A DNA stretch of 64,000 nucleotides from an uncultured Gemmatimonadota bacterium (GCA_964510615.1 CAZEBA010000006.1:33807-97806); one strand, 5' to 3'. Shown: positions 1-64,000, numbered from the stretch's first letter. Notes: a model not told the origin generated them from the letters alone. Translations and numbers: made by a program.

Positions 1-59
1 TCATTCGACCCGCAGCGCGGCTCGATGGTTGCCCGCGAAACCCTGGGATGACGACGCTC

Positions 60-368
60 TCAGTCCTCCGAGTCGCGGCGGTCCGCGCCGGCCGCGATCC
101 GGGTTCGCGAGCCCGGTATGGCCTCGATCAGCGATTCGGCAAAATTCTGGCGTTCCTCCAGCAGGTTCAACCGATCAGACAGGTTCGCCAGCGCCGTCGT
201 CAGGTGCTCGACATCGTTGCCCGTGCGGCCCTCGCGTCGGTCCTTGAGCATCTGTTCCAACAATGCCGCTCCCTGCTTCGACAGCGGTTTGAGCAGAATG
301 ACGGCGCCCACCGTCAGGATCAGAATGACCGCAATGATCATGGGCGCGAGGATTTCCAGTGACTCCAT
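60..368 (-). CDS. Small membrane-anchored coiled-coil hypothetical protein
   Basis: ATG at 368 with GGAGG RBS; N-terminal TM (LAPMIIAVILILTVGAVILL) followed by heptad-like LSDRLNLLEERQNF. Confidence 0.7.
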   Translation of the reverse strand: MESLEILAPMIIAVILILTVGAVILLKPLSKQGAALLEQMLKDRREGRTGNDVEHLTTALANLSDRLNLLEERQNFAESLIEAIPGSRTRIAAGADRRDSED

Positions 369-450
369 CGAGTATCTCCTCCGCATCTCGCCGTACCTGA
401 ACGCGCCCTCCCTGGATCGGGCTCGGCCATCCCTACGGCCGTTGCGCAAT

Positions 451-1314
451 CTAGGAGTCATCGGGCACCGCCGCCCGGGCGACGACCCAAGGAGACACGG
501 CCACCATGACTGCAGCGACCAGCAGACCCGCCGTGGCGTCCACCGCGTAATGAAAGCCGCCCCACACGGTCCCTATGACCAGCGTCACTACCGGAACGGC
601 CGTGAGGAAGAACGGTCGCGCGTCTTCGCGGGCAGCGGCGATCCAGGCCGCGCACGTGGCAGCGACGTGAGAACTCGGAAACGCGGTGCCCTTCGACGAG
701 CCGCCGGCCAGCAGGTCCCGCGCGAACCGGTAGAGCGTTCCCTCCTCGAGGGGGCCCTGGAGAGCCCCGAACCAGTAGCGGGGTCCCATGACCGGGAAGA
801 GGAGGAACCATACGTAGCAGAAGACGAAGGCGAGGAAGACCGTCACGGCGAACCGGTGAAACCCGGCGCGGCCGCCGGCTCTCCAGGCGGCGATGGCGAG
901 GCCGGGGATGAGGAAATAGTACGTCAGATACCCCAGGATCAGGAACTCCGACAGCCAGAGCGCGGGCAACCGCGCTGCCAGGTGCTGGCTGATTTGCGAC
1001 TCGAAGACCGCCACCTCCCAACCCTGCACCACCGGATCGTGGTAGCCGGCGGTGTAGAACCGGTTCAGCACCGACAGCTCGTGGTAGAGCAGCGGCGTCG
1101 CGATCACCGGATACAGCAGCCGAAAGAACGTGGCCACCCGGCCGACGGGCAGCGGGCGCCGTGCCAGCCGAAGGATGAGGAAGATCGCCAGGCCGTGGAG
1201 CGCCGCCAGCATCAGGCCCGGCCGTCCGCCTCCCAGGGCGAAGAGCCCACTCAGGGCAAGGTAGCCGATCGCCGCACGATCGATCGCCAGCGGTCGAGCC
1301 GACCGTTCGATCAC
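451..1314 (-). CDS. PAP2-family membrane phosphatase/phosphotransferase (Aur1/IPC-synthase-like)
   Basis: FPVMGPRY, AFPSSHVA and HYAVD motifs; multiple TMs; GTG start overlaps upstream TGA (GTGA). Confidence 0.8.
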   Translation of the reverse strand: MIERSARPLAIDRAAIGYLALSGLFALGGGRPGLMLAALHGLAIFLILRLARRPLPVGRVATFFRLLYPVIATPLLYHELSVLNRFYTAGYHDPVVQGWEVAVFESQISQHLAARLPALWLSEFLILGYLTYYFLIPGLAIAAWRAGGRAGFHRFAVTVFLAFVFCYVWFLLFPVMGPRYWFGALQGPLEEGTLYRFARDLLAGGSSKGTAFPSSHVAATCAAWIAAAREDARPFFLTAVPVVTLVIGTVWGGFHYAVDATAGLLVAAVMVAVSPWVVARAAVPDDS

Positions 1315-2273
1315 GATCTGCCCAGCCAGCCGACGCGGCGGTACCACTCGACGCTTCGAGCCAACCCCTCGCGCAGGCCGACGTCGGCCTGCCAGCCGAA
1401 CGCCTCCCTGGTCGGGGTCGTGTCGCAGCTCCACGAGTGCCGGCTCAGGTCGACCGCGTTGCGCCCGTCGAGCGGCGGATCCCTGCGCGCCACCCTGGCG
1501 CCGGCCTCCATGAGCCGGCCGGCGAGGATGAAGGCGGTCTTGGGAAGCCAAACGATCCGGACGCGTCGGGCGAGCGCGGACGCGAGACCGTCCCTCACCT
1601 CGCGCCAACCGTACCGGCCCTCCTCGGCGACCGGATAGGGACCGACCTCTACGGATGCGCGGGTGCCCACCTCGACTGTCAGGCGAGCGACGTCCTTCAC
1701 GTACACCGGCTGAAGCGCCGGGCCACCGGCCGGCGCGACCAGCCAGCCGCGATTCGCCGATTCGAACAGGGGGAGCAGGTCCGTGTCGCGGGGCCCGTAG
1801 ACCCCGCCCGGACGGAGCACGACCACCTCCATCCGGCCCTCGAACAGTCGAACGAGATCCTCACCCCGCCGCTTGCTCAGCCCGTACGCGCTGACCGGAC
1901 CGCTTCCCCCGTCCGGCCCCCGCGCGGCCAGGCTGCTGAGGAGGACGAACCGGGAGACACCGGCGGCGACGGCGGCTTCCGCCAGCCGTCCCGCTCCGGT
2001 CGCGTTCACCTGGAAGTACGTGGCTTCCCGTCGCGCCCTGGTAACGCCGGCGACGTGCACGACGACCTCGATCTTGTCCAGCGCCGCCATCAGGCCCTCT
2101 CTATCCCGCGCATCCCAGTTCACGCGCTCGACCTCGAGGCCATCGATCCAGCGCGTGTCGCTGGTGGCGCGGAGGCTGCAACGCACCTGGTGGCCCGCTT
2201 CCTCCCAGGCCGCCGCTACGTGGCTTCCGACAAAGCCGGTCGCTCCGGTTACGAGCACTCTTCGGGGAGCCAT
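1311..2273 (-). CDS. NAD-dependent epimerase/dehydratase, candidate ceramide reductase (CerR-like)
   Basis: VTGATGFVG, SSLAA, YGLSK, RPGGVYGP; TGATG coupling to upstream GNAT gene. Confidence 0.8.
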   Translation of the reverse strand: MAPRRVLVTGATGFVGSHVAAAWEEAGHQVRCSLRATSDTRWIDGLEVERVNWDARDREGLMAALDKIEVVVHVAGVTRARREATYFQVNATGAGRLAEAAVAAGVSRFVLLSSLAARGPDGGSGPVSAYGLSKRRGEDLVRLFEGRMEVVVLRPGGVYGPRDTDLLPLFESANRGWLVAPAGGPALQPVYVKDVARLTVEVGTRASVEVGPYPVAEEGRYGWREVRDGLASALARRVRIVWLPKTAFILAGRLMEAGARVARRDPPLDGRNAVDLSRHSWSCDTTPTREAFGWQADVGLREGLARSVEWYRRVGWLGRS

Positions 2274-3436
2274 CAGCGCAGCGGCATCTCGTACAAGCGG
2301 TAGCGCTTGTAGACATGCGCCCCCATGCGGTCCAGCGCCCTCAGCATCGGCGCGTTGTCCTCCAGCACCCAGGAGAACTCTCCCTGGACGATGCCCTGAG
2401 AGTTGCCCCCCCGGAAGATCCCGAGGTAGAACAGCGCATCCAATCCCTTGCCCCGGTACTCTTCCCGCACGCCCAGCGTGAGCACGCGCAGGCGGTCGAC
2501 CTTCCGCCGAAGCCACAGCGCCTTCAGAACGCCGAACGGGAAGAGCCGACCGTCCAGGTGCCTCAGCACCTGATTGAGGTCAGGCAGAGCCAGCGCGAAG
2601 CCGACCGGTCGACCGGCGGGATCCTCGCCGATCAGCGTAAGGCGCGGATCGACCACCGGTCTCAGCTCCTTCGCCATGTGGTCGATCTCTTCGTCCGTCA
2701 TCGGGACGAACCCCCAGTTCTTCTCCCAGGCCGAGTTGTAGATGTCGCGCACGATCTCGAGATCCCGAGCGAAGTGCCGCCGGCTCAGCGGCCGCACGGT
2801 CACTCCGGTTCTCCGCTCGACCAGGCTCGCGGCCCGAACCAAGTACTCGGGCGGCTCCGCCGCGCGCAGGAAGTAGGCGACGAGGGTCTTGGCGGGACGC
2901 AGCCCGTACCGGATGAGCTGGTCCTCGTAGTACGGTGGGTTGTAGTTCATCAGCACGGCGGGAGGATCGTCGAAACCCTCCACCAGCGTGCCTACCTGCT
3001 CGTTGGTCGAGAAGCTCGCCGGGCCTCGCATCGACTGCAGCCCCCGCTCGCGCAGCCAGGCGGCCGCCGCGTCCAGCAGGGCGGTCGCCGTATCGTCGGC
3101 CGGCTCGCACTCATAGAAGCCGAAGAAGCCGACTGCCTCGCCCTGGAACTCGATGTGGCGGCGGTTGTGGATGGCGGCAATCCGGCCGACCGGCACCCCG
3201 GCCCGCAAGGCCAGGAAGCTCCGGACCTCGGAATGACGGTGAAACGGATGCCGTTCGGGGTCCATCATCGCCCGCATGTCTCGCAGCAGCGGCGGTACCC
3301 AGCAGGGGTCGTCCTGGTAGATCGACCAGGGCAGCCGGATGAACGCCTCCATGGCATCGCTCTTCGGTGGCACGGGGAGCACGGTGACCATGGGTCGGTC
3401 CGCGGGAGGGATGTGGTCCGCCACCGGTCGGGTCAC
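2273..3436 (-). CDS. GNAT-fold acyltransferase, candidate bacterial ceramide synthase (bCerS-like)
   Basis: FIRLPWSIYQDDPCWVPPL, GRIAA, GFFGFYE, NWGFVP, YRGKG, SWVLEDN; directly downstream of spt. Confidence 0.8.
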   Translation of the reverse strand: MTRPVADHIPPADRPMVTVLPVPPKSDAMEAFIRLPWSIYQDDPCWVPPLLRDMRAMMDPERHPFHRHSEVRSFLALRAGVPVGRIAAIHNRRHIEFQGEAVGFFGFYECEPADDTATALLDAAAAWLRERGLQSMRGPASFSTNEQVGTLVEGFDDPPAVLMNYNPPYYEDQLIRYGLRPAKTLVAYFLRAAEPPEYLVRAASLVERRTGVTVRPLSRRHFARDLEIVRDIYNSAWEKNWGFVPMTDEEIDHMAKELRPVVDPRLTLIGEDPAGRPVGFALALPDLNQVLRHLDGRLFPFGVLKALWLRRKVDRLRVLTLGVREEYRGKGLDALFYLGIFRGGNSQGIVQGEFSWVLEDNAPMLRALDRMGAHVYKRYRLYEMPLR

Positions 3437-3483
3437 GGACCGGCCAGCGGCGGCGTGGGCGTACCGGCTAGGACCACCCCGAC

Positions 3484-4665
3484 CTACACCACTTGGAGCT
3501 TCTTGCCGATCCGCTCGATGTTCTCGAGAACGAAGTCCAGCTGATCATCGGTGTGGGTGGCCATGTAGCTCGTGCGGAGCCGGCAGCTTCCCTCCGGCAC
3601 CGCGGGTGGCACGACCGGGTTCGTGAACACGCCGGCGTCGAACAGATCGCGCCAGAAGCGGAACGTCTTGTCCATCGGTCCGACGAGAATCGGGATGATC
3701 GGAGTCTCGGTGGGCCCGATCTCGAACCCGATGGTCCGCAGTCCCTCCCGCATCTTTCCGGTGTTACGCCACAGTTGCTCGCGCCGCTCCGGCTCGGCGC
3801 GAATGATCTCGAGCGCCTTCAGGACGGTAGCCACCGCCGTCGGCGGCATGCTGGCGCTGAAGATCAGGGCGCGGGCGTTGTTGCGGAGATACTCGCAGAT
3901 GGTGTCGGTGCCGGCCACGAACCCGCCGATCGAGGCGAACGACTTCGAGAACGTGCCGGTGATGAGGTCGACACGGTCCGTGAGGCCGAAGTGAGCCGCG
4001 GTTCCGTCGCCGTTCGGCCCGACCACCCCGAGGGAGTGCGCATCATCCACCACCAGGCCCGCTCCGAACTCGTCCCGCAGCTCGACGAGGGCGGGAAGGT
4101 TCGCCAGATCGCCTTCCATGCTGTACACGCCGTCGACGGCGATGAGCTTCCCCCGCCCGTCCCTCTCGGCGGCCAGCATCTGCCGCAGCTTGCCGTAATC
4201 GCCGTGCGTGAAGCGCTGCACCTGACCGAAGCCGAGGCGCGCTCCGTCCTGGATGCAGGCATGGTCGAGCTTGTCCACGTACACCGTATCGTTCCGCCCG
4301 ATCAGCGCCGAGAGGGTCCCGAGGTTCGTCAGGTATCCGGTGCTGAACACGAGCGCTGCTTCCTTGCCCACGAAGTCGGCCAGTTCGTTCTCCAGCCGGT
4401 CGTGCAGATCCAGGTTGCCGTTGAGAAACCGGCTCCCGGTGTTGCCGCTTCCATATCGCTCCAGGGCCTCCCTGGCGGCCTCCAGGATCCTTGGATCGTG
4501 GGTGAGGCCCATGTAGTTGTTGGACCCCACCATCACCTTTCGCTCGCCGTTGATCACGACGGTGGTGTCACACGACTCCTGGATCGGCTGGAAGTACGGA
4601 TACAGACCGATCGCGCGAAGCTCGCGGGAGGTGGTGAAGTTCTCGCACTTAGCGAAAACGTGCAT
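3484..4665 (-). CDS. spt: Serine palmitoyltransferase (alpha-oxoamine synthase family, PLP)
   Basis: GLYPYF, GSNNYMGL, GSRFLNG, DDAHSLG, GTFSKSFAS PLP-lysine motif; context with bCerS/CerR-like genes. Confidence 0.8.
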   Translation of the reverse strand: MHVFAKCENFTTSRELRAIGLYPYFQPIQESCDTTVVINGERKVMVGSNNYMGLTHDPRILEAAREALERYGSGNTGSRFLNGNLDLHDRLENELADFVGKEAALVFSTGYLTNLGTLSALIGRNDTVYVDKLDHACIQDGARLGFGQVQRFTHGDYGKLRQMLAAERDGRGKLIAVDGVYSMEGDLANLPALVELRDEFGAGLVVDDAHSLGVVGPNGDGTAAHFGLTDRVDLITGTFSKSFASIGGFVAGTDTICEYLRNNARALIFSASMPPTAVATVLKALEIIRAEPERREQLWRNTGKMREGLRTIGFEIGPTETPIIPILVGPMDKTFRFWRDLFDAGVFTNPVVPPAVPEGSCRLRTSYMATHTDDQLDFVLENIERIGKKLQVV

Positions 4666-4735
4666 GACGTGTGACCTTTCCGATGCCGGAACGAAGCACG
4701 GGAAGCTACCCGAGGCGAGAGGCTGCTGCAATCGG

Positions 4736-6235
4736 ATGAGGGGGAGATACCGAGACGCCTTCGTCGTAGGCTCCGGACCCAACGGTCTCGCAGCGGCGAT
4801 CGTTCTCGCCGAGGCCGGCCGGACTGTGCGGGTGTACGAAGCAGCCCCCGTTCCCGGGGGCGGCACGCGCACCGCGGAGCTGACCCTTCCGGGCTTTCGT
4901 CACGACGTCTGCTCGGCGATCCATCCGCTCGGCTTCGCCTCGCCCATCTTCCGCACGTTCGACCTGGAGTCGCACGGCCTCCGTTGGATCCACCCCCCTG
5001 CTCCCTTGGCCCATCCGCTCGACGATGGCACGGCGGTCCTGCTGGAGCGCTCCCTGCTCGATACCGCCGAGGGGCTCGGAGCGGACGGCAGTGCGTACCA
5101 GCGCCTGTTCCGGCCGCTTGCCGAAGGATGGGAGGAGTTGGCCCCGGACGTGTTGGCACCACGCGGCTTCCCCCGACATCCTCTGCGGCTCGCCCGGTTC
5201 GGACGGCTTGCCGTTCGGGCGGCCGCGTCGGTGGCGGCGCGGTTCGAGGGCGTGCGGGCGCGCGCACTCCTCGCGGGTCTGGCGGGGCACTCTGTGCTGC
5301 CTCTCGAAAGGCGCCCGAGTAGCGCCATCGCGCTCGTTCTCGGAGCCCTCGGACACGCCGTCGGATGGCCCTTCCCCGAAGGCGGATCACAGCGGATCGC
5401 CGATGCTCTCCTCTCCGTCCTGCTGGGACTCGATGGCGAGATCGTCACGGAGCGGCCGGTGAAGCGACTCGACGATCTGCCCCAGCATGCCCTCAAGCTG
5501 CTGTGCGTGACCCCGCGTCAGCTGCTCGAGCTGGCGGCCGGGCGCTTGCCCGACCGGTACGGAAGCCGGCTCGCGCGCTTCGCGTACGGTCCGGGCGTCT
5601 CCAAGGTCGACTGGGCGCTCAGCGATCCGATCCCGTGGCGCGCCGCGGAATGCGGCCGGGCCGCCACCGTACACCTCGGCGGGACGATGGAGGAGATCGC
5701 CGCGGCGGAGCGAGACGCCTGGAACGGGCGTGTGCCCGATCGGCCCTTCGTCCTGCTGGCGCAGCAAACCCTGTTCGATCCGACGCGCGCACCCGACGGG
5801 AAGCATACAGGCTGGGCCTATTGCCACGTGCCACGCGGCAGCGAGGAGGAGATGGCGGAGCGGATCGAGGCTCAGGTCGAGCGCTTCGCGCCGGGCTTCC
5901 GGGACTGCATCCTCGAACGGAGCGTGTTGGGACCGAGCGCCCTCGAGTCGATGAACGCGAACCTGATCGGTGGCGACATCTCGGGCGGCGCCAACACCCT
6001 CCTCCAGACCCTGGCGAGGCCGTTCCCGAAGCGGGATCCGTACGCGACCCCGATTCCGAGAGTGTACCTCTGTTCCTCGTCCACTCCGCCGGGAGGAGGG
6101 GTGCACGGGATGTGTGGGTATCACGCGGCTCGTTCGGCCCTGGCGGACGAACCACTCATTCCTCGGCCAGGGCGGGGGGAGTACCCGTCCAGATATTCAC
6201 CGCCTCCGGACGTCTGGCCAGCGACGGCTGAATGA
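4736..6235 (+). CDS. Phytoene desaturase-related NAD(P)/FAD oxidoreductase
   Basis: VVGSGPNGLAAA dinucleotide motif, HDVCSAIHP, STPPGGGVHGMCG. Confidence 0.85.
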   Translation: MRGRYRDAFVVGSGPNGLAAAIVLAEAGRTVRVYEAAPVPGGGTRTAELTLPGFRHDVCSAIHPLGFASPIFRTFDLESHGLRWIHPPAPLAHPLDDGTAVLLERSLLDTAEGLGADGSAYQRLFRPLAEGWEELAPDVLAPRGFPRHPLRLARFGRLAVRAAASVAARFEGVRARALLAGLAGHSVLPLERRPSSAIALVLGALGHAVGWPFPEGGSQRIADALLSVLLGLDGEIVTERPVKRLDDLPQHALKLLCVTPRQLLELAAGRLPDRYGSRLARFAYGPGVSKVDWALSDPIPWRAAECGRAATVHLGGTMEEIAAAERDAWNGRVPDRPFVLLAQQTLFDPTRAPDGKHTGWAYCHVPRGSEEEMAERIEAQVERFAPGFRDCILERSVLGPSALESMNANLIGGDISGGANTLLQTLARPFPKRDPYATPIPRVYLCSSSTPPGGGVHGMCGYHAARSALADEPLIPRPGRGEYPSRYSPPPDVWPATAE

Positions 6236-6319
6236 TGGAAGATAAGCCCGGATCACTGGACTCCCCTGGCGCGAAGGTGAGCGCGCAGGATTCTGGCTAG
6301 CGGTCGAAAGGAGCGCACG

Positions 6320-7840
6320 ATGGAGACCTGGAGCCGCCGGGATTTCGTCTCGGTCGCCGGGAGCGGCCTGCTCGGAGCCGGCATCGTCGGCCCGCCAGGC
6401 GTCTGGCCCGACGAGCGGGCGATGGCGCGGGCGGAGAGCCGAACGGACAGCGTCCAGCTGCTTCGGGCCGAGCAACGAGGGCGCCGCGCACGGCTTCCGC
6501 AGCCAGCCGCCTATCATCGGCTCCCGCTATCATGGTACCAGGCCAAGGTCCGGCAACTGAAGGACGCCGCCAGGGAGCGTGGCGTCGACAGCGGGCTGTT
6601 CCTCACCCGGCGCTGGAACATCATCTATGCCACCGGGCTCTTCCACTCGACCACCGAGCGCCCGTTCGCGTGCTTCCTGCCCATGGACGACGACGATGCG
6701 CTCATCTGGCTCAACCCCTATCTGGACCAGCAGCTCGTCAACGACTGGTGGACGACCGAGTCCAGCTCCTACTTCGACTATCATCACGCCCGAGGCGCCT
6801 TCCCGAGCCGGGGCGAGGTCATTCAGGGGGATACGGTCAATCTCTATCGCTGGTGGGGGGAGACGCTCGCTTCGCTGGGCTACGGGCGGGGAACGATCGG
6901 CATCGACGGCAGCGGCCTGGCAGAGATCGGGGTCCTCCCCGGGCAGGAGAACGCGGCCCGCCTCGACATGTCGGGAGAGATCACAGCACCCGAGAAGAAG
7001 CGGCCGGAAGGCGGAACATGGGGCGAGATGGCAGCGGCCCTGCCTGACGTCTGGTTCATCGACATCAACGACATCATGATCCGCAGCCGCATCGTAAAGG
7101 ACGAGGCGGAGACCCGGCTGACACAGCGGGCGATGGACTACTGGTCGGAGATCCAGGCCTTCGCCCGCGACTATCTGCTCGAGCGCGGGCTGGAGGCCGT
7201 CGACTGGGAGGTCGCCAACGCCGCCCGGCTGTGGGGAACCGACCGAATCATGCGGGATGTCTCGCACAGCGGTCTGCCCCACGACGCGGTGGGAATCTCC
7301 GTCGGGGTCGGCTGCCGGACCGGTCGCCCGACGGCGTATCCGCACCCGAACCAGATGTTCTGGAAGCAGGTCGAGACCGGCGACGCGCTTCAGATCTCGG
7401 GTGTCGTCCGTGTAGGAGGGTACGGAGGTGAGCTGTACCGCTCCTTCCTGGTCGCGCCGTGGACAGAGTGGCAGGAACGCGTCTGGGAGGTCCACACCCG
7501 CTGTTATGAGATCCAGGCCGAGGAATCCTACGCAGGCAATCTGTGCTCGAACGTCGCCAAGGCGGTACACGACTATCAAGTGGAGCAGGGGATGGAGCGC
7601 CTTGTTTACCATCGTCCCGGACATGGCGAGGGGATGGAAGGTCATCAGCCACCCTACCACGCCCTCGGCGACTACACGGTCATGCAGGAGGGGATGCACT
7701 TCTCCAACGAGCCGGGCCTCTACGATCCCGAGCACGGCTTCGGCTTCAACCACTCCAACAACATCCTGGTCGCCCGAGACGCGGGCCTCCAGATGGGAAC
7801 CACACCGGTGACGAAGGAGTGGTGCTTCCTCGAGCTTTAG
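6320..7840 (+). CDS. Tat-exported M24/creatinase-family hydrolase
   Basis: SRRDFV twin-arginine signal; pita-bread fold motifs HRPGHGEG, NEPGLY. Confidence 0.8.
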   Translation: METWSRRDFVSVAGSGLLGAGIVGPPGVWPDERAMARAESRTDSVQLLRAEQRGRRARLPQPAAYHRLPLSWYQAKVRQLKDAARERGVDSGLFLTRRWNIIYATGLFHSTTERPFACFLPMDDDDALIWLNPYLDQQLVNDWWTTESSSYFDYHHARGAFPSRGEVIQGDTVNLYRWWGETLASLGYGRGTIGIDGSGLAEIGVLPGQENAARLDMSGEITAPEKKRPEGGTWGEMAAALPDVWFIDINDIMIRSRIVKDEAETRLTQRAMDYWSEIQAFARDYLLERGLEAVDWEVANAARLWGTDRIMRDVSHSGLPHDAVGISVGVGCRTGRPTAYPHPNQMFWKQVETGDALQISGVVRVGGYGGELYRSFLVAPWTEWQERVWEVHTRCYEIQAEESYAGNLCSNVAKAVHDYQVEQGMERLVYHRPGHGEGMEGHQPPYHALGDYTVMQEGMHFSNEPGLYDPEHGFGFNHSNNILVARDAGLQMGTTPVTKEWCFLEL

Positions 7841-7854
7841 CGGGGGACCGAAGG

Positions 7855-9018
7855 ATGGACGACCCCATCGCGCTCGCGGCCGGACGGTCTCCGCAGCCGG
7901 ACGCGGCATCCCGCGCAGACAGACGGCACGCACGAGGCCGGCTCCGGGAGCGTGCCGGCCGGACCCTCTTGCTGACGGCTGCGGCCGTCCTGCCCGGCGT
8001 TCCGAACCCGGGCGGCGCCCTGGGAGCGAGCGTGACCGGGCCGGAAATCCGAGCCCCCGCCGGGACCGCCGACACGATCGACACGGAGACCGGTTCCCGG
8101 CCCGACGTCGTGGTCAGCTGGGAACCGGCAAGCCCCAATGATGGGACCGCGCTCGCCGTTACCGTCGAAGTGCCCGCGTCGATCGAACAGCCGGTGGAGG
8201 TGACGGCCGAGTTCGACGGCCGCCCGGTCCACATCGGGCGCCTCGGAGACCACTGGTTCGGCCTCGTCGCCCTGCCCACCGAGCGGACCGGGCCGATGAA
8301 CTTGGTGGTCTCGGTCGCGAGCCCGCCAGACCCGCCCGTCACGCAGCAGTGGAGCGTGCCGGTACGCCCTCGCAGCTACTCGGAGACCGAGCTCAGCGTG
8401 GCCCCGCGGTTCACCAGCCCGCCGCCCGAGGTGATGGAGCGCATCGAGCGGGAGCGGGAGCTCGTTCGCTCAACGCTCCAGACGGTGACGCCGGAATGGC
8501 TGATCGACGGCAACTTCGTCCGGCCGCGCAACACCCGCATCACGAGCCCGTTCGGTCAAAAGCGCGTGTTCAACGGCGAGCTGCAGAGCCGGCACTGGGG
8601 GGTCGATCTCGCAGGCGAAGTCGGAGCTCCGGTCCGGGTGGCGGGCCGGGGACGGATCGCGATCGCCCGCGACCTCTACTATGCAGGCAATGCCATCTAC
8701 GTGGACCACGGGCTCGGTGTCTTCAGCGGCTACTATCACCTCTCCGAGATCGAGGTCACGGAGGGCGAGCTGGTGGAGCGGGGTCAGTTGATCGGACGCG
8801 TCGGCGCCACCGGACGCGTCACGGGCCCCCATCTGCACTGGAGCTTCTTCGCCGGTGGTGAACGGCTCGACGCCGGCAGCGTGCTCGAGATCCGCATTCC
8901 CGCAGCGCCGACACCCCCGGCTGCCGACGCCTCGCCTCCGACTCCCGACCAGGCGCCCCGGGAGGGCGGCGGAACGGCGGCGGATTCGACCTTCACTACC
9001 ACCCCGAAACAGGAATGA
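7855..9018 (+). CDS. M23 family metallopeptidase
   Basis: HWGVD and TGPHLH motifs; start uncertain. Confidence 0.85.
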   Translation: MDDPIALAAGRSPQPDAASRADRRHARGRLRERAGRTLLLTAAAVLPGVPNPGGALGASVTGPEIRAPAGTADTIDTETGSRPDVVVSWEPASPNDGTALAVTVEVPASIEQPVEVTAEFDGRPVHIGRLGDHWFGLVALPTERTGPMNLVVSVASPPDPPVTQQWSVPVRPRSYSETELSVAPRFTSPPPEVMERIERERELVRSTLQTVTPEWLIDGNFVRPRNTRITSPFGQKRVFNGELQSRHWGVDLAGEVGAPVRVAGRGRIAIARDLYYAGNAIYVDHGLGVFSGYYHLSEIEVTEGELVERGQLIGRVGATGRVTGPHLHWSFFAGGERLDAGSVLEIRIPAAPTPPAADASPPTPDQAPREGGGTAADSTFTTTPKQE

Positions 9019-9034
9019 ATCGCAGGCGTCGAAG

Positions 9035-10675
9035 ATGACCAGGATAGCACTCATCCTCTGCGGAGGGGGCTCGCTCGGTGCGTATACGGCCGGAGCGGCG
9101 ACCGAACTGCTGGAAGGCCTCGCTCGCAATCGCCAAGCCGGCGCACGGGTGGGCGTCATAGCCGGAGCCTCGGGCGGCGCGCTCACGGCCGCCGTGGCCG
9201 CGCGCGCCCTCGTCGTCAACCCCCGCCTAGTTCCGTGGATAGAGACCACCTGGGTACGCGGGATGGATGCCGGCGTCCTCCTGGATCCGGGCCGTGCACC
9301 GCGCGACTCACTTCTGGGCGCTTCCGCCATGGACGAGATCAGCCGAGCGCTCATCGCGGGCCCGCGCGCGTCGGACGACGAGCCGTCGCCGCTCCTCGCC
9401 CAACCGCTCGGACTGGGCCTCACCCTGTCGAACCTGCATGGCGTTCCACGCTCCGTCGGCGCGGGCTTTCCGCACCCCTCGGAGCACTCGGTCGGCACCC
9501 GGCTCCACGATGACTGGATCGCTTTCCAGCTCACCTCCGAGGAAGGGCCGGCGTCGCCGGTGTGGGAGAAGGTGCGGAGCGCAGCCGTGGCGTCGGCCGC
9601 CTTCCCGCTCGCGTTTCCGCCCCAGCGCTTGGCGACCGGCGGGAGCGCCATCGCCGGACACGGCCGGGAGGATGCCGGCACCGACGGCACGTGGTGCGCG
9701 GACGGCGGGCTGTTCAACCACGAGCCGCTCCGCCTCGCCAAGCGGCTCGTCCTCCGCTCCGGCGCTCCCGGCGACGACTGGCACTTCGTCGTCGTCGACC
9801 CCGGGCTCCGCAGGGACCCGACCGACGTTGGGGGGACCGCGGCGGCACCGCCCTCGGCGGCCCGCGTCGCGAGCCTGGTGACGCAAGCGCTGCTGCGCCG
9901 AGGCAGTGCCGAAGACTGGATGCGCGCCAACCGAACCAACGACCGTCTGGCCATTCTCGACGCTCTGGTCGCGCGACTCCCGGAGCTCGCCGATGCGCTC
10001 ACCGATCCGGAGGACTTCGAGCTCGGGCGAGCCGTGGGCGAGCTGGCCGAGCAGGTAGCGGAGTGGCGGCTCCGATGCTCCCGCAGCGGTCGCTGGCAGG
10101 CGGCCGGCCGTGGGCGGACAGGAGCCGATCCTGCCCTGGAGCTGCTCGAGGAAGGCCTGACGCGCGTCGAGCAGCGGTATGCCAACGCGCTGGCGCGAGT
10201 CGAATCCCGCGCGGGTCGGAGCCGCCTGGCGAAGCTGATGTTCATCCTCCAGGCCGCGGGCGGCCTCGACGACAAGGAAACGGTGCCCCTTCAGCTGGTG
10301 GCACCGCGGGCCCGGCTGGCCGGAGACCTGCTCGGTGGCTTCGGCGGTTACTTCTGCCGGGAGTGGCGGGAGGCGGACTTCCGCGCCGGCAGGAGGGATG
10401 CCCGGGAGTTGGTGGAGCGGTCGCTGAGCGACGTCGTCAGCTACGAGCCCGCCGAGCGGGAAGTGTACGCCGTACCGGAACCCCCGGAGACTCTCGACGC
10501 CCTGCCACCGGCGGACCACCTCCGGCTCGAGCGGCTCGTCGCCGCGCAGATGAAGACCCTGGTCGGCGGCATCGACGCAGGCCCACTCGCCTCGCTCCTC
10601 GGCTTCGTCTGGAAGCCCGCCCTTCGGCGCTGGGCTGCCGGGCGAGCCCTCGCGGCTCTTCGCGCCTCGGGCTGA
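9035..10675 (+). CDS. Patatin-like phospholipase
   Basis: GGGSLG oxyanion loop, GASGG nucleophile, DGG motif. Confidence 0.8.
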   Translation: MTRIALILCGGGSLGAYTAGAATELLEGLARNRQAGARVGVIAGASGGALTAAVAARALVVNPRLVPWIETTWVRGMDAGVLLDPGRAPRDSLLGASAMDEISRALIAGPRASDDEPSPLLAQPLGLGLTLSNLHGVPRSVGAGFPHPSEHSVGTRLHDDWIAFQLTSEEGPASPVWEKVRSAAVASAAFPLAFPPQRLATGGSAIAGHGREDAGTDGTWCADGGLFNHEPLRLAKRLVLRSGAPGDDWHFVVVDPGLRRDPTDVGGTAAAPPSAARVASLVTQALLRRGSAEDWMRANRTNDRLAILDALVARLPELADALTDPEDFELGRAVGELAEQVAEWRLRCSRSGRWQAAGRGRTGADPALELLEEGLTRVEQRYANALARVESRAGRSRLAKLMFILQAAGGLDDKETVPLQLVAPRARLAGDLLGGFGGYFCREWREADFRAGRRDARELVERSLSDVVSYEPAEREVYAVPEPPETLDALPPADHLRLERLVAAQMKTLVGGIDAGPLASLLGFVWKPALRRWAAGRALAALRASG

Positions 10676-10692
10676 GAGAGCCGCGCGGACGC

Positions 10693-11691
10693 CTACTCCG
10701 TGGCCGGAGAGCGCTGCGTCTCGAGCAGCACCTTCAGGGCCCCCGGCCTGGCGGCGCGTTCGAACCCTTCCAGGCCCGCCTCGAGCCCGTAGCGGGCCTC
10801 CAGCAGAGGCTCCACCTCGACCTCGCCCCCGTCGAGGAGCCGTAGGGCGGGAGCGAACGGACCACACCGGGACCCGATCACCGTGATCTCGTCCACCACC
10901 AGCGACGCCGCGTCGACCTCCAGCGTGCCCGCGTACGTGCTCTTGAGTACCAGCGTTCCCCGCGGCCGAAGTCCGCGCCGGGCGACGGCGAAGCCGTCCG
11001 CGTTCCCGGTGCACTCGACCGCGAGATCGAACGAGCCGGCCACGACCTCGGAGGCCGCGGTCGTCCGAATCCCTCTCCGCTCCAGGAAGTCGACCCCGCG
11101 GGAACGGGACCGGGACACCACGAGCGGCTCGCACCCGCTCACCGCGAGCGTCTGGGCGATCAGCGTCCCCAGCTTGCCGGCACCCACCACCAGCGCCCGA
11201 CCGGAGCGACTCGCCGGCAGTCTCTCGGTGATCTCCAGCGCGGCCGCCAACGGCTCGGTGAACACGGCGGCCGCCGTCGAGATCCGCTCGGGCACGGCAT
11301 GCAGGTTCGACACGGGGAGCGTCAGGTAGTCGGCGAACGCCCCCGAACGCCCGGCGATACCCAGCACCGTGCGGCGCTCGCAGTGCTTCGACAGCCCCTG
11401 CAGGCAGCGGGGACAGTCGCCACAGGCGGCGTTGATCTCGCCCACGACCCGGCGACCCACCAGATCATCCGCCACCTCCGGAGGGACGTCCTCGCCGACG
11501 GCCTCGGCCACGCCCACGAACTCGTGGCCGGGGACTCCGCTGAACGGGTAGTAGCCTCGAAGGAGTTCCAGATCGGTGTTGCAGATGCCGGCGGCAAGGA
11601 CTCTCACCAGCACCTCGCGGGGCGCGACCTCGGGAATCGGCAGGTCCGGCAGGTAGCGCAGCCGACCGCCCTCCAGCCACAGGCCTCTCAG
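10693..11691 (-). CDS. Zinc-dependent medium-chain alcohol dehydrogenase
   Basis: GICNTD, GHEFVG, C-x2-C-x2-C-x7-C, GAGKLG; frame extends to a CTG at 11691 with GGAG RBS (start tentative). Confidence 0.85.
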   Translation of the reverse strand: MRGLWLEGGRLRYLPDLPIPEVAPREVLVRVLAAGICNTDLELLRGYYPFSGVPGHEFVGVAEAVGEDVPPEVADDLVGRRVVGEINAACGDCPRCLQGLSKHCERRTVLGIAGRSGAFADYLTLPVSNLHAVPERISTAAAVFTEPLAAALEITERLPASRSGRALVVGAGKLGTLIAQTLAVSGCEPLVVSRSRSRGVDFLERRGIRTTAASEVVAGSFDLAVECTGNADGFAVARRGLRPRGTLVLKSTYAGTLEVDAASLVVDEITVIGSRCGPFAPALRLLDGGEVEVEPLLEARYGLEAGLEGFERAARPGALKVLLETQRSPATE

Positions 11692-11722
11692 GGTTTGTCT
11701 CCGCCTCCGCCCCGCCGTCCGC

Positions 11723-13738
11723 TCACGCGGGCAGGGCCGCCGCGGGCTGGTAGGCGCTCAACCGGCCCGCCAGCGCCGAGGCCATGACGGTGAACGGGCT
11801 GGCGAGGTAGACCCTGCCGGGTCCGCTGCGCCCCGGAAAGTTCCGATTGATCGAGCTGATCGTCACCTGCTCCGCCGAGGTGCTGACGCCGGGCCCCGCG
11901 TTGATGCACGCCCCGCAGCCCGGTGCCAGCACCGTCAGACCGGCTCGCTCGAACAGCTCGTGGTAGCCGCGCTCCCGCGCATACTCCTCCACGTCGATGG
12001 AGCCGTACTGGATGTACGCGGATACGCCCTCGGCCACCCGGTTCCCCGCTTCCAGTCCCTCGCGGATCACGGTGGCGTACATGTCGAAGTCTTCCCGCTT
12101 GCCTCCGGTGCACGATCCCGCGTAGACGATGTCGACGGGCACATCCGCTTCCAGCTCGTCCAGGAAGACCCCGTGCCCCGGATCGCCCGGCTCCGCCACC
12201 ATCGGGCGCAGTGCGCTCGCGTCGAGATCCAGGGTCCACTCGTAGCGGGCATCTGGATCGCTGGCCAGGCCCCCGACGAGCCGCTCGGCCCGGTCGCGCG
12301 ACATGCGCCGCCTCTCCACCAGCCACTCGACGACGCGGTCGTCCGGAGCCACGATCCCGGTGAAGCCCCCGACCTCGGCCGCCATGTTGGTCAAGGTGGC
12401 GCGCTCATCGACGCCGAGCGCCTCGACCGCCTCGCCGCAGTACTCGATGATCTTCCCGATCGCCTCTCCCCCGCGGACGTAGGGATGCCGGAGGATCTCG
12501 ATCATCAGGTCCTTGGCCGTGCAGTTGGCCGGCAGGCGCCCCGAGATCCGGATGCGCACCGACGGCGGCACCTGGAGGCGAACGTCCCGCGTGGCCCACG
12601 AGTTCACGATCGCCGACGTACCGACGCCGAACGCCAGCGCGCCGAGGCAGCCCGAGTGCGGCGTGTGGGAGTCGCTCCCGATGATCACCGTGCCGGGCAC
12701 GGCATACCGGTCCTGTATCATCACGTGGCAGATCGCCTCGCTCCCCACGCGGTCGGGCAGCTCTCCGTGCAGCCGAACCCCCTGCCGCTCGGCAAACTCC
12801 CTCTGCCGGTCGTGCAGGGCGTAGGCGGCGTCGAGCAATCCCTTCTTCCTCCGCTCCTCGGTGATCACCTGGTCGAGGAAGGCGAGGTGGTCGCGGAAGA
12901 AGACGATGCTCTCCGGATCGTTCAGCTCCGCCGCCTCGCCGGCGAACGCCTCCCAGAACGTGGCTGCCATCGGGGTGACGTACTCGTGGCTGAACCGCAG
13001 ATCGGTTCGCACGAAGCCCGTGTCGCCCGGCCTCACCGCCCCCACTCCCACCTCGCCCGCCGCGAGGTCGGTCACCCAGCGCGAAGCCAGGATCTTCTCG
13101 GCGATCGTCATCGGCCGCACTCCGGTGCGGATCTCCGGCACCTGGACCAGCCCCTTCAGGCGCGCGACGGCGTAGTCGAGCAGGCCGCCGTACTCGATGA
13201 TGTCGCGTTCGATCGGGCCGGCATCCCCCATGAACGCCTCGAGCGGGATCTGCTCTCCGGCGCGGATCCGATCGATGAGGGAGAAATCGGTCGAGGCCAG
13301 GATCCCGCGGTTCTCGCAGTTCTCCCGGTAGATGCGCTCGATGTTCTCGGCGATCACCACCCGGATCCCTGCGGCCTGCTCGGCGAAAGGGGCGGCCTCG
13401 CGGCTCGACCCCTTGCCTCGCCTCTTCCCGGAAACGGAACAGACGAAGCCGCCGTTCTTCACCTCGTTACGACCGATCGGAAACTCGTCCCCGCATCTCA
13501 GGCCGACGTATGGGTATTCTCCGAGCTTCTCGTCGTAGTAGTAGCAGACCCAGCCGGGCGTGATCTCATCCGTGCTGATGTCGTCCCGGAGCGGGATCGA
13601 TGGATCCCAGTCGAGGTCCTCACCGGCCAGCTGCCGACGGACCAGCTCCGGATCCTGGGTGAGGAAGAGGACGCGGCCGTGGAACCGGACCGTATCGGGC
13701 CGTTTCCCGATCTCGCGTGCCAGAAGCTCGGTCAACAT
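11723..13738 (-). CDS. Aconitase-family hydratase, single-chain LeuD(N)-LeuC(C) fusion
   Basis: N-terminal DDISTDEI/GSSRE swivel domain; C-terminal DH, ICH, DSHT, GSCTGG, GCGAC, NRNFPGR. Confidence 0.85.
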   Translation of the reverse strand: MLTELLAREIGKRPDTVRFHGRVLFLTQDPELVRRQLAGEDLDWDPSIPLRDDISTDEITPGWVCYYYDEKLGEYPYVGLRCGDEFPIGRNEVKNGGFVCSVSGKRRGKGSSREAAPFAEQAAGIRVVIAENIERIYRENCENRGILASTDFSLIDRIRAGEQIPLEAFMGDAGPIERDIIEYGGLLDYAVARLKGLVQVPEIRTGVRPMTIAEKILASRWVTDLAAGEVGVGAVRPGDTGFVRTDLRFSHEYVTPMAATFWEAFAGEAAELNDPESIVFFRDHLAFLDQVITEERRKKGLLDAAYALHDRQREFAERQGVRLHGELPDRVGSEAICHVMIQDRYAVPGTVIIGSDSHTPHSGCLGALAFGVGTSAIVNSWATRDVRLQVPPSVRIRISGRLPANCTAKDLMIEILRHPYVRGGEAIGKIIEYCGEAVEALGVDERATLTNMAAEVGGFTGIVAPDDRVVEWLVERRRMSRDRAERLVGGLASDPDARYEWTLDLDASALRPMVAEPGDPGHGVFLDELEADVPVDIVYAGSCTGGKREDFDMYATVIREGLEAGNRVAEGVSAYIQYGSIDVEEYARERGYHELFERAGLTVLAPGCGACINAGPGVSTSAEQVTISSINRNFPGRSGPGRVYLASPFTVMASALAGRLSAYQPAAALPA

Positions 13739-13754
13739 CTGATCGTCCTTTCTG

Positions 13755-15689
13755 TCAGCTCGGCGAGCCGCTCGACCCCTCGGCCATTCGCCGCTCGAGG
13801 TCCTCGAGGCTCGGGTAGCCGTCCAGGGCGGCGAAAACGTCCAGCGCGTAGCCCACCTTGCCGAACGGGGCGCTCACCTGCACCCCCTCCACCAGGTCGC
13901 GCACCTCTTCGAGCATCTCGCGGGCGATCGCGCAGCCTTCCGCCCGGGCGTGCTCCTTTCCCCGCTCCTGCGCCACCCGCATGCGCTCCATGTACCGGTC
14001 CGGCACCTCGATCCCGGGCACCTCGCTATTCAGGAACTCGGCGTTCCGCAGGCTCACCAGCGGCCAGATGCCGGCGACGATCGGAATCCTGGTTCCCTCC
14101 TTCTCGATGCGCGCCAGGAAGGCGACCAGCGTCTCCACATCGAACACGGGCTGCGTCACACCGAACTCCGCTCCCGCGTCCACCTTCCAGTACCAGTGCT
14201 CGATCTCCTCGTCGAGGTCCACCGCACCAGGGTTCACTCCGACCCCAACGACGAACGAGCTGGCGCTCCCGAGGGCGTTGCCTCCGAGGTCCTGACCTCG
14301 GTTCAGCCGGGACACGAGGTTCGTCAAGCCAACCGAATCGATATCGAAGACCGCCGTGGCCTCGGGATACGGGCCCATCTTCGGCGGATCGCCGGTGATG
14401 AGCAGCATGTTGCGCAGGCCGAGCGCCTGGGCTCCGATCAAATCGCTCATCATGCCGAGCAGGTTTCGGTCGCGGCAGCAGTAGTGGACGACCGTCTCGA
14501 GGCCCACCTCCCGCTCGATCAGCGCCGACGCCGCGATCACGCCCATCCGCATCATGGCGCGCGCCCCGTCGGGCACGTTCACCGCGTGGACACCGGCTTC
14601 GGCCAGCCAGCGACACGCCTCGAGCATGTCCGACGGATTCGTGCCGCGGGGGGGAAGGATCTCGACGCTGGTGACCATCTCGCCGGTCGCCAGGCGCCGG
14701 CCCCAGGCCGAGCGCTCGGCCAACGGGACCACGGGGGCGGCCTCCCCGGGCGGGGGCGCCGGAGCGACCGTTGTCTCCGCAGGCGGTCTCCGAATCCGCG
14801 CCCGTGGCACCCGTTGCGCCACCACCCGCACCTGGCTGGCCATCTCGCGCGTATGTGCCGGGGTCGTCCCACAGCACCCGCCCACGATCCTCGCTCCCGC
14901 CTGGACGAGCTTGCGCGCATAGCTGGCCATGTATTCCGGATCCGCCATGTAGATCTTCCGCCCGTGTACCTCCTGAGGAAGGCCCGCGTTCGGCACCGCC
15001 GAGATCGGCAGGTCGGTTACGGCCACCATCCTCTGGATGGCACCGAGGATGATCGCAGGACCAACACTGCAGTTCAGGCCGATCGCGTCGACGTCCTTCG
15101 CCGCGAGCTCCTCCGCGATATGCTCCGGCTGGTCGCCGTACGTCGTTTCGCCGTTCGGCTGAATCGTCATCTGCGCGATCACCGGGAGGTCGGCGGCGTC
15201 CCGGCAGCCGTCGATCGCCTGCCGTATCTCCTCCAGGTCGCTGAACGTCTCGACCAGGAAGAGGTCCACCCCGGCTTCGGCGAGCGCGGCAGCCTGCTCG
15301 CGAAACGCCTCTCTCGCCTCATCCCGCGACACTACCCCGTAGGGCTCCAGGCGGACGCCGATCGGGCCGATGCTGCCGGCTACGAACAGCTCCTCCGCCG
15401 CCGCCTCGCGCGCGACCTCGGCCGCGGCCCGGTTTACGGCCCGGACCTCTCCCTCGAGCCCGTAGCCGCGGAGTCGAAACCGGTTCGCGCCGAAGGTGTT
15501 CGTCTCGAGAACCTGGGCGCCGGCCCGACGGTACTCCGTGTGGATCTCGCGGATTAGATTCGGGTCGGTTCGGCTGAGGTCATCGAAGCAGCGGTTGATG
15601 AATACGCCGCGGCGGTAGATCTCTGTGCCCATCGCGCCATCGAGCAAGATGACGCGACCGCTGTCGAGGGCCTGGCGGAAGTCGGGCAT
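13755..15689 (-). CDS. yitJ: Bifunctional homocysteine S-methyltransferase / methylenetetrahydrofolate reductase
   Basis: LDGAMGT, GLNC, PNAG, GGCCGT; C-terminal MTHFR domain (CRDRN, TGDPP, TQPVF). Confidence 0.9.
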   Translation of the reverse strand: MPDFRQALDSGRVILLDGAMGTEIYRRGVFINRCFDDLSRTDPNLIREIHTEYRRAGAQVLETNTFGANRFRLRGYGLEGEVRAVNRAAAEVAREAAAEELFVAGSIGPIGVRLEPYGVVSRDEAREAFREQAAALAEAGVDLFLVETFSDLEEIRQAIDGCRDAADLPVIAQMTIQPNGETTYGDQPEHIAEELAAKDVDAIGLNCSVGPAIILGAIQRMVAVTDLPISAVPNAGLPQEVHGRKIYMADPEYMASYARKLVQAGARIVGGCCGTTPAHTREMASQVRVVAQRVPRARIRRPPAETTVAPAPPPGEAAPVVPLAERSAWGRRLATGEMVTSVEILPPRGTNPSDMLEACRWLAEAGVHAVNVPDGARAMMRMGVIAASALIEREVGLETVVHYCCRDRNLLGMMSDLIGAQALGLRNMLLITGDPPKMGPYPEATAVFDIDSVGLTNLVSRLNRGQDLGGNALGSASSFVVGVGVNPGAVDLDEEIEHWYWKVDAGAEFGVTQPVFDVETLVAFLARIEKEGTRIPIVAGIWPLVSLRNAEFLNSEVPGIEVPDRYMERMRVAQERGKEHARAEGCAIAREMLEEVRDLVEGVQVSAPFGKVGYALDVFAALDGYPSLEDLERRMAEGSSGSPS

Positions 15690-15717
15690 GGCCGTGAGCC
15701 TATCGGGAGCGAGAGGG

Positions 15718-16653
15718 ATGTGCGGCAGCGAGCGGCATCAGGACATCGTACTCGTCGCTGGAGCCACTGGCTTTCTCGGCGCCTCCATCGTGCGCGAGCT
15801 CGCTTCCGGAGGCTGCCGGGTGGCGGCGCTCGGCCGTGACGCTGGCCGCATACGACGGCGCTTCCCGCACCTCTCGGTGGAGGCGCGCATCGGGGACGTA
15901 ACCCGGCCCGGGACTCTCGAGGGGATCTTCCGCCACGTCGACACGGTGGTTCAATGCGTCCAGTTCTCCGGCTTCCCGGTCGAGGATCCCTCGCGCGGGC
16001 TCACCTTTCTTGAGGTCGACGGCCAGGGGACCCGGAACCTCACGGAGCGGGCGCGGGCGGCCGGCGTCCGTCGCGTTGTGTACCTCTCGGGCGTCGGCGC
16101 GGATCCATCCTCGTCGAGGAGCTGGTTTCGCGCCAAGGGGCTGGCCGAGGAAGCCGTTTGCGGCTCCGGGCTCGCCCATACGATCGTCCGCCCTTCCTGG
16201 GTCTACGGTCCGGAGGACCGGAGCCTCAACCTCTTCGTCCGAGCCTTTCGCCTCAACCCCCTGTTCTTTCCCCAGATCGGAGACGGGTCGCAGCGCCTCA
16301 ACCCGCTCTTCGTTCGGGACCTCGCCGAGGTCGTGGGCGCTATCGTCCTCGAGGGGACGGCGGATGGCGAGACCTTCGAGTTGGGCGGGCCGGTAACGTA
16401 CACGCTGGACGAGATTCTGCGAATCGCAATGGAGGCCTGCGGGCTCAGGCGCGGAATCGTCCACCTTCCGGCAGGCGTGGCAAGGTGCGCCGCCAGGGTC
16501 GCGCAGGTCCTGCCCGGCCAGCTCCTTTCGCGCGATGCCGTCGACTTCCTCCTCCAGAGCGCCATCGCCGACAACCGGCGCTTCCGGGCCCTGTTCTCGC
16601 GTCCCCTCACGCCGCTTCCCGAGGCGCTGGCGACGTATCTGGGCAACCGATAG
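15718..16653 (+). CDS. NDUFA9-like NAD(P)H-binding SDR protein
   Basis: VAGATGFLG, RPSWVYGPED. Confidence 0.8.
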   Translation: MCGSERHQDIVLVAGATGFLGASIVRELASGGCRVAALGRDAGRIRRRFPHLSVEARIGDVTRPGTLEGIFRHVDTVVQCVQFSGFPVEDPSRGLTFLEVDGQGTRNLTERARAAGVRRVVYLSGVGADPSSSRSWFRAKGLAEEAVCGSGLAHTIVRPSWVYGPEDRSLNLFVRAFRLNPLFFPQIGDGSQRLNPLFVRDLAEVVGAIVLEGTADGETFELGGPVTYTLDEILRIAMEACGLRRGIVHLPAGVARCAARVAQVLPGQLLSRDAVDFLLQSAIADNRRFRALFSRPLTPLPEALATYLGNR

Positions 16654-16843
16654 TCCAACACCCTCCGTCCGCCTAACCCTGTTCCTTTCTATCGCTTTGT
16701 TGGTTACATTTTGCGGTCGAACCGGGCGCCGCACTCGCGGAACTCCCCTCGAGGCGCGTCCAAGGCGGAGATCGGGTTGGTGCTGCACGGCGCGGTGCGC
16801 GGTGCGATTCGTGGCCCGGCTTCGCGGATCACCTTATCAACAA

Positions 16844-16860
16844 AGGGCATTCATCTTGCT
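16844..16860 (+). promoter_or_regulatory. Possible sigma54 -24/-12 promoter
   Basis: AGGGCATTCATCTTGCT = GG-N10-GC with GGCA...TTGCT, within a 383-bp intergenic region upstream of an OM protein. Confidence 0.35.
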
Positions 16861-17036
16861 TGCGGGAGCACGCGGTACTTGCGTGATTCCCTATAATGAC
16901 ACAAACTTGCGTCTGCGCGGCGGTCGTGTCTCTGTTGACAGGCTGGCTGCGTGCGGCGTGAGCCGAAAGCTCTCCCGTCCCATCCGTGACAACGGCAACT
17001 TTTTCGGGACGCACTGAAGCAAGGAGGAAAAACGAC

Positions 17037-17792
17037 ATGCTCCGCTACAGACTACTCCGCTCGCTCCTGATGGCGGCTGTTGTCATGGTGGCCATCCCGA
17101 CGGCCGCGAACGCGCAAGCCTACGCGTCGAAGATCTGGTCGTTCGACGTCAACGGGGGCTACGCGATCCCGCTCGGCGACCTCGGCGACATCGCCTCGGG
17201 CGGGCCCACGTTCGGCGCCGGCGCCAACTACTTCGTCAGCGATCTCGTCAGCCTTCGGGTCGAGGGCAGCTGGGATCTGCTCAGCGGCAACGACGACAAC
17301 GTTCTCACGATCAATCCGCTGGGTCCGAGCAGCAGCGATCTCGACGGGGCGCCGAATATCACACTGACCCACCTCACGGGCGGCTTCGACTTCAACTTCG
17401 TCAATCGGGCCGACAGCAAGTTCGTGTTCCAGCTCTTCCTGCTGGGCGGGGCCGTGTTCGTGAACTCGCAGAAGGTCGACTTCCGCGACCCCAATCCGGT
17501 CGACACCGGGGACCTTGGCTGCCCGGGCGCGCCGGGCGGTTACTGCCTTGTCGACTGGCAGGACACGTATCCGGAGTTCCGGGGCGGGATCCGGCTCGGG
17601 TTCGAGGTCGGGGATTGCACGCCCGCGCGGGCGAGGGTTTGCGGCGAGATCTCCATCTTCGGCGGCGTACACTGGATGTTCGGCAACGAGGAGGACACCG
17701 AGCCGATCACCAGCCTGTACAGTGGCGTCAGCCCGTTCGGAGGCTTCCAGGACATCCCGGTGGGACTGAACATCCGGTTCAACGTCCTGTAG
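17037..17792 (+). CDS. Outer-membrane beta-barrel protein
   Basis: Signal peptide ending ANAQ, amphipathic strands, C-terminal GLNIRFNVL; AAGGAGG RBS. Confidence 0.75.
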   Translation: MLRYRLLRSLLMAAVVMVAIPTAANAQAYASKIWSFDVNGGYAIPLGDLGDIASGGPTFGAGANYFVSDLVSLRVEGSWDLLSGNDDNVLTINPLGPSSSDLDGAPNITLTHLTGGFDFNFVNRADSKFVFQLFLLGGAVFVNSQKVDFRDPNPVDTGDLGCPGAPGGYCLVDWQDTYPEFRGGIRLGFEVGDCTPARARVCGEISIFGGVHWMFGNEEDTEPITSLYSGVSPFGGFQDIPVGLNIRFNVL

Positions 17793-17851
17793 CCGCGTAG
17801 GCGGTCCGATCGGCCGGGCGCTTTCTTCGCTTCAGGGCTTCCCGGCGCTCG

Positions 17852-17887
17852 AGAGGCGCGACCTCCAGGTCGCGCCTCTTTCTTTTT
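17852..17887 (+). terminator. Rho-independent terminator
   Basis: AGAGGCGCGACC-tcca-GGTCGCGCCTCT 12-bp stem followed by a T-tract. Confidence 0.9.
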
Positions 17888-17925
17888 GCGGGCCCGGCGA
17901 CGACGGCCGACCCACGCGAGGCCGG

Positions 17926-18567
17926 CTACGGGATTCCGAGGTATTTCTGCGTCTGAAGGCTGAGCCGCCAGCGCGGGTGTTCGAGGCAGTATCTCACCGC
18001 CAGCTCGGTGTTCCGCTTTACATCCGGCCCGTCCATCGGCTGGAGACAGAAGTGGGTGAAATCCAGCTCCTCGAACGCCTCCGGTAGCGCGCCCGCTTGG
18101 GGAAAGACGAGCTTCAGCTCATCGCCCCCCTTCAGTAGCAGCGAGGCACCCGCCTTCGGGCTCACGCACAGCCAGTCGATCCCTTCCGGCGCCGGCAGTG
18201 TCCCGTTCGTCTCAACGGCCACCTCGAACGCGCGCGCCTGAAACGCCCGGATGGCCGCCTCGTCGAGCTGTAGCAGCGGCTCTCCGCCGGTGCAGACCAC
18301 GAGTCGATCGGCCGTCGACCTCGCGTCGCTCGGCCATCGGGCCGCGACCTCGGAGGCGAGCTCCGTTGCCGTGCGGAACTTCCCCCCTCCCGGACCATCG
18401 GTTCCAACGAAATCGGTGTCGCAAAACGAGCAGGTCGCCGTCTCGCGGTCCGGCTCCAGGCCTGTCCACAGGTTGCAGCCGGCGAACCGGCAGAACACGG
18501 CCGGCCGGCCCGCATTCACCCCTTCGCCCTGCAATGTGTAGTAGATCTCCTTGACGGAATAGGTCAT
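17926..18567 (-). CDS. queE: 7-carboxy-7-deazaguanine synthase (radical SAM, Cx14Cx2C type)
   Basis: EIYYTLQGEG, C-x14-C-x2-C (CNLWTGLEPDRETATCSFC), TGGEP, ETNG, VSPK, RLSLQ. Confidence 0.95.
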   Translation of the reverse strand: MTYSVKEIYYTLQGEGVNAGRPAVFCRFAGCNLWTGLEPDRETATCSFCDTDFVGTDGPGGGKFRTATELASEVAARWPSDARSTADRLVVCTGGEPLLQLDEAAIRAFQARAFEVAVETNGTLPAPEGIDWLCVSPKAGASLLLKGGDELKLVFPQAGALPEAFEELDFTHFCLQPMDGPDVKRNTELAVRYCLEHPRWRLSLQTQKYLGIP

Positions 18568-18850
18568 TCGGAGCGAGCACCCCCGTAGGGCATACACCCC
18601 GGCGTCGTGCGAACACGCCGGGCCGATTGGTCCTCTCGGTCAGCCTCAGCCGATCGGAAGAGGAGATGGAGCCCAATCTGATCCTGGTCAGCTCGTCAAA
18701 CAAATCTGACGGGCCGGGGCGGCGTTCGTCCGGCTACCGGAAAGCCCGTTCCTCCGATAGGCTTCGATCGGTGCTGTTCCCGTTTGACGGGTGAGCACCG
18801 GAGCACGGACAGCAGAAGGAAGTTTTTTCCCATGCGGAAGCGGACGTGCC

Positions 18851-20020
18851 ATGCAAGGTGAGGCCGACGAGGGCTCCTACTCCCTCTTCGACCAGTCCGA
18901 GGTGGCCGGAGCGGATCAGGTCGACGTTACACCGGAGGAATCCCGACCCGGCGTCCAGCGGAATGCGGCGACGGAGCTCGACGCACTCTCCGCAACGGCG
19001 CTTATCACGGGAGCGACCGGTCTCATCGGGAGCCATGTCGCAGAGCTGTTTCGCGAGATGGGCTGGAGGGTTCGGGCGCTGATAAGGCCGGCCAGCAATG
19101 CGGCCTTCCTGGAAGAGCTCAGCTGCCAGTTCGTGTTGGCCGATCTAACCGACCCCGAAGCGGTGCGCGGCGCAGCGGAGGGCTGCGAGATCGTCATCCA
19201 CGCCGCGGCGCAGCTGGGCACGCCCGCCTCGATGGAGCAGCACGTCGAGGTGAACGTCGAGGGAACCCGCCGGATGCTGAGGGAGGCCATCCGTGCCGGC
19301 GTTCGTCGCTTCGTCCACCTCTCCAGCGTCGCGGTCTACGGAGCGCCTCCCCGTGACGCTCTCCCGCTGGACGAGGAATCGCCCCTCGACGGCCCGATCT
19401 CCAGGGACGATCACTACAGCCTCACCAAGCGAATGGCCGAGGACGTGGTGCGGAAGGCCGGCGAGCGGATCGAGTGGTGCATTCTCCGACCCGACATGGT
19501 GATGGGTGAGAGGGATCGGCTGTTCACCCCTGGCGTCGTTCGCTGGGCCTCCCGGCCGGTCCTGGCGACCCTGGGCGGCGGCCTCAGCGACCTTCCCCTG
19601 GTGTACGCGGGCAACGTCGCCCGGGCGGCCTGGCTTGCGGGCACGCACGGCGCGGCCGCCTGGCGCACCTACAACGTCACCGACGACGGCGAGCTCATCC
19701 AGAAGACTCTGGTCCGGATGGCCGCAGCGCGGGGCGCCGACGCCCCCGTCCTTCCTCTCCCCGTGCCGCTCGTTTCGCTCGTCGGCGAACTCGCCGGCGC
19801 GCTCCGCCGCGTTCTGCCTCGCGTCCGCCCGCTAGCGCTCACGCCGAACAGGATGCGCCTGTTTACCGAGGGAGATCCGTATTGCAGCGACCTGATCCGC
19901 AACGAGCTGGGATGGGAGCCCGTCGTGAGTACGGAGGAGGGGTGGCGGCGGGCGGTCGAGTGGTACCGGTCCACGGGGGCTGGCGGGGGACGACGGCAGG
20001 CGCGCGACGACGTCTTCTGA
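18851..20020 (+). CDS. NAD-dependent epimerase/dehydratase (3-beta-HSD-like)
   Basis: ITGATGLIG, SSVAVYG, YSLTK; start uncertain. Confidence 0.8.
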   Translation: MQGEADEGSYSLFDQSEVAGADQVDVTPEESRPGVQRNAATELDALSATALITGATGLIGSHVAELFREMGWRVRALIRPASNAAFLEELSCQFVLADLTDPEAVRGAAEGCEIVIHAAAQLGTPASMEQHVEVNVEGTRRMLREAIRAGVRRFVHLSSVAVYGAPPRDALPLDEESPLDGPISRDDHYSLTKRMAEDVVRKAGERIEWCILRPDMVMGERDRLFTPGVVRWASRPVLATLGGGLSDLPLVYAGNVARAAWLAGTHGAAAWRTYNVTDDGELIQKTLVRMAAARGADAPVLPLPVPLVSLVGELAGALRRVLPRVRPLALTPNRMRLFTEGDPYCSDLIRNELGWEPVVSTEEGWRRAVEWYRSTGAGGGRRQARDDVF

Positions 20021-20280
20021 CCTGGCGGGAGGCCCGGCCCGCTGTGGGACTTCCGTTGCGAGCTGAAATCAGCTAAAGTGTGAGACCTCGTGAGCTTGGA
20101 CGGGTCCGCTCTGGCCCCGTCCTTGCACGCGTGGGGCACGGCGCGCCCCGCCGGCGCCCACTTGCGCGATCGGGCCCGGGTTTACACGTTAAGTAGCCCC
20201 CCCATTCGCGCTAACTTGTATCTCGGGCCGCGATGTCTGCGCTCGAAAAGGGTAAAAGTGTCCCTGAAAGGGAGGCCTGC

Positions 20281-20937
20281 ATGGGTAAGAAGGGAAGTTC
20301 GCTGAAGACAGCCATTGCGGCGATGGCCGCCGTCGTGTTGGCCGGTGGGTGCAGCCACCTGGTTCACGTCGAGGAGCTGGACGCACGCTTCGCCGCCATC
20401 AACAGCAGCCTGGACGAGCACGCGGCTCAACTGGCGGGTCTCGCCGGCCTCGGCGCCGCCGTCGCGGACCTGGAAGGCCGAGTCAGCGCCCTCGAGGATG
20501 ACCTCGCAGCCCTGCGCCGCCAGTTCGAGGAGTGCGGCTGCGGCGGCATGGCTCTGGGCCTGCCCGTCTACTTCGACTTCAACTCCGACATTGTCCGCGA
20601 CGTTGACATGCCGATCCTGGACGAGTTCGCCCGCGTGATGAGTCGGGAGCACGGGAACGCCCTCGTCACGCTCGAGGGCTTCGCCGACCCTGCCGGCTCC
20701 GTCGCGTACAACGTCGGGCTCGGTCGGCGGCGGGCGGAGAACGTGCGTTCCTATCTGGTCAACGCGGGTATGAACGGGGACCGCCTCCGTGCCGTGAGCT
20801 ACGGTGAAGTCAGAAACCGTCAGGTCAATCCGGGTGCCACCGGCGCGCAGGATCCACAGAGCGGCATCGAGAACCGGCGCGTCACTTTCGTCCTTGAGTG
20901 GGACGGTCGGGCCGGCACGATCGGGCAGGGCATGTAG
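20281..20937 (+). CDS. OmpA/Pal-domain lipoprotein with N-terminal coiled coil
   Basis: Lipobox LAGGC; VYFDFN, EGFAD, YNVGLGRRRA, NRRV. Confidence 0.9.
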   Translation: MGKKGSSLKTAIAAMAAVVLAGGCSHLVHVEELDARFAAINSSLDEHAAQLAGLAGLGAAVADLEGRVSALEDDLAALRRQFEECGCGGMALGLPVYFDFNSDIVRDVDMPILDEFARVMSREHGNALVTLEGFADPAGSVAYNVGLGRRRAENVRSYLVNAGMNGDRLRAVSYGEVRNRQVNPGATGAQDPQSGIENRRVTFVLEWDGRAGTIGQGM

Positions 20938-21013
20938 CGCTCCCTCTTACCGACGGCCGTCGCGCGGCGGCGCAGGCCTCCGCTCATGTGAGCCAAGCGC
21001 GCGGCCAAGCCAG

Positions 21014-21049
21014 GCGGTCCCCGGCCCAGCCGGGGACCGCTTTTTCTTT
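21014..21049 (+). terminator. Rho-independent terminator
   Basis: GCGGTCCCCGGC-cca-GCCGGGGACCGC followed by TTTTTCTTT. Confidence 0.9.
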
Positions 21050-21094
21050 CCAGAGATCTCTCCCCGGCCGCTCCAGCGACCGGGGAGTGGGTAG

Positions 21095-22132
21095 GTGGCC
21101 ACCGTGGCCGTAGCAGCGGAAACCCTCGCCGACTACGAGGCAATGCAGGAGCGCGTGGCGCTCCTCGACGAGCAGGCGCGCCTCATCCTCCGCATCACGG
21201 GAGATCGCGTCGGCGAGATGCTGCAAGGCCTCACGACGAACGACGTAGGGCGCCTTTCTCCGGAAGAGTGCCTCTACGCGTTCATGCTCACGCCCAAGGG
21301 TCGGCCCGTTGCCGAGCTTCGGCTTCTTCGCCTCGCGAGCGGCTTCTGGCTGGATCTGCCGGAGCGCTGCGCCGAAGCGGCCACTGCACACCTCCGCAAG
21401 TATCTGCCCCCGATCTACGCCACCTTCGAGGACGCCGGCGTCGCGCGCCTCGGTGTGCTGGGACGGGACGCCGGGAGGGCCGTCGATGCCTGGGCCGGTC
21501 AATCCGTGACCGATCGCCTCGGTGCTCTGGCGGCACGGGAGCTCGATACGCCGTTCGGGTACGCCGTCATCGCTGGAAGAGAGGCGATCGAGGGAGCGGG
21601 CTTCGACCTCTACGTCGAGCGCAGTCGCCTCGACCAGGCCCGCTCCGCCCTCGCCCGGCACGTGGGTGCACTCGGTGGGCGCGTCGCGTCGCGGCTCGCC
21701 TGGGAGATCCTACGCGTGGAAAGCGGGCTCCCTGTCCACGGGATCGACTTCAGCGAGGCGAACCTGGCGCAGGAGGCCGGCCAGGACGCCCGTGCGCTCA
21801 GCTTCGACAAGGGTTGCTACACGGGCCAGGAAGTGGTTGCCCGGATACACTTTCGCGGCCACGTGAACCGAATCCTCCGTGGCATCCGCCTTCCCGAATC
21901 CTCCCTTCGACCGGGGACCACTCTCTACCTGGGCGGTCGACCCTGCGTCACTCTGACCTCGGTGGTCCAATCCCCTCGGTTCGGGACTATTGCCCTCGGA
22001 CTGACTCGCACGGAAGCAGCTCCCGGGTCTCTCCTCTCCGTCGAGCGGGGCGGTGACCCGCTCGCGGAGGTCGTCGCCCTGCCCTTTCAGGAATCCCGCG
22101 CGCCGATCACGGATCCGCCCCGCCCTCCTTGA
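21095..22132 (+). CDS. ygfZ: YgfZ/GcvT-like folate-binding protein
   Basis: LQGLTTND, KGCYTGQEVVAR signature. Confidence 0.9.
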   Translation: MATVAVAAETLADYEAMQERVALLDEQARLILRITGDRVGEMLQGLTTNDVGRLSPEECLYAFMLTPKGRPVAELRLLRLASGFWLDLPERCAEAATAHLRKYLPPIYATFEDAGVARLGVLGRDAGRAVDAWAGQSVTDRLGALAARELDTPFGYAVIAGREAIEGAGFDLYVERSRLDQARSALARHVGALGGRVASRLAWEILRVESGLPVHGIDFSEANLAQEAGQDARALSFDKGCYTGQEVVARIHFRGHVNRILRGIRLPESSLRPGTTLYLGGRPCVTLTSVVQSPRFGTIALGLTRTEAAPGSLLSVERGGDPLAEVVALPFQESRAPITDPPRPP

Positions 22133-22166
22133 GGCGCCCGACGTTTCGGCCTCGATCGACCCGCCA

Positions 22167-22198
22167 GCGCTTTACAGGTAAAGCGCGACGGTAAAGCG
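22167..22198. promoter_or_regulatory. GTAAAG-motif operator-like site (palindrome plus direct repeat)
   Basis: GCGCTTTAC-ag-GTAAAGCGC palindrome, then a second GTAAAG 13 bp after the first. Confidence 0.6.
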
Positions 22199-22254
22199 AA
22201 CACGGCCTCGGGGCGCCTGGCGGCCGGTAATGCCAACCGGGCTTCCCGGGTCGA

Positions 22255-22283
22255 TTGAACTCGCCCGAAGGCCGAGGTATGTT
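22255..22283 (+). promoter_or_regulatory. sigma70-type promoter of the 2-oxoacid dehydrogenase operon
   Basis: TTGAAC-N17-TATGTT. Confidence 0.6.
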
Positions 22284-22318
22284 TTCCCGATTCATCACCT
22301 ACGAACGGAGCCTGCGAG

Positions 22319-23356
22319 TTGGCATCTCTGACACGGGAGCAGCTGCGCGATCTCTATCGCTACCTGCTGCTCACCCGGGGGCTCGAGGACCGGCTGGAGC
22401 GGCTGCTCCGGCAAGGGTTCTTCTGGGGCGGCCTGTATCGCAGCCTCGGACAGGAGGCGACGGCCGTCGGTGCGGCCGCTGCACTCGAGGCCGGGGATTG
22501 GCTGGCCCCTTCGCTTCGGGAGACCGGAGCCCTCCTGGTCCGCGGCGTGGAGCCGGTCCATCTCCTACGCCAGTACCTGGCTCGAGCCGGGTCGCCCTCC
22601 GGCGGAAAAGACAGCGCCTGCCACTTCTCGCTGCCTGAGCTGCACCTGCTCGGACCGATCGGTCCGCTCGGTCCGCAGCTCAGCGTGCTGGCCGGCGTGG
22701 CGTTGGCCCTGCGCCTGCGGCGGGAATCGCGCGTCTGTCTGACCTTTCTCGGGGACGGAGCCAGCCGTACGGGGGTCGCTCATGAGGGCTTCAACTTCGC
22801 CGCCGTGCAGCGGCTGCCGGTGGTGATCGTCCTCGTACACAACCGTTGGGCCTTCTCCACCCGCAGCGATCGCCAGGCCGCCGTCGACGACTGGCTGGAC
22901 GTCGCCGCCGCGTACGGTGTGCCAGCTGCCTCGGTCGACGGCAACGACGTGCTTCTCGTTCACGATGAGGTCCGGCGAGCCGTGGACCGCTCTCGACGCG
23001 GCGAAGGCACCATGATGGTGGTGGCGGAGACGTACCGGATGGCAGGTCACGCCGAACACGACCCGCAGTCCTATGTCGCCGGCGACGAGCTTGCCGCCTG
23101 GCGAGCCCGGGATCCGATCGACCGGCTCGAGACCTACCTTGTGGAGGCCGGCTTCGAGTCGCGAGCGGGACTGGCGGTCGTGAAGGAGTCCGTCCGCCGG
23201 GAGCTGGAAGCCGCCGTCGAGATGGCGCTTTCCTCGGAGATGCCGGAGCCCGAAGAAGCCAGATTCGGGACCTGGGCCGCCGACGCCGCCTCCGTTCCCT
23301 GGACACGATGCTCGCCGGTGTACGACGACCTGCAGGTGCCGAGGAGCGAGCGGTGA
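22319..23356 (+). CDS. 2-oxoacid dehydrogenase E1 alpha subunit (TPP)
   Basis: SLGQEA, GDGA TPP motif, VDGND, YRMAGHAEHD; TTG start. Confidence 0.9.
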   Translation: MASLTREQLRDLYRYLLLTRGLEDRLERLLRQGFFWGGLYRSLGQEATAVGAAAALEAGDWLAPSLRETGALLVRGVEPVHLLRQYLARAGSPSGGKDSACHFSLPELHLLGPIGPLGPQLSVLAGVALALRLRRESRVCLTFLGDGASRTGVAHEGFNFAAVQRLPVVIVLVHNRWAFSTRSDRQAAVDDWLDVAAAYGVPAASVDGNDVLLVHDEVRRAVDRSRRGEGTMMVVAETYRMAGHAEHDPQSYVAGDELAAWRARDPIDRLETYLVEAGFESRAGLAVVKESVRRELEAAVEMALSSEMPEPEEARFGTWAADAASVPWTRCSPVYDDLQVPRSER

Positions 23357-24402
23357 GCGAGCCGCGATCGGCCACGTCCCCGGCGATGCAGCGCGGCGCG
23401 AGATCCCCATCCGAAGCCGCCGTGGCGGAGACCACCTACCTCGAGGCGATCCGCCAGGCGATCTGGGAGGAGATGAAGACCGATCCGACCGTCTTCATCC
23501 TCGGCGAGGACATCGGAACCTACGGGGGTGCGTTCAAGATCACCGAGGGCTTCCTGGAGGAGTTCGGGCCGGAGCGGGTCATCGACACGCCGATATCCGA
23601 AGCGGCGATCGTGGGAGCCGCGATCGGGGCCGCAGCGATGGGCTTCAAGCCGATCGCCGAGATGCAGTTCATCGATTTCATCGCCCCGGCGTTCGACATG
23701 ATCGTGAACTTCGCCGCCAAGGTCCGATACCGAACGGGCGTTGGCGCGCCCCTCGTGATCCGCGGCCCGTGCGGAGGAGGAGCGAACGCCGGTCCTTTTC
23801 ACTCCCAGAACGTCGAGTCGTACTTCGCCAACGTCGCGGGCCTCAAGATGGTGGCGCCGGCGACGGCGTACGACGCCAAGGGCCTCCTGCGGGCGGCGAT
23901 TCGAGATCCCGATCCCGTGCTGTATTTCGAGCACAAGTACCTCTACCGCCGCGTCAAGGAGCCGTTGCCCACGGACGAGGAGATCTTCGTGCCGCTCGGG
24001 GTCGCCAGAACGCAACGGTCGGGCACCGATCTCACGCTGGTCACGTACGGCGCGATGCTGTACAAGGCCGAGGCGGCCGCGGAGCGTATCGCTGCGGACG
24101 ATGGCGCCGAGGTCGAGATTCTGGACCTTCGTACTTTGCGGCCACTCGACACGCCGGCGATCGTCGAGAGCGTGAAGAAGACCGGGCGGGTCCTGATCGT
24201 ACACGAGGCCCCGCGCTTCGGTGGCTTCGCGGGTGAGATCACGGCCCGGATCTGCGAGGAAGCCTTCGAGTGGCTGGATGCCCCGATTCGGCGCGTGACA
24301 GCCCTCGATACGCCCGTGCCGTACTCCCCGCCGCTGGAAGAATATTATCTGCCGCAGACCGAGGATATCGTGACGGCAGCCCGGTGGCTGCTCGCCTACT
24401 AG
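23353..24402 (+). CDS. 2-oxoacid dehydrogenase E1 beta subunit
   Basis: GEDIG, DTPISE, EMQFIDF, HSQ, DLRTLRP; start could be later (about 23422). Confidence 0.92.
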   Translation: MSEPRSATSPAMQRGARSPSEAAVAETTYLEAIRQAIWEEMKTDPTVFILGEDIGTYGGAFKITEGFLEEFGPERVIDTPISEAAIVGAAIGAAAMGFKPIAEMQFIDFIAPAFDMIVNFAAKVRYRTGVGAPLVIRGPCGGGANAGPFHSQNVESYFANVAGLKMVAPATAYDAKGLLRAAIRDPDPVLYFEHKYLYRRVKEPLPTDEEIFVPLGVARTQRSGTDLTLVTYGAMLYKAEAAAERIAADDGAEVEILDLRTLRPLDTPAIVESVKKTGRVLIVHEAPRFGGFAGEITARICEEAFEWLDAPIRRVTALDTPVPYSPPLEEYYLPQTEDIVTAARWLLAY

Positions 24403-24487
24403 GCAGAGGTATCGGCTTCTTCAAGGTCCGGGTGAGAGCGTCGTCCGCCGGGACCGAGCGGAAAACCTGAACAACGGAGAGGTCTCG

Positions 24488-25993
24488 ATGGCCAGGGTCG
24501 ATGTGATCATGCCCCAGATGGGCGAATCGATCGCAGAAGGAACCCTCACCCGGTGGATCAAGAAGGTCGGCGAGGCGGTCGAGCGCGACGAAGACTTGTT
24601 CGAGATCTCGACCGACAAGGTCGACGCCGACATTCCGTCTCCGGCCAGCGGCACCCTGGCCGAGATCCTCGTCGAGGAAGGGGAGACGGTGGAGGTGAAC
24701 ACCATCGTCGCGCGCATCGAGACGGAGAAGCAGGCGGAAGTCGCGCCCGAGCCGGCTACCGCCGAGGCACCTGCCGGCGCTGCTCCCGCTGAGCCAGCAA
24801 TCGCCGAGCCGGCTGCCGGCGCTGCTGCCACAGAGCCAGCTATCGCCGAGCCGGCTGCCATCGCGGCCGCCGCCACTGAGGCCACCCAGGAGCCGTCCGC
24901 CGGTCTCTCGCAGCCAGCACGGCGGACCGACGGTGACCGATCCGAGCCTGAGAGCAGGGAAGGGAGACTGCAGACCCGCTCTACGCCACTCGTCCGCAAG
25001 ATCGCGGCCGAACACGGGGTCGAGATCGCCCACGTCGAGGGCACGGGCATCGCCGGCCGCGTAACCCGCGACGACATCGTGGCGTTCATCGAGGCCCGCG
25101 ATGCGACCCCGCGCAAAGAGGCCGTGCAGACCACGACCACGCCGGCACCCGCGGCAGCGGCGGCTCCGGCCGCCTCCCCCGTAGCCCCTGCGCCCCCCGC
25201 CGCACCCGGGCCACCCGGTGTGCTCCTCCTACCGATCCACGGGACCACGCTCGAAGTCAAGATTCCGCGGGTGCCGATTCGCGAGGGAGACCGCGTCGAG
25301 GACATGAGCCGTGTCCGTCTCCGCACCATGGAACACATGCTGATGTCGCAGCACGTGTCGGCTCACGTGACCTCCGTTACGGAGATCGACTTCGAGCGAG
25401 TAGTCCAGCTACGCGGGAAGCTGAAGCCCAGGTTCGATGCCGAGGGCGCAAAGTTGACCTATGGCCCCTTCATCATGCGCGCCGTGGTCGAAGGCCTGAA
25501 GGCATATCCCATCCTCAACGCATCGGTCGATGGCACACGGATCATCTATCACGGAGACATCAACCTCGGCATCGCCGTCGCCATTGACGACGGGAGGGAA
25601 TTGATCGTTCCGGTGCTCAAGAACGCCGATCGCCTCAACCTCATGGGTCTGGCCGAGGGCGCCAACGCCCTGGCGGAGAAGGCACGGACCCGCACGCTCG
25701 ACTTCGATGACATCCAGGGTGGCACGTTCACCATCACCAACGTCGGCGTCTTCGGCAATCAGTTCGGGACGCCGATCATCAACCAGCCGCAGGTGGCGAT
25801 CCTCGGCACGGGTGTGATCGAGAAGCGCCCGGTGGTCGTGAAGGACGACATGGGGAGAGATGCCATCGGGATCCGCCACATGTCCTATTTCGGGCTCAGC
25901 TACGACCATCGTGTCGTCGACGGAGCGATGGCGGCGTTCTTCCTGAACAAGGTACAGGAGGTGCTCGAGAACTTCCCGGAGGACGCCGTTTGA
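24488..25993 (+). CDS. Dihydrolipoamide acyltransferase E2
   Basis: Lipoyl domain ISTDKV, PSBD GTGIAGRVTRDD, catalytic DHRVVDG. Confidence 0.93.
   Translation: MARVDVIMPQMGESIAEGTLTRWIKKVGEAVERDEDLFEISTDKVDADIPSPASGTLAEILVEEGETVEVNTIVARIETEKQAEVAPEPATAEAPAGAAPAEPAIAEPAAGAAATEPAIAEPAAIAAAATEATQEPSAGLSQPARRTDGDRSEPESREGRLQTRSTPLVRKIAAEHGVEIAHVEGTGIAGRVTRDDIVAFIEARDATPRKEAVQTTTTPAPAAAAAPAASPVAPAPPAAPGPPGVLLLPIHGTTLEVKIPRVPIREGDRVEDMSRVRLRTMEHMLMSQHVSAHVTSVTEIDFERVVQLRGKLKPRFDAEGAKLTYGPFIMRAVVEGLKAYPILNASVDGTRIIYHGDINLGIAVAIDDGRELIVPVLKNADRLNLMGLAEGANALAEKARTRTLDFDDIQGGTFTITNVGVFGNQFGTPIINQPQVAILGTGVIEKRPVVVKDDMGRDAIGIRHMSYFGLSYDHRVVDGAMAAFFLNKVQEVLENFPEDAV
24773..24856 (+). repeat. In-frame 42-bp tandem duplication in the E2 linker
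   Basis: gccggcgctgctcccgctgagccagcaatcgccgagccggct / gccggcgctgctgccacagagccagctatcgccgagccggct. Confidence 0.85.
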
Positions 25994-26041
25994 TCGCGGC
26001 CCGGTAGGCCCGGTAGCACACCGGCCGCGCCGTTCTCCTCC

Positions 26042-28417
26042 CTACTCGGGGCCGGCGCGTCTCAGCGCAGCGAACAGGAGCGGGAGGGTGGCAAGCGATT
26101 GCCCCCGGTACTGCGGACGGACGCCGAACAGGACGACCCGTCCCTTCCCGACGCCCACCTCGACCACCGCCGCCCGGCCGGATAAGTACTCCGACCCCTG
26201 CAGCCAGCCGCTCAGCAGCAGCGGCTCCGCTGCGTACCGGGCAACGGTCCGCACGCCGGAGCTGTCGACGGCCTCGAAAGCGGCTCCACCTTCCAGCCAG
26301 GCAGCCGTCTCCTTCGGTAGCCCATCGCCCATCCGGCTCCGCCGATCGATTTCGATCCGCACCAGCGATCCAGGAGCCGAGTAACCGACGCCCTCGAGGC
26401 CGGCGACGACATTCCGCACCGGCAGCTTGAGCTCTTCGATCACCCAATCGGCGGAACGATTCAGCGCTACCAGCGTTCCGCCACCCACCAGGAATTCTCT
26501 CAGCGCAGCTACGCCCGCCGCGGTCAGCCCCCCATCCATCCCCGGCGGAACCGAATCGGCCCCTCGCCCCTCGCGCAGGACATCCGTGGAGATGGAAGGA
26601 AGCAGCAGGCTGGTGAACCCGTCCAGCCGGCCCGAGTTGATCTCCTCGTTGTGAACCGTCGCGTACGAGACCCCGAAACGGTCGAAGATCCACCGGGTCC
26701 ACCCCTCATCGATGGAAGGATCCCACGGTTGGTAGAGCGCCACGCGGGTGGCGGATCCAGCCAGGCCGGCCGCCGCGGTCAGCGACCCGGGCAGGTGGGG
26801 AGCGGCCTTGACGGCCTCCGCCTCGACATCGATCGGCGCCTCGACCGCCACGGCCTCGACGCCGAACAGCAGCGGCAGCGAATGTGCGGTCACGTCGTAC
26901 GGCTCCAGGAGCGGACCTTCCTCGTACTGGCGGAGGTCCGGGTACCGTCCCGCTTCGAGAACCGCCTGGGCGAAAGCCGCATAGGGCTGCCGCATCTTTA
27001 CGATGTAGCTCCCTGCCGGGAACCTCCGGGCGACCGCGAGGAACGGTCGCTGCGCACGCTCCACTTCAACCCCGGCCCGCCGGAGCACGGTCACCAGCTC
27101 CACGACACCGATCTCGGGCCACGCCCGACGGTCACCGGCCGCTTCCAGCCCGCCGCCGGCCGCCTGGCCGCCATCAGCCGGAATCACCCAGGCGGCCGGC
27201 CAGCTGGACCATCCCGCCACCGCCCGTTCGCCGACCGCCAGGAAATTACGGAGCCACGTTTCCCGGTTGCGTGCCGCGTGCCGCAGCAGCGAGAACGCCG
27301 CCGCCTCCATGTAATCGACGATGTCGGCCAGCCTCCAGATTCCGCCCTCCCACGGCTCCGGGAAGTTCCACGACCGGGTCAGCGGATCGAAGCCCCGACG
27401 TCCCTCGAGCTCCTCCGGCCTCACCTCGAGGGGTGTGGCGAGCGTCGCGCTAGCGGTTTCGGAGAGCAGACGGACACCGGCATGGTAGTGCGGATAGGCT
27501 CGAGCGGGTGTCCAGGCGTCATAAATCGCATGGACGACGACTCCCTTCTTCCCCTCGCGGACGAGGCTCCACGCGATCTCCGTCCCCAGTGCATTCGCCG
27601 CCGAGATGAGCAGGGGATCTACGTTCGGCTCGATCGGATCCAGCCAGGGCGGCACGAAGAACCGGCTACCGTAAGAACCCTGCTGGTGAACGTCATGAAC
27701 GATCTGCGGGTGCCACGCATTGTGCACCCGGTCGACCGCCAGGCGCGTCTCGACCTGGGTGAAGGCGTACCAATCCCTGTTGTTGTCGTGTCCGACGTAG
27801 TGGTGATAGAGAAAGGGCGGCGATGCACCCTCCCACGGCGTCCCCACGGAACGACGGTACCAGTCCACCACCAAGTCCACTCCGTCGGGATTCAGGGAAG
27901 GAACGAGCAACACCACCGTGTTTTCCAGGATCTCCCGGGTCTCCGGGTCATCCGAGCTCGCGAGCCGGTAGGCCATGCGAAGCGGTAGCTGGCTACTGCC
28001 GACCTCGGTGGAGTGGATCGAACACGTGATCAGGACGATCGTCCGTCCCGCCCGAATCAGCGCCTCGCGGTGTACCGAGTCCCGAATCCGCCGCGGATCG
28101 GCCAGCTCCGCCTGCACCTCTCGCAGATGCTCGAGCGCTGCGAGGTTCGATGGCTCGCTGATCGTCACCAGCACGAACGGGCGGCCGAGCGTCGTCGCTC
28201 CGAGGGTGTCGAGCCGGACCCGATCGCTCGACGCGGCCAGCTCCGATAGATAACCGGTGATCTCCGTCCAGTCGGCCAGGCGTCGATCCGCTCCCACGGG
28301 GTAGCCTAGATACTCCCGCGGCGAGGGCTGCGCACCGGCGAAGGCCGCGGATGTGAGCCAGACGGCCACGGCGAGCGCCCCGACCGCAGGCGGGCCCGGC
28401 CTCGAGATGGTCCTCAC
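26042..28417 (-). CDS. Secreted M14 zinc carboxypeptidase-family protein
   Basis: Signal peptide ending AFAGAQ, IHSTE, LNPDG, DNNRD, DVHQ; GTGA overlap with HAD gene. Confidence 0.85.
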   Translation of the reverse strand: MRTISRPGPPAVGALAVAVWLTSAAFAGAQPSPREYLGYPVGADRRLADWTEITGYLSELAASSDRVRLDTLGATTLGRPFVLVTISEPSNLAALEHLREVQAELADPRRIRDSVHREALIRAGRTIVLITCSIHSTEVGSSQLPLRMAYRLASSDDPETREILENTVVLLVPSLNPDGVDLVVDWYRRSVGTPWEGASPPFLYHHYVGHDNNRDWYAFTQVETRLAVDRVHNAWHPQIVHDVHQQGSYGSRFFVPPWLDPIEPNVDPLLISAANALGTEIAWSLVREGKKGVVVHAIYDAWTPARAYPHYHAGVRLLSETASATLATPLEVRPEELEGRRGFDPLTRSWNFPEPWEGGIWRLADIVDYMEAAAFSLLRHAARNRETWLRNFLAVGERAVAGWSSWPAAWVIPADGGQAAGGGLEAAGDRRAWPEIGVVELVTVLRRAGVEVERAQRPFLAVARRFPAGSYIVKMRQPYAAFAQAVLEAGRYPDLRQYEEGPLLEPYDVTAHSLPLLFGVEAVAVEAPIDVEAEAVKAAPHLPGSLTAAAGLAGSATRVALYQPWDPSIDEGWTRWIFDRFGVSYATVHNEEINSGRLDGFTSLLLPSISTDVLREGRGADSVPPGMDGGLTAAGVAALREFLVGGGTLVALNRSADWVIEELKLPVRNVVAGLEGVGYSAPGSLVRIEIDRRSRMGDGLPKETAAWLEGGAAFEAVDSSGVRTVARYAAEPLLLSGWLQGSEYLSGRAAVVEVGVGKGRVVLFGVRPQYRGQSLATLPLLFAALRRAGPE

Positions 28418-29244
28418 GGCCCAGCCGCGGCCAGGAGGCGGGGCAGCTCCCGCACGGAATCGATCACCGCATGCGGCTCCGCCGGCGCCCCAAGGCCGGG
28501 TGCCCGTCCTCTCCCGCGCCCCGCGCGTGACTTCCCGGTGCGCACCTGGACCACGATCAGGCCGGCCCGCCGTCCACCCGCGATGTCGGCCTCGGGATCG
28601 TCCCCGACCACGGCGATGCGGTTCGCGGGTAGCCCGAGGCTGGCCGCTGCCAAGTCGAAAAACGGCCGTGCGGGCTTTCCGACCAGCTCGGCCGCGGTTC
28701 CGGCCGCCTCCTCCAGTGCGGCGACGAAGGGGCCAGCGTCCAGCGTGGGCCCCGCTTCCGTCAGCCAATACCGGTTCCGGTGCATCGCCACCAGACGCGC
28801 CCCGCCGAGCAGGCTGCGGAACGCCGCGTTGAGGGTCTCGAACGTGAACCCTGGACCCAAGTCCCCGACCACCACCGCTTCCGGCCCCGAGTCCGTGATC
28901 TCGAATCCCGGGAAGTCCTGCCGCACCGACTCTGGCGCCAGCAGCTGGATTCGGGTGACACCGGTCTTCTCGAGGTGGTGAGCGGCCGCCACGGTAGCCG
29001 TAAGCACATCCCGTTCGTCCACCTGGAATCCCAGGTCGCGAAGCTTCTCTGCCACCGCACGGCGGGACATCCGGCTCGTGTTGGTCGCGAGCCGCAGCGG
29101 CAGTCGCTCCTTCAGCTCTGCCAGCGCGCCCGCCGCTCCCCGTACCGGCTGCCCGGCCTCGTGGAGGGTGCCGTCGATGTCCAGCAGGACTCCGCCCACC
29201 GGGGGCAACCGATCCAGGGTTTCTTCCATAACATCCGGCACCAA
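28414..29244 (-). CDS. HAD-IIA hydrolase (HDHD2/LHPP-like)
   Basis: DIDGT, TNT, GKP, GDDPEAD, TGK. Confidence 0.9.
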   Translation of the reverse strand: MVPDVMEETLDRLPPVGGVLLDIDGTLHEAGQPVRGAAGALAELKERLPLRLATNTSRMSRRAVAEKLRDLGFQVDERDVLTATVAAAHHLEKTGVTRIQLLAPESVRQDFPGFEITDSGPEAVVVGDLGPGFTFETLNAAFRSLLGGARLVAMHRNRYWLTEAGPTLDAGPFVAALEEAAGTAAELVGKPARPFFDLAAASLGLPANRIAVVGDDPEADIAGGRRAGLIVVQVRTGKSRAGRGRGRAPGLGAPAEPHAVIDSVRELPRLLAAAGP

Positions 29245-29496
29245 GCCTCACCTTCGCTCGACAACGGGCCGCTCTGCTCCGGCGCCCTCGCCGCCAGAGC
29301 CGGGTACACGGACAGCCGGCGCCCACGCCCTTTGCGCCGGCCAACCGGACCGCGAGGCTAAGCTAGGCGGCCCTGCAGGCTGAGCAAGGCGCGGCGGCAG
29401 CTCCCTGGTTTCGCCTACGGGGCTGGTTCGAACCTCACCGGCCCGGATATTATCGCCGCCCAGGAACCGCGATTCGCCTGATCACGGAGGTCCGGC

Positions 29497-30732
29497 GTGC
29501 CCCGAATACTCCCGACCGCCTCTCTCCGATACGCTCCGAGAGCAGGCGACCCGAGCCACCTGCTGGCACCACCCTACGACGTGATCGATGCAGAGGAGGC
29601 GAACCGGCTCAGGGCTCGAAGCCCGTACAACGCGGTCCGGCTCATTCTGCCAGAGGGTGGGTCGCCCGACCGTTACGCGGCGGCTGCCCGAACGATGCAG
29701 GAGTGGATCGATGCCGGCATTCTGTCCCGCTCCGATCGCGACGCCAGCTGGATCTACTCTCAGGCGTTCCGACACGGCGATCGGCGATTCGTCCGCCGCG
29801 CCCTCCTCGCCGCCGTGGAGCTGGTTCCGTTCGACCGGGGGCAGGTCCTGCCTCACGAGCGAACGCACCGGGGCCCCAAGGAAGATCGGCTCGCTCTGAT
29901 GACGGCGTGCCGAGCCCAGCTTTCCCCCATCTTTCTCATCGCCCGCGACCCGCTGCGTGCTCTGGGGGGGCTGATCCAGGCGGCAGCATCCGCTCCCCCG
30001 GCCCTCGACACGCAAACGGAGGACGGCAACGAGCACAGGCTCCATGCCGTCCCTCCCGAACTGGAAGGAGAGATCCTCGGGGCGGCCGGCGCCGACGGTC
30101 TGTTGATCGCCGACGGCCACCACCGCTACGAGACAGCGCTCGCCCTAGCCGGGCGACTGCCTGCGCGGCCGGCCGCGGGTGCGGTGCTCGCGGCCATCGT
30201 GAGCCAGCACGACCCGGGCCTTCTCATTCAGCCGACGCATCGTCGACTCACAGGCCTTCCACAAGGCTGGCGACGGGATCTCCTGAGCCTCTTCGAGGCT
30301 GAACGCGGTCCATCCGACCCCGCCGCTCTCGCTGCTGTCGTTGCCGACGCGGGCCCATCCGCGATCGGCGTCGCCTCGGCGCCCGGCGTCACTTCGTCCG
30401 GACTCCTGCTGCGAGTCCGCAGCGGCGCCGCGGCTGAGGCCGCGCTATCGGCGACCGAGGCGGGGCTGGCGTGTCTCCTGTTCGACTCCCTGATTCTGAG
30501 GCGCATCATGGGTGGAGATGCGGATTCAGCCGCCGCGGCCCGAGCACTCTCCTACCAGCAGGATCCCGCCGCGGCACCGCCGGCGCCCGACGAGGGGGAT
30601 GCGCTCTTCCTCCTACCGCCGGTCCCCGTAGACCGCCTCTGGGAGGTGGCCCAGCACGGCCGCCGCCTGCCGCCGAAGTCCACCTTCTTTTCCCCCAAGA
30701 TCCCTTCCGGCCTGCTCTTCCGACCGCTCTGA
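29497..30732 (+). CDS. DUF1015 family protein
   Basis: APPYDVI, PHERT, IADGHHRYETA, PPKSTFFSPKIPSGL. Confidence 0.88.
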   Translation: MPRILPTASLRYAPRAGDPSHLLAPPYDVIDAEEANRLRARSPYNAVRLILPEGGSPDRYAAAARTMQEWIDAGILSRSDRDASWIYSQAFRHGDRRFVRRALLAAVELVPFDRGQVLPHERTHRGPKEDRLALMTACRAQLSPIFLIARDPLRALGGLIQAAASAPPALDTQTEDGNEHRLHAVPPELEGEILGAAGADGLLIADGHHRYETALALAGRLPARPAAGAVLAAIVSQHDPGLLIQPTHRRLTGLPQGWRRDLLSLFEAERGPSDPAALAAVVADAGPSAIGVASAPGVTSSGLLLRVRSGAAAEAALSATEAGLACLLFDSLILRRIMGGDADSAAAARALSYQQDPAAAPPAPDEGDALFLLPPVPVDRLWEVAQHGRRLPPKSTFFSPKIPSGLLFRPL

Positions 30733-30744
30733 GCGAGCACCCGC

Positions 30745-31206
30745 TCAACCATCCATGAACTCGTGCAGGCTGATGATCTCCATGCCGGCGACCCGCCGAA
30801 GTGCCGTCTTGTAGGTGACATATGCCCTTGCGCCCCCGACGAGTCCCGTCGCGAGGTGCAGCGCTCGCTCCGCCGAGCCGCCGAGCCGTGCCCTTACCTC
30901 CGCCGCCTGCCGGGCGATCTCTCCCGTCACGGGAACGACCTCCAATCCAGCTAGCCCGCCGAGGTAGCGGAACGCCTGAGCCGCGACCTCCTCCTCGCCT
31001 CTCCGATACGGCTCCGCCAGGAGTTGATAGAAGGAGAGAGCCGACGTCTGTGCACGGATGCGCTCCTCCCTAACTGCAGCAAACACTAACCTTGTGAGCT
31101 CAACAACCGGCGCATTACCTATTAGATGATAGGCTATAACGGATGCATCTAGGTGGATTCGTCGTGCCTCCTCGAGTGAAACCTGAAATGCGGCGCGCCT
31201 AGCCAC
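30745..31206 (-). CDS. vapC: PIN-domain toxin (VapC family)
   Basis: IHLDASVIAY ... ALHLATG; GTG start overlaps the antitoxin stop. Confidence 0.75.
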   Translation of the reverse strand: MARRAAFQVSLEEARRIHLDASVIAYHLIGNAPVVELTRLVFAAVREERIRAQTSALSFYQLLAEPYRRGEEEVAAQAFRYLGGLAGLEVVPVTGEIARQAAEVRARLGGSAERALHLATGLVGGARAYVTYKTALRRVAGMEIISLHEFMDG

Positions 31207-31414
31207 CGACCTCGGACCACGACGCTGTGCCGAGCCCCGCAAACAACCCTTCCAACTCGGCGGCCAGGTCCTCGGGCTGTCGCTCCAGTTCGATCACTCC
31301 GCCAGGCCGCACCGTCACCAGCAACCGGTCCCCAGGTTCGAGGGCGAGCGCGGCCCGCGCCTCGCGTGGAATGACGATCTGGTTCTTGCTGCTCATCTTG
31401 ACGGACACGGACAT
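31199..31414 (-). CDS. AbrB/MazE/SpoVT-family antitoxin
   Basis: KMSSKNQIVIPREARAALALEPGDRL; AAGGAG RBS. Confidence 0.88.
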   Translation of the reverse strand: MSVSVKMSSKNQIVIPREARAALALEPGDRLLVTVRPGGVIELERQPEDLAAELEGLFAGLGTASWSEVGG

Positions 31415-31463
31415 CGGTCCCGAGCTCCTTGAGCGGAAGGGAATCGGTCGGCAAGAACGGCGC

Positions 31464-31492
31464 AACCTAACCTTTACAGGACCGCTTTACAA
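31464..31492 (-). promoter_or_regulatory. TA operon promoter overlapped by a GTAAAG-N7-GTAAAG repeat
   Basis: Minus strand TTGTAA-N17-TAGGTT containing GTAAAG cggtcct GTAAAG. Confidence 0.6.
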
Positions 31493-31521
31493 GCAACCGC
31501 GCCGCCGCGAGCGGTGGAGAG

Positions 31522-32526
31522 TCAGACCCGCCAGATTACCGTGTAGATAAAGACGCCGTACATCAGCAAGAGAGCGAGCCCCTCGCCGCGATTCACCTGC
31601 CGACCCGTGTAGGCCAGCGGGATGAGGACGACACAGAAGAAGAGCGCGGGGACTACCTGCCGGACGACGACTTCCGGTGGAAGGCGGAGGGGATTCAAGA
31701 GAGCCGCCGCACCCAGCACGAGCCCCAGGTTGAAGACGTTGGAGCCGATGATGTTGCCGATCGCGATATCACCCAAGCCGCGAGCGGCGGCGGCGACGGT
31801 CGACGCCAGCTCCGGGATCGACGTGCCGACCGCCACCATCGTCGCTCCTATCACCTCCTCCGGCACCCGAAACGCCCGGGCGATCGCCACCCCGGAGTCG
31901 ACGAGAAAATGGGCTCCGGCCAGCAGCGCGACCAGACCCAGGATCGTCCGCACCCAGAGACCGACCAGCGAGGGATGAGCGGCCGGTTCGTCGGCCATCC
32001 CCGCAGTCAGGCCTTCCGTGCCGACACCGAGCGGCGTGCCACCGCTCGGCGCGTCCAGGCCCGGCGCGCCGCGGAAGACGCCCGTTCCTTCCATGTGAAG
32101 CATGAAGATCAGATAGACGAGGAAGCCGCCCGTCAGCGCCAGGCCGTCCAGCCGGCCGAGAGCATCGTTCCACGACAGCAGCATCACGATCAGAAGGACG
32201 AAGATGAGCAGCGGGCTCTCCCGAACGAGGAGGCGTCGTTTGACCGCGATCGGACGAATGAGGGCGCCGAGGCCCGCGATCAGACCGACGTTGGCGACCG
32301 TCGATCCCATGACGTTGCCGACGGCGAGACCCGGCTGGCCCCGCAAGGCGGCCAGGCCGCTGACGAAGAGTTCCGGCGCTGACGTGCCGAACGCTACCAC
32401 GGTCAGCCCGACCACCAAGGGGCTGACTCCCAGGCGGGCGGCCGCCCTCGACGAGCCGGTGACGAGCCAATCCGCACCGAAGGTGATCGCGAGAAGCCCC
32501 GCGACAAACAGGAGGGAGTGGCTCAC
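31522..32526 (-). CDS. yrbG: Ca2+/Na+ antiporter (YrbG family)
   Basis: Two alpha-repeats GTSAPE...GNVMGS and GTSIPE...GNIIGSN. Confidence 0.92.
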   Translation of the reverse strand: MSHSLLFVAGLLAITFGADWLVTGSSRAAARLGVSPLVVGLTVVAFGTSAPELFVSGLAALRGQPGLAVGNVMGSTVANVGLIAGLGALIRPIAVKRRLLVRESPLLIFVLLIVMLLSWNDALGRLDGLALTGGFLVYLIFMLHMEGTGVFRGAPGLDAPSGGTPLGVGTEGLTAGMADEPAAHPSLVGLWVRTILGLVALLAGAHFLVDSGVAIARAFRVPEEVIGATMVAVGTSIPELASTVAAAARGLGDIAIGNIIGSNVFNLGLVLGAAALLNPLRLPPEVVVRQVVPALFFCVVLIPLAYTGRQVNRGEGLALLLMYGVFIYTVIWRV

Positions 32527-32578
32527 TTCGAGAGCGCGGCCGCGACCGCCGCGTGCGACCGCATCTGTCGGCCTCGAT

Positions 32579-33079
32579 TCAGGAGTCGGACCCCGAAACC
32601 TTCTGCATGCCCTGGGCAGGTCCCTTCGCCGGACCGGGAGCCGGTGGCCCCGCCGGCGGTTGGCGAGGCGTCGGGATCTTCCGGGCCGCTTCCTGCTGCG
32701 CCGTCTCGGCCCCCATGTGAAGCCGGCCCTCCACGCGTCCGCCCTCGTCGAGCTTCACGCGCCTGCTCCGGATATCACCCTCGACATGGCAGGAGGCCTG
32801 CAGCTCGACGCGGCTCTGGGCCGTGATCGTACCTGCCACCCGGCCGGCAACGATCAGGTCCTGCGTCTCGATGTCGCCCAGCACCTGGCCGTCCTTGCCG
32901 ACGACCACCGACTTCGCGGCCCGGATCAAACCCTCGACGCGTCCCTCGATCCGCACCACTCCGTCGCTCGTGCAGTCCCCGACCACCTGCATCCCGGGCC
33001 CGATGATCGAGACGACCTCGCTCAGATCGCGGCTCTCCGTTCTGTTCTCCTTCGACATGGTCTGTCCTTTTCCCAGCAC
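32579..33079 (-). CDS. Bactofilin (polymer-forming cytoskeletal protein)
   Basis: SIIGPGMQVVGD...RIEGRVEG...GQVLGDI...VEGDI beta-helix repeats. Confidence 0.9.
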   Translation of the reverse strand: MLGKGQTMSKENRTESRDLSEVVSIIGPGMQVVGDCTSDGVVRIEGRVEGLIRAAKSVVVGKDGQVLGDIETQDLIVAGRVAGTITAQSRVELQASCHVEGDIRSRRVKLDEGGRVEGRLHMGAETAQQEAARKIPTPRQPPAGPPAPGPAKGPAQGMQKVSGSDS

Positions 33080-33130
33080 GTGGTCTCCCTCGGCTTTCCC
33101 GCTCCGTACCAGATGAGCCGGCTCGGCCGG

Positions 33131-33907
33131 CTAACGGCCGACGAGCTCCAGTGGATCGATCATCCGACCAGCCAGTCGGGTCTCGAAGTGAAGGTGCGGC
33201 CCGGTCGACCGGCCCGTGCTCCCCGAAACCGCGATCACCTCCCGGGCCTCCACCGAGTCGCCTGCCGTTACGAAGGTCCAGGCGTTGTGGCCGTAGAGCG
33301 TCGACAGGTCTCCGGCATGCTCGATTCGCACGAACCGGCCATAGATGCCGTTCTCGCCGACATCGGCCACGACGCCGGGTGCGCTCGCCCTGACGTACGA
33401 TCCGGCCGGGATCGCGATGTCGATCCCGCCGTGCGGCAATCCGGCGTCCGTCCGGTGCGACCTCGTGATGTAGCCCCGCTGGGCGAGGGGCCACTGCAGC
33501 CGGCCCTCCCGTCCTGTCGCCGTCGCCGATCCCTCGCCCAGCTCGAGCGGTGGCAGCCACATGCCGTCGGTGCTCGTATCCGAACCGTCGCTTCCGAGCA
33601 CCCGCTGCACTCGTTGATAATCGACCTCCATGCGCTCCAACCGTGCCGCCAGCTCCATCACCTGCGTTCGTTCCGCCGAGAGGCGCTCCAGTTCGACCTC
33701 GAGCTCCTGCGTCCTCTTCGACTCCGATCGCTGCTCCCACGCCGCTCCCACGACCCAGCCAGCCGAAAGCAGCAGAACCACAATGGCCACTGCAACGGCG
33801 GCTGCCGCAGCCGCCCGGACGCGGAAAGAGCGTGACTCCGTGTGCCCCCCTGGAAGAAAGACGATCGTCCAGTCACGCCTCTGGTACCTCCGCACGACGC
33901 GGCGCAT
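33131..33907 (-). CDS. Membrane-anchored coiled-coil M23 peptidase
   Basis: TM helix, coiled coil, HGGID, STGPHLHFE. Confidence 0.88.
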   Translation of the reverse strand: MRRVVRRYQRRDWTIVFLPGGHTESRSFRVRAAAAAAVAVAIVVLLLSAGWVVGAAWEQRSESKRTQELEVELERLSAERTQVMELAARLERMEVDYQRVQRVLGSDGSDTSTDGMWLPPLELGEGSATATGREGRLQWPLAQRGYITRSHRTDAGLPHGGIDIAIPAGSYVRASAPGVVADVGENGIYGRFVRIEHAGDLSTLYGHNAWTFVTAGDSVEAREVIAVSGSTGRSTGPHLHFETRLAGRMIDPLELVGR

Positions 33908-33908
33908 C

Positions 33909-34790
33909 TCAGAGATCCGCGGTCGAGACGCCCGCCAAGACCAGGAGCAGCCGATCGAAGTCTTCGGCATCGTGGAACACGACCCGAATCTCTCCGCCCG
34001 CCTCTCCGGTCAACCGCACCTGCACCTCGGTTCCCAGAGCTCGCTCCAGAGCCTGCTGCGCCCGCCGCAGGTGGGGGTCGTCCTTGGCAGTGGGGCGCGG
34101 TCCGGCCCGCGGCGAGGGGGCGGACGGCTGTCGGAGCTTCTGCGCGCGCCGCTCTGTCTGCCGGACCGACAGGCCACGGGACACCACCTCATCCGCCAAT
34201 ACCTGCTGCGCCGAGTCTCCACGCACGCCCAGGATCGCACGCGCGTGGCCGGCGCTCAGTGCTCCTGAATGCACCATGTCCTGAACCCGCATCGGCAGCG
34301 TGAGCAGCCGAAGCGCGTTCGCCACCGTCGACCGGTCCTTCCCCACCTGATTGGCGATCCGCTGCTGGGTCATCCCGAAATCGTCGGCCAGCTGCTGGTA
34401 GCTTCGCGCCTCTTCCAGCGGCGAGAGCGCCTCCCGCTGCAGGTTCTCGACCAGCGCCACCAGGAGCATCTGCTCGTCCGCAAGGTCTCGGACGATGACC
34501 GGTGCCGTCTTCCACTCCAGTGCCTGCAGCGCGCGCCATCGGCGTTCCCCGGCCACCAGCTGCCAGCTGGCGTTCTTACTCCGAACGACGAGCGGCTGCA
34601 GGAGACCGTGCTCCCGGATCGAGGCGACCAGCTCGGCCAGTGACTCCTGCGAGAGCGAGCGTCGCGGCTGGTACGGGTTGGGGCTGAGATCCTCCAGCGG
34701 GACCTCGAACTCCGCGCCGTCGACGACATCGAGATGCTCCCCCAGGAGGGCTCCGAGGCCCCTTCCCAGCCGCTCGTCGTTCCTAGCCAA
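33909..34790 (-). CDS. parB: Chromosome partitioning protein ParB
   Basis: LGRGLGAL, NPYQPR, GERRWRA, ENLQRE, HTH. Confidence 0.96.
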   Translation of the reverse strand: MARNDERLGRGLGALLGEHLDVVDGAEFEVPLEDLSPNPYQPRRSLSQESLAELVASIREHGLLQPLVVRSKNASWQLVAGERRWRALQALEWKTAPVIVRDLADEQMLLVALVENLQREALSPLEEARSYQQLADDFGMTQQRIANQVGKDRSTVANALRLLTLPMRVQDMVHSGALSAGHARAILGVRGDSAQQVLADEVVSRGLSVRQTERRAQKLRQPSAPSPRAGPRPTAKDDPHLRRAQQALERALGTEVQVRLTGEAGGEIRVVFHDAEDFDRLLLVLAGVSTADL

Positions 34791-35568
34791 CTTTCCGCTT
34801 CGGCTCGTCGCGCTCGATCAGCTCGTTCGCCAGGCTCAGATAGCCGCGAGCACCGGTGGAGAGCACGTCGTACAAGGCGATCGGCTTGCCGAAGCTCGGA
34901 GCTTCGGCCAGGCGGATGTTCCTCGGTATCATCGTGTCGAAGACCTTCCGACCGAAGTACTCGCGCGCCTCCGCCGCGACCTGCTTCGACAGGTTGAGAC
35001 GCGAGTCGTACATCGTGAGCAGTACGCCCTCGATCTGGAGATCCGGGTTGATGTTACGCTGAACCAGCCGGACCGTGTTCAGTAGCTGACTCAAACCTTC
35101 GAGCGCGTAGAACTCGCACTGAATCGGGATGATGACGGAGTCCGCGGCCGTCAGTGCGTTGATGGTGAGCACGCCCAGCGATGGGGGAGAATCGACGAGG
35201 ACGTAGTCGTAGGCGCCTCGGACCGACTCGAGCGCGCGCCGCAGGCGCCGATTCCGATTGGGCCTCTCCACCAGCTCGACCTCCGCACCGGCCAGATCCC
35301 GGCTGGCGGGGGCCACGTCCAGGTAGGGGAAGTGGACCTCGTGATGAATGGCGTCCGCCAGGGGTTTCCCTTCGACCACACACTCGTAGACGGAAAGCCG
35401 GTTGCCATCCTTGCGGATCCCGAATCCGCTCGTCGCGTTTCCTTGGGGATCGCAATCCAGAACCAGGGTCCTCCGTTCCGCAATGGCGAGCGAGGCGCCC
35501 AGGTTGATGGCGGTCGTGGTCTTCCCTACGCCGCCCTTCTGGTTCGCGATCGAGATGACTCGACTCAT
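34783..35568 (-). CDS. parA: Chromosome partitioning ATPase ParA/Soj
   Basis: NQKGGVGKTT, DPQGN, QCEFYALEG, EAPSFG. Confidence 0.97.
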   Translation of the reverse strand: MSRVISIANQKGGVGKTTTAINLGASLAIAERRTLVLDCDPQGNATSGFGIRKDGNRLSVYECVVEGKPLADAIHHEVHFPYLDVAPASRDLAGAEVELVERPNRNRRLRRALESVRGAYDYVLVDSPPSLGVLTINALTAADSVIIPIQCEFYALEGLSQLLNTVRLVQRNINPDLQIEGVLLTMYDSRLNLSKQVAAEAREYFGRKVFDTMIPRNIRLAEAPSFGKPIALYDVLSTGARGYLSLANELIERDEPKRKVG

Positions 35569-35763
35569 CGGCTCCTCTGCGCGGTCAACCGGCGGGCTTC
35601 CGTGTCACCTCGACCATCCTCGGGCGGAACCGGGGGGCGCGCGAGCCGGACGATCTCTGGACTCTTCGAGTCAAGGACAGTTTCTGACCGCCAGTTGTTG
35701 AGGACGGATGTTCGGGACGGGGAAGAATATAGAACCGGGCCGCCAGCCGCGCCAAGCGGCGCT

Positions 35764-35779
35764 CGTTTCACGTGAAACA
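35764..35779. promoter_or_regulatory. parS centromere site 1
   Basis: CGTTTCACGTGAAACA, one mismatch to TGTTTCACGTGAAACA. Confidence 0.9.
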
Positions 35780-35793
35780 CATCGATCCACGAT

Positions 35794-35802
35794 TGTGGAA
35801 AA
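35794..35802 (-). promoter_or_regulatory. DnaA box between the parS sites
   Basis: TTTTCCACA on minus strand fits TTWTNCACA. Confidence 0.5.
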
Positions 35803-35905
35803 CCGCCTACTCTCACTCGGCACTGTGGGTTACACCACTTTGGGCCCTGCGCGACATCCGGGCGCCAGCGGCGCGTCCGCGGTCAAGGTGCGAGGCGACC
35901 CCCGC

Positions 35906-35921
35906 TGTTTCACGTGAAACA
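35906..35921. promoter_or_regulatory. parS centromere site 2
   Basis: Perfect TGTTTCACGTGAAACA. Confidence 0.95.
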
Positions 35922-35983
35922 ATCCGACACCGGCGAAGCCGCGCGCAGGTGCGATGGGCCGACCGCTCCTGGAGATGGCGCCG

Positions 35984-37861
35984 CTACGGGCTCGCCAGCG
36001 CCCGCTTTCTCAGCTCCACAAGCAAGTTTTGCAGGTCGGCTGGGGAGATTCCCGGAATCCGCCCCGCTTGTCCGAGGGTGTCCGGACGTACGCGGGCCAG
36101 TTTCTGCCTTGCCTCGACCGAGAGCGTGGTCATATCGAGGTAGGGAGCGTCGATCGGTAGTGACATCTCCTCCCGTCGGCGCATCATCTCGACACGTTCA
36201 CGTTCCCGGCTCAGGTACCCCTCGTACTTGAGCTCCATCTCGACCAGCGTGAGAACGTCTGGCTCAAAGCCCTCGCCGTCCAGAGGCCCTCCGTCTCCGA
36301 CGAGGCCATCCAGGCTGACCTGCGGGCGCTTCAGCACCTCCCCCAGCGGCCGCGGCTGCACGAGGGCGGACGTGCCGCACTCCGCGAGATGCCCGTTCAC
36401 CTCCTCCGGCCGGAGGGAACGGGTGCGTGCCCAGCTACGGGCCCGCTCCAAGTCATCCAGAAAGCGGCCCATGCGTCGCCGCTCCTCCTCCACCAGGAGG
36501 CCGAGCCTCTCGGCCAGCGGCCCGAGCCGCTGCAGGCAGTTGTCCTGGCGCAACGTGAGCCGGAACTCGGCTCGCGACGTGAACAGTCGGTACGGCTCGT
36601 CCACGCCGCGCGTAACCAGGTCGTCGATCAGGACGCCGAGATAGGCTTCGTCGCGCGCCGGCACCCACGGCTCTCTCTCGAGGGAGGCCAGGCCGGCGTT
36701 GATGCCAGCCACCAGCCCCTGTCCGGCTGCCTCCTCGTACCCGGTCGTCCCGTTCACCTGGCCCGCCAGGTAGAGTCCGCGGAGGCCCTTGAGCGCCAGC
36801 GTCCGCTCCAGCTGCTGCGGCGGGAAGTAGTCGTACTCGATCGCGTAGCCTGGCTGTGTCATCCGAGCCCTTTCCAATCCGGGCACGCAAGCGAGGAACT
36901 CTCGTTGCACATCCGGCGGCAGTGACGTCGACAAGCCGTTCACGTACAGCTCGCTCGTCTCGCGGCCCTCGGGCTCCAGGAACAGTTGGTGACTGGCCGC
37001 GTCCGGGAACTTGTGGATCTTGTCCTCGATCGAGGGACAGTACCGAGGGCCCGGCCCGCTGATGGCCCCACCGTACATGGCGGATTGGGAGATGTTCTCT
37101 TCCACGATCCGGCAAACGGCCGGACCGGCTTCGCCGATCCAGCACGGAAGCCGCTCCAGTCCCGGGCTCCACTCCCAGTGGGAGAAGCGAGACGGCCCGC
37201 TCTCGCTCTCCTGACGTCTCAGCTTGCTGAAATCCACCGTCCGGCCGTCCACCCGAGGTGGCGTTCCCGTCTTGAACCGCGCGCTCTCGAGACCGAGATC
37301 GAGCAGCTGCTCGGCCAGGGCGATGGACGGCGCGTCGCCGACGCGGCCGGCGGCGATCGATCGCGACCGCCCCATCTTGATGCTCCCCCTCAGGAACGTG
37401 CCGGCCGTCAGCACGACGCGCCGCGCCCGAAAGCCGCTACCGTCCGTGCACATCACGCCCGCTACCCGATCAGCCTCGAGGAGGATGCCCGCCACCATGC
37501 CCTGGTAGAGCGCGAGTCGCTCTCGCTCCTCCAGCAGGCTCCGAATGGCGCGCGGGTATTGGCCCCGGTCACACTGGGCCCTGGGTGCCCACACGGCAGG
37601 GCCCTTGGAGCGGTTCAGCATCCGGAAATGCAGCGTGCACCGATCCGTCGCGCGGCCCATCAGCCCGCCCATGGCGTCCACCTCGCGCGCCACCGTTCCC
37701 TTCGCGATGCCTCCGATGGCCGGATTGCACGACATCTGGCCGACCCGGCCCAGATATCCCGTGATCAGGAGCGTCGTCGCGCCGAGCCGGGCGGCGGCGT
37801 TGGCGGCTTCGCACCCTGCATGCCCTCCTCCGATCACGATCACGTCGTGGGTGTCGCTCAT
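35984..37861 (-). CDS. mnmG: tRNA uridine-5-carboxymethylaminomethyl modification enzyme MnmG (GidA)
   Basis: GGGHAG, MSCNPAIGG, GPRYCPSIEDK, GTTGYEEA, SRAEFRL; alternative start at 37918. Confidence 0.96.
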   Translation of the reverse strand: MSDTHDVIVIGGGHAGCEAANAAARLGATTLLITGYLGRVGQMSCNPAIGGIAKGTVAREVDAMGGLMGRATDRCTLHFRMLNRSKGPAVWAPRAQCDRGQYPRAIRSLLEERERLALYQGMVAGILLEADRVAGVMCTDGSGFRARRVVLTAGTFLRGSIKMGRSRSIAAGRVGDAPSIALAEQLLDLGLESARFKTGTPPRVDGRTVDFSKLRRQESESGPSRFSHWEWSPGLERLPCWIGEAGPAVCRIVEENISQSAMYGGAISGPGPRYCPSIEDKIHKFPDAASHQLFLEPEGRETSELYVNGLSTSLPPDVQREFLACVPGLERARMTQPGYAIEYDYFPPQQLERTLALKGLRGLYLAGQVNGTTGYEEAAGQGLVAGINAGLASLEREPWVPARDEAYLGVLIDDLVTRGVDEPYRLFTSRAEFRLTLRQDNCLQRLGPLAERLGLLVEEERRRMGRFLDDLERARSWARTRSLRPEEVNGHLAECGTSALVQPRPLGEVLKRPQVSLDGLVGDGGPLDGEGFEPDVLTLVEMELKYEGYLSRERERVEMMRRREEMSLPIDAPYLDMTTLSVEARQKLARVRPDTLGQAGRIPGISPADLQNLLVELRKRALASP

Positions 37862-38003
37862 CTCGTCGAGCCTTTCCTCCTCGTCCTCATGGAGCCACAT
37901 TCGCCCCTGGTCGGCCATCGAATATCGTCGGCCGTCTCGGGTTGCGCAGCCGCCACCGCGCCGAAGCGCCGCCCGCGACGCGCCCTACCCGTGGGTGGCT
38001 CGG

Positions 38004-38312
38004 ATGTACCCCCGTGACACGGCCGGTGCCGGAAATGCCCAAGAAGCCAGCAGAGGGCTGATCCTCAGAGGCCGCGTACAGGGCGTCGGATTCCGCTGGT
38101 GGGTCCGGGAGGCGGCTCTCCAGGTTGGCGTGCGGGGAACTGTTCGCAACCTCTCGGACGGCGCCGTCGAGGTCCTTGTGGCCGGCTCGGCCGATCTGGT
38201 TACCGATTTTCTCGACAGGGTGCGCCAGGGACCCCCGAACGCCCGAGTGGAGTCGGCACTCGAGATCCCCTGCCGCGAGCCGCTTCCGCAAGGCTTCCGT
38301 ATCCGGTTTTGA
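38004..38312 (+). CDS. acyP: Acylphosphatase
   Basis: GRVQGVGFR, GTVRNLSDGAVE; start uncertain. Confidence 0.88.
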   Translation: MYPRDTAGAGNAQEASRGLILRGRVQGVGFRWWVREAALQVGVRGTVRNLSDGAVEVLVAGSADLVTDFLDRVRQGPPNARVESALEIPCREPLPQGFRIRF

Positions 38313-38417
38313 CAGCGCTATCGGAAGGCGGCTCGGCACTTTCCCGAACATCCGGTGTATCCTCGTCGTCTCGCTTTCGACGGGCGTCTGCCTACCCGTG
38401 TCTTCGGAGGTGGTGAG

Positions 38418-39212
38418 GTGATAGAGCTTCCCGATGTCGAGCGGATGATCGAGGGGTTCTCCGGATACGCCACCGGCAAGACCATTTCGGCCGTTCTCAT
38501 CGACGATGCAAGCGTGGACGTGGATCCGAAGCTCGCCCGGTCGAAGATCGAGTCGCACGCAATCGACGCCGTCGAGCGGCACGGCAGGAACGTGGTCCTC
38601 CGCTTCCGGTCGGAATACAGCCTCATCTTCGACATGGGGGACGAGGGCCGGATCTATCTCGAGTCGCAGACGGTTCCGCCGGACGACAGCAGCTGCATCC
38701 GCCTTCAGTTCGCGGCCGGCCGAGAGCTTCGCTTCGATGCGCCCGGCACTCGTGACACCGTACGCCTGGTGGAGGGCAGCGATCTCTCCGCGATCGGCGG
38801 GCCGGAGAGCCTCGGCGTGGACCCGCTCAGTGACGAGCTGACCGTCGAGAAGTTCCTGGAGATCGCAGCGGCCCACCCACGTAGCTCGCTCAAGGGCTTC
38901 CTGATGCATCCGGCCGCCATCGCCGGCATCGGGAACGAGTACGCCGATGAGATCTGCTTCCAGGCCGGCTACCGCCCCGACCTCCGCGTCGGACAGATGA
39001 CGCAGCGCCAGCTCGAGCGCGTCCACCTCTATCTCCGCCGCGTTCTTCGAAGAGCGACGCTGCACTGGCAAGCCGCCCACGCGGATCCCGGCTGGCTGAT
39101 CAACCACCGAGCCAACGGGTCCGCCTGCCCCCGCTGCAGCACCGAGTTGACGACCATCAAGCTGAGTGGTCGGAAGACCTACGTTTGCGTGCGCTGCCAG
39201 AGGGCTGCCTAG
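38418..39212 (+). CDS. Fpg/Nei-family DNA glycosylase-like protein (atypical N-terminus)
   Basis: M-IELPDVE start, LGVDPL, H2TH GIGNEYADE, zinc finger CPRC...CVRCQ. Confidence 0.85.
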   Translation: MIELPDVERMIEGFSGYATGKTISAVLIDDASVDVDPKLARSKIESHAIDAVERHGRNVVLRFRSEYSLIFDMGDEGRIYLESQTVPPDDSSCIRLQFAAGRELRFDAPGTRDTVRLVEGSDLSAIGGPESLGVDPLSDELTVEKFLEIAAAHPRSSLKGFLMHPAAIAGIGNEYADEICFQAGYRPDLRVGQMTQRQLERVHLYLRRVLRRATLHWQAAHADPGWLINHRANGSACPRCSTELTTIKLSGRKTYVCVRCQRAA

Positions 39213-39238
39213 GAGAACCCGTCGCCGTCGCCCGACAC

Positions 39239-39280
39239 CTTTACTGCCACGTAAAGCTGACGTAAAGCGGCAAGGTAAAA
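39239..39280. repeat. Cluster of GTAAAG/CTTTAC motifs between convergent genes
   Basis: CTTTAC 39239, GTAAAG 39251, GTAAAG 39262, GTAAAA 39275. Confidence 0.7.
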
Positions 39281-39296
39281 CCATTCCGCCGTCATC

Positions 39297-40682
39297 TTAC
39301 TTTCCCACGCAAAAGGACGCGAAGACCATGTCGAGCACCTCCTCGGTGTCGATGACACCCAGGAGCTCCTCCAACGCCAGCTGAGCATCGTGCAGATGGG
39401 TGGAGGCGATTTCGGGTGGTGCACCTCTATCTCTCGATTCTACATATAGTTCGACGTCCGACACCGCCTTCCTCAATGCGCGCGAGTGGCGCCTGCGGGT
39501 CACGAGGGGGAATTCCTCGCCCCTGCGGACACCCGCATAGACGGCATCGAGCAGCCGGCGCCGCACGGCGTCCAATCCCATGCCGTCCACGACCGACACG
39601 GGGAGGCCGTCCGTGGCTACGCCCTCGGAGACGGCGTCCGCCTTCGTTCGGAGCATGACCAAGGGGGGAACCCGGTGCTCCCGCTCGCCAGACCCCGCTC
39701 GACTCCATCGCTGGAGGAATGCCCGCTCCACCTCGTCCAGCGACCGACCGGCCTCTGCACAGAACAGAACGATGTCCGCCCGTTCCAGGTAGCTCTCGGC
39801 GACCTCGATGCCGAGTCCCTCGACTCGCCCCGGCCGGTCCCGAAAACCAGCCGTATCGACGAGCCGAAACGGATATCCCTCCACGCTGAGCAGCGCCTCG
39901 ATCGCGTCGCGGGTCGTCCCGGGCAGCTCGGTAACGATCGCGCGCGACTCGCCTAGGAGCGCGTTGAACAGGCTCGACTTGCCCGCGTTGGGGCGGCCCG
40001 CGATGACGGTCAGCGCCCCATCGCGCACCATCTCCCCCTCGGGAGCGTGCCGGAGGAGGATCCGAAGGCCTTCGAGGACCTCCGAGGCGGCCGTGGCGAG
40101 GCTCTCCGCCGGGATCGGCCCATCGTCCTCCTCCGGGAAGTCGATCTCGTAGGCGAGCATCGCCTGCAGGCGCACGAGGTTCTGTCGCAGCGCCTCCACT
40201 CTTGTCGAGAGTCCGAGCTCGAGCTGGAAGAGCGCCGATCGGTGCGCCACCTCCGAGCGGGCGTCGATCAGGTCCAGCGTCGCCTCGGCCTGCACCAGAT
40301 CGATTCGTCCATTGACGAAGGCGCGACGGGTGAACTCCCCCGGCTCCGCGAGCCGGGCTCCGGCGGCGCACGCTGCGTCGAGAATGAGCTGCGGGACGAG
40401 GGATCCGCCGTGCCCGCTGATCTCCAGGACGTCTTCCCCCGTGTAGGAGGCGGGTCCCGCGAAGAGCGTGACCAGGGCACGATCGATCGGTCGATCGTCC
40501 TCGGGATGCCGAAGCGCTGTGAGGGTAGGGCGCCGAGGGGAGAGATCGGCTGCACCGAGCGCGATCCCGATCGCGGCGGCCTGCGGCCCGCTGACGCGGA
40601 CCAGGGAGACGCCGGCCCGTCCCGGCGCGGTCGAGATGGCGGCGATCGTGTCGCCCGGCGGCGGCCGGTCTCCTTCCTTCAT
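39297..40682 (-). CDS. mnmE: tRNA modification GTPase MnmE (TrmE)
   Basis: DTIAAIST, SYTGED, GRPNAGKSS, GTTRD, DTAG, FCVGK. Confidence 0.96.
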   Translation of the reverse strand: MKEGDRPPPGDTIAAISTAPGRAGVSLVRVSGPQAAAIGIALGAADLSPRRPTLTALRHPEDDRPIDRALVTLFAGPASYTGEDVLEISGHGGSLVPQLILDAACAAGARLAEPGEFTRRAFVNGRIDLVQAEATLDLIDARSEVAHRSALFQLELGLSTRVEALRQNLVRLQAMLAYEIDFPEEDDGPIPAESLATAASEVLEGLRILLRHAPEGEMVRDGALTVIAGRPNAGKSSLFNALLGESRAIVTELPGTTRDAIEALLSVEGYPFRLVDTAGFRDRPGRVEGLGIEVAESYLERADIVLFCAEAGRSLDEVERAFLQRWSRAGSGEREHRVPPLVMLRTKADAVSEGVATDGLPVSVVDGMGLDAVRRRLLDAVYAGVRRGEEFPLVTRRRHSRALRKAVSDVELYVESRDRGAPPEIASTHLHDAQLALEELLGVIDTEEVLDMVFASFCVGK

Positions 40683-40716
40683 GCTCCTCCGCCTCGGCAG
40701 TCACTCCGAGGCGCCG

Positions 40717-42603
40717 TTACCGCTTGGTGGGCCTCCTGCGGGGAGCCCGCTGAGAGGCCCGCTTGGCTGGCGGCCGCTTCTCCCCCGAACCTCCCTTTCC
40801 CCTTCGGGAGCCCTTCTTGGTCGGCGGCCCGGCGGCATCCCCGTCGCCGCCCTCGACGTCGACCGCCCTGGGCGCCGTTCCCCTCGCCCTCTGGCGCTCG
40901 CGGGCGATGTACAACTGCTGCGGCAGCGAGGCGACGTTGCTGGTGGCGTAGTACAGATTGAGGCCGGAAGGGAAGTTGGCGAACAGAAACGTAAACAAGA
41001 TCGGCATCCCGTACCCCATCATCTTCGTCTGCGCGGTGCTCTCCATCCCCCGCTGCCCGATCCACTGCAGGAGGAACATCGACGCCCCCATCAACAGAGG
41101 CACCACGTAGAGCGGGTCCTTCAGGGACAGGTCGGGCAGCCAAAGGAACGGAACGCCTCGAAACTCGATCGTGTTCTGGAAGACGAAGAAGAGTGTGATC
41201 AGGACGGGAAACGGCAACAACATCGGCAAGCAGCCGGCGAGTGGATTGATGTTGTGCTCCTTGTAGAGCCGCATCATCTCCTGCTGCATCTTCTGAGGGT
41301 CATCCTTGTGCTTCTCCCGGATGTCCTTCATCAGCGGCTGCACGCGCATCTGCGCCATCTGCGCCCGCATCGACTTCTGGTACAGCGGGAAGAGCACGAT
41401 CCTCATCAAGACGCCGAACAGGATCAGCACCCAGCCGTACGCCAGGCTGAGGTTGCGGTGCATCCAGGTCAGAATCGCCATGACGATCGCCACCAGCGGG
41501 CGGATCACCGGCTGCAGCCAGCGCCAGCCCACCGGATTCACGTTCTCGAAATCGTCCCCGATCCCCTTGAGACGCTCATAGTCCTGCGGACCGAGATATG
41601 CGTTGAACTCGAAGTGGGGTGACCCGGCGGGAACCGGCAGCGTCGCCGTGATCCGCGCGGCGCGCTCGTCCGGTAGGCCATCGACGATCAGCCCGCCGAA
41701 TCCCGGCCGTCCCGCCGGAGCGAGGTAGCCGATCACGAAGTACTTGTTCTTGACCGCAACCCACTCGAACGGACCGCCCGGCGCTGCCTCCCGCTCTCCG
41801 GCCTCCACCGATGACAGCCGCTGGCTCCGGATCCCGTTTCGACCCTTGGTCGCGTAGGCCAGGTGCTGGAAATCCTCCCCTGCATCCGCTTCGTTGGTCC
41901 GCAGGCCCTCACCCAGGGAGGTGCTGATGGTATACCCGCGATCTCCGATCCCCTCGAACTCGCCTCGCACGCCCACGAGATACCGGTCCGCCTCGAAGTC
42001 GTACGTCACGCGGAATGCGATCGGACCTCGCTCTCCCTCTCCCAGCACGTACCGCAAGACCAGTGAGTCCCTGGGGGACTCGTCGGACAACGTGATGCTG
42101 TTCGCGCTCGCCTCGAACGGCCGTTCCGCCAGATCGATCGTGTCCCCTCCGACCGCCAATCGGAACCCGAACAGCTCGTCGCTCGGTCGGATGAGCTCGA
42201 CCTCGGCGCCCTCCGGATCCCCCGGTGCGTACGAGCGATAGGCCGGCAGCCGCGCCGAGATCAGCCTCGCTCCACGGCTGACGAATCGAAGTGCGTACAG
42301 CGGCGATTGGACCAGGATGGTATCGGCCGGCAACTCCCTCCCGACCTCCGGCGCCGCCTCTTCTGCAACCCGCTCTGCGATGCCCGCAGCCTCCGTGGGC
42401 CCGGCCGTGTCCTGGGCCGGCGAACGGTCCTCGCGCGCCCCTTCCTCCGCCCCGCGAGGTCCCTCAGCGGCCCCCTCCGCCGAAGCCGCCAGCGAGTCCC
42501 GCGCCCCGGACGGCGGCCCCCGCCGCACCGGCGGAAAGAGCAGATTCGTCATGACGATCACGGCGAGCATCAGGCCCATCGCCAGCAGCAGCCTCCGCTC
42601 CAT
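40717..42603 (-). CDS. yidC: Membrane protein insertase YidC
   Basis: N-terminal TM, periplasmic domain, YLGP, NPLAGCLP, WLPDLS, GLNLYY. Confidence 0.95.
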   Translation of the reverse strand: MERRLLLAMGLMLAVIVMTNLLFPPVRRGPPSGARDSLAASAEGAAEGPRGAEEGAREDRSPAQDTAGPTEAAGIAERVAEEAAPEVGRELPADTILVQSPLYALRFVSRGARLISARLPAYRSYAPGDPEGAEVELIRPSDELFGFRLAVGGDTIDLAERPFEASANSITLSDESPRDSLVLRYVLGEGERGPIAFRVTYDFEADRYLVGVRGEFEGIGDRGYTISTSLGEGLRTNEADAGEDFQHLAYATKGRNGIRSQRLSSVEAGEREAAPGGPFEWVAVKNKYFVIGYLAPAGRPGFGGLIVDGLPDERAARITATLPVPAGSPHFEFNAYLGPQDYERLKGIGDDFENVNPVGWRWLQPVIRPLVAIVMAILTWMHRNLSLAYGWVLILFGVLMRIVLFPLYQKSMRAQMAQMRVQPLMKDIREKHKDDPQKMQQEMMRLYKEHNINPLAGCLPMLLPFPVLITLFFVFQNTIEFRGVPFLWLPDLSLKDPLYVVPLLMGASMFLLQWIGQRGMESTAQTKMMGYGMPILFTFLFANFPSGLNLYYATSNVASLPQQLYIARERQRARGTAPRAVDVEGGDGDAAGPPTKKGSRRGKGGSGEKRPPAKRASQRAPRRRPTKR

Positions 42604-42884
42604 CAGCGCCTCCCCGCCGCGTCCGGCCGTTGTGCTTCGGCGCCCGAGCAGCGGCTCTCGGCCAGCTCGCCGGGCGACGGCACCGGATCGTAGCCCACGC
42701 CTCCCAAGGGGTGACAGCGGAGCAGACGCCGGACAGCCAGCCAGCCGCCTCTGAGCGGCCCGTGCCGTGATACGGCCTCGAGCGCGTACTGGGAGCAACT
42801 GGGGGTGAACCGGCAGGCGCCGGGGAGGAGGGGGGAGATTCCCAGCTGATAGGCCCGAATCGTCCAGACGATCAGCCGGCGCAT
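42603..42884 (-). CDS. yidD: Membrane protein insertion efficiency factor
   Basis: [20 protein letters not shown]. Confidence 0.95.
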
Positions 42885-43231
42885 GCCCTCTCCATCACTT
42901 CGAGAGCGAGTTGACGCAGCTGCTGGAAGGAGCAGGCGTACGCGTCCTGCCGAACCCGGAGCAGCACGTCCAGCGCCGGCTCCCGCTCCCGGGCTGCAGG
43001 CAGCCAGTCACGTCGACAGATCTCGCGTAGCCGCCTGAGAAGCCGATTCCGATCCACCGCACTGCGTCCGTAGCGTGGAACGACCAGCGCCATCCTCGGC
43101 CGGCTCGCGGTCGAGGGTGCCACGAACAGCTCGATCGGCCCCACACGGCAACGACGACCGGTGTGCAACAGCCGGCGGATCTCTCCGCCGCTGCCAATCC
43201 GTGCTTGGCGCGGAAACCTCTCGTCGTTCAT
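42872..43231 (-). CDS. rnpA: Ribonuclease P protein component
   Basis: [16 protein letters not shown] motif; position between rpmH and yidD. Confidence 0.9.
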
Positions 43232-43271
43232 GTAAAGTGGCGCGGGCAAGTGCGCCGGGATCGGGCGTGCG

Positions 43272-43442
43272 TCAGCGACTGCGCCGCTTGGAGCGGAACT
43301 CGTCGCTCACGGTGAGGCGCTTTCGGCCCTTCTTGCGCCGGCGCGAGAGCACCTGCCGCCCTGCCTTCGTCTTCATGCGGGATCGGAAGCCGTGGTCCTT
43401 CCGCCGCTTCCTGTTGCTGGGCTTCTTGTACGTCGGTTGCAT
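43272..43442 (-). CDS. rpmH: 50S ribosomal protein L34
   Basis: [27 protein letters not shown]. Confidence 0.96.
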
Positions 43443-43573
43443 GGCGCTCGAAATCGGTGGTTCTCGGGTTCGCCGCCGGCATCGCGCTCGCCGCGAGCAC
43501 GGCTCTACCGGCGGGCCGCGGCCCCGTATAACCGCTATGGCATGGGGTGTTCCACGCCGGTGGAAGGCCACGG

Positions 43574-43602
43574 AGTCTAGAGTCGCCGCTTCCGGCTGTC
43601 AA
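43574..43602 (-). promoter_or_regulatory. sigma70 promoter for the rpmH operon
   Basis: TTGACA-N17-TAGACT on minus strand. Confidence 0.8.
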
Positions 43603-43640
43603 ACGAGCCGGCGCGGAGCGGGCCGGCGTCCTGACGGGCG

Positions 43641-43669
43641 TTGACAGCCCCCGACAGGCTCTCTACGTT
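43641..43669 (+). promoter_or_regulatory. sigma70 promoter for dnaA
   Basis: TTGACA-N17-TACGTT. Confidence 0.8.
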
Positions 43670-43743
43670 GACGCCCCCCGGGTGTCGGCCCGGATTCTTC
43701 GACCGGCCCCGAGCCTTCCCGGCAGGGCAGCTAACGACAGCCG

Positions 43744-45126
43744 ATGGAACTAACCGCCACCCAGGTCTGGTCCCGCATCGCCCAAGCCTCGAAAGAGGTG
43801 CTTCCGGAACAGACGTTCGCCACCTGGCTCGCGTCCACCGAGGCGATCGCCCTCACCGATGACACCCTCGTCGTCGGGGCACCGACCAAGTTCGCGGTGG
43901 AGTGGATCGAGGATAAGTACGGGGCGTTGCTCCGAGAGCTGGCCGAGCGCGAGCTCGGCCGGTCGCTCCAAGTGCGGTTCGAGCACCACGGCCAGGACAC
44001 GCGTCTCGAGTTCCCCGAGCTCGGACCCAGGGGGCCGGAAGCCGAGGCGCGGTCGGCTCCACCTACCGGTATCGAGCCCGCCCCGCAGGAACCGCCGGCC
44101 ATCGGCCTCAACGACCGCTACCGGTTCGATCGCTTCGTCATTGGAAGTCACAACCAGCTGGCCACCGCGGCCTGCCGGCGAGTGGCCGATGCGCCGGCCG
44201 CCGCCTACAACCCGCTGTTCATCTACGGCGATACCGGGCTCGGCAAGACGCACCTGATGCACGCTATCGGACATGCGATCCTGGAGCGGCTGCCGGATCG
44301 ACGCGTCGTCTACACCACCTCCGAGCAGTTCACCAACGAGATGATCACCGCGATCCAGAGCGGACGGACGGCCAACTTCCGGCAGCGATATCGCCAGGTG
44401 GACGTCCTGTTGGTTGACGACGTGCACTTCCTCGGCAACAAAGAGGGCACCCAGGAGGAGTTTTTCCACACCTTCAACGCCCTGTACGACGCCCAGAAGC
44501 AGATCGTCATCACTTCCGACCGACCACCGCCCGAGATTCCGGGCCTCCAGGAGCGGCTGGTATCCCGCTTCGAATGGGGCCTCGTAAGCGATATCAAGCC
44601 GCCGGACTTCGAGACGCGCAGCGCCATTCTGCAGAAGAAGGCCGAGGAGGATGGGCTCCTGCTCGACGAGGAGATCATCGAGTACATCGCCCGCATCCGG
44701 AAGACCTCGGTCAGACAGCTGGAGGGGGCCCTCATCAAGCTCCTCGCGTTCAGCTCCCTCACCCGCCGCGAGATCAGCCTGGAGCTCGCGCGCGAGGCCC
44801 TCGGGTCCGAGCCCGAGTCCTACGGACGCGACCGGAGTCGAGCCACACCCGAGCAGATCGTCGAGCGCACGGCAGAGCTGTGGAACGTCACAGTCGACGA
44901 CATGAAGTCGAAGCGGCGCACCCGTACGCTCGTCGTCCCCAGGCAGGTGGCGATGTACCTGATCAAGACGACGCTGGATCTCCCCTACACCGATATCGGC
45001 TCCCTATTCGGTGGCCGCGACCACTCGACCGTCATCCACTCGGTAAACAAAGTGGAAGCCGAAATGGCCGGAGATCCGACGTTCCGCTCGCAGGTCCGGA
45101 AGCTCCAGGATGCGATCGCCAGCTGA
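43744..45126 (+). CDS. dnaA: Chromosomal replication initiator DnaA
   Basis: YNPLFIYGDTGLGKTH, DDVHF, QEEFFHTFN, RLVSRF, GGRDHSTV. Confidence 0.98.
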   Translation: MELTATQVWSRIAQASKEVLPEQTFATWLASTEAIALTDDTLVVGAPTKFAVEWIEDKYGALLRELAERELGRSLQVRFEHHGQDTRLEFPELGPRGPEAEARSAPPTGIEPAPQEPPAIGLNDRYRFDRFVIGSHNQLATAACRRVADAPAAAYNPLFIYGDTGLGKTHLMHAIGHAILERLPDRRVVYTTSEQFTNEMITAIQSGRTANFRQRYRQVDVLLVDDVHFLGNKEGTQEEFFHTFNALYDAQKQIVITSDRPPPEIPGLQERLVSRFEWGLVSDIKPPDFETRSAILQKKAEEDGLLLDEEIIEYIARIRKTSVRQLEGALIKLLAFSSLTRREISLELAREALGSEPESYGRDRSRATPEQIVERTAELWNVTVDDMKSKRRTRTLVVPRQVAMYLIKTTLDLPYTDIGSLFGGRDHSTVIHSVNKVEAEMAGDPTFRSQVRKLQDAIAS

Positions 45127-45474
45127 TCCGGTCCCGCACCACTTCCAGACCCACCCCGTGCCGGACGCCGATTCTTTCCGCACCTGTCGACATCGACCCC
45201 ACCCAGACGTGGAACTCCTGCGGGCTCATGGGGGATGCGGCCGTTCCGCCCGGAATTGTCGGTGGACTTCCCGTGCCGATCTGCACCGGTTTCCGGAGGA
45301 GCAGCGAAGCGCCCCACCGCCGACCGAGCGCGACGGGCCGCCATCTCGCGGAGGCGACCGCCACCGGCTTCCACTTTCCAACAGGCCCTACTACGACTAC
45401 TAAGGTTTGATTCAGAGGTATACAGTAGAAAGGAATTCCGCATCCTCACCATCGTTGGAAGTGCGAGGTTCTGA
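45127..45474. other. Replication origin oriC
   Basis: dnaA-dnaN intergenic; CTTCCACTTTCCAACA-GGCCC-TACTACGACTACTA (box-like, GC clamp, DnaA-trios) followed by an AT-richer tract; gene orientation switches nearby. Confidence 0.85.
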
Positions 45475-46578
45475 ATGAAGCTGTCGATCACGCGCGAAAA
45501 CCTGCAGAAGGGCCTCGGTGCCGTGTCAGCCACGATACCGGCCCGCACCACGCTGCCCGTTCTCTCCAACATCCTGCTCAGGGCAGAGGGTGAGTCGGTC
45601 CAGCTGTGCGGGACCGACCTGGACATCTCGGTTCAGGTCCGCATCGATGCCGAGGTGGAGACCGACGGGGCGGTCACGGTGCCGGCCAAGAAGTTCTCGG
45701 AGATCACGCGCGAGCTCGCGGACTTCCCCGTCCATCTCGCCGCCGACCAGGATCAGATCCGGATCGAGTGTGGACCGAGCCGCTTCCGGCTCTACGGGAT
45801 TCCGGAGGGCGAATTCCCGACCTTCCCGGAGGTGGACTTCACGGAGTCGTGGAAGATGTCGGCGGAGGCCCTCCAGGAGCTGATCTCGCACACGTCGTTC
45901 GCCGCCTCGACGGAGGAGAGCCGGCCGATCCTGAACGGGGTGCTCTGGCAGCTCCGGCCAGAGTCGACGACGATGGTGGCGACCAACGGTCACCGGCTGG
46001 CCAAGATGACGCGCGAACTCCACGAGGCTGGGGCGCCGGAGGCGGATCTGATCGTGCCGCCCAAGGCGCTGGGCCAGGTGGAGCGTCTGTTCGAGGCGGA
46101 CGAGCAGCTCGAGGTGGCCCGATCGGCCAATCATCTGGCCTTCCGCTCGGATCGGCGTGCCGTCTACACGCGGCTTATCGAGGGCCCGTACCCGAACTAC
46201 GAGCAGGTGATACCGAAGGATAACGACAAGGAGGCAGTGGCGAACCGGGCGTCCTTCGAATCGGCGATCCGCCGGATGGCGGTGGTGGCGAGCGACCAGA
46301 CGCATCGAGTGCGGTTGCAGTTCGACCCCGGAGCGCTCCGGTTTCGCGTACAGACGCCGGACTTGGGCGAGGCGGAGGACGAGATGGCGGTGGACTATGA
46401 TGGAGAAGGAATGGAGATCGGCTTCAACGCCAACTACCTCCTGGAGGTCCTGCGCTACATCACGTGCGAGGACGTGCGGATAACGTTCAAGGCTCCCGAG
46501 CGCGCGGCGACGTTTCAGCCCCTCGAGGGGGATTCGGACTACCTGTGCCTCGTGATGCCCCTGCGGCTGCTCGATTAA
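45475..46578 (+). CDS. dnaN: DNA polymerase III beta sliding clamp
   Basis: LPVLSNILL, RPILNG, VATNGHRLA, GFNANYL, VMPLRL. Confidence 0.97.
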   Translation: MKLSITRENLQKGLGAVSATIPARTTLPVLSNILLRAEGESVQLCGTDLDISVQVRIDAEVETDGAVTVPAKKFSEITRELADFPVHLAADQDQIRIECGPSRFRLYGIPEGEFPTFPEVDFTESWKMSAEALQELISHTSFAASTEESRPILNGVLWQLRPESTTMVATNGHRLAKMTRELHEAGAPEADLIVPPKALGQVERLFEADEQLEVARSANHLAFRSDRRAVYTRLIEGPYPNYEQVIPKDNDKEAVANRASFESAIRRMAVVASDQTHRVRLQFDPGALRFRVQTPDLGEAEDEMAVDYDGEGMEIGFNANYLLEVLRYITCEDVRITFKAPERAATFQPLEGDSDYLCLVMPLRLLD

Positions 46579-47489
46579 TGCAGGGCCCCCCGGCGGGCCG
46601 CCGTTTCGCCCCGAGATCCCCGTTTCGGGCTGCCGCTGCCCTCGCCTTCGGGACGCTACTCTGCACAGGCGCCTGGATGAAGGCAGCGCGTGCCCAGGAC
46701 GTCGCCTGGGGCGTCGACGAGGTGGTGCCCGGAATCTTCCGGTTCGCCTACGGGGCCTACAACACCGTGTTCATCACCACGGACGCCGGCGTCATTGCCT
46801 TCGATCCGATCTCGCCTGCGGCGGCCCCGATCCTGGCGCAGGAGATCCAGCGTGCCGCACCCGGGGCGCCGTTGCTCGCGATCGTCTACACTCACCACCA
46901 CGCCGACCATGCCTCCGGTGCCGATGTGCTCCGCGCCGTCTTCGGCGGCCGGGTCCCGATCATCGCTCACGAGCAGGCGCTGATGCCGCTGCTCGAGGCG
47001 GCGGATCCCGGGCTGCCACCCCCCGACGTAACGTTCAGCCAACGGCTGGTTCTGCGGCCGGGCGGTCGGGAGGTGCAGCTGCTGTACCTCGGCCCCAGCC
47101 ACACATCCAGCATGATCGTCGGTCTCGTGCCGGACGCCGGCTTCGCTTTCGCGGTGGACTTCGTGAGCAACGATCGCGTGGGATACCGGGATCTCGGCAG
47201 CCACGTGTTCCCCGACTTCTTCCGGGCCCTGGAGCTGCTGGACGCGCTGGAGTTCGAGACCATCGCCTTCGGACACGGGCCGGTCGGCGGTCATGAATCG
47301 GTGCGCCGGCAGATCCGCTACTACGTGGACCTTCGCGACGCGGTCCTCCGCGCCGTCGAGGCGGGCTGGAGCGAGGACGAGGCGGCCGAGAGGGTCCGCC
47401 TGCCCGGCTACGAAGAATGGGGGGGCTACTCGGAGTGGTTCGCCCTCAACGTGCGCGGCGTGTACCGCTGGCTGGCCGGCGAGCGCTGA
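46578..47489 (+). CDS. Exported MBL-fold metallo-hydrolase
   Basis: Signal peptide, THHHADH, GPSHT, FGHG; TAATG coupling to dnaN. Confidence 0.85.
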   Translation: MQGPPAGRRFAPRSPFRAAAALAFGTLLCTGAWMKAARAQDVAWGVDEVVPGIFRFAYGAYNTVFITTDAGVIAFDPISPAAAPILAQEIQRAAPGAPLLAIVYTHHHADHASGADVLRAVFGGRVPIIAHEQALMPLLEAADPGLPPPDVTFSQRLVLRPGGREVQLLYLGPSHTSSMIVGLVPDAGFAFAVDFVSNDRVGYRDLGSHVFPDFFRALELLDALEFETIAFGHGPVGGHESVRRQIRYYVDLRDAVLRAVEAGWSEDEAAERVRLPGYEEWGGYSEWFALNVRGVYRWLAGER

Positions 47490-47503
47490 GCTTCTACTGA
47501 GCC

Positions 47504-48226
47504 TTGCCGGCCTGTCCTCACTGCGGGTTCGACGTCGGTTCGGAAGGGGTGGAATGCCCTCTGTGCGGCAGCCGGTTGCGTGGCACCGGAGCGGGAGCGG
47601 GCTCGGAACCGCCGCAGCCCGCGCCAGCCTGGGAGGATCCTTCCATCGCCTTCCCGGGCAACCTCCTGCAAACATGGAGGCGGAGCCTCTTCACGCCGAC
47701 GGCCTTCTACCGGGCCATGCAGGATCGCGGAACGCTGGCCCGACCGCTGCTCTACTACCTCGTCATCTCGGTGATCTCGGCTTTCTTCGTCCTGGTGTGG
47801 CGTTCCGTGGCGCCGCTGTCGCTTCGCGAGATGCTCGGCCCACAGGCTCCGCTGACGCCGCTCGTTCAGTTCTTCTTCGAGCCGTTCGCGGCCCTGATCG
47901 GGCTCGGCGTCGGCGTTCTCCTGCTTCAGCTGTTCGTCCTCATCCTCATCCCGGCCTCGGCCGGCATGCGGGTAACGGCGCGGGTCTTCTGCTACGCCTG
48001 GGGGCCCGCCGTCTTCACGGCCGTTCCGATTCTGGGCCCCGTGGTCGGCCTGATCTGGTCGATCGTGCTTCTGGTCGTCGGCCTCAGGGAAGCTCACGGA
48101 ACGACATCCGCCCGAGCGGCTGCTGCGGTGCTCTTGCCAGTCGGCCTCGTCTTCCTGGCGCTCCTGCTGCTGACGGTCTTGCTCGTCATGGCCGGGCTCG
48201 CCACGGGCGAGCTTCTCCGGTGGTAG
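47504..48226 (+). CDS. Yip1-like membrane protein with N-terminal zinc ribbon
   Basis: CPHC...CPLC, PTAFY, about five TMs. Confidence 0.75.
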   Translation: MPACPHCGFDVGSEGVECPLCGSRLRGTGAGAGSEPPQPAPAWEDPSIAFPGNLLQTWRRSLFTPTAFYRAMQDRGTLARPLLYYLVISVISAFFVLVWRSVAPLSLREMLGPQAPLTPLVQFFFEPFAALIGLGVGVLLLQLFVLILIPASAGMRVTARVFCYAWGPAVFTAVPILGPVVGLIWSIVLLVVGLREAHGTTSARAAAAVLLPVGLVFLALLLLTVLLVMAGLATGELLRW

Positions 48227-49023
48227 TGGCCGGCGGCGGGGACGCCGAGCGCATCCAGCGCGAGATCGAACAGCAGGAATTCACCCGCGGCCACCTTCCG
48301 CCGGGCAGCGAACCGGTCGAACCCCGCCCGGCGGCTACGATCTGCCTGGCTCGCCCGGGGGCTGGCGCTTTTGAGGTTCTTCTGCTCCGGCGGCCGCTCG
48401 AGAGCCGCTTCGCGGCCGGGGCGCACGTCTTTCCCGGCGGCACCATCGATCCGGAGGACGGATCCGCCGCCGCCCTGGGCCGGATCGACGGAAGCTGCGA
48501 AGCGGAGCCCGAAGCGCTCGTCGCCGCGCTTCGCGAGGCGTTCGAGGAGACGGGCCTGCTGCTGGCCGCCGCCGGGGCGGGACAGGTGGCCCTGGCCCGT
48601 GCCGTCTCGGGCCGCCAACGGTTGCTGACTGGCGCCCTGACGTTCGCCGACCTGCTGGCTGCTGCCGGCGTCATGCTGGATGCGTCGGCAGCCGTATACT
48701 TCGCGCGCTGGATCACGCCGGTCGAGCTGGATCGGCGCTACGACACGCGCTTCTTTCTCGGTCGGCACCCCGGCGGCGAGCCGCAACTCACCGCCGAGCA
48801 TACAGGGCACTTGTGGCTGTCCCCCGAGGAGGCCCTGGGAAGGTTCGAGGTGGGCCGGCTGCCGATGCTTTTTCCGACGCGCAAGACGCTGGAGCTCCTG
48901 GCCCGCTTCACCCGTCTGGAAGAGGTGTTCGAGGCGTTTCGAGCGCGGGAGGTGGAGCCGATCCTGGCGGAGCTGATCATCGAGGACGGCCGTGTCCGGC
49001 CGGCACCGGTAGATTTCATCTGA
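48226..49023 (+). CDS. NUDIX hydrolase (NUDT19-like)
   Basis: VFPGGTID, ALREAFEETG, RWITP...RRYDTRFF, PT. Confidence 0.85.
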   Translation: MAGGGDAERIQREIEQQEFTRGHLPPGSEPVEPRPAATICLARPGAGAFEVLLLRRPLESRFAAGAHVFPGGTIDPEDGSAAALGRIDGSCEAEPEALVAALREAFEETGLLLAAAGAGQVALARAVSGRQRLLTGALTFADLLAAAGVMLDASAAVYFARWITPVELDRRYDTRFFLGRHPGGEPQLTAEHTGHLWLSPEEALGRFEVGRLPMLFPTRKTLELLARFTRLEEVFEAFRAREVEPILAELIIEDGRVRPAPVDFI

Positions 49024-49051
49024 GCCGACGTATCGGGCGGAACCCCTCGAG

Positions 49052-49843
49052 TTGGGCGCCGGCGTGGGCGTGGCGGTGGCCGACAATCCCGGCCCGCTCA
49101 CCCTGGATGGCACGCGGATCTACCGGATCGGAGCGCGACGCGCGATCCTGCTCGATCCGGGGCCGGACCGACCGGGTGGTCTCGACCGCGTGAGGCGGCT
49201 GGTGGGCCGGGCGACCGTCGATTGGGTGTGCCTCACCCACGCCCATGCGGATCATGCCGGCCTCGCCGGGGCCGCCTCCGAGGCCTTCGGGGCCCCGCTG
49301 GCGGCGTCGCCCGCGACGCTGGCGCGACTCGGCCTGGAGGGGCGCGAGCTGGCGGAGGCTGACCGGCTCGACGTCGACGACGGCCGCGGCTGGGTCGAGG
49401 TGATCGAGACGCCCGGACACTCCGACGATTCCCTCAGCTTCTACCTCCGGCCGGCCGGCTGGCTGTTCACCGGCGACACGGTGCTGGGCGCGGAGTCGAC
49501 GCTAGTGGCGCACCCGGACGGCCGCATGGGCTCCTACCTGGCGAGCCTCGCCCGGCTCATCTCGTTGCGGCCGAATCGTCTACTCCCGGGACACGGCGAG
49601 CCACTCGTCGAGGCCGTGGCCGCCCTCGAACGTTACCGGCGCCACCGGCTGTCGAGGGAGAGGCAGATCCAGGATGCGATTCGGGACGGGGCCGGTTCGG
49701 TCGAAGCCATCCGTCGCCGCGTCTATCCGGAGCTCCCCGCAGGCCTGGAGCGGGCCGCCGACATGTCGATCCGCGCGCACCTCCTCCACCTCGCCGAGCG
49801 CGGACTGCTCTCCGCCGACCTCGCCAAGGGCTTCGAGCTCTGA
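49052..49843 (+). CDS. MBL-fold hydrolase (LACTB2-like)
   Basis: NPGPLTLDGT, THAHADH, TPGHS, FTGD, PGHG. Confidence 0.85.
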   Translation: MGAGVGVAVADNPGPLTLDGTRIYRIGARRAILLDPGPDRPGGLDRVRRLVGRATVDWVCLTHAHADHAGLAGAASEAFGAPLAASPATLARLGLEGRELAEADRLDVDDGRGWVEVIETPGHSDDSLSFYLRPAGWLFTGDTVLGAESTLVAHPDGRMGSYLASLARLISLRPNRLLPGHGEPLVEAVAALERYRRHRLSRERQIQDAIRDGAGSVEAIRRRVYPELPAGLERAADMSIRAHLLHLAERGLLSADLAKGFEL

Positions 49844-51075
49844 TCCCACCGACCGACGGACGCGACAGGCGCCGCGTCCTGTCTCTCGGCGTCGTCTTCG
49901 TCACGGTCGTCATCAACCTGATCGGGTTCGGCATTGTCCTGCCGCTCCTGCCGTTCTTCGCCACGGACCTGGGGGCGAGCCCGTTCGCGGTCGGCGGCAT
50001 CATCGGCTCCTACTCGGCGATGCAGTTCCTGGTGGCTCCCGTCTGGGGACGGCTCTCGGATCGCCACGGTCGTCGGCTGCCGCTCATCCTCGGCTTGGTG
50101 GGGACGGCCGGGTCGTACCTGGTCTTCGCGTTCGCCGGAACGGTGTGGATTCTCCTGCTGTCGCGGATGGTCGGCGGGGTTGCCGGGGCCACGATACCCG
50201 TCGCTCAGGCCTACGTCGCCGACCGGAGTCCACGCGAGGGGCGGGCGAGGGCCATGGGGCTGATCGGGGCCGCGTTCGGCATCGGCTTCATCATCGGCCC
50301 TGCGATGGGCGGGTTCCTGAGCCGGTGGGGGTACGTCGTGCCCGGCCTGGTGGCCGCCGGTCTGAGCCTGCTGGCGGCAGCGGTGGCGATCGCCTTCCTT
50401 CCCGAATCGCTTCCGCCGGAGAAGAGGAAGGTGCCGGCCGCAGGGGCCGGCTCGGGCGTCCGGGCGGCGAGCGAGCAGCTTCGAGCGCTCTCAGCCACCC
50501 TGGGCGATGCCCGCTTTCGCGGCCCCATCGGGGCCACGTTGCTGGCGAACACGGGGATCGCGGCCTACACGACCATCTTCCCCCTGCTGCTCGAGGACCC
50601 CATCGGGATGACCGCGGTCGAGGCCGGGATCTTCTTCACCTACGCGGGCGTCGTGTCGGCCACGACCCAGGGTCTGCTCGTCGGGCCCGCGGTCGATCGC
50701 CTGGGCGAGAAGCGGATGGCGGTGGCTGGGTCGGTGTTTGTCATGATCGCGCTGCTCGTGCTCGCCTGGGCACCCGACACGCGCGGCATCCTGCTCTCGC
50801 TGACCCTGCTGGGTGGTGGGTGGGGGTTCTTCAACCCCGCCCTGCTCGGCATCCTGTCGGCCCGCGCGGGCGACGCCGACCAGGGCAGCGTGCTCGGCGT
50901 GAATCAGTCGGCGGGCGCCCTGGCGCGCGTGGTGGGGCCGGGAGCGGGCGGCTGGGCCTTCGGTGCGCTGGGTTACACGCTGGCATTTCACGCCGCGGCC
51001 GCGCTGCTCGGCCTGACGGCCCTCTGGCTTCTCGGCATCCCGGAACGGCCCAGCGGGCCGGCCGTAGAATCCTAG
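49840..51075 (+). CDS. MFS transporter (TetA/DHA1-like)
   Basis: GRLSDRHGRR motif A, GFIIGPAMGG motif C; TM1 lies upstream of the first ATG (50020), frame reaches a CTG overlapping the prior TGA. Confidence 0.85.
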   Translation: MIPPTDGRDRRRVLSLGVVFVTVVINLIGFGIVLPLLPFFATDLGASPFAVGGIIGSYSAMQFLVAPVWGRLSDRHGRRLPLILGLVGTAGSYLVFAFAGTVWILLLSRMVGGVAGATIPVAQAYVADRSPREGRARAMGLIGAAFGIGFIIGPAMGGFLSRWGYVVPGLVAAGLSLLAAAVAIAFLPESLPPEKRKVPAAGAGSGVRAASEQLRALSATLGDARFRGPIGATLLANTGIAAYTTIFPLLLEDPIGMTAVEAGIFFTYAGVVSATTQGLLVGPAVDRLGEKRMAVAGSVFVMIALLVLAWAPDTRGILLSLTLLGGGWGFFNPALLGILSARAGDADQGSVLGVNQSAGALARVVGPGAGGWAFGALGYTLAFHAAAALLGLTALWLLGIPERPSGPAVES

Positions 51076-51106
51076 GCCGCCGAGCGTGAAAAAGGAGCAG
51101 AAGCGA

Positions 51107-52549
51107 ATGGAACGGCCGCGGACGGTGGGAGAGTTGAGGCGATCCGGATACGAGCCGCGATCGGTAAAGGACGAGCTGCGCGGCAACCTTCGTCGACGGC
51201 TGGGCGACGGAAAGCCTATCTTTCCGGGGATCATCGGTTACGACGACAGCGTCATCCCGGGAATCGCGCACGCCATTCTGTCGCGGCACAACTTCATCCT
51301 CCTCGGTCTCAGGGGGCAGGCCAAGAGCCGGATCCTGCGAGCGCTGGTCGGGCTGCTCGATCCCGCGATTCCGGTGCTCGAGGGTTCGGAGGTCAACGAC
51401 GACCCGCTCGCCCCGATCAGCCACTTCGGGCGACGCCAGCTGGAGGAGCGGGGGGAGGACGCGCCGGTGTGCTGGATCGAGCGGGACAGCCGGTACGTCG
51501 AGAAGCTGGCGACGCCGGATGTGACCGTGGCGGATCTCATCGGGGATCTGGATCCGATCCGGGCCGCCAGGGGCGGTCGACTGCTCTCCGACGAGCTGAA
51601 CATCCACTTCGGGCTGTTGCCGCGAGCCAACCGAGGCATCTTCGCCATCAACGAGCTCCCCGATCTGGCGGGCAAGGTGCAGGTAGCCCTGTTCAACGTC
51701 ATGCAGGAGGGGGACGTCCAGATCAAGGGCTTTCCCGTCCGCCTTCCCCTGGATGTCCAACTCGTGTTCACGGCGAACCCGGAGGACTACACGGCGCGCG
51801 GAAAGATCATCACGCCGCTCAAGGACCGGGTGGGCTCCGAGGTGGTCACCCACTACCCGCGAGAGCTGGAGACCGGCATCGCCATCACGCAGCAGGAGGC
51901 GTGGCACGAGCGGGAGATGGACGTGGTGATGCCGTCGTTCGTGAAGGAGATCGTGGAGCGGATCGCCTTCGAGGCGAGGGCGGACAAGCGGGTGGACCAA
52001 CGGTCGGGCGTGAGCCAGCGGATGCCGATCACCGTGACCGAGAACGCGGTGTCGGCCGCGGAGCGGCGGGCGTTGCTGCTGGGCGAGGAGAGGGCGACGG
52101 TGCGTCCCGTCGACCTGTATGCCGCTCTGCCTTCGATCACCGGCAAGCTGGAGCTCGAGTACGAGGGCGAGCTTCAGGGAGCGGAGGGGATTGCCACCGA
52201 CCTGATCGAACGAGCCTGCGAGGCGACGTTCGACGCCTTCTTCGAGGCCGAGGCGGCGGCGCCGATCATCGAGCACTTCGAGCTGGGCGGCGTGCTCCGG
52301 ATCTCCGAGTTGAGCCGCGGCGGCGCCCTGGTCGAGGGGTTCGCGAGGGTGGCCGGTCTCCTGCCGCTGGTAGAGACATCCGGGATGGTGGCGGAGGATG
52401 CGGCCGCCGAAGAGGTGGCCGCGGCCTGCGAGCTCGTGCTCGAGGCCCTCCACGCGAAGCGGAAGATCCTTCGTTCGGATTCGGGCTACGAGCGCCGGTC
52501 CCCTCCTCGCCGCCCCGGGGGCGAGGCTCCGTTCGGCGGGACGCTCTAG
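51107..52549 (+). CDS. Mg-chelatase/MoxR-like AAA+ ATPase
   Basis: GLRGQAKS Walker A variant, AINELPDL, ANPEDYT, LKDR; AGGAG RBS. Confidence 0.85.
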   Translation: MERPRTVGELRRSGYEPRSVKDELRGNLRRRLGDGKPIFPGIIGYDDSVIPGIAHAILSRHNFILLGLRGQAKSRILRALVGLLDPAIPVLEGSEVNDDPLAPISHFGRRQLEERGEDAPVCWIERDSRYVEKLATPDVTVADLIGDLDPIRAARGGRLLSDELNIHFGLLPRANRGIFAINELPDLAGKVQVALFNVMQEGDVQIKGFPVRLPLDVQLVFTANPEDYTARGKIITPLKDRVGSEVVTHYPRELETGIAITQQEAWHEREMDVVMPSFVKEIVERIAFEARADKRVDQRSGVSQRMPITVTENAVSAAERRALLLGEERATVRPVDLYAALPSITGKLELEYEGELQGAEGIATDLIERACEATFDAFFEAEAAAPIIEHFELGGVLRISELSRGGALVEGFARVAGLLPLVETSGMVAEDAAAEEVAAACELVLEALHAKRKILRSDSGYERRSPPRRPGGEAPFGGTL

Positions 52550-53658
52550 ACGCTCGCGGACGGCGCCTCGGTTCCGGCGAGTCGCCCGACGACGCCGAGG
52601 CTGGCGGCCGGAAACGCGTACTCTCCGAGCGAGCGCGGCTCCACCCACCGCACCTCGGTGGCGGCCCGCGGTCGCGCCTCGCCCGAAAGGTGCGTCGCCT
52701 GGTGGAAGTGCAGGGTGACCCGGAAGTGGCTGTAGGCGTGGTCCACGCGGTCGATGAGCTCGCCGACGGCGACTTCGATCCCGATCTCCTCCATCAGCTC
52801 TCGCTTCACGGCATCGGCCGCCGACTCCCCCGCCTCCAGCTTGCCCCCCGGGAACTCCCACAGCCCGCCCAGCAGACCCGCGGGTGGTCGGCGCGCGATC
52901 AGCACCTGCCGATCCCGCCATACGACGCCGACGCCGACGGCCTGGTGGGGAAGAGGGGCGCGACGACGCCGCGGCGGGCGTTCGTCGACTCGCCCGTTCG
53001 CCAGCGCCCGGCAGCACGAAGCCAGCGGACAGGTTCCGCAGCCCGGCCGCCGGGGGGTGCAGACGGTGGCCGCCAGATCCATCATCGCCTGGTTGATCTC
53101 GGCCGCGCGCCCCGGCCTGGCCTCGATCAGGCCGCGGGCGGCGGACTCGAGCGTTGGCGGCGTGGGTCGGGCGAGGTCGAAGAGGCGGCTCAGCAACCGC
53201 CGCACGTTCCCGTCGACCGCCGGCTCGTCCCGGCCGAAGGCGAGGCTGGCGATCGCGCCCGCCGTGTACGGGCCGATCCCCGGGAGCGTCTCGAGCTGGC
53301 CCGGCTCGTCGGGTAGAGTGCCTCCGTACCGCCGGACCACCTCGCATGCCGCGGCACGCAGGCGTCTAGCCCGTGCGTAGTATCCCAGACCCTCCCACTC
53401 CTTCAGCACCTCATCCAGCGAAGCGTCGGCGAGGGCCTCGGGCGACGGGAAGCGCTCGAGGAACCGGTCGTAGTAGCGGAGCACGCTTCCGATCCGCGTC
53501 TGCTGCGCCATCACCTCCCCGATCCAGATCCGATAGGCGTCGCGAGACCGACGCCACGGGACGTCACGGTCTCCGGGCCGATACCAGGTCAGCAGAGAAT
53601 CCGCGAGCCGTCGGCGCTCCGTCAGAGACGCGCTCGGGGCGCCAGGCTCAGCCCTCAT
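52546..53658 (-). CDS. mutY: A/G-specific adenine glycosylase
   Basis: EVMAQQT, WEGLGYYARAR, LPGIGPYTA, VDGNVRR, 4Fe-4S C-x6-C-x2-C-x5-C, C-terminal NUDIX-like domain. Confidence 0.96.
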   Translation of the reverse strand: MRAEPGAPSASLTERRRLADSLLTWYRPGDRDVPWRRSRDAYRIWIGEVMAQQTRIGSVLRYYDRFLERFPSPEALADASLDEVLKEWEGLGYYARARRLRAAACEVVRRYGGTLPDEPGQLETLPGIGPYTAGAIASLAFGRDEPAVDGNVRRLLSRLFDLARPTPPTLESAARGLIEARPGRAAEINQAMMDLAATVCTPRRPGCGTCPLASCCRALANGRVDERPPRRRRAPLPHQAVGVGVVWRDRQVLIARRPPAGLLGGLWEFPGGKLEAGESAADAVKRELMEEIGIEVAVGELIDRVDHAYSHFRVTLHFHQATHLSGEARPRAATEVRWVEPRSLGEYAFPAASLGVVGRLAGTEAPSASV

Positions 53659-54568
53659 CCGCCTCGTCCTCCCGGGCGGTAGACGGCACGGTAGCGGACG
53701 TCCCGTACTCCGCGAGCTGCGCGCGCGGATACACGCCGTCGAACACGCGACGTGCCGGCCCCTCGAGGCGGACGCGCCGCCGCCGGCCGGCTTCCGCCAC
53801 CTCGTTGCCGGCGTCCGGCAGCGAGACGTGCAATGCAGCGCCGCTGCGCGTGTTCAGCGTCAGGGCAGGGTCCGTGATCCCGGCCGCGTGGAGCGCGAGG
53901 GCGGTGGCCATCGCGCCGCTCCCGCACGCGAGCGTCTCGCCCTCGACGCCGCGCTCATACGTGCGGATCTCCACCTCGGAGCGATTGCGCCGGACGATCA
54001 GGTCGACGTTGGCGCCCGCCGGTCCGAGGGCGGAGTCGAATCGGATCGGTCGGACGAGGGGCTCGATTTCCCCTTCGGGCATGCGGTCGATCGGAAGCAC
54101 GAGGTGGGGAGTACCGACCTGAACGAGCCAGCCGCCGGCCAATGCCCCTGCCCACGGTACGCTCAACGGCCGCTCGACCCAGATCTCCATCTCGTAGTCG
54201 AGGGCCACCCGGTCGCCGCGAACGTGCGCCTGGACGACGCCGGCCGCCGTCTCGATGGCCACGGCGGCGCCGGCCACGAGTCCGCGCCGGCGAGCGAAGA
54301 GGGCGACGCAGCGGGTGCCGTTCCCACAGGTGGAGAATTCGGACCCGTCGGGATTGAAGAAGCGAGCGGCCACCCGCTCCGGTTGACGCGATTCGACGAT
54401 GATGAAGCCGTCCACGCCGACCCCGGTCCTACGCGGGCAGAGGGACCGGGCCAAGGCGGCGGGCTCGAGCGAGCCCGTGTCGGCGGCGGCCACGATCGCG
54501 AAATCGTTTCCGGCGCCGCTATACTTGCTGAACGGGACCGAGGGCGCATCTGGCTGCACGGCAGGCAT
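53648..54568 (-). CDS. dapF: Diaminopimelate epimerase
   Basis: GAGNDF, NPDGS, CGNG, GTPH, YERGVE, ACGSG. Confidence 0.93.
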   Translation of the reverse strand: MPAVQPDAPSVPFSKYSGAGNDFAIVAAADTGSLEPAALARSLCPRRTGVGVDGFIIVESRQPERVAARFFNPDGSEFSTCGNGTRCVALFARRRGLVAGAAVAIETAAGVVQAHVRGDRVALDYEMEIWVERPLSVPWAGALAGGWLVQVGTPHLVLPIDRMPEGEIEPLVRPIRFDSALGPAGANVDLIVRRNRSEVEIRTYERGVEGETLACGSGAMATALALHAAGITDPALTLNTRSGAALHVSLPDAGNEVAEAGRRRRVRLEGPARRVFDGVYPRAQLAEYGTSATVPSTAREDEADEG

Positions 54569-54613
54569 CCGGACGAGTGTGGGTTTCGGATAACGTACCG
54601 TGGAGAGAGGGTC

Positions 54614-55888
54614 GTGAGAACCATCACGTATGAACAGTATAGGGGCGGCCTGCTCGATGCCCTCAATCTGCAGTCGCTCCTCGACCGGCTCAGCGATTTC
54701 CTCCTCGATTCCGGTTTCGGGGGCTGGAGCCGGGACCCGGATACCGGCGAGCCGGCGGAAGCCGATGGCCTCGAGAGGTTGAAGGATGCGATCCTGCGCG
54801 CCCTTGTCGAGACGGGCGACGTCACGCCCGAGATGCTGCAGGCGCTGCGCGGCGAAGGCGAGGCCGATCCGGCGACGCTGGACAGCATCGCTCGCCTGTT
54901 GGATGAGATCGTCGACCGCCTCGTAGCGGAGGGTTACATCCGCGTGGAACGAGCGCCGCGTGCGACGGAGGAGGTGAGGCCGGTGACCGGGGCGGGAAGC
55001 ATCGGCCGGGGTGCCGCCCGCGCGGTGAAGTTCGAGCTCCGCCGCAAGAGCCTGGATCTGCTCGGCTACCGCGCCCTGCGTGAGCTGCTCGGGCCGAGGG
55101 GCCAGGCAGGGGTCGGCGCCCACGAGACCCGCGAGCTGTCCACGGGGGTGGAGGCGGAGTCGGGCTCGAAACCGTACGAGTTCGGAGACACCCTGAACCT
55201 GGACGTTCCCGCGACCCTGCGCAGTGCGATCGCCCGCTCGGGCCTGCAGTTTCCTCTGGAGATCGACTACCCGGACCTCCAGGTGCACCAGGCGAACTAT
55301 CGATCGAGCTGCGCAACGGTCCTCATGCTGGACTGCAGCCATTCGATGATCCTGTACGGCGAGGACCGGTTCACGCCGGCGAAGAAGGTCGCGCTCGCCC
55401 TCTCCCACCTCCTGCGCACACAGTATCCGGGCGACACGCTACGCTGCGTGCTCTTCCACGACAGCGCGGAGGAGATCCCTCTTTCCGCCCTCGCGCGCGC
55501 GCAGGTCGGCCCGTATCACACGAACACGGCCGAGGGGCTGCGGATCGCCCGGCGCCTGCTGCGGTCCGAGAGGGGCGAGATGCGGCAGATCCTCATGATC
55601 ACCGACGGAAAACCCAGCGCGATCACCCTCTCCGGGGGGCGGATCTACAAGAACTCCATGGGACTGGATGGCCGGATCCTGCGGGAAACGTACCGCGAGG
55701 TGTCCGCGTGCCGGCGGGCCGGCATCGTCATCAACACCTTCATGCTGGCGAGAACGCCCGCTCTGGTCGCCTTCGTCCGCGAGGTGACGGAGATCTCCCG
55801 CGGCAAGGCCTACTTCACCACCACGATGTCGCTGGGCCAGTACATCCTGATGGACTACGTGAGCCGCAAGATCCGGCGGGTCCATTGA
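54614..55888 (+). CDS. VWA-domain protein (partner of MoxR-like ATPase)
   Basis: YEFGD, DCSHSM MIDAS, TNT, TDGKP. Confidence 0.85.
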
Positions 55889-55895
55889 GACCGGC

Positions 55896-56579
55896 ATGAA
55901 CGACTTCCCCCGTACGGCGGACTCTTCCTCGGAGTCGGACGTCACCGGTCCGGCGCGGGAGCGGGCCGTGAAGCGGCTGTCGGCCCACTTCGCGGCCGAC
56001 CATCTCGAGGTGGCCGAACTGGAGCGCCGGCTGGATCTGGTCTACGCGGCCCGCACCCCGGCAGAGCTGGCCGAGCCGCTGGCGGATCTCCCGGCTCTCG
56101 CCGAGGTGGAGGAGGCGCCGGCCGCGACCGCCGTCCAGGTCGAGCCTTGGCGTTCGGTGCCCAGGAACCAGACGATGGTGGCCGTGATGGGTGGTGCGGA
56201 ACGGAAGGGGAAGTGGACTCCGCCTCGCCACATGAACGTCTTGGCCGTGATGGGCGGCGCGGGCCTGGACTTCAGGGAAGCCCGATTCGGCGAGCCGGTG
56301 ACCGAGGTGACGCTCGTCGTCTTCATGGGCGGCGTCGAGATCATCGTGCCACCGGGGGTTCGCGTGGAGTCGAACGGCTTCGCCCTCATGGGCGGCTTCG
56401 AGCAGGTCTCGGAGGACACGGCGGGTCCCGACGCGCCTCTGATCAAGGTGAACGGGTTCGTTTGCATGGGAGGGGCGGAGATCAAGGTGCGTCTGCCCGG
56501 CGAGAGCGCGCAAGAAGCCCGCCGGCGGGTCCGTCGGCAGAAGCGTCGCCGGCAGCTTCCGCCCGAGGGAGACGGCTGA
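55896..56579 (+). CDS. DUF1707/SHOCT-like plus LiaF-like beta-domain protein
   Basis: RERAVKRLSAHF...ELERRL; repeated vMGG strands. Confidence 0.75.
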   Translation: MNDFPRTADSSSESDVTGPARERAVKRLSAHFAADHLEVAELERRLDLVYAARTPAELAEPLADLPALAEVEEAPAATAVQVEPWRSVPRNQTMVAVMGGAERKGKWTPPRHMNVLAVMGGAGLDFREARFGEPVTEVTLVVFMGGVEIIVPPGVRVESNGFALMGGFEQVSEDTAGPDAPLIKVNGFVCMGGAEIKVRLPGESAQEARRRVRRQKRRRQLPPEGDG

Positions 56580-56589
56580 TCGGGCCCGG

Positions 56590-56619
56590 TTGACGCTATC
56601 GGAGGACCGCCGGTATTGT
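56590..56619 (+). promoter_or_regulatory. sigma70 promoter of the gcv operon
   Basis: TTGACG-N18-TATTGT. Confidence 0.55.
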
Positions 56620-56671
56620 CAGGCCCCGCGCCGCCGTGCCGGCGGCCAGAGCAAGCGAGCGGAGGAGCTCG

Positions 56672-57058
56672 ATGTCGAGCATTCCCGAGGTTCTCAGGTA
56701 CACGGAAGAGCACGAGTACGTACGCGCGGATAACTCGGCCGAGATCGTCATCGGCATCACCGACTACGCCCAAGGCGAGCTGGGGGACGTGGTGTACGTC
56801 GAGCTCCCGGCCGCGGGCGACAGCTTCGAGCGGATGGAGGTCTTCGGGACGATCGAAGCGGTCAAGGCGGTGTCCGATCTCTACTGCCCGGTCTCGGGCG
56901 AGGTCGTGGAGGTCAACGAAGCGCTCGACGCGGATCCGGCGCTCGTCAACTCCGACCCGTACGGCGAAGGCTGGATGATCCGGCTCAAGGTGCGCGACGA
57001 GTCGGAGCTGGATGAGCTGCTGGATGCCGACGCCTACCGGGCGCTCGTCGAGGAGTGA
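56672..57058 (+). CDS. gcvH: Glycine cleavage system H protein
   Basis: GITDYAQGELGDVVYVE, lipoyl EAVKA, DPYGEGW. Confidence 0.96.
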   Translation: MSSIPEVLRYTEEHEYVRADNSAEIVIGITDYAQGELGDVVYVELPAAGDSFERMEVFGTIEAVKAVSDLYCPVSGEVVEVNEALDADPALVNSDPYGEGWMIRLKVRDESELDELLDADAYRALVEE

Positions 57059-57080
57059 GGCAGTAGACGGCCCGCCCGCC

Positions 57081-58412
57081 ATGTCGTTTCTGACGCATAG
57101 CGAGGCCGATCGGCGACAGATGCTCGAGGCGATTGGCGCCTCCGACGTCCGCGAGCTGTACGCGGACATCCCGGATGCCCTGATCCTCACCGAGCCGCTG
57201 CACCTGCCGGACGGCTTGTCCGAGTGGGAGGCGACGCGCCTCGTGTCGGACCTCGCGGCGCGCAACGCCGGGCTCACGTGCTTTGCCGGAGCCGGCATCT
57301 ACGACCACCACGTACCGGCGGCCGCCGATCACATCCTGCGCCGCAGCGAGTTCTACACAGCCTACACCCCCTACCAGCCCGAAGTGAGCCAGGGGACGCT
57401 GCAGTCGATCTACGAGTTCCAGACGATGGTCTGCGAGCTGACGGGCCTCGATGTGGCGAACGCCTCGATCTACGACGGGGCGACGGCGACGGCCGAGGCG
57501 GTGCTGATGGCGCTTGCCGTGACCCGCCGGAAGGAGATCGTGCTGGCAGGTTTCCTTCACCCTCACTATCGGCAGGTGGTGAAGACCTATACCCAGGGGC
57601 TCGATGTCGAGGTGGCGGTCCGGCCTGCGGGCGACGGGGGCACGATTCGGCCCGCCGATCTGGAGGTGAGCGAGCGGACGGCGTGCGTGGTGATCCAGGA
57701 TCCGAACTTTCTTGGCTTGATCGAGGACCTGGAGCCGATCGCCGAGGCGGTGCACGCTGTCGGCGCGCTCCTCGTCTGCTCGGTGGCCGATCCGGTGTCG
57801 CTGGCCGTGCTGCGCTCGCCGGGAGAGCAGGGGGCCGACGTCGTCGCCGGCGAGGGGCAGCCGTTCGGCAACACGCCGAACTTCGGCGGGCCGGTGGTTG
57901 GCCTGTTCGCGGCCCGCGAGAAGTTCATCCGGAAGATGCCGGGCCGGATCGTGGGGGCCACCGAGGATGCCGAGGGAAGGCGGGGGTATGTCCTCACCCT
58001 GCAAACGCGGGAGCAGCAGATCCGTAGGGAGAAGGCCACCAGCAACATCTGCACGAACCAGGGCCTGAACGCGCTGGCGGCGACGCTCCACCTGGCGATG
58101 ATCGGCCGCGTCGGTCTGGAACGGGTGGCGCTCGCGTCGGTGCAGAATGCCCATTACGCCGCCGACCGCATCCGGCAGCTGGACGGCTTCGAGCTGCTCT
58201 ATCCGCGCACCCCGTTCGTGCGGGAGTTCGCCGTGCGGACGCCGGAGGACCCACGCGCGATCCTGAGCCGGGGTCTCGAGCGGGGCGTCCTGGCCGGGGT
58301 CCGGCTCGGGCGGTTTCCCGATCTGGATGTACCGGACGGCCTCCTGCTGGCGTTCACCGAAAAGCGATCCCGAGCGGAGATCGATTCGCTCGTCGACATT
58401 CTGGCAGGGTAG
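57081..58412 (+). CDS. gcvPA: Glycine decarboxylase P subunit 1
   Basis: YTAYTPYQPEVSQG, REQQIRREKATSNICTN. Confidence 0.96.
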   Translation: MSFLTHSEADRRQMLEAIGASDVRELYADIPDALILTEPLHLPDGLSEWEATRLVSDLAARNAGLTCFAGAGIYDHHVPAAADHILRRSEFYTAYTPYQPEVSQGTLQSIYEFQTMVCELTGLDVANASIYDGATATAEAVLMALAVTRRKEIVLAGFLHPHYRQVVKTYTQGLDVEVAVRPAGDGGTIRPADLEVSERTACVVIQDPNFLGLIEDLEPIAEAVHAVGALLVCSVADPVSLAVLRSPGEQGADVVAGEGQPFGNTPNFGGPVVGLFAAREKFIRKMPGRIVGATEDAEGRRGYVLTLQTREQQIRREKATSNICTNQGLNALAATLHLAMIGRVGLERVALASVQNAHYAADRIRQLDGFELLYPRTPFVREFAVRTPEDPRAILSRGLERGVLAGVRLGRFPDLDVPDGLLLAFTEKRSRAEIDSLVDILAG

Positions 58413-58416
58413 GGAG

Positions 58417-59106
58417 ATGGCCACACTCACCTTCCACGGACATGCATGCGTGGAGCTGGCGGCGGAGGACGGGACGAGGATCCTCATCGATCCCTTTCTG
58501 TCGGACAACCCGTTGGCGGACATCGGCCCCGATCACTTCGACCGACTCGATTATCTGCTGCTCACCCACGGACACCTCGACCACGTGGCCGATGCCTGGG
58601 AGATCCTGGCCCGCACCGGCGCCACGCTCGTGGCCACGTTCGAGATCGTGAGCTACGCGCAGGAGAAGCAGGGGGTGCGGCACGCCCATCCGCTTTCCAT
58701 CGGTGGGGGGTGGGACTTTCCCTTCGGCCGCGTGAAGCTGACGCCCGCGATCCACGGAGGGCAGGTGGCGGGAGCCGGGGCGGAGGGATACACGACGTTC
58801 CCGGCCGGCATTCTGCTCTCCGTCGACGGCCACCGCCTCTACCACGCGGGTGACACGGCGCTCACCCTGGACATGACCCTGCTGCGCGGTCAGGTGGACA
58901 CCGCGCTCCTGCCGATCGGCGACAACTTCACCATGGGGCCGGAGGACGCGGCGCGGGCGGTGGAGATGATCGAGCCGAAGGTCGTGATCCCGATCCACTA
59001 CGATACCTTCGAGCTGGTCGCGCAGGATCCGGAGCGGTTCCGCCGACTCGTGGGTGATACGGCCGACGTCGTCGTCCTGGCGCCCGGGGCGTCGTACCAG
59101 CTGTGA
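58417..59106 (+). CDS. UPF0173 metal-dependent hydrolase (MBL fold)
   Basis: GHAC, IDPF, THGHLDH, YHAGDT, PIGDNFTMG, PIHYDTF. Confidence 0.9.
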   Translation: MATLTFHGHACVELAAEDGTRILIDPFLSDNPLADIGPDHFDRLDYLLLTHGHLDHVADAWEILARTGATLVATFEIVSYAQEKQGVRHAHPLSIGGGWDFPFGRVKLTPAIHGGQVAGAGAEGYTTFPAGILLSVDGHRLYHAGDTALTLDMTLLRGQVDTALLPIGDNFTMGPEDAARAVEMIEPKVVIPIHYDTFELVAQDPERFRRLVGDTADVVVLAPGASYQL

Positions 59107-60599
59107 GCGCGACCCCGTTTCCGTTCAAGGGACCGGTGACGCCGACGATCTTCGAGCGGTCGAGGCCCGGCCGATCCGGCACCGCCGTCACGCCGCCGGA
59201 CGTTCCTACCCGGCCACTGGAAGAGCTCATTCCCGCTCGCCACCTGCGCACCTCGCCCCCGCGGCTGCCGGAGGTTCCGGAGCACGAGGCGGTCCGCCAC
59301 TACACGGAGATCTCGCTGAAGAACCACCACGTGGACCGTGCGCTCTATCCGCTCGGCTCGTGCACCATGAAGTACAACCCGAAGGTGAACGAGCAGATGG
59401 CACGGCTGGAGGGCTTCGCCGGTCTTCACCCGTTCACTCCCATCGAAGCGGTCCAGGGGGCACTGGCCCTCATGCACGAGCTCGGCGACCTCCTGCGGGA
59501 GATCGCCGGCATGGACGCGGTCAGCCTTCAACCGGCGGCCGGCGCACAGGGAGAGCTGACCGGCGTTCTCCTGATGCGCGCCTACCACCGGGAGAGGGGT
59601 GAGGAGGGCCGCCGCCGGGTGCTGATTCCCGATTCGGCCCACGGCACCAACCCGGCCACCGTGGCCCTGGCCGGCTTCGAGGTCGTGGAGCTGCGGTCCA
59701 ACGAGGCCGGCCGGCTATCGGTGCGTGCCCTCCGGGACGCGCTCGACGAGCGGGTGGCCGGCCTGATGCTGACAAACCCCAACACGCTGGGAGTCTTCGA
59801 GTCGGCGATCCTCGAGATCAGCGAGCTCGTCCACGAGGCGGGGGGGCTGATGTACATGGATGGAGCCAACCTGAACGCGCTAACGGGCGTGGCCCGTCCC
59901 GGCGACATGGGGTACGACATCGTCCACTTCAACCTGCACAAGACGTTCAGCACCCCTCACGGCGGTGGCGGGCCCGGCGCCGGACCGGTGGCCGTGAAGG
60001 AGCATCTCGAGCCGTTCCTACCCATGCCCACGGTGGCGACGGAGGGCGACGGCTTCGTGCTCGATTGGGACCGCCCGCGCTCGATCGGTAGGGTGCACGG
60101 CTTCTACGGCAACTTCGGCGTTCTCGTGCGCGCCTTCACCTACATCCGCATGCTCGGAGGAGCGGGCGTGCGGGCGATGGCGGAAGCGGCGGTCCTGAAC
60201 AACGCGTATCTGAGCGCGAGGCTCGTGGACCGGTTCCCGCTGCCCTACGGACGCGGGATGCACGAGTCGGTGTTCAGCGGCGCGGAGCTCAAGAAGCGCA
60301 CGGGCGTGAAGACGCTCGATGTGGCGAAGCGTCTGCTCGACTATGGGTTCCACGCCCCGACGGTCTATTTTCCGCTGATCGTTCCGGAGGCGCTGATGAC
60401 GGAGCCGACGGAGACGGAGACGAGGGAGGAGCTGGACCGGTACGTCGAAGCCTTGCGCGCGATCGCGGACGAGGCGGAGACCGATCCCGAGCTGGTGGTC
60501 AACGCGCCTCATCAGACGCCCGTCCGGCGACTCGACGAGGGAAGGGCCGGCCGCGAGCTGGACGTGCGTTGGAGCTTCCCGGAGGACCTGCCCGGGTAG
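59103..60599 (+). CDS. gcvPB: Glycine decarboxylase P subunit 2
   Basis: LGSCTMKYNP, SAHGTNPA, NLHKTFSTPHGGGGPG, EPTETE. Confidence 0.97.
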   Translation: MSATPFPFKGPVTPTIFERSRPGRSGTAVTPPDVPTRPLEELIPARHLRTSPPRLPEVPEHEAVRHYTEISLKNHHVDRALYPLGSCTMKYNPKVNEQMARLEGFAGLHPFTPIEAVQGALALMHELGDLLREIAGMDAVSLQPAAGAQGELTGVLLMRAYHRERGEEGRRRVLIPDSAHGTNPATVALAGFEVVELRSNEAGRLSVRALRDALDERVAGLMLTNPNTLGVFESAILEISELVHEAGGLMYMDGANLNALTGVARPGDMGYDIVHFNLHKTFSTPHGGGGPGAGPVAVKEHLEPFLPMPTVATEGDGFVLDWDRPRSIGRVHGFYGNFGVLVRAFTYIRMLGGAGVRAMAEAAVLNNAYLSARLVDRFPLPYGRGMHESVFSGAELKKRTGVKTLDVAKRLLDYGFHAPTVYFPLIVPEALMTEPTETETREELDRYVEALRAIADEAETDPELVVNAPHQTPVRRLDEGRAGRELDVRWSFPEDLPG

Positions 60600-60627
60600 C
60601 CGCGCAGGTCGTCTCCGACCGCGAGAT

Positions 60628-61461
60628 ATGTCCCACGGCAGCCCGCGCTTCATCAGATACCTGGCCGACGCGCCGTCCTGCGGAGCCTGGAACATGGCGC
60701 TGGATGAAGCGTTGATGGCCGGCGCCCGAAACGGGCTGGTCACCCTCCGCTTTTACGGCTGGAGCCCCCCCTGCCTCTCGTTCGGCCGAAACCAGCAGGC
60801 TCGCGGCCGCTACGATCCTGACAGGGCACGGCGCCAGGGTATCGATATCGTTCGCCGCCCGACCGGGGGCCGCGCCGTTCTCCACCGTCGCGAGATCACC
60901 TACAGCGTGACCGCTCCAGCGGAGCTGTGGGGCGGCCTGAGGCGCTCGTACCGGCGGGTGAACCGGGGTCTGGCGCGGGGCCTGGCCGCGCTGGGCGTGC
61001 CCCTCGACCGGACCGAGGAGGGCGCCGACAGCCCCGGGCCCGAACGGCCCTCGCCGCCGCCCGCGGCCCGTGCCTGTTTCCGCGACCCCCTTCCGGGAGA
61101 GCTGACGAGCGGTGGACGCAAGCTGGTCGGCAGCGCGCAGTGGCGGGCGGACAGGGCGCTCCTCCAGCACGGCTCCATCCTCCTCCACGACGATCAGTCC
61201 CTGGTCGAGGATCTCCGGCTGACCGAGGGGATCGGCGCCCGCGCCGACGACGGCGGGAGTACCGACACCGGCGCGACCTCGATCCACCAGCTGCTGGGTC
61301 GCCTGCCGCCGTTGGAAGAAGCGCTGGCGAGGCTGGCCGCCGGTCTGGCGGAAGAGTTCGAGGCCCGGCTCGAGGTCAGCTGCCCGCAGCGGGCCGAGCT
61401 GCGTGCCGCCCGAGCGCTCGAGTCCATCTACCGGAGTCCGGACTGGACCTGGCGTCGGTAA
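60628..61461 (+). CDS. Lipoate-protein ligase / LipM-like octanoyltransferase
   Basis: NMALDE, RRPTGGRAVLH, KLVGSAQ, LQHGS. Confidence 0.9.
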   Translation: MSHGSPRFIRYLADAPSCGAWNMALDEALMAGARNGLVTLRFYGWSPPCLSFGRNQQARGRYDPDRARRQGIDIVRRPTGGRAVLHRREITYSVTAPAELWGGLRRSYRRVNRGLARGLAALGVPLDRTEEGADSPGPERPSPPPAARACFRDPLPGELTSGGRKLVGSAQWRADRALLQHGSILLHDDQSLVEDLRLTEGIGARADDGGSTDTGATSIHQLLGRLPPLEEALARLAAGLAEEFEARLEVSCPQRAELRAARALESIYRSPDWTWRR

Positions 61462-61477
61462 GCGGTACTTTGGCCTC

Positions 61478-63178
61478 GTGCGGAAAGGCCGGAGTGCTGA
61501 CCGGAGCGTCTCCCCGGCGCGTGGCGCCCTCGTGTCCGATCGTCGGGCTCGCAGAGGGGGGGCGCTGGCCGGCCTGTCGCTTCTCTCGGCGCTGGTGGTG
61601 GGTTGCGGGGGAGACGGCCGCCGAACCGTGGAAAGGGACCGACGGGGCGAGGGAGAGCGGGAAGGGCGGCTCGTCCTCGGATACTCCGCAGAGCTCCAGA
61701 CACTGAACCCCCTCGTCAGCACCGACCAGAACGCGAACGACCTCATCTATCACCTGCTGTACACGCCGCTGATCTCCTACGACTCGACGTACCGGGCCCG
61801 TCCCTGGCTGGCCGAGAGTTGGAGGCTCGCTGGCGACACCATCACCTTCACCCTCCGCGAGGACGTGCGCTGGCAAGATGGGAGGCCGGTTACCGCCGAA
61901 GACGTGAAGTTCACGTTCGACATGGCGAAGGACGAGCGTTCGGGATCCCCGCTCGGAGCCGTCTACCTCGCCGACGTGACGGCCGCCGAGGTGCTCGATG
62001 CCCGGCGAATCCGGTTTACGCTGGCCGGCGCCGGGTCGCAGCCGCTCGAGAGCTTCTACTGGCCTCCCGTTCCCCGGCACCTGTTGGAGGGGGTGGCGCC
62101 GGAGGAGATCGGCCGCCACCCGTTCGGGCGGGCGCCGGTGGGCAGCGGGCCGTATCGCCTCGTGCGCTGGCAGGCGGGGGAGCAGCTGATTCTGGAGGCG
62201 AACGAGAGCTTTGCGCCTTCGCTGGGAGGCCCGCCGTCGATCGAAACAGTGGTGTACCGGATCGTGCCGGAGCGGACCACCCTGCTGGCCGAGTTCATTC
62301 GCGGCGAGGTGGACGTGTACGGGACGATCGGGCCGGCCGAGATGGATCGGGTGGAGTCGGTGGCGGGCGTACGGGTGATCGCCTTTCCCTGGAGGATGTT
62401 CACCTACATCGGCTGGAACACCCGGCGCGAGCCGTTTCAGCGTGCGGAGCTCCGCCGGGCGCTGGCTCTGGCCATCGATCGCCCGGAGCTGTTGGAGGCG
62501 GTGCTCGGGGGCCGAGGGACGACGGCGGCCGGCCCTATCCCGCCCTGGCACCCGCTGGCGCCCGGGGTGGAACCGCTCCCGTACGCGCCGGACTCCGCGG
62601 CCGCGATGTTGGAGCGGTTGGGGTGGCACGACGTGGATGGGGACGGGATTCGCGAGCGGGCGGGCCGGCCGCTCGCGTTCGACCTGCTTACCGTGGGTAC
62701 GAGCCCGGTGCTCGCCGACTTGGCCCAGATCATCCAGGCCGACCTCTCCCGGGTCGGAGTTCTCGTTCGCCCGCAGCTTCTCGAGTGGCAGACGGTGCTG
62801 GGGCGACACAGGGCGCGCGACTTTGACGCCGTCCTCACGAACTGGGTGCTCGACAACTTCCGGGTCGATCCGAGGCCGCTGTTCCACAGCGTACAGGCGG
62901 CGCGCGAGGGAAGTGCGAACCGCAGCTCCTACTCGGACCCGGTGGCGGACAGCCTGATGGACCTCGGCGTCACCCTGACGGATGAGGAGGAGGCACGGCG
63001 GGTGTGGGCCGAGTTCACGCGGGTCCTCCAACGCGACCAGCCGGTGACCTTCCTGTTCTGGAACGAGGACCTGGCTGGCGTCGAGGAGGAACTGATCGAG
63101 GTGCGCATGGACGCGCGAGGCGAGCTCGTCACCCTGCCGCGGTGGCGCTGGGAGCCACGGGCGGCGGCGGAGCCGTGA
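61478..63178 (+). CDS. ABC transporter peptide-binding lipoprotein (family 5)
   Basis: Lipobox LVVGC, LREDVRWQDG, VTAEDVKFT, GSGPY; start uncertain. Confidence 0.88.
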   Translation: MRKGRSADRSVSPARGALVSDRRARRGGALAGLSLLSALVVGCGGDGRRTVERDRRGEGEREGRLVLGYSAELQTLNPLVSTDQNANDLIYHLLYTPLISYDSTYRARPWLAESWRLAGDTITFTLREDVRWQDGRPVTAEDVKFTFDMAKDERSGSPLGAVYLADVTAAEVLDARRIRFTLAGAGSQPLESFYWPPVPRHLLEGVAPEEIGRHPFGRAPVGSGPYRLVRWQAGEQLILEANESFAPSLGGPPSIETVVYRIVPERTTLLAEFIRGEVDVYGTIGPAEMDRVESVAGVRVIAFPWRMFTYIGWNTRREPFQRAELRRALALAIDRPELLEAVLGGRGTTAAGPIPPWHPLAPGVEPLPYAPDSAAAMLERLGWHDVDGDGIRERAGRPLAFDLLTVGTSPVLADLAQIIQADLSRVGVLVRPQLLEWQTVLGRHRARDFDAVLTNWVLDNFRVDPRPLFHSVQAAREGSANRSSYSDPVADSLMDLGVTLTDEEEARRVWAEFTRVLQRDQPVTFLFWNEDLAGVEEELIEVRMDARGELVTLPRWRWEPRAAAEP

Positions 63179-64000
63179 AAACGCAGTGGGGGGTGGTGGC
63201 GGCCGCCGTCCTGGTGGCCCTCACGACCGCGGCCTGCGGGGGAGAGCCCGTCGGTGACGAGAGGATCGATCCGGGCCGGGTGCCGGAAGCGGAGCGGTAC
63301 GGCGGGACGGCGGTGGTCGGCGGAATGGGGGAGATCCAGACGATGAACGCCTTCGTCTCCCGCGACTACATGACCGACCAGTTCCAGGCGTACGTGCTGT
63401 TCACCACGCTGCTCCGCTACGACCGAGAGCTGCGGCCCCAGCCGTATCTGGCGCGCTCTTGGCAGGTGAGCCCGGACAGCAACGAGGTAAGCTTCGAGCT
63501 GCGCAGCGATGTGAAGTGGCACGATGGCGAGCCTACGACGGCGTACGATGTCGCGTTCACCTTCGACCGGCTGAAGGACCCGGCCGTGCCGTATCCGAAC
63601 CGATCCTCGTTCGACGCCTGGGAGACCGCCGAAGTGCTGGGGCCACACACCATCCGCTTTACCCTGCGGCCGCACGCCGACTTTCTCCACGGCTGGACCG
63701 CGCTACCGATCATGCCGAGGCACATCCTGGCGGAGACGCCCGCCGGGGAGCTGGCCGCGCATCCGTTCGGGACCTCCCAGCCGGTAGGAAACGGGCCGTT
63801 CCGGTTTGTGGAGCACCTGCCGGGCGACCGCTGGATCTTCGAGGCCAATCCCGACTTTCCGGCCGCGCTCGGCGGCCGCCCGTACCTCGACCGCCTCGTC
63901 TACCGGGTGGTCCCCGACGAGACGACCCTGTTCGCGGAGCTGAGAAGCGGCGGAGTGGAGATGTACGTGCGCGTGGCCCCGGCGTTCGTCGATCGGATCG
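63175..64000 (+). CDS. Second ABC peptide-binding lipoprotein (truncated by window end)
   Basis: GTGA overlap; MKTQWG...LTTAAC lipobox, LRSDVKWHDG, TTAYDVAFT, GNGPF. Confidence 0.85.
   Translation, partial: MKTQWGVVAAAVLVALTTAACGGEPVGDERIDPGRVPEAERYGGTAVVGGMGEIQTMNAFVSRDYMTDQFQAYVLFTTLLRYDRELRPQPYLARSWQVSPDSNEVSFELRSDVKWHDGEPTTAYDVAFTFDRLKDPAVPYPNRSSFDAWETAEVLGPHTIRFTLRPHADFLHGWTALPIMPRHILAETPAGELAAHPFGTSQPVGNGPFRFVEHLPGDRWIFEANPDFPAALGGRPYLDRLVYRVVPDETTLFAELRSGGVEMYVRVAPAFVDRI

Follow-up and report, generated by a model that had tools for sequence, protein, structure and literature searches.

A VapBC-like pair predicted to read paired GTAAAG half-sites at its own promoter and near 2-oxoacid dehydrogenase genes in a Gemmatimonadota family

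Introduction

The closest described relatives of the system reported here are VapBC toxin-antitoxin (TA) pairs with solved structures. In the Rickettsia felis VapBC2-DNA complex, two AbrB-type VapB dimers are described as contacting bp 3-12 and 17-26, about 14 bp apart centre to centre (PMC3326315), and in the enteric VapBC complex two VapB dimers are described on operator half-sites, bridged by two VapC dimers (PMC3378870). In R. felis VapBC2 (3ZVK) and in enteric/Shigella VapBC (see also PMC3384007), an AbrB-type antitoxin gene precedes a PIN gene and the operator lies at the module's own promoter; the pair described below shares this gene order and has a putative operator in the corresponding place. 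Regulation beyond the TA locus has also been reported: MtvT/MtvA of Pseudomonas aeruginosa is presented as a plasmid-encoded TA pair that, though inactive, regulates transcription (PMC11826091), and MqsA and HigA2 (Mycobacterium tuberculosis, PMC11205783) as antitoxins that serve as transcription factors for additional genes.

The pair analyzed here is encoded by an uncultured Gemmatimonadota bacterium with a genome of 3,310,234 bp and 68% GC; the window, the whole stretch of 64,000 nucleotides under study, also contains parAB, mnmG, mnmE, yidC, rpmH, dnaA and dnaN. Within the AbrB superfamily, MraZ and AbrB likewise read short repeated half-sites, through a swapped-hairpin domain that tolerates direct repeats; both are stand-alone regulators without a PIN partner, and the MraZ repeat period is about 10 bp, compared with 13 bp here.

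Results

Paired GTAAAG hexamers in the window and the genome

GTAAAG-N7-GTAAAR occurs three times in the window, against an average of 0.00 over 100 dinucleotide-preserving shuffles, and the single hexamer GTAAAG occurs 14 times where 3.76 ± 1.95 copies are expected. The three sites, at 22178-22196 (+), 31472-31490 (-) and 39262-39280 (+), are those given in an initial annotation, which had also correctly noted their common 13-bp period, the CG after the first hexamer in all three, and an extra inverted CTTTAC at two of them (22170-22175 and 39239-39244). The genome-wide scan that it had proposed found GTAAAG-N7-GTAAAR only four times in the 3.3 Mb, with the fourth site (C30:8522-8540) located on another contig, in the lpd|lipB spacer of a second operon for 2-oxoacid dehydrogenase. 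Among all GTAAAR direct pairs up to 60 bp apart in the genome, a spacing of 13 occurs four times and four other spacings occur once each. The stricter GTAAAG-N7-GTAAAG has only three exact copies, one copy with a single mismatch (site 3) and 19 with two. The initial annotation did not include the lpd|lipB site, nor two features described below, the degenerate PIN active site and an inverted-repeat operator form. OmpR/PhoB-type response-regulator boxes repeat directly about every 10-11 bp; we rejected this assignment because the exact sites all have a 13-bp period and an inverted form also exists.

The vapB-PIN pair

The putative vapB operator, site 2 (GTAAAG-cggtcct-GTAAAG, 31472-31490, minus strand; GTAAAGCGGTCCTGTAAAG), is positioned upstream of a MazE/AbrB gene followed by a PIN gene. 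The first of these, vapB (31199-31414, minus strand), is preceded by an AAGGAG ribosome-binding site and encodes a 71-residue AbrB/SpoVT-type DNA-binding protein that matches Pfam MazE_antitoxin (PF04014, 3.3e-8) and, over residues 5-45, the AbrB domain TIGR01439 (5.8e-11; 41.9 bits, cut-off 28.3). In an alignment of 23 vapB orthologues the N-terminal stretch V-K-x-S-S-K-H/N-Q-I-V-V-P is nearly invariant. The AlphaFold2 monomer is of moderate confidence (pLDDT 75.5), and profile matches of VapB to the AbrB/SpoVT N-domains of solved structures are only weak (E about 0.003).

The VapC-like partner (30745-31206, minus strand) has about 153 residues from its likely GTG start at 31206; residue numbers below follow the longest ORF, from TTG 31242. 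Its gene overlaps the vapB end, so that the VapBC gene order is present, with a small antitoxin gene immediately upstream of an overlapping PIN gene. The protein scores 29.3 bits against Pfam PIN (PF01850, cut-off 23.6), and its AlphaFold2 model (pLDDT 92.3) has VapC2 of DNA-bound R. felis VapBC2 (3ZVK_A) as its best Foldseek match in the PDB; as a group, the solved R. felis and enteric VapC proteins are the best structural matches. The model matched 29 PDB chains at E<=0.001, and the 28 of these that were listed are VapC or other PIN-fold proteins, with the exception of 8wmm_G, a chain of a CbCas9-PcrIIC1 complex. By sequence, the PIN partner matched no solved chain at E<0.1, and the pair has no detectable similarity to the solved VapBC chains.

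The four-acidic-residue VapC active site (Asp, Glu, Asp, Asp/Glu) is incomplete in the PIN partner, its third and fourth positions being replaced. D32 and E77 are retained (conserved 96%); the third position is R126, found in 96% of 76 orthologues, and the fourth, in T-x-D, is K146, which is variable among orthologues. In hhalign comparisons with four canonical PIN proteins of the same genome, R126 falls opposite the Asp of D-A-L-H/Q, with low probability in three of the four runs and a consistent local match of D-A-L-H to R-A-L-H. These replacements in the alignment suggest that the PIN partner is inactive; its role is probably that of a co-repressor or sensor and not a toxic one.

The vapB promoter region

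Conservation points to a vapB promoter at 31464-31492 (minus strand) composed of TTGTAA (31492-31487), a 17-nt spacer and TAGGTT (31469-31464). The consensus scan did not call it, nor did it call a sigma-70 promoter at sites 1, 2 or 3. In most species the bipartite element, itself conserved, extends over the inferred -35 and the spacer; among 58 loci, TT precedes the first repeat in 37-40 and T-A-n-n-T-T follows the second in 35-37. In several species the vapB start codon is 6-7 nt past the inferred -10, which would make the transcript leaderless. Directly upstream of site 2, a terminator-like hairpin (31497-31510, minus strand) follows the Ca/Na antiporter gene (31522-32526).

The motif immediately precedes vapB at most species loci: it is exact at 58 of 79 and has one mismatch at 6, two at 6 and at least three at 9, and it is found once per 5-kb vapB locus. 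In 16 of 18 further family loci it is upstream of vapB, in the orientation of the gene and with intact hexamers. The earlier proposal that one copy overlies the abrB-vapC promoter therefore stands, in the sense of an operator-like element kept across species loci at which binding is predicted. Because this operator covers the -35 element and spacer, vapB-PIN would be repressed by its own complex.

Sites 1 and 3

Site 1 (22170-22196, plus strand) reads CTTTAC-ag-GTAAAG-cgcgacg-GTAAAG and combines the direct repeat GTAAAGCGCGACGGTAAAG at 22178-22196 with a palindrome of 9-bp arms, GCGCTTTAC/GTAAAGCGC. It is placed between a YgfZ/GCV_T-like gene (21095-22132) and the E1alpha gene of a 2-oxoacid dehydrogenase operon (22319-25993, plus strand) comprising E1alpha (22319-23356; Pfam E1_dh), E1beta (23308-24402; Transket_pyr/Transketolase_C) and E2 (24488-25993; 2-oxoacid_dh, lipoyl and E3_binding). 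E1beta passes the NCBIfam cut-off for the PDH E1beta subfamily, and E1alpha and E2 fall under equivalog cut-offs. When the upstream regions of E1alpha from 12 same-genus genomes are aligned, GTAAAGCG and GTAAAG are among the few invariant blocks, the only others being ATTG.A and GTAT.TT, in the -35 and -10 positions. From this conservation we infer an E1alpha-E1beta-E2 promoter at 22255-22283 (plus strand; TTGAAC 22255-22260, 17-nt spacer, TATGTT 22278-22283), because the sigma-70 consensus scan made no call there (8/12 matches). Site 1, a putative operator, ends 58 nt before this -35. PdhR and BkdR are GntR- or Lrp-type regulators whose genes adjoin the operon and which have their own palindromic or AT-rich operators; in ORF and Pfam surveys, no regulator gene was seen adjoining either 2-oxoacid dehydrogenase operon.

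Site 3 (39239-39280, plus strand) reads CTTTAC-N6-GTAAAG-N5-GTAAAG-N7-GTAAAA, with the direct repeat GTAAAGCGGCAAGGTAAAA at 39262-39280 and an additional GTAAAG at 39251-39256. It is not in a promoter position, because its 84-bp spacer separates the convergent 3' ends of fpg (38355-39212) and mnmE (39297-40682). One GTAAAG is kept here in ten same-genus relatives; the hexamer ahead of it is CTTTAC in G009 and CTTTGY in the remaining nine. G016, from another genus, has an exact direct repeat between fpg and a DUF1207 gene that tblastn (E<=1e-20) did not find in the source genome.

Bipartite promoters have -35 and -10 elements with a 16-18 nt spacer, or a -24/-12 layout. In reverse orientation the hexamer, CTTTAC, resembles a -35, and the vapB site overlaps an inferred promoter, so that an alternative sigma factor could be imagined to use the paired hexamers as its promoter elements. 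Two identical hexamers at a 13-bp period are nevertheless unlike either layout, they occur in both orientations relative to the downstream gene as well as in inverted form, and site 3 stands between convergent genes; we regard this reading as very improbable.

Distribution of the motif and of the pair

Conservation in relatives, which the initial annotation had wished to see, is pronounced: GTAAAG-N7-GTAAAG is present in 24/24 family genomes and in 0/16 of the sister family. The family total is 76 sites, own genome included, and a reversed control pattern matched in two genomes. In a phylum sample the motif was found in 21/22 family genomes versus 10/278 outside, where it is rarer than the control pattern (34/278, tallied from the result table). 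The PIN orthologue is single-copy in 23/24 family genomes; the sister family gave no more than weak matches, in 2/16 genomes. The phylum sample has the orthologue in 21/22 family genomes and, outside them, two weak matches and no others. Synteny of NaCaX-vapB-PIN is kept at 75/80 species loci, and the patchy, mobile spread usual for addiction modules was not seen for this pair. Rather than a mobile addiction module, the vapB-PIN pair is a single-copy locus that one Gemmatimonadota family has inherited vertically, with its synteny kept. In G258, which belongs to another family and is one of the two outside genomes with a weak PIN match, an exact motif lies directly upstream of the vapB-PIN homologue in a different neighbourhood.

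Other conserved sites

The half-sites are conserved in two layouts, the direct GTAAAG-N7-GTAAAG (13 bp) and the inverted CTTTAC-N6-GTAAAG (12 bp), the latter with 20 sites in 12/25 family genomes and found in 0/16 of the sister family. A half-site pair precedes the YgfZ-adjacent E1 operon in 23/25 family genomes, in two architectures: outside the genus, the inverted form was found in 8/10 fetched genomes and in G013 and G019, and the direct form in G017. Half-site pairs are also present at E2|lpd, lpd|lipB, thiolase|SPFH and lipid-gene spacers; in the source genome the second dehydrogenase operon, on its separate contig, carries one inverted site in addition to the fourth direct repeat, and the thiolase|SPFH site is missing. 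Positions are conserved within the genus (YgfZ|E1alpha and lpd|lipB each 12/12, thiolase|SPFH 11/12), and regulon membership varies between genera. The lpd|lipB and thiolase|SPFH sites are in reverse orientation, and the distal sites are candidate operators that do not overlap a recognisable core promoter. A copy inside luxC is kept in four genera with rare codons (GTA 4.4%, GGT 10.5% and AAA 7.6% of their families). Apart from vapB, the conserved site classes have no DNA-binding gene beside them.

Several of these observations bear on whether VapB binds its own promoter only, the other copies being non-functional relics of TA insertion or chance or compositional repeats kept by synteny. Site 3 lacks an obvious target and has partly decayed in relatives, and the absence of thiolase|SPFH from the source genome and the differing regulon members would fit such a view. 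The hexamers remain invariant where the flanks have diverged in 12 genomes, however, and neither the two-architecture conservation before the E1 operon nor the rare codons of the luxC copy would be expected of relics; shuffles gave no matches and control patterns almost none, and no VapB or PIN remnant was detected at E<=1 outside the gene itself. We consider this account improbable. The same absence of remnants near the other sites, together with their long conservation and the synteny of the locus, led us to abandon the earlier suggestion that the sites are scars of a mobile TA cassette.

Three of the four genome sites lie within 22 kb of dnaA, beside parAB, mnmG, mnmE and yidC, which would fit the origin-proximal system suggested in the initial annotation, or a chromosome-organising one, read by a partition, replication or nucleoid protein. 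This idea does not survive comparison with relatives: in G009, assembled as one contig of 2.96 Mb, the four direct-repeat sites are at 0.31, 1.615, 1.624 and 2.20 Mb, with the fpg/dnaA region at about 1.607 Mb. The sites are dispersed there, so the clustering in the window reflects conserved synteny. The sites of the second dehydrogenase operon, on another contig, and the lipid and dehydrogenase targets elsewhere in other genera further argue against an origin-related role, to which we assign a very low likelihood.

Discussion

Our preferred model, which we consider likely, is that a domesticated, non-mobile VapB/pseudo-VapC repressor complex reads GTAAAG half-sites for autorepression and for control of a small metabolic regulon. 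The AbrB-type VapB would bind operators built from GTAAAG half-sites, most likely as a VapB4-(PIN)4 hetero-octamer placing one VapB dimer on each half-site, and would accept them as direct repeats with a 13-bp period or as inverted repeats with a 12-bp one. Besides its own promoter, predicted targets of the complex are the region preceding the YgfZ-adjacent E1alpha-beta-E2 operon, the E2|lpd and lpd|lipB spacers within the second operon and, in relatives, thiolase|SPFH and lipid-synthesis genes. In this way the level or state of VapB would influence expression of 2-oxoacid dehydrogenase, lipoylation and acyl-lipid genes. The initial proposal that the same protein acts at the 2-oxoacid dehydrogenase promoter region gains strong backing from comparative genomics, with binding itself predicted: the motif is family-specific, is co-distributed with vapB and PIN, and recurs before the E1 operon across the family.

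As family-level co-distribution approximates one evolutionary event plus G258, another family-specific factor that regulates vapB has to be weighed. Such a DNA-binding protein would read the GTAAAG pairs, with vapB-PIN belonging to its regulon as the best-conserved target. The assignment of VapB as binder is deduced from comparative analysis, the distal sites are placed as for an activator or roadblock rather than a classic antitoxin repressor, and the repeats are direct where solved VapB complexes have palindromic operators. Set against this, vapB is the only DNA-binding gene adjoining the conserved site classes, its site is the most widely conserved, in G258 the site has stayed with a distant vapB homologue although the neighbourhood differs, and the spacing agrees with VapB4C4 geometry. 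We therefore judge a separate binder unlikely, though the most credible of the alternatives, and VapB to be the presumptive reader of the half-sites.

The VapB-PIN model agrees with the solved VapBC complexes, as published accounts describe them, in having two half-sites about 12-14 bp apart centre to centre, each predicted to take one VapB dimer. It differs from them in that their operators are described as AT-rich palindromes, whereas GTAAAG half-sites stand in a GC genome mostly as direct repeats; in that the pair is vertically inherited and syntenic, with two catalytic Asp positions replaced; and in its extra conserved sites at metabolic genes. MtvT/MtvA, as reported, is similarly a TA-like pair with a non-toxic "toxin" whose complex acts at promoters of other genes, as we propose here. 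It is described as plasmid-borne in one strain and as experimentally tested, while the present pair is chromosomal, family-wide and predicted from comparison, with a defined bipartite operator and a putative metabolic regulon that set it apart from the MtvTA account. MqsA and HigA2 are described as having HTH folds and extra targets from single strains; the additional targets of the vapB motif are instead supported by positional conservation in many species.

Because the vapB motif also adjoins 2-oxoacid dehydrogenase genes, a former TA pair probably controls core metabolism. A further-reaching version, to which we give slightly less than even chances, is that complete domestication has turned a TA module into a two-protein transcription factor, composed of an AbrB-type VapB and a catalytically dead VapC serving as bridging co-repressor or sensor, with vertical inheritance across the whole family and a conserved regulon. 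If this version is correct, a domesticated pair reading GTAAAG half-sites in either orientation would have been inherited for as long as the family has existed; it would control lipoylation (lipB) together with both 2-oxoacid dehydrogenase operons, and in other genera also genes of acyl-lipid synthesis, and a "selfish" module would have become a core metabolic regulator.

A conserved, lineage-specific repeat

The three copies of GTAAAG-N7-GTAAAR described in the initial annotation were found at 22178–22196 (+), 31472–31490 (−) and 39262–39280 (+) (sites 1, 2 and 3), and all three carry the CG after the first hexamer and the 13-bp period ascribed to them. The extra inverted CTTTAC copies were confirmed at 22170–22175 and 39239–39244, and a further GTAAAG lies at 39251–39256 within site 3. 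Motif occurrence in the window is far beyond chance: no match arose when the window was shuffled 100 times with dinucleotides preserved, and the GTAAAG hexamer is itself over-represented (14 observed vs 3.76 ± 1.95 expected).

The window is part of a contig in a draft genome of 3.31 Mb and 68% GC. Among the direct GTAAAR pairs of this genome that are no more than 60 bp apart, four have a spacing of 13, and each of four other spacings is represented by a single pair. GTAAAG-N7-GTAAAG has three exact matches, one match with a single mismatch (site 3) and 19 with two mismatches, which are mostly intragenic; the sole exact or one-mismatch site beyond the window is at 8522–8540 of a second contig, C30. 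The inverted form, CTTTAC-N6-GTAAAG, with a 12-bp period, occurs only twice genome-wide, once in site 3 and once at C30:10037–10054. A two-mismatch relative of the motif, GTAAAGTGGCGCGGGCAAG, is located at 43232–43250 (+) between yidC and rpmH, near dnaA (43744–45126), and adjoins a minus-strand start codon on the upstream side; in its first half it is similar to the GTAAAGTGG class found before luxE in other genera.

The distribution among relatives was determined in 41 genomes comprising this one, its own family and the sister family. GTAAAG-N7-GTAAAG is present in 24/24 family genomes, with one to four copies each (76 sites including the genome studied here), and in 0/16 genomes of the sister family; a reversed control pattern matched two of the 41. 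The stricter form GTAAAGCG-N5-GTAAAR was found in all 11 same-genus genomes. The inverted pattern gave 20 sites in 12 of 25 family genomes, against 0/16 for the sister family, with two genomes matched by its control. In a phylum sample of 301 genomes, the motif was present in 21/22 family members (plus our own) and in 10 of 278 others; the control pattern matched 34 of those 278 by our own count, which places the motif at background outside the family. The motif is thus a conserved, lineage-specific element.

The vapB-PIN locus

Site 2 is flanked by a Ca/Na antiporter gene and by vapB, a MazE/AbrB-type gene that is followed by a gene for a VapC-like PIN-fold partner. Comparison of relatives with and without this pair, as the initial annotation had suggested, set the motif counts beside a single PIN orthologue in 23 of the 24 family genomes, the one without a match being 71% complete, and beside weak matches only, in 2/16 genomes, in the sister family. 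In the phylum sample the PIN gene was found in 21/22 family genomes, with two weak matches elsewhere. Both hexamers are intact upstream of vapB, in gene orientation, in 16/18 further family loci; the exceptions are one GATAAG and one reversed element. A scan with an alignment of 23 VapB orthologues, at one genome per species, returned 186 relatives, of which the best 80 loci were used, 79 of them with upstream DNA. The exact motif stands within 220 bp of the vapB start, once per locus, in 58 of these 79; of the remainder, six have one mismatch, six have two, and nine have three or more.

Among the same best 80 of 186, the antiporter-vapB-PIN order is kept in 75, and 49 have a convergent DUF1015 gene next, which indicates that the pair is vertically inherited and not mobile. 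The proposal that the sites are scars of a mobile toxin-antitoxin cassette was rejected: whole-genome tblastn with VapB and PIN at E≤1 recovered their own genes and four weak, unrelated matches on other contigs, with no remnants near the sites. Family-level co-distribution of motif and vapB-PIN amounts to little more than one evolutionary event. One co-occurrence is independent of the family, in G258, one of the two genomes outside the family with a weak PIN match; it belongs to another family and has different neighboring genes, and the exact motif is found directly upstream of its vapB-PIN pair, whose PIN is a distant homologue. That some other family-specific protein binds the GTAAAG pairs, with vapB-PIN as one of its targets, seems to us less likely.

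Inferred promoters

Alignment of the 58 loci on the motif revealed TT before repeat 1 in 37–40 and T-A-n-n-T-T two bases past repeat 2 in 35–37, giving the arrangement TTGTAA-N17-TAnnTT. Only 6–7 nt separate this −10 from the start codon in several species, as in leaderless mRNA. The putative vapB promoter in the window consists of TTGTAA at 31492–31487 and TAGGTT at 31469–31464 (−), just past a terminator-like hairpin of the antiporter gene. A simple sigma-70 consensus scan called no promoter at the three window sites, so we infer these promoters from conservation only. A look-up of sequence records for window 21900–31700 returned no RNA data set: the four records that include all or part of this segment are DNA contigs, and a fifth shares almost nothing with it. 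In an alignment of 12 same-genus regions upstream of E1alpha, the invariant columns are essentially GTAAAGCG, GTAAAG, ATTG.A and GTAT.TT, blocks that correspond to a putative operator and a putative −35/−10 pair; the operator lies upstream, with 58 nt from its end to the −35. The distal sites do not overlap the inferred core promoters.

Sites at dehydrogenase operons and other metabolic genes

Site 1 precedes an E1alpha-E1beta-E2 2-oxoacid dehydrogenase operon, in the spacer that separates E1alpha from a YgfZ/GCV_T-like gene. A second such operon, on C30, has the order E1alpha, E1beta, E2, lpd, lipB; the fourth site (C30:8522–8540) falls between lpd and lipB, and the inverted pair (C30:10037–10054) between E2 and lpd. 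From these gene contexts, all sites except the vapB promoter and site 3 belong to the two dehydrogenase operons.

A glycine-cleavage cluster at 56636–61461 of the window encodes gcvH and two gcvP subunits, then a lipoate-protein ligase (LplA/B-type), a second lipoylation route beside the operator-bearing lipB; no GTAAAG pair was found in this cluster. The gene at 26042–29344 (−), between those for E2 and DUF1015, has a product of 1100 aa that combines an M14 carboxypeptidase domain with a weak region like the N-terminal part of biotin-protein ligase.

The same places are occupied throughout the genus. Direct repeats were found between YgfZ and E1alpha in 12/12 genus genomes (own included), between lpd and lipB also in 12/12, between the antiporter gene and vapB in 11/12, and between a thiolase and an SPFH/Band-7 gene in 11/12; the last site is absent from this genome, which has only 26 bp between the two genes. 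Several same-genus relatives have a second conserved palindromic element, of the CTCTACCTGTACAGCTGTACAAGTAGAG type, in the lpd–lipB spacer (loci L064, L067, L004 and L009), where it separates the GTAAAG repeat from the start of lipB. This element, not seen in the corresponding spacer of this genome, may serve another regulator as its operator.

In other genera, the YgfZ-E1 spacer contains CTTTAC-N6-GTAAAG(CG), approximately 19–25 bp upstream of a −35-like TTGAxx. The inverted form precedes the E1 operon in 8/10 fetched other-genus genomes, one of the others having a single half-site and one none, and it was found in the YgfZ-E1 spacer of 0/3 sister-family genomes. The inverted form also separates YgfZ from the E1 genes in relatives G013 and G019, as the direct form does in G017, and a site of either form precedes the YgfZ-adjacent E1 operon in 23/25 family genomes. 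Further inverted sites between E2 and lpd are present in relatives G009, G012 and G014.

Additional sites in other genera lie between a PDZ protein gene and LuxE-LuxC, between alpha-oxoamine synthase-GNAT-like and epimerase-PAP2 genes, between a class-V aminotransferase-like gene and that of a 130-aa membrane protein, and between queG and a fabF-like gene. A direct repeat also occurs inside luxC in four genera (loci L071, 4429–4447; L072, 2501–2519; L052, 4634–4652; L182, 2001–2019). It encodes W-V-K-x-x-G-K-V through codons that are rare here (GTA 4.4%, GGT 10.5% and AAA 7.6% of their codon families), and retention of these codons across the four genera points to selection on the DNA itself.

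In this genome, GTAAAG was not found in the GNAT-like–epimerase or PDZ–LuxE spacers. The corresponding clusters are present without the operator: a lipid-type cluster of PAP2, epimerase and GNAT-like N-acyltransferase genes at window 451–3436, and the PDZ protein, LuxE and LuxC genes at 28.6–32.2 kb of the window's contig, just left of the window. Since lipid-type clusters bear the operator in other genera and not here, the regulon appears to have been rewired between genera. The common theme of the putative targets is acyl-CoA, lipoate and lipid metabolism, with membership differing between genera.

History of site 3

Site 3 occupies the 84 bp that separate fpg from mnmE, two genes that converge here at their 3' ends. 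One GTAAAG in this spacer is kept in ten same-genus relatives, with CTTTAC (G009) or CTTTGY (the nine others) 6–7 bp upstream of it; the added direct repeats are found only in this genome, and three other genera lack any such element at this position. In G016, fpg is followed by an exact direct repeat and then by a DUF1207 gene, a gene with no homologue in this genome at E≤1e-20. Site 3 is thus probably a remnant of a former target's control region, though given its persistence in the genus it may have a present function. The origin-proximal system raised in the initial annotation was ruled out by the positions of the sites. Window 33909–46578 holds a typical origin-proximal gene set (parB, parA, mnmG, fpg, mnmE, yidC, rpmH, dnaA and dnaN).

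The VapB and PIN proteins

VapB is a 71-aa protein with an AbrB/SpoVT domain, whose N-terminal V-K-x-S-S-K-H/N-Q-I-V-V-P is almost invariant across species. When VapB residues were compared with operator positions 7–8, the DNA-binding segment was nearly invariant, and the columns of highest mutual information fall elsewhere in the protein and track phylogeny. A VapB profile gave only weak AbrB/SpoVT matches in the PDB, the top polyubiquitin matches being repeat artefacts, and PIN had no match to PDB sequences at E<0.1. The PIN structure model is confident (pLDDT 92.3), and its best structural match in the PDB is the VapC2 chain of Rickettsia felis VapBC2 in complex with DNA; next come one chain of a CbCas9-PcrIIC1 complex and then the Shigella, F-plasmid and Salmonella VapC proteins. 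These four VapC proteins are all partners of an AbrB-type VapB.

In Rickettsia felis VapBC2, two VapB dimers contact operator bp 3–12 and 17–26, approximately 14 bp center to center (PMC3326315), and in enteric VapBC a pair of VapC dimers connects two VapB dimers that occupy one operator half-site each (PMC3378870). A separation of the hexamers by 12 bp (inverted) or 13 bp (direct) fits such VapBC-DNA geometry. A symmetric AbrB dimer is predicted to sit on GTAAAG in either orientation, which would account for the use of two architectures.

Across 76 PIN orthologues, D32 and E77 are conserved, and the canonical third Asp is replaced by an arginine (R126, 96%; longest-ORF numbering). The fourth acidic position (T-x-D) is Lys here and variable in the orthologues. 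In hhalign comparisons with four canonical PIN proteins of this genome, their D-A-L-H/Q aligns with R-A-L-H, with a probability of 82% in one run and low values in the three others, which returned the same local match. The PIN partner therefore looks inactive from its sequence. One published precedent describes a non-toxic toxin-antitoxin pair as a regulator (PMC11826091).

Discussion

Of the readings first offered, that of an antitoxin-centred regulon is supported and can be sharpened to a family-specific motif that co-distributes with vapB-PIN and has conserved places at metabolic operons. These sequence comparisons support a domesticated VapB/pseudo-VapC pair as a putative regulator that would act through a conserved operator on a small set of metabolic genes. 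No description of the operator or regulon was found in a search of literature on VapB/AbrB operators, antitoxin regulons and Gemmatimonadota VapC, with subscription journals largely outside its scope. One paper on Gemmatimonadota reports no more on this subject than a greater frequency of vapC in marine lineages (PMC11596202).

The case made here is evolutionary: one operator word in two architectures, a partner "toxin" with lost catalytic residues, conservation in dozens of species at the promoter of the presumed regulator itself and recurrence at the same metabolic operons family-wide. The role of chromosomal toxin-antitoxin pairs in physiology has long been disputed, and claims that antitoxins control other genes have mostly been based on single strains. 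The operator defined here is simple, GTAAAG-N7-GTAAAG or CTTTAC-N6-GTAAAG, and can be tested with the 71-aa protein. The system would provide a concrete, testable example of toxin-antitoxin domestication into a metabolic regulator, and a first candidate regulon for Gemmatimonadota, a poorly studied phylum.
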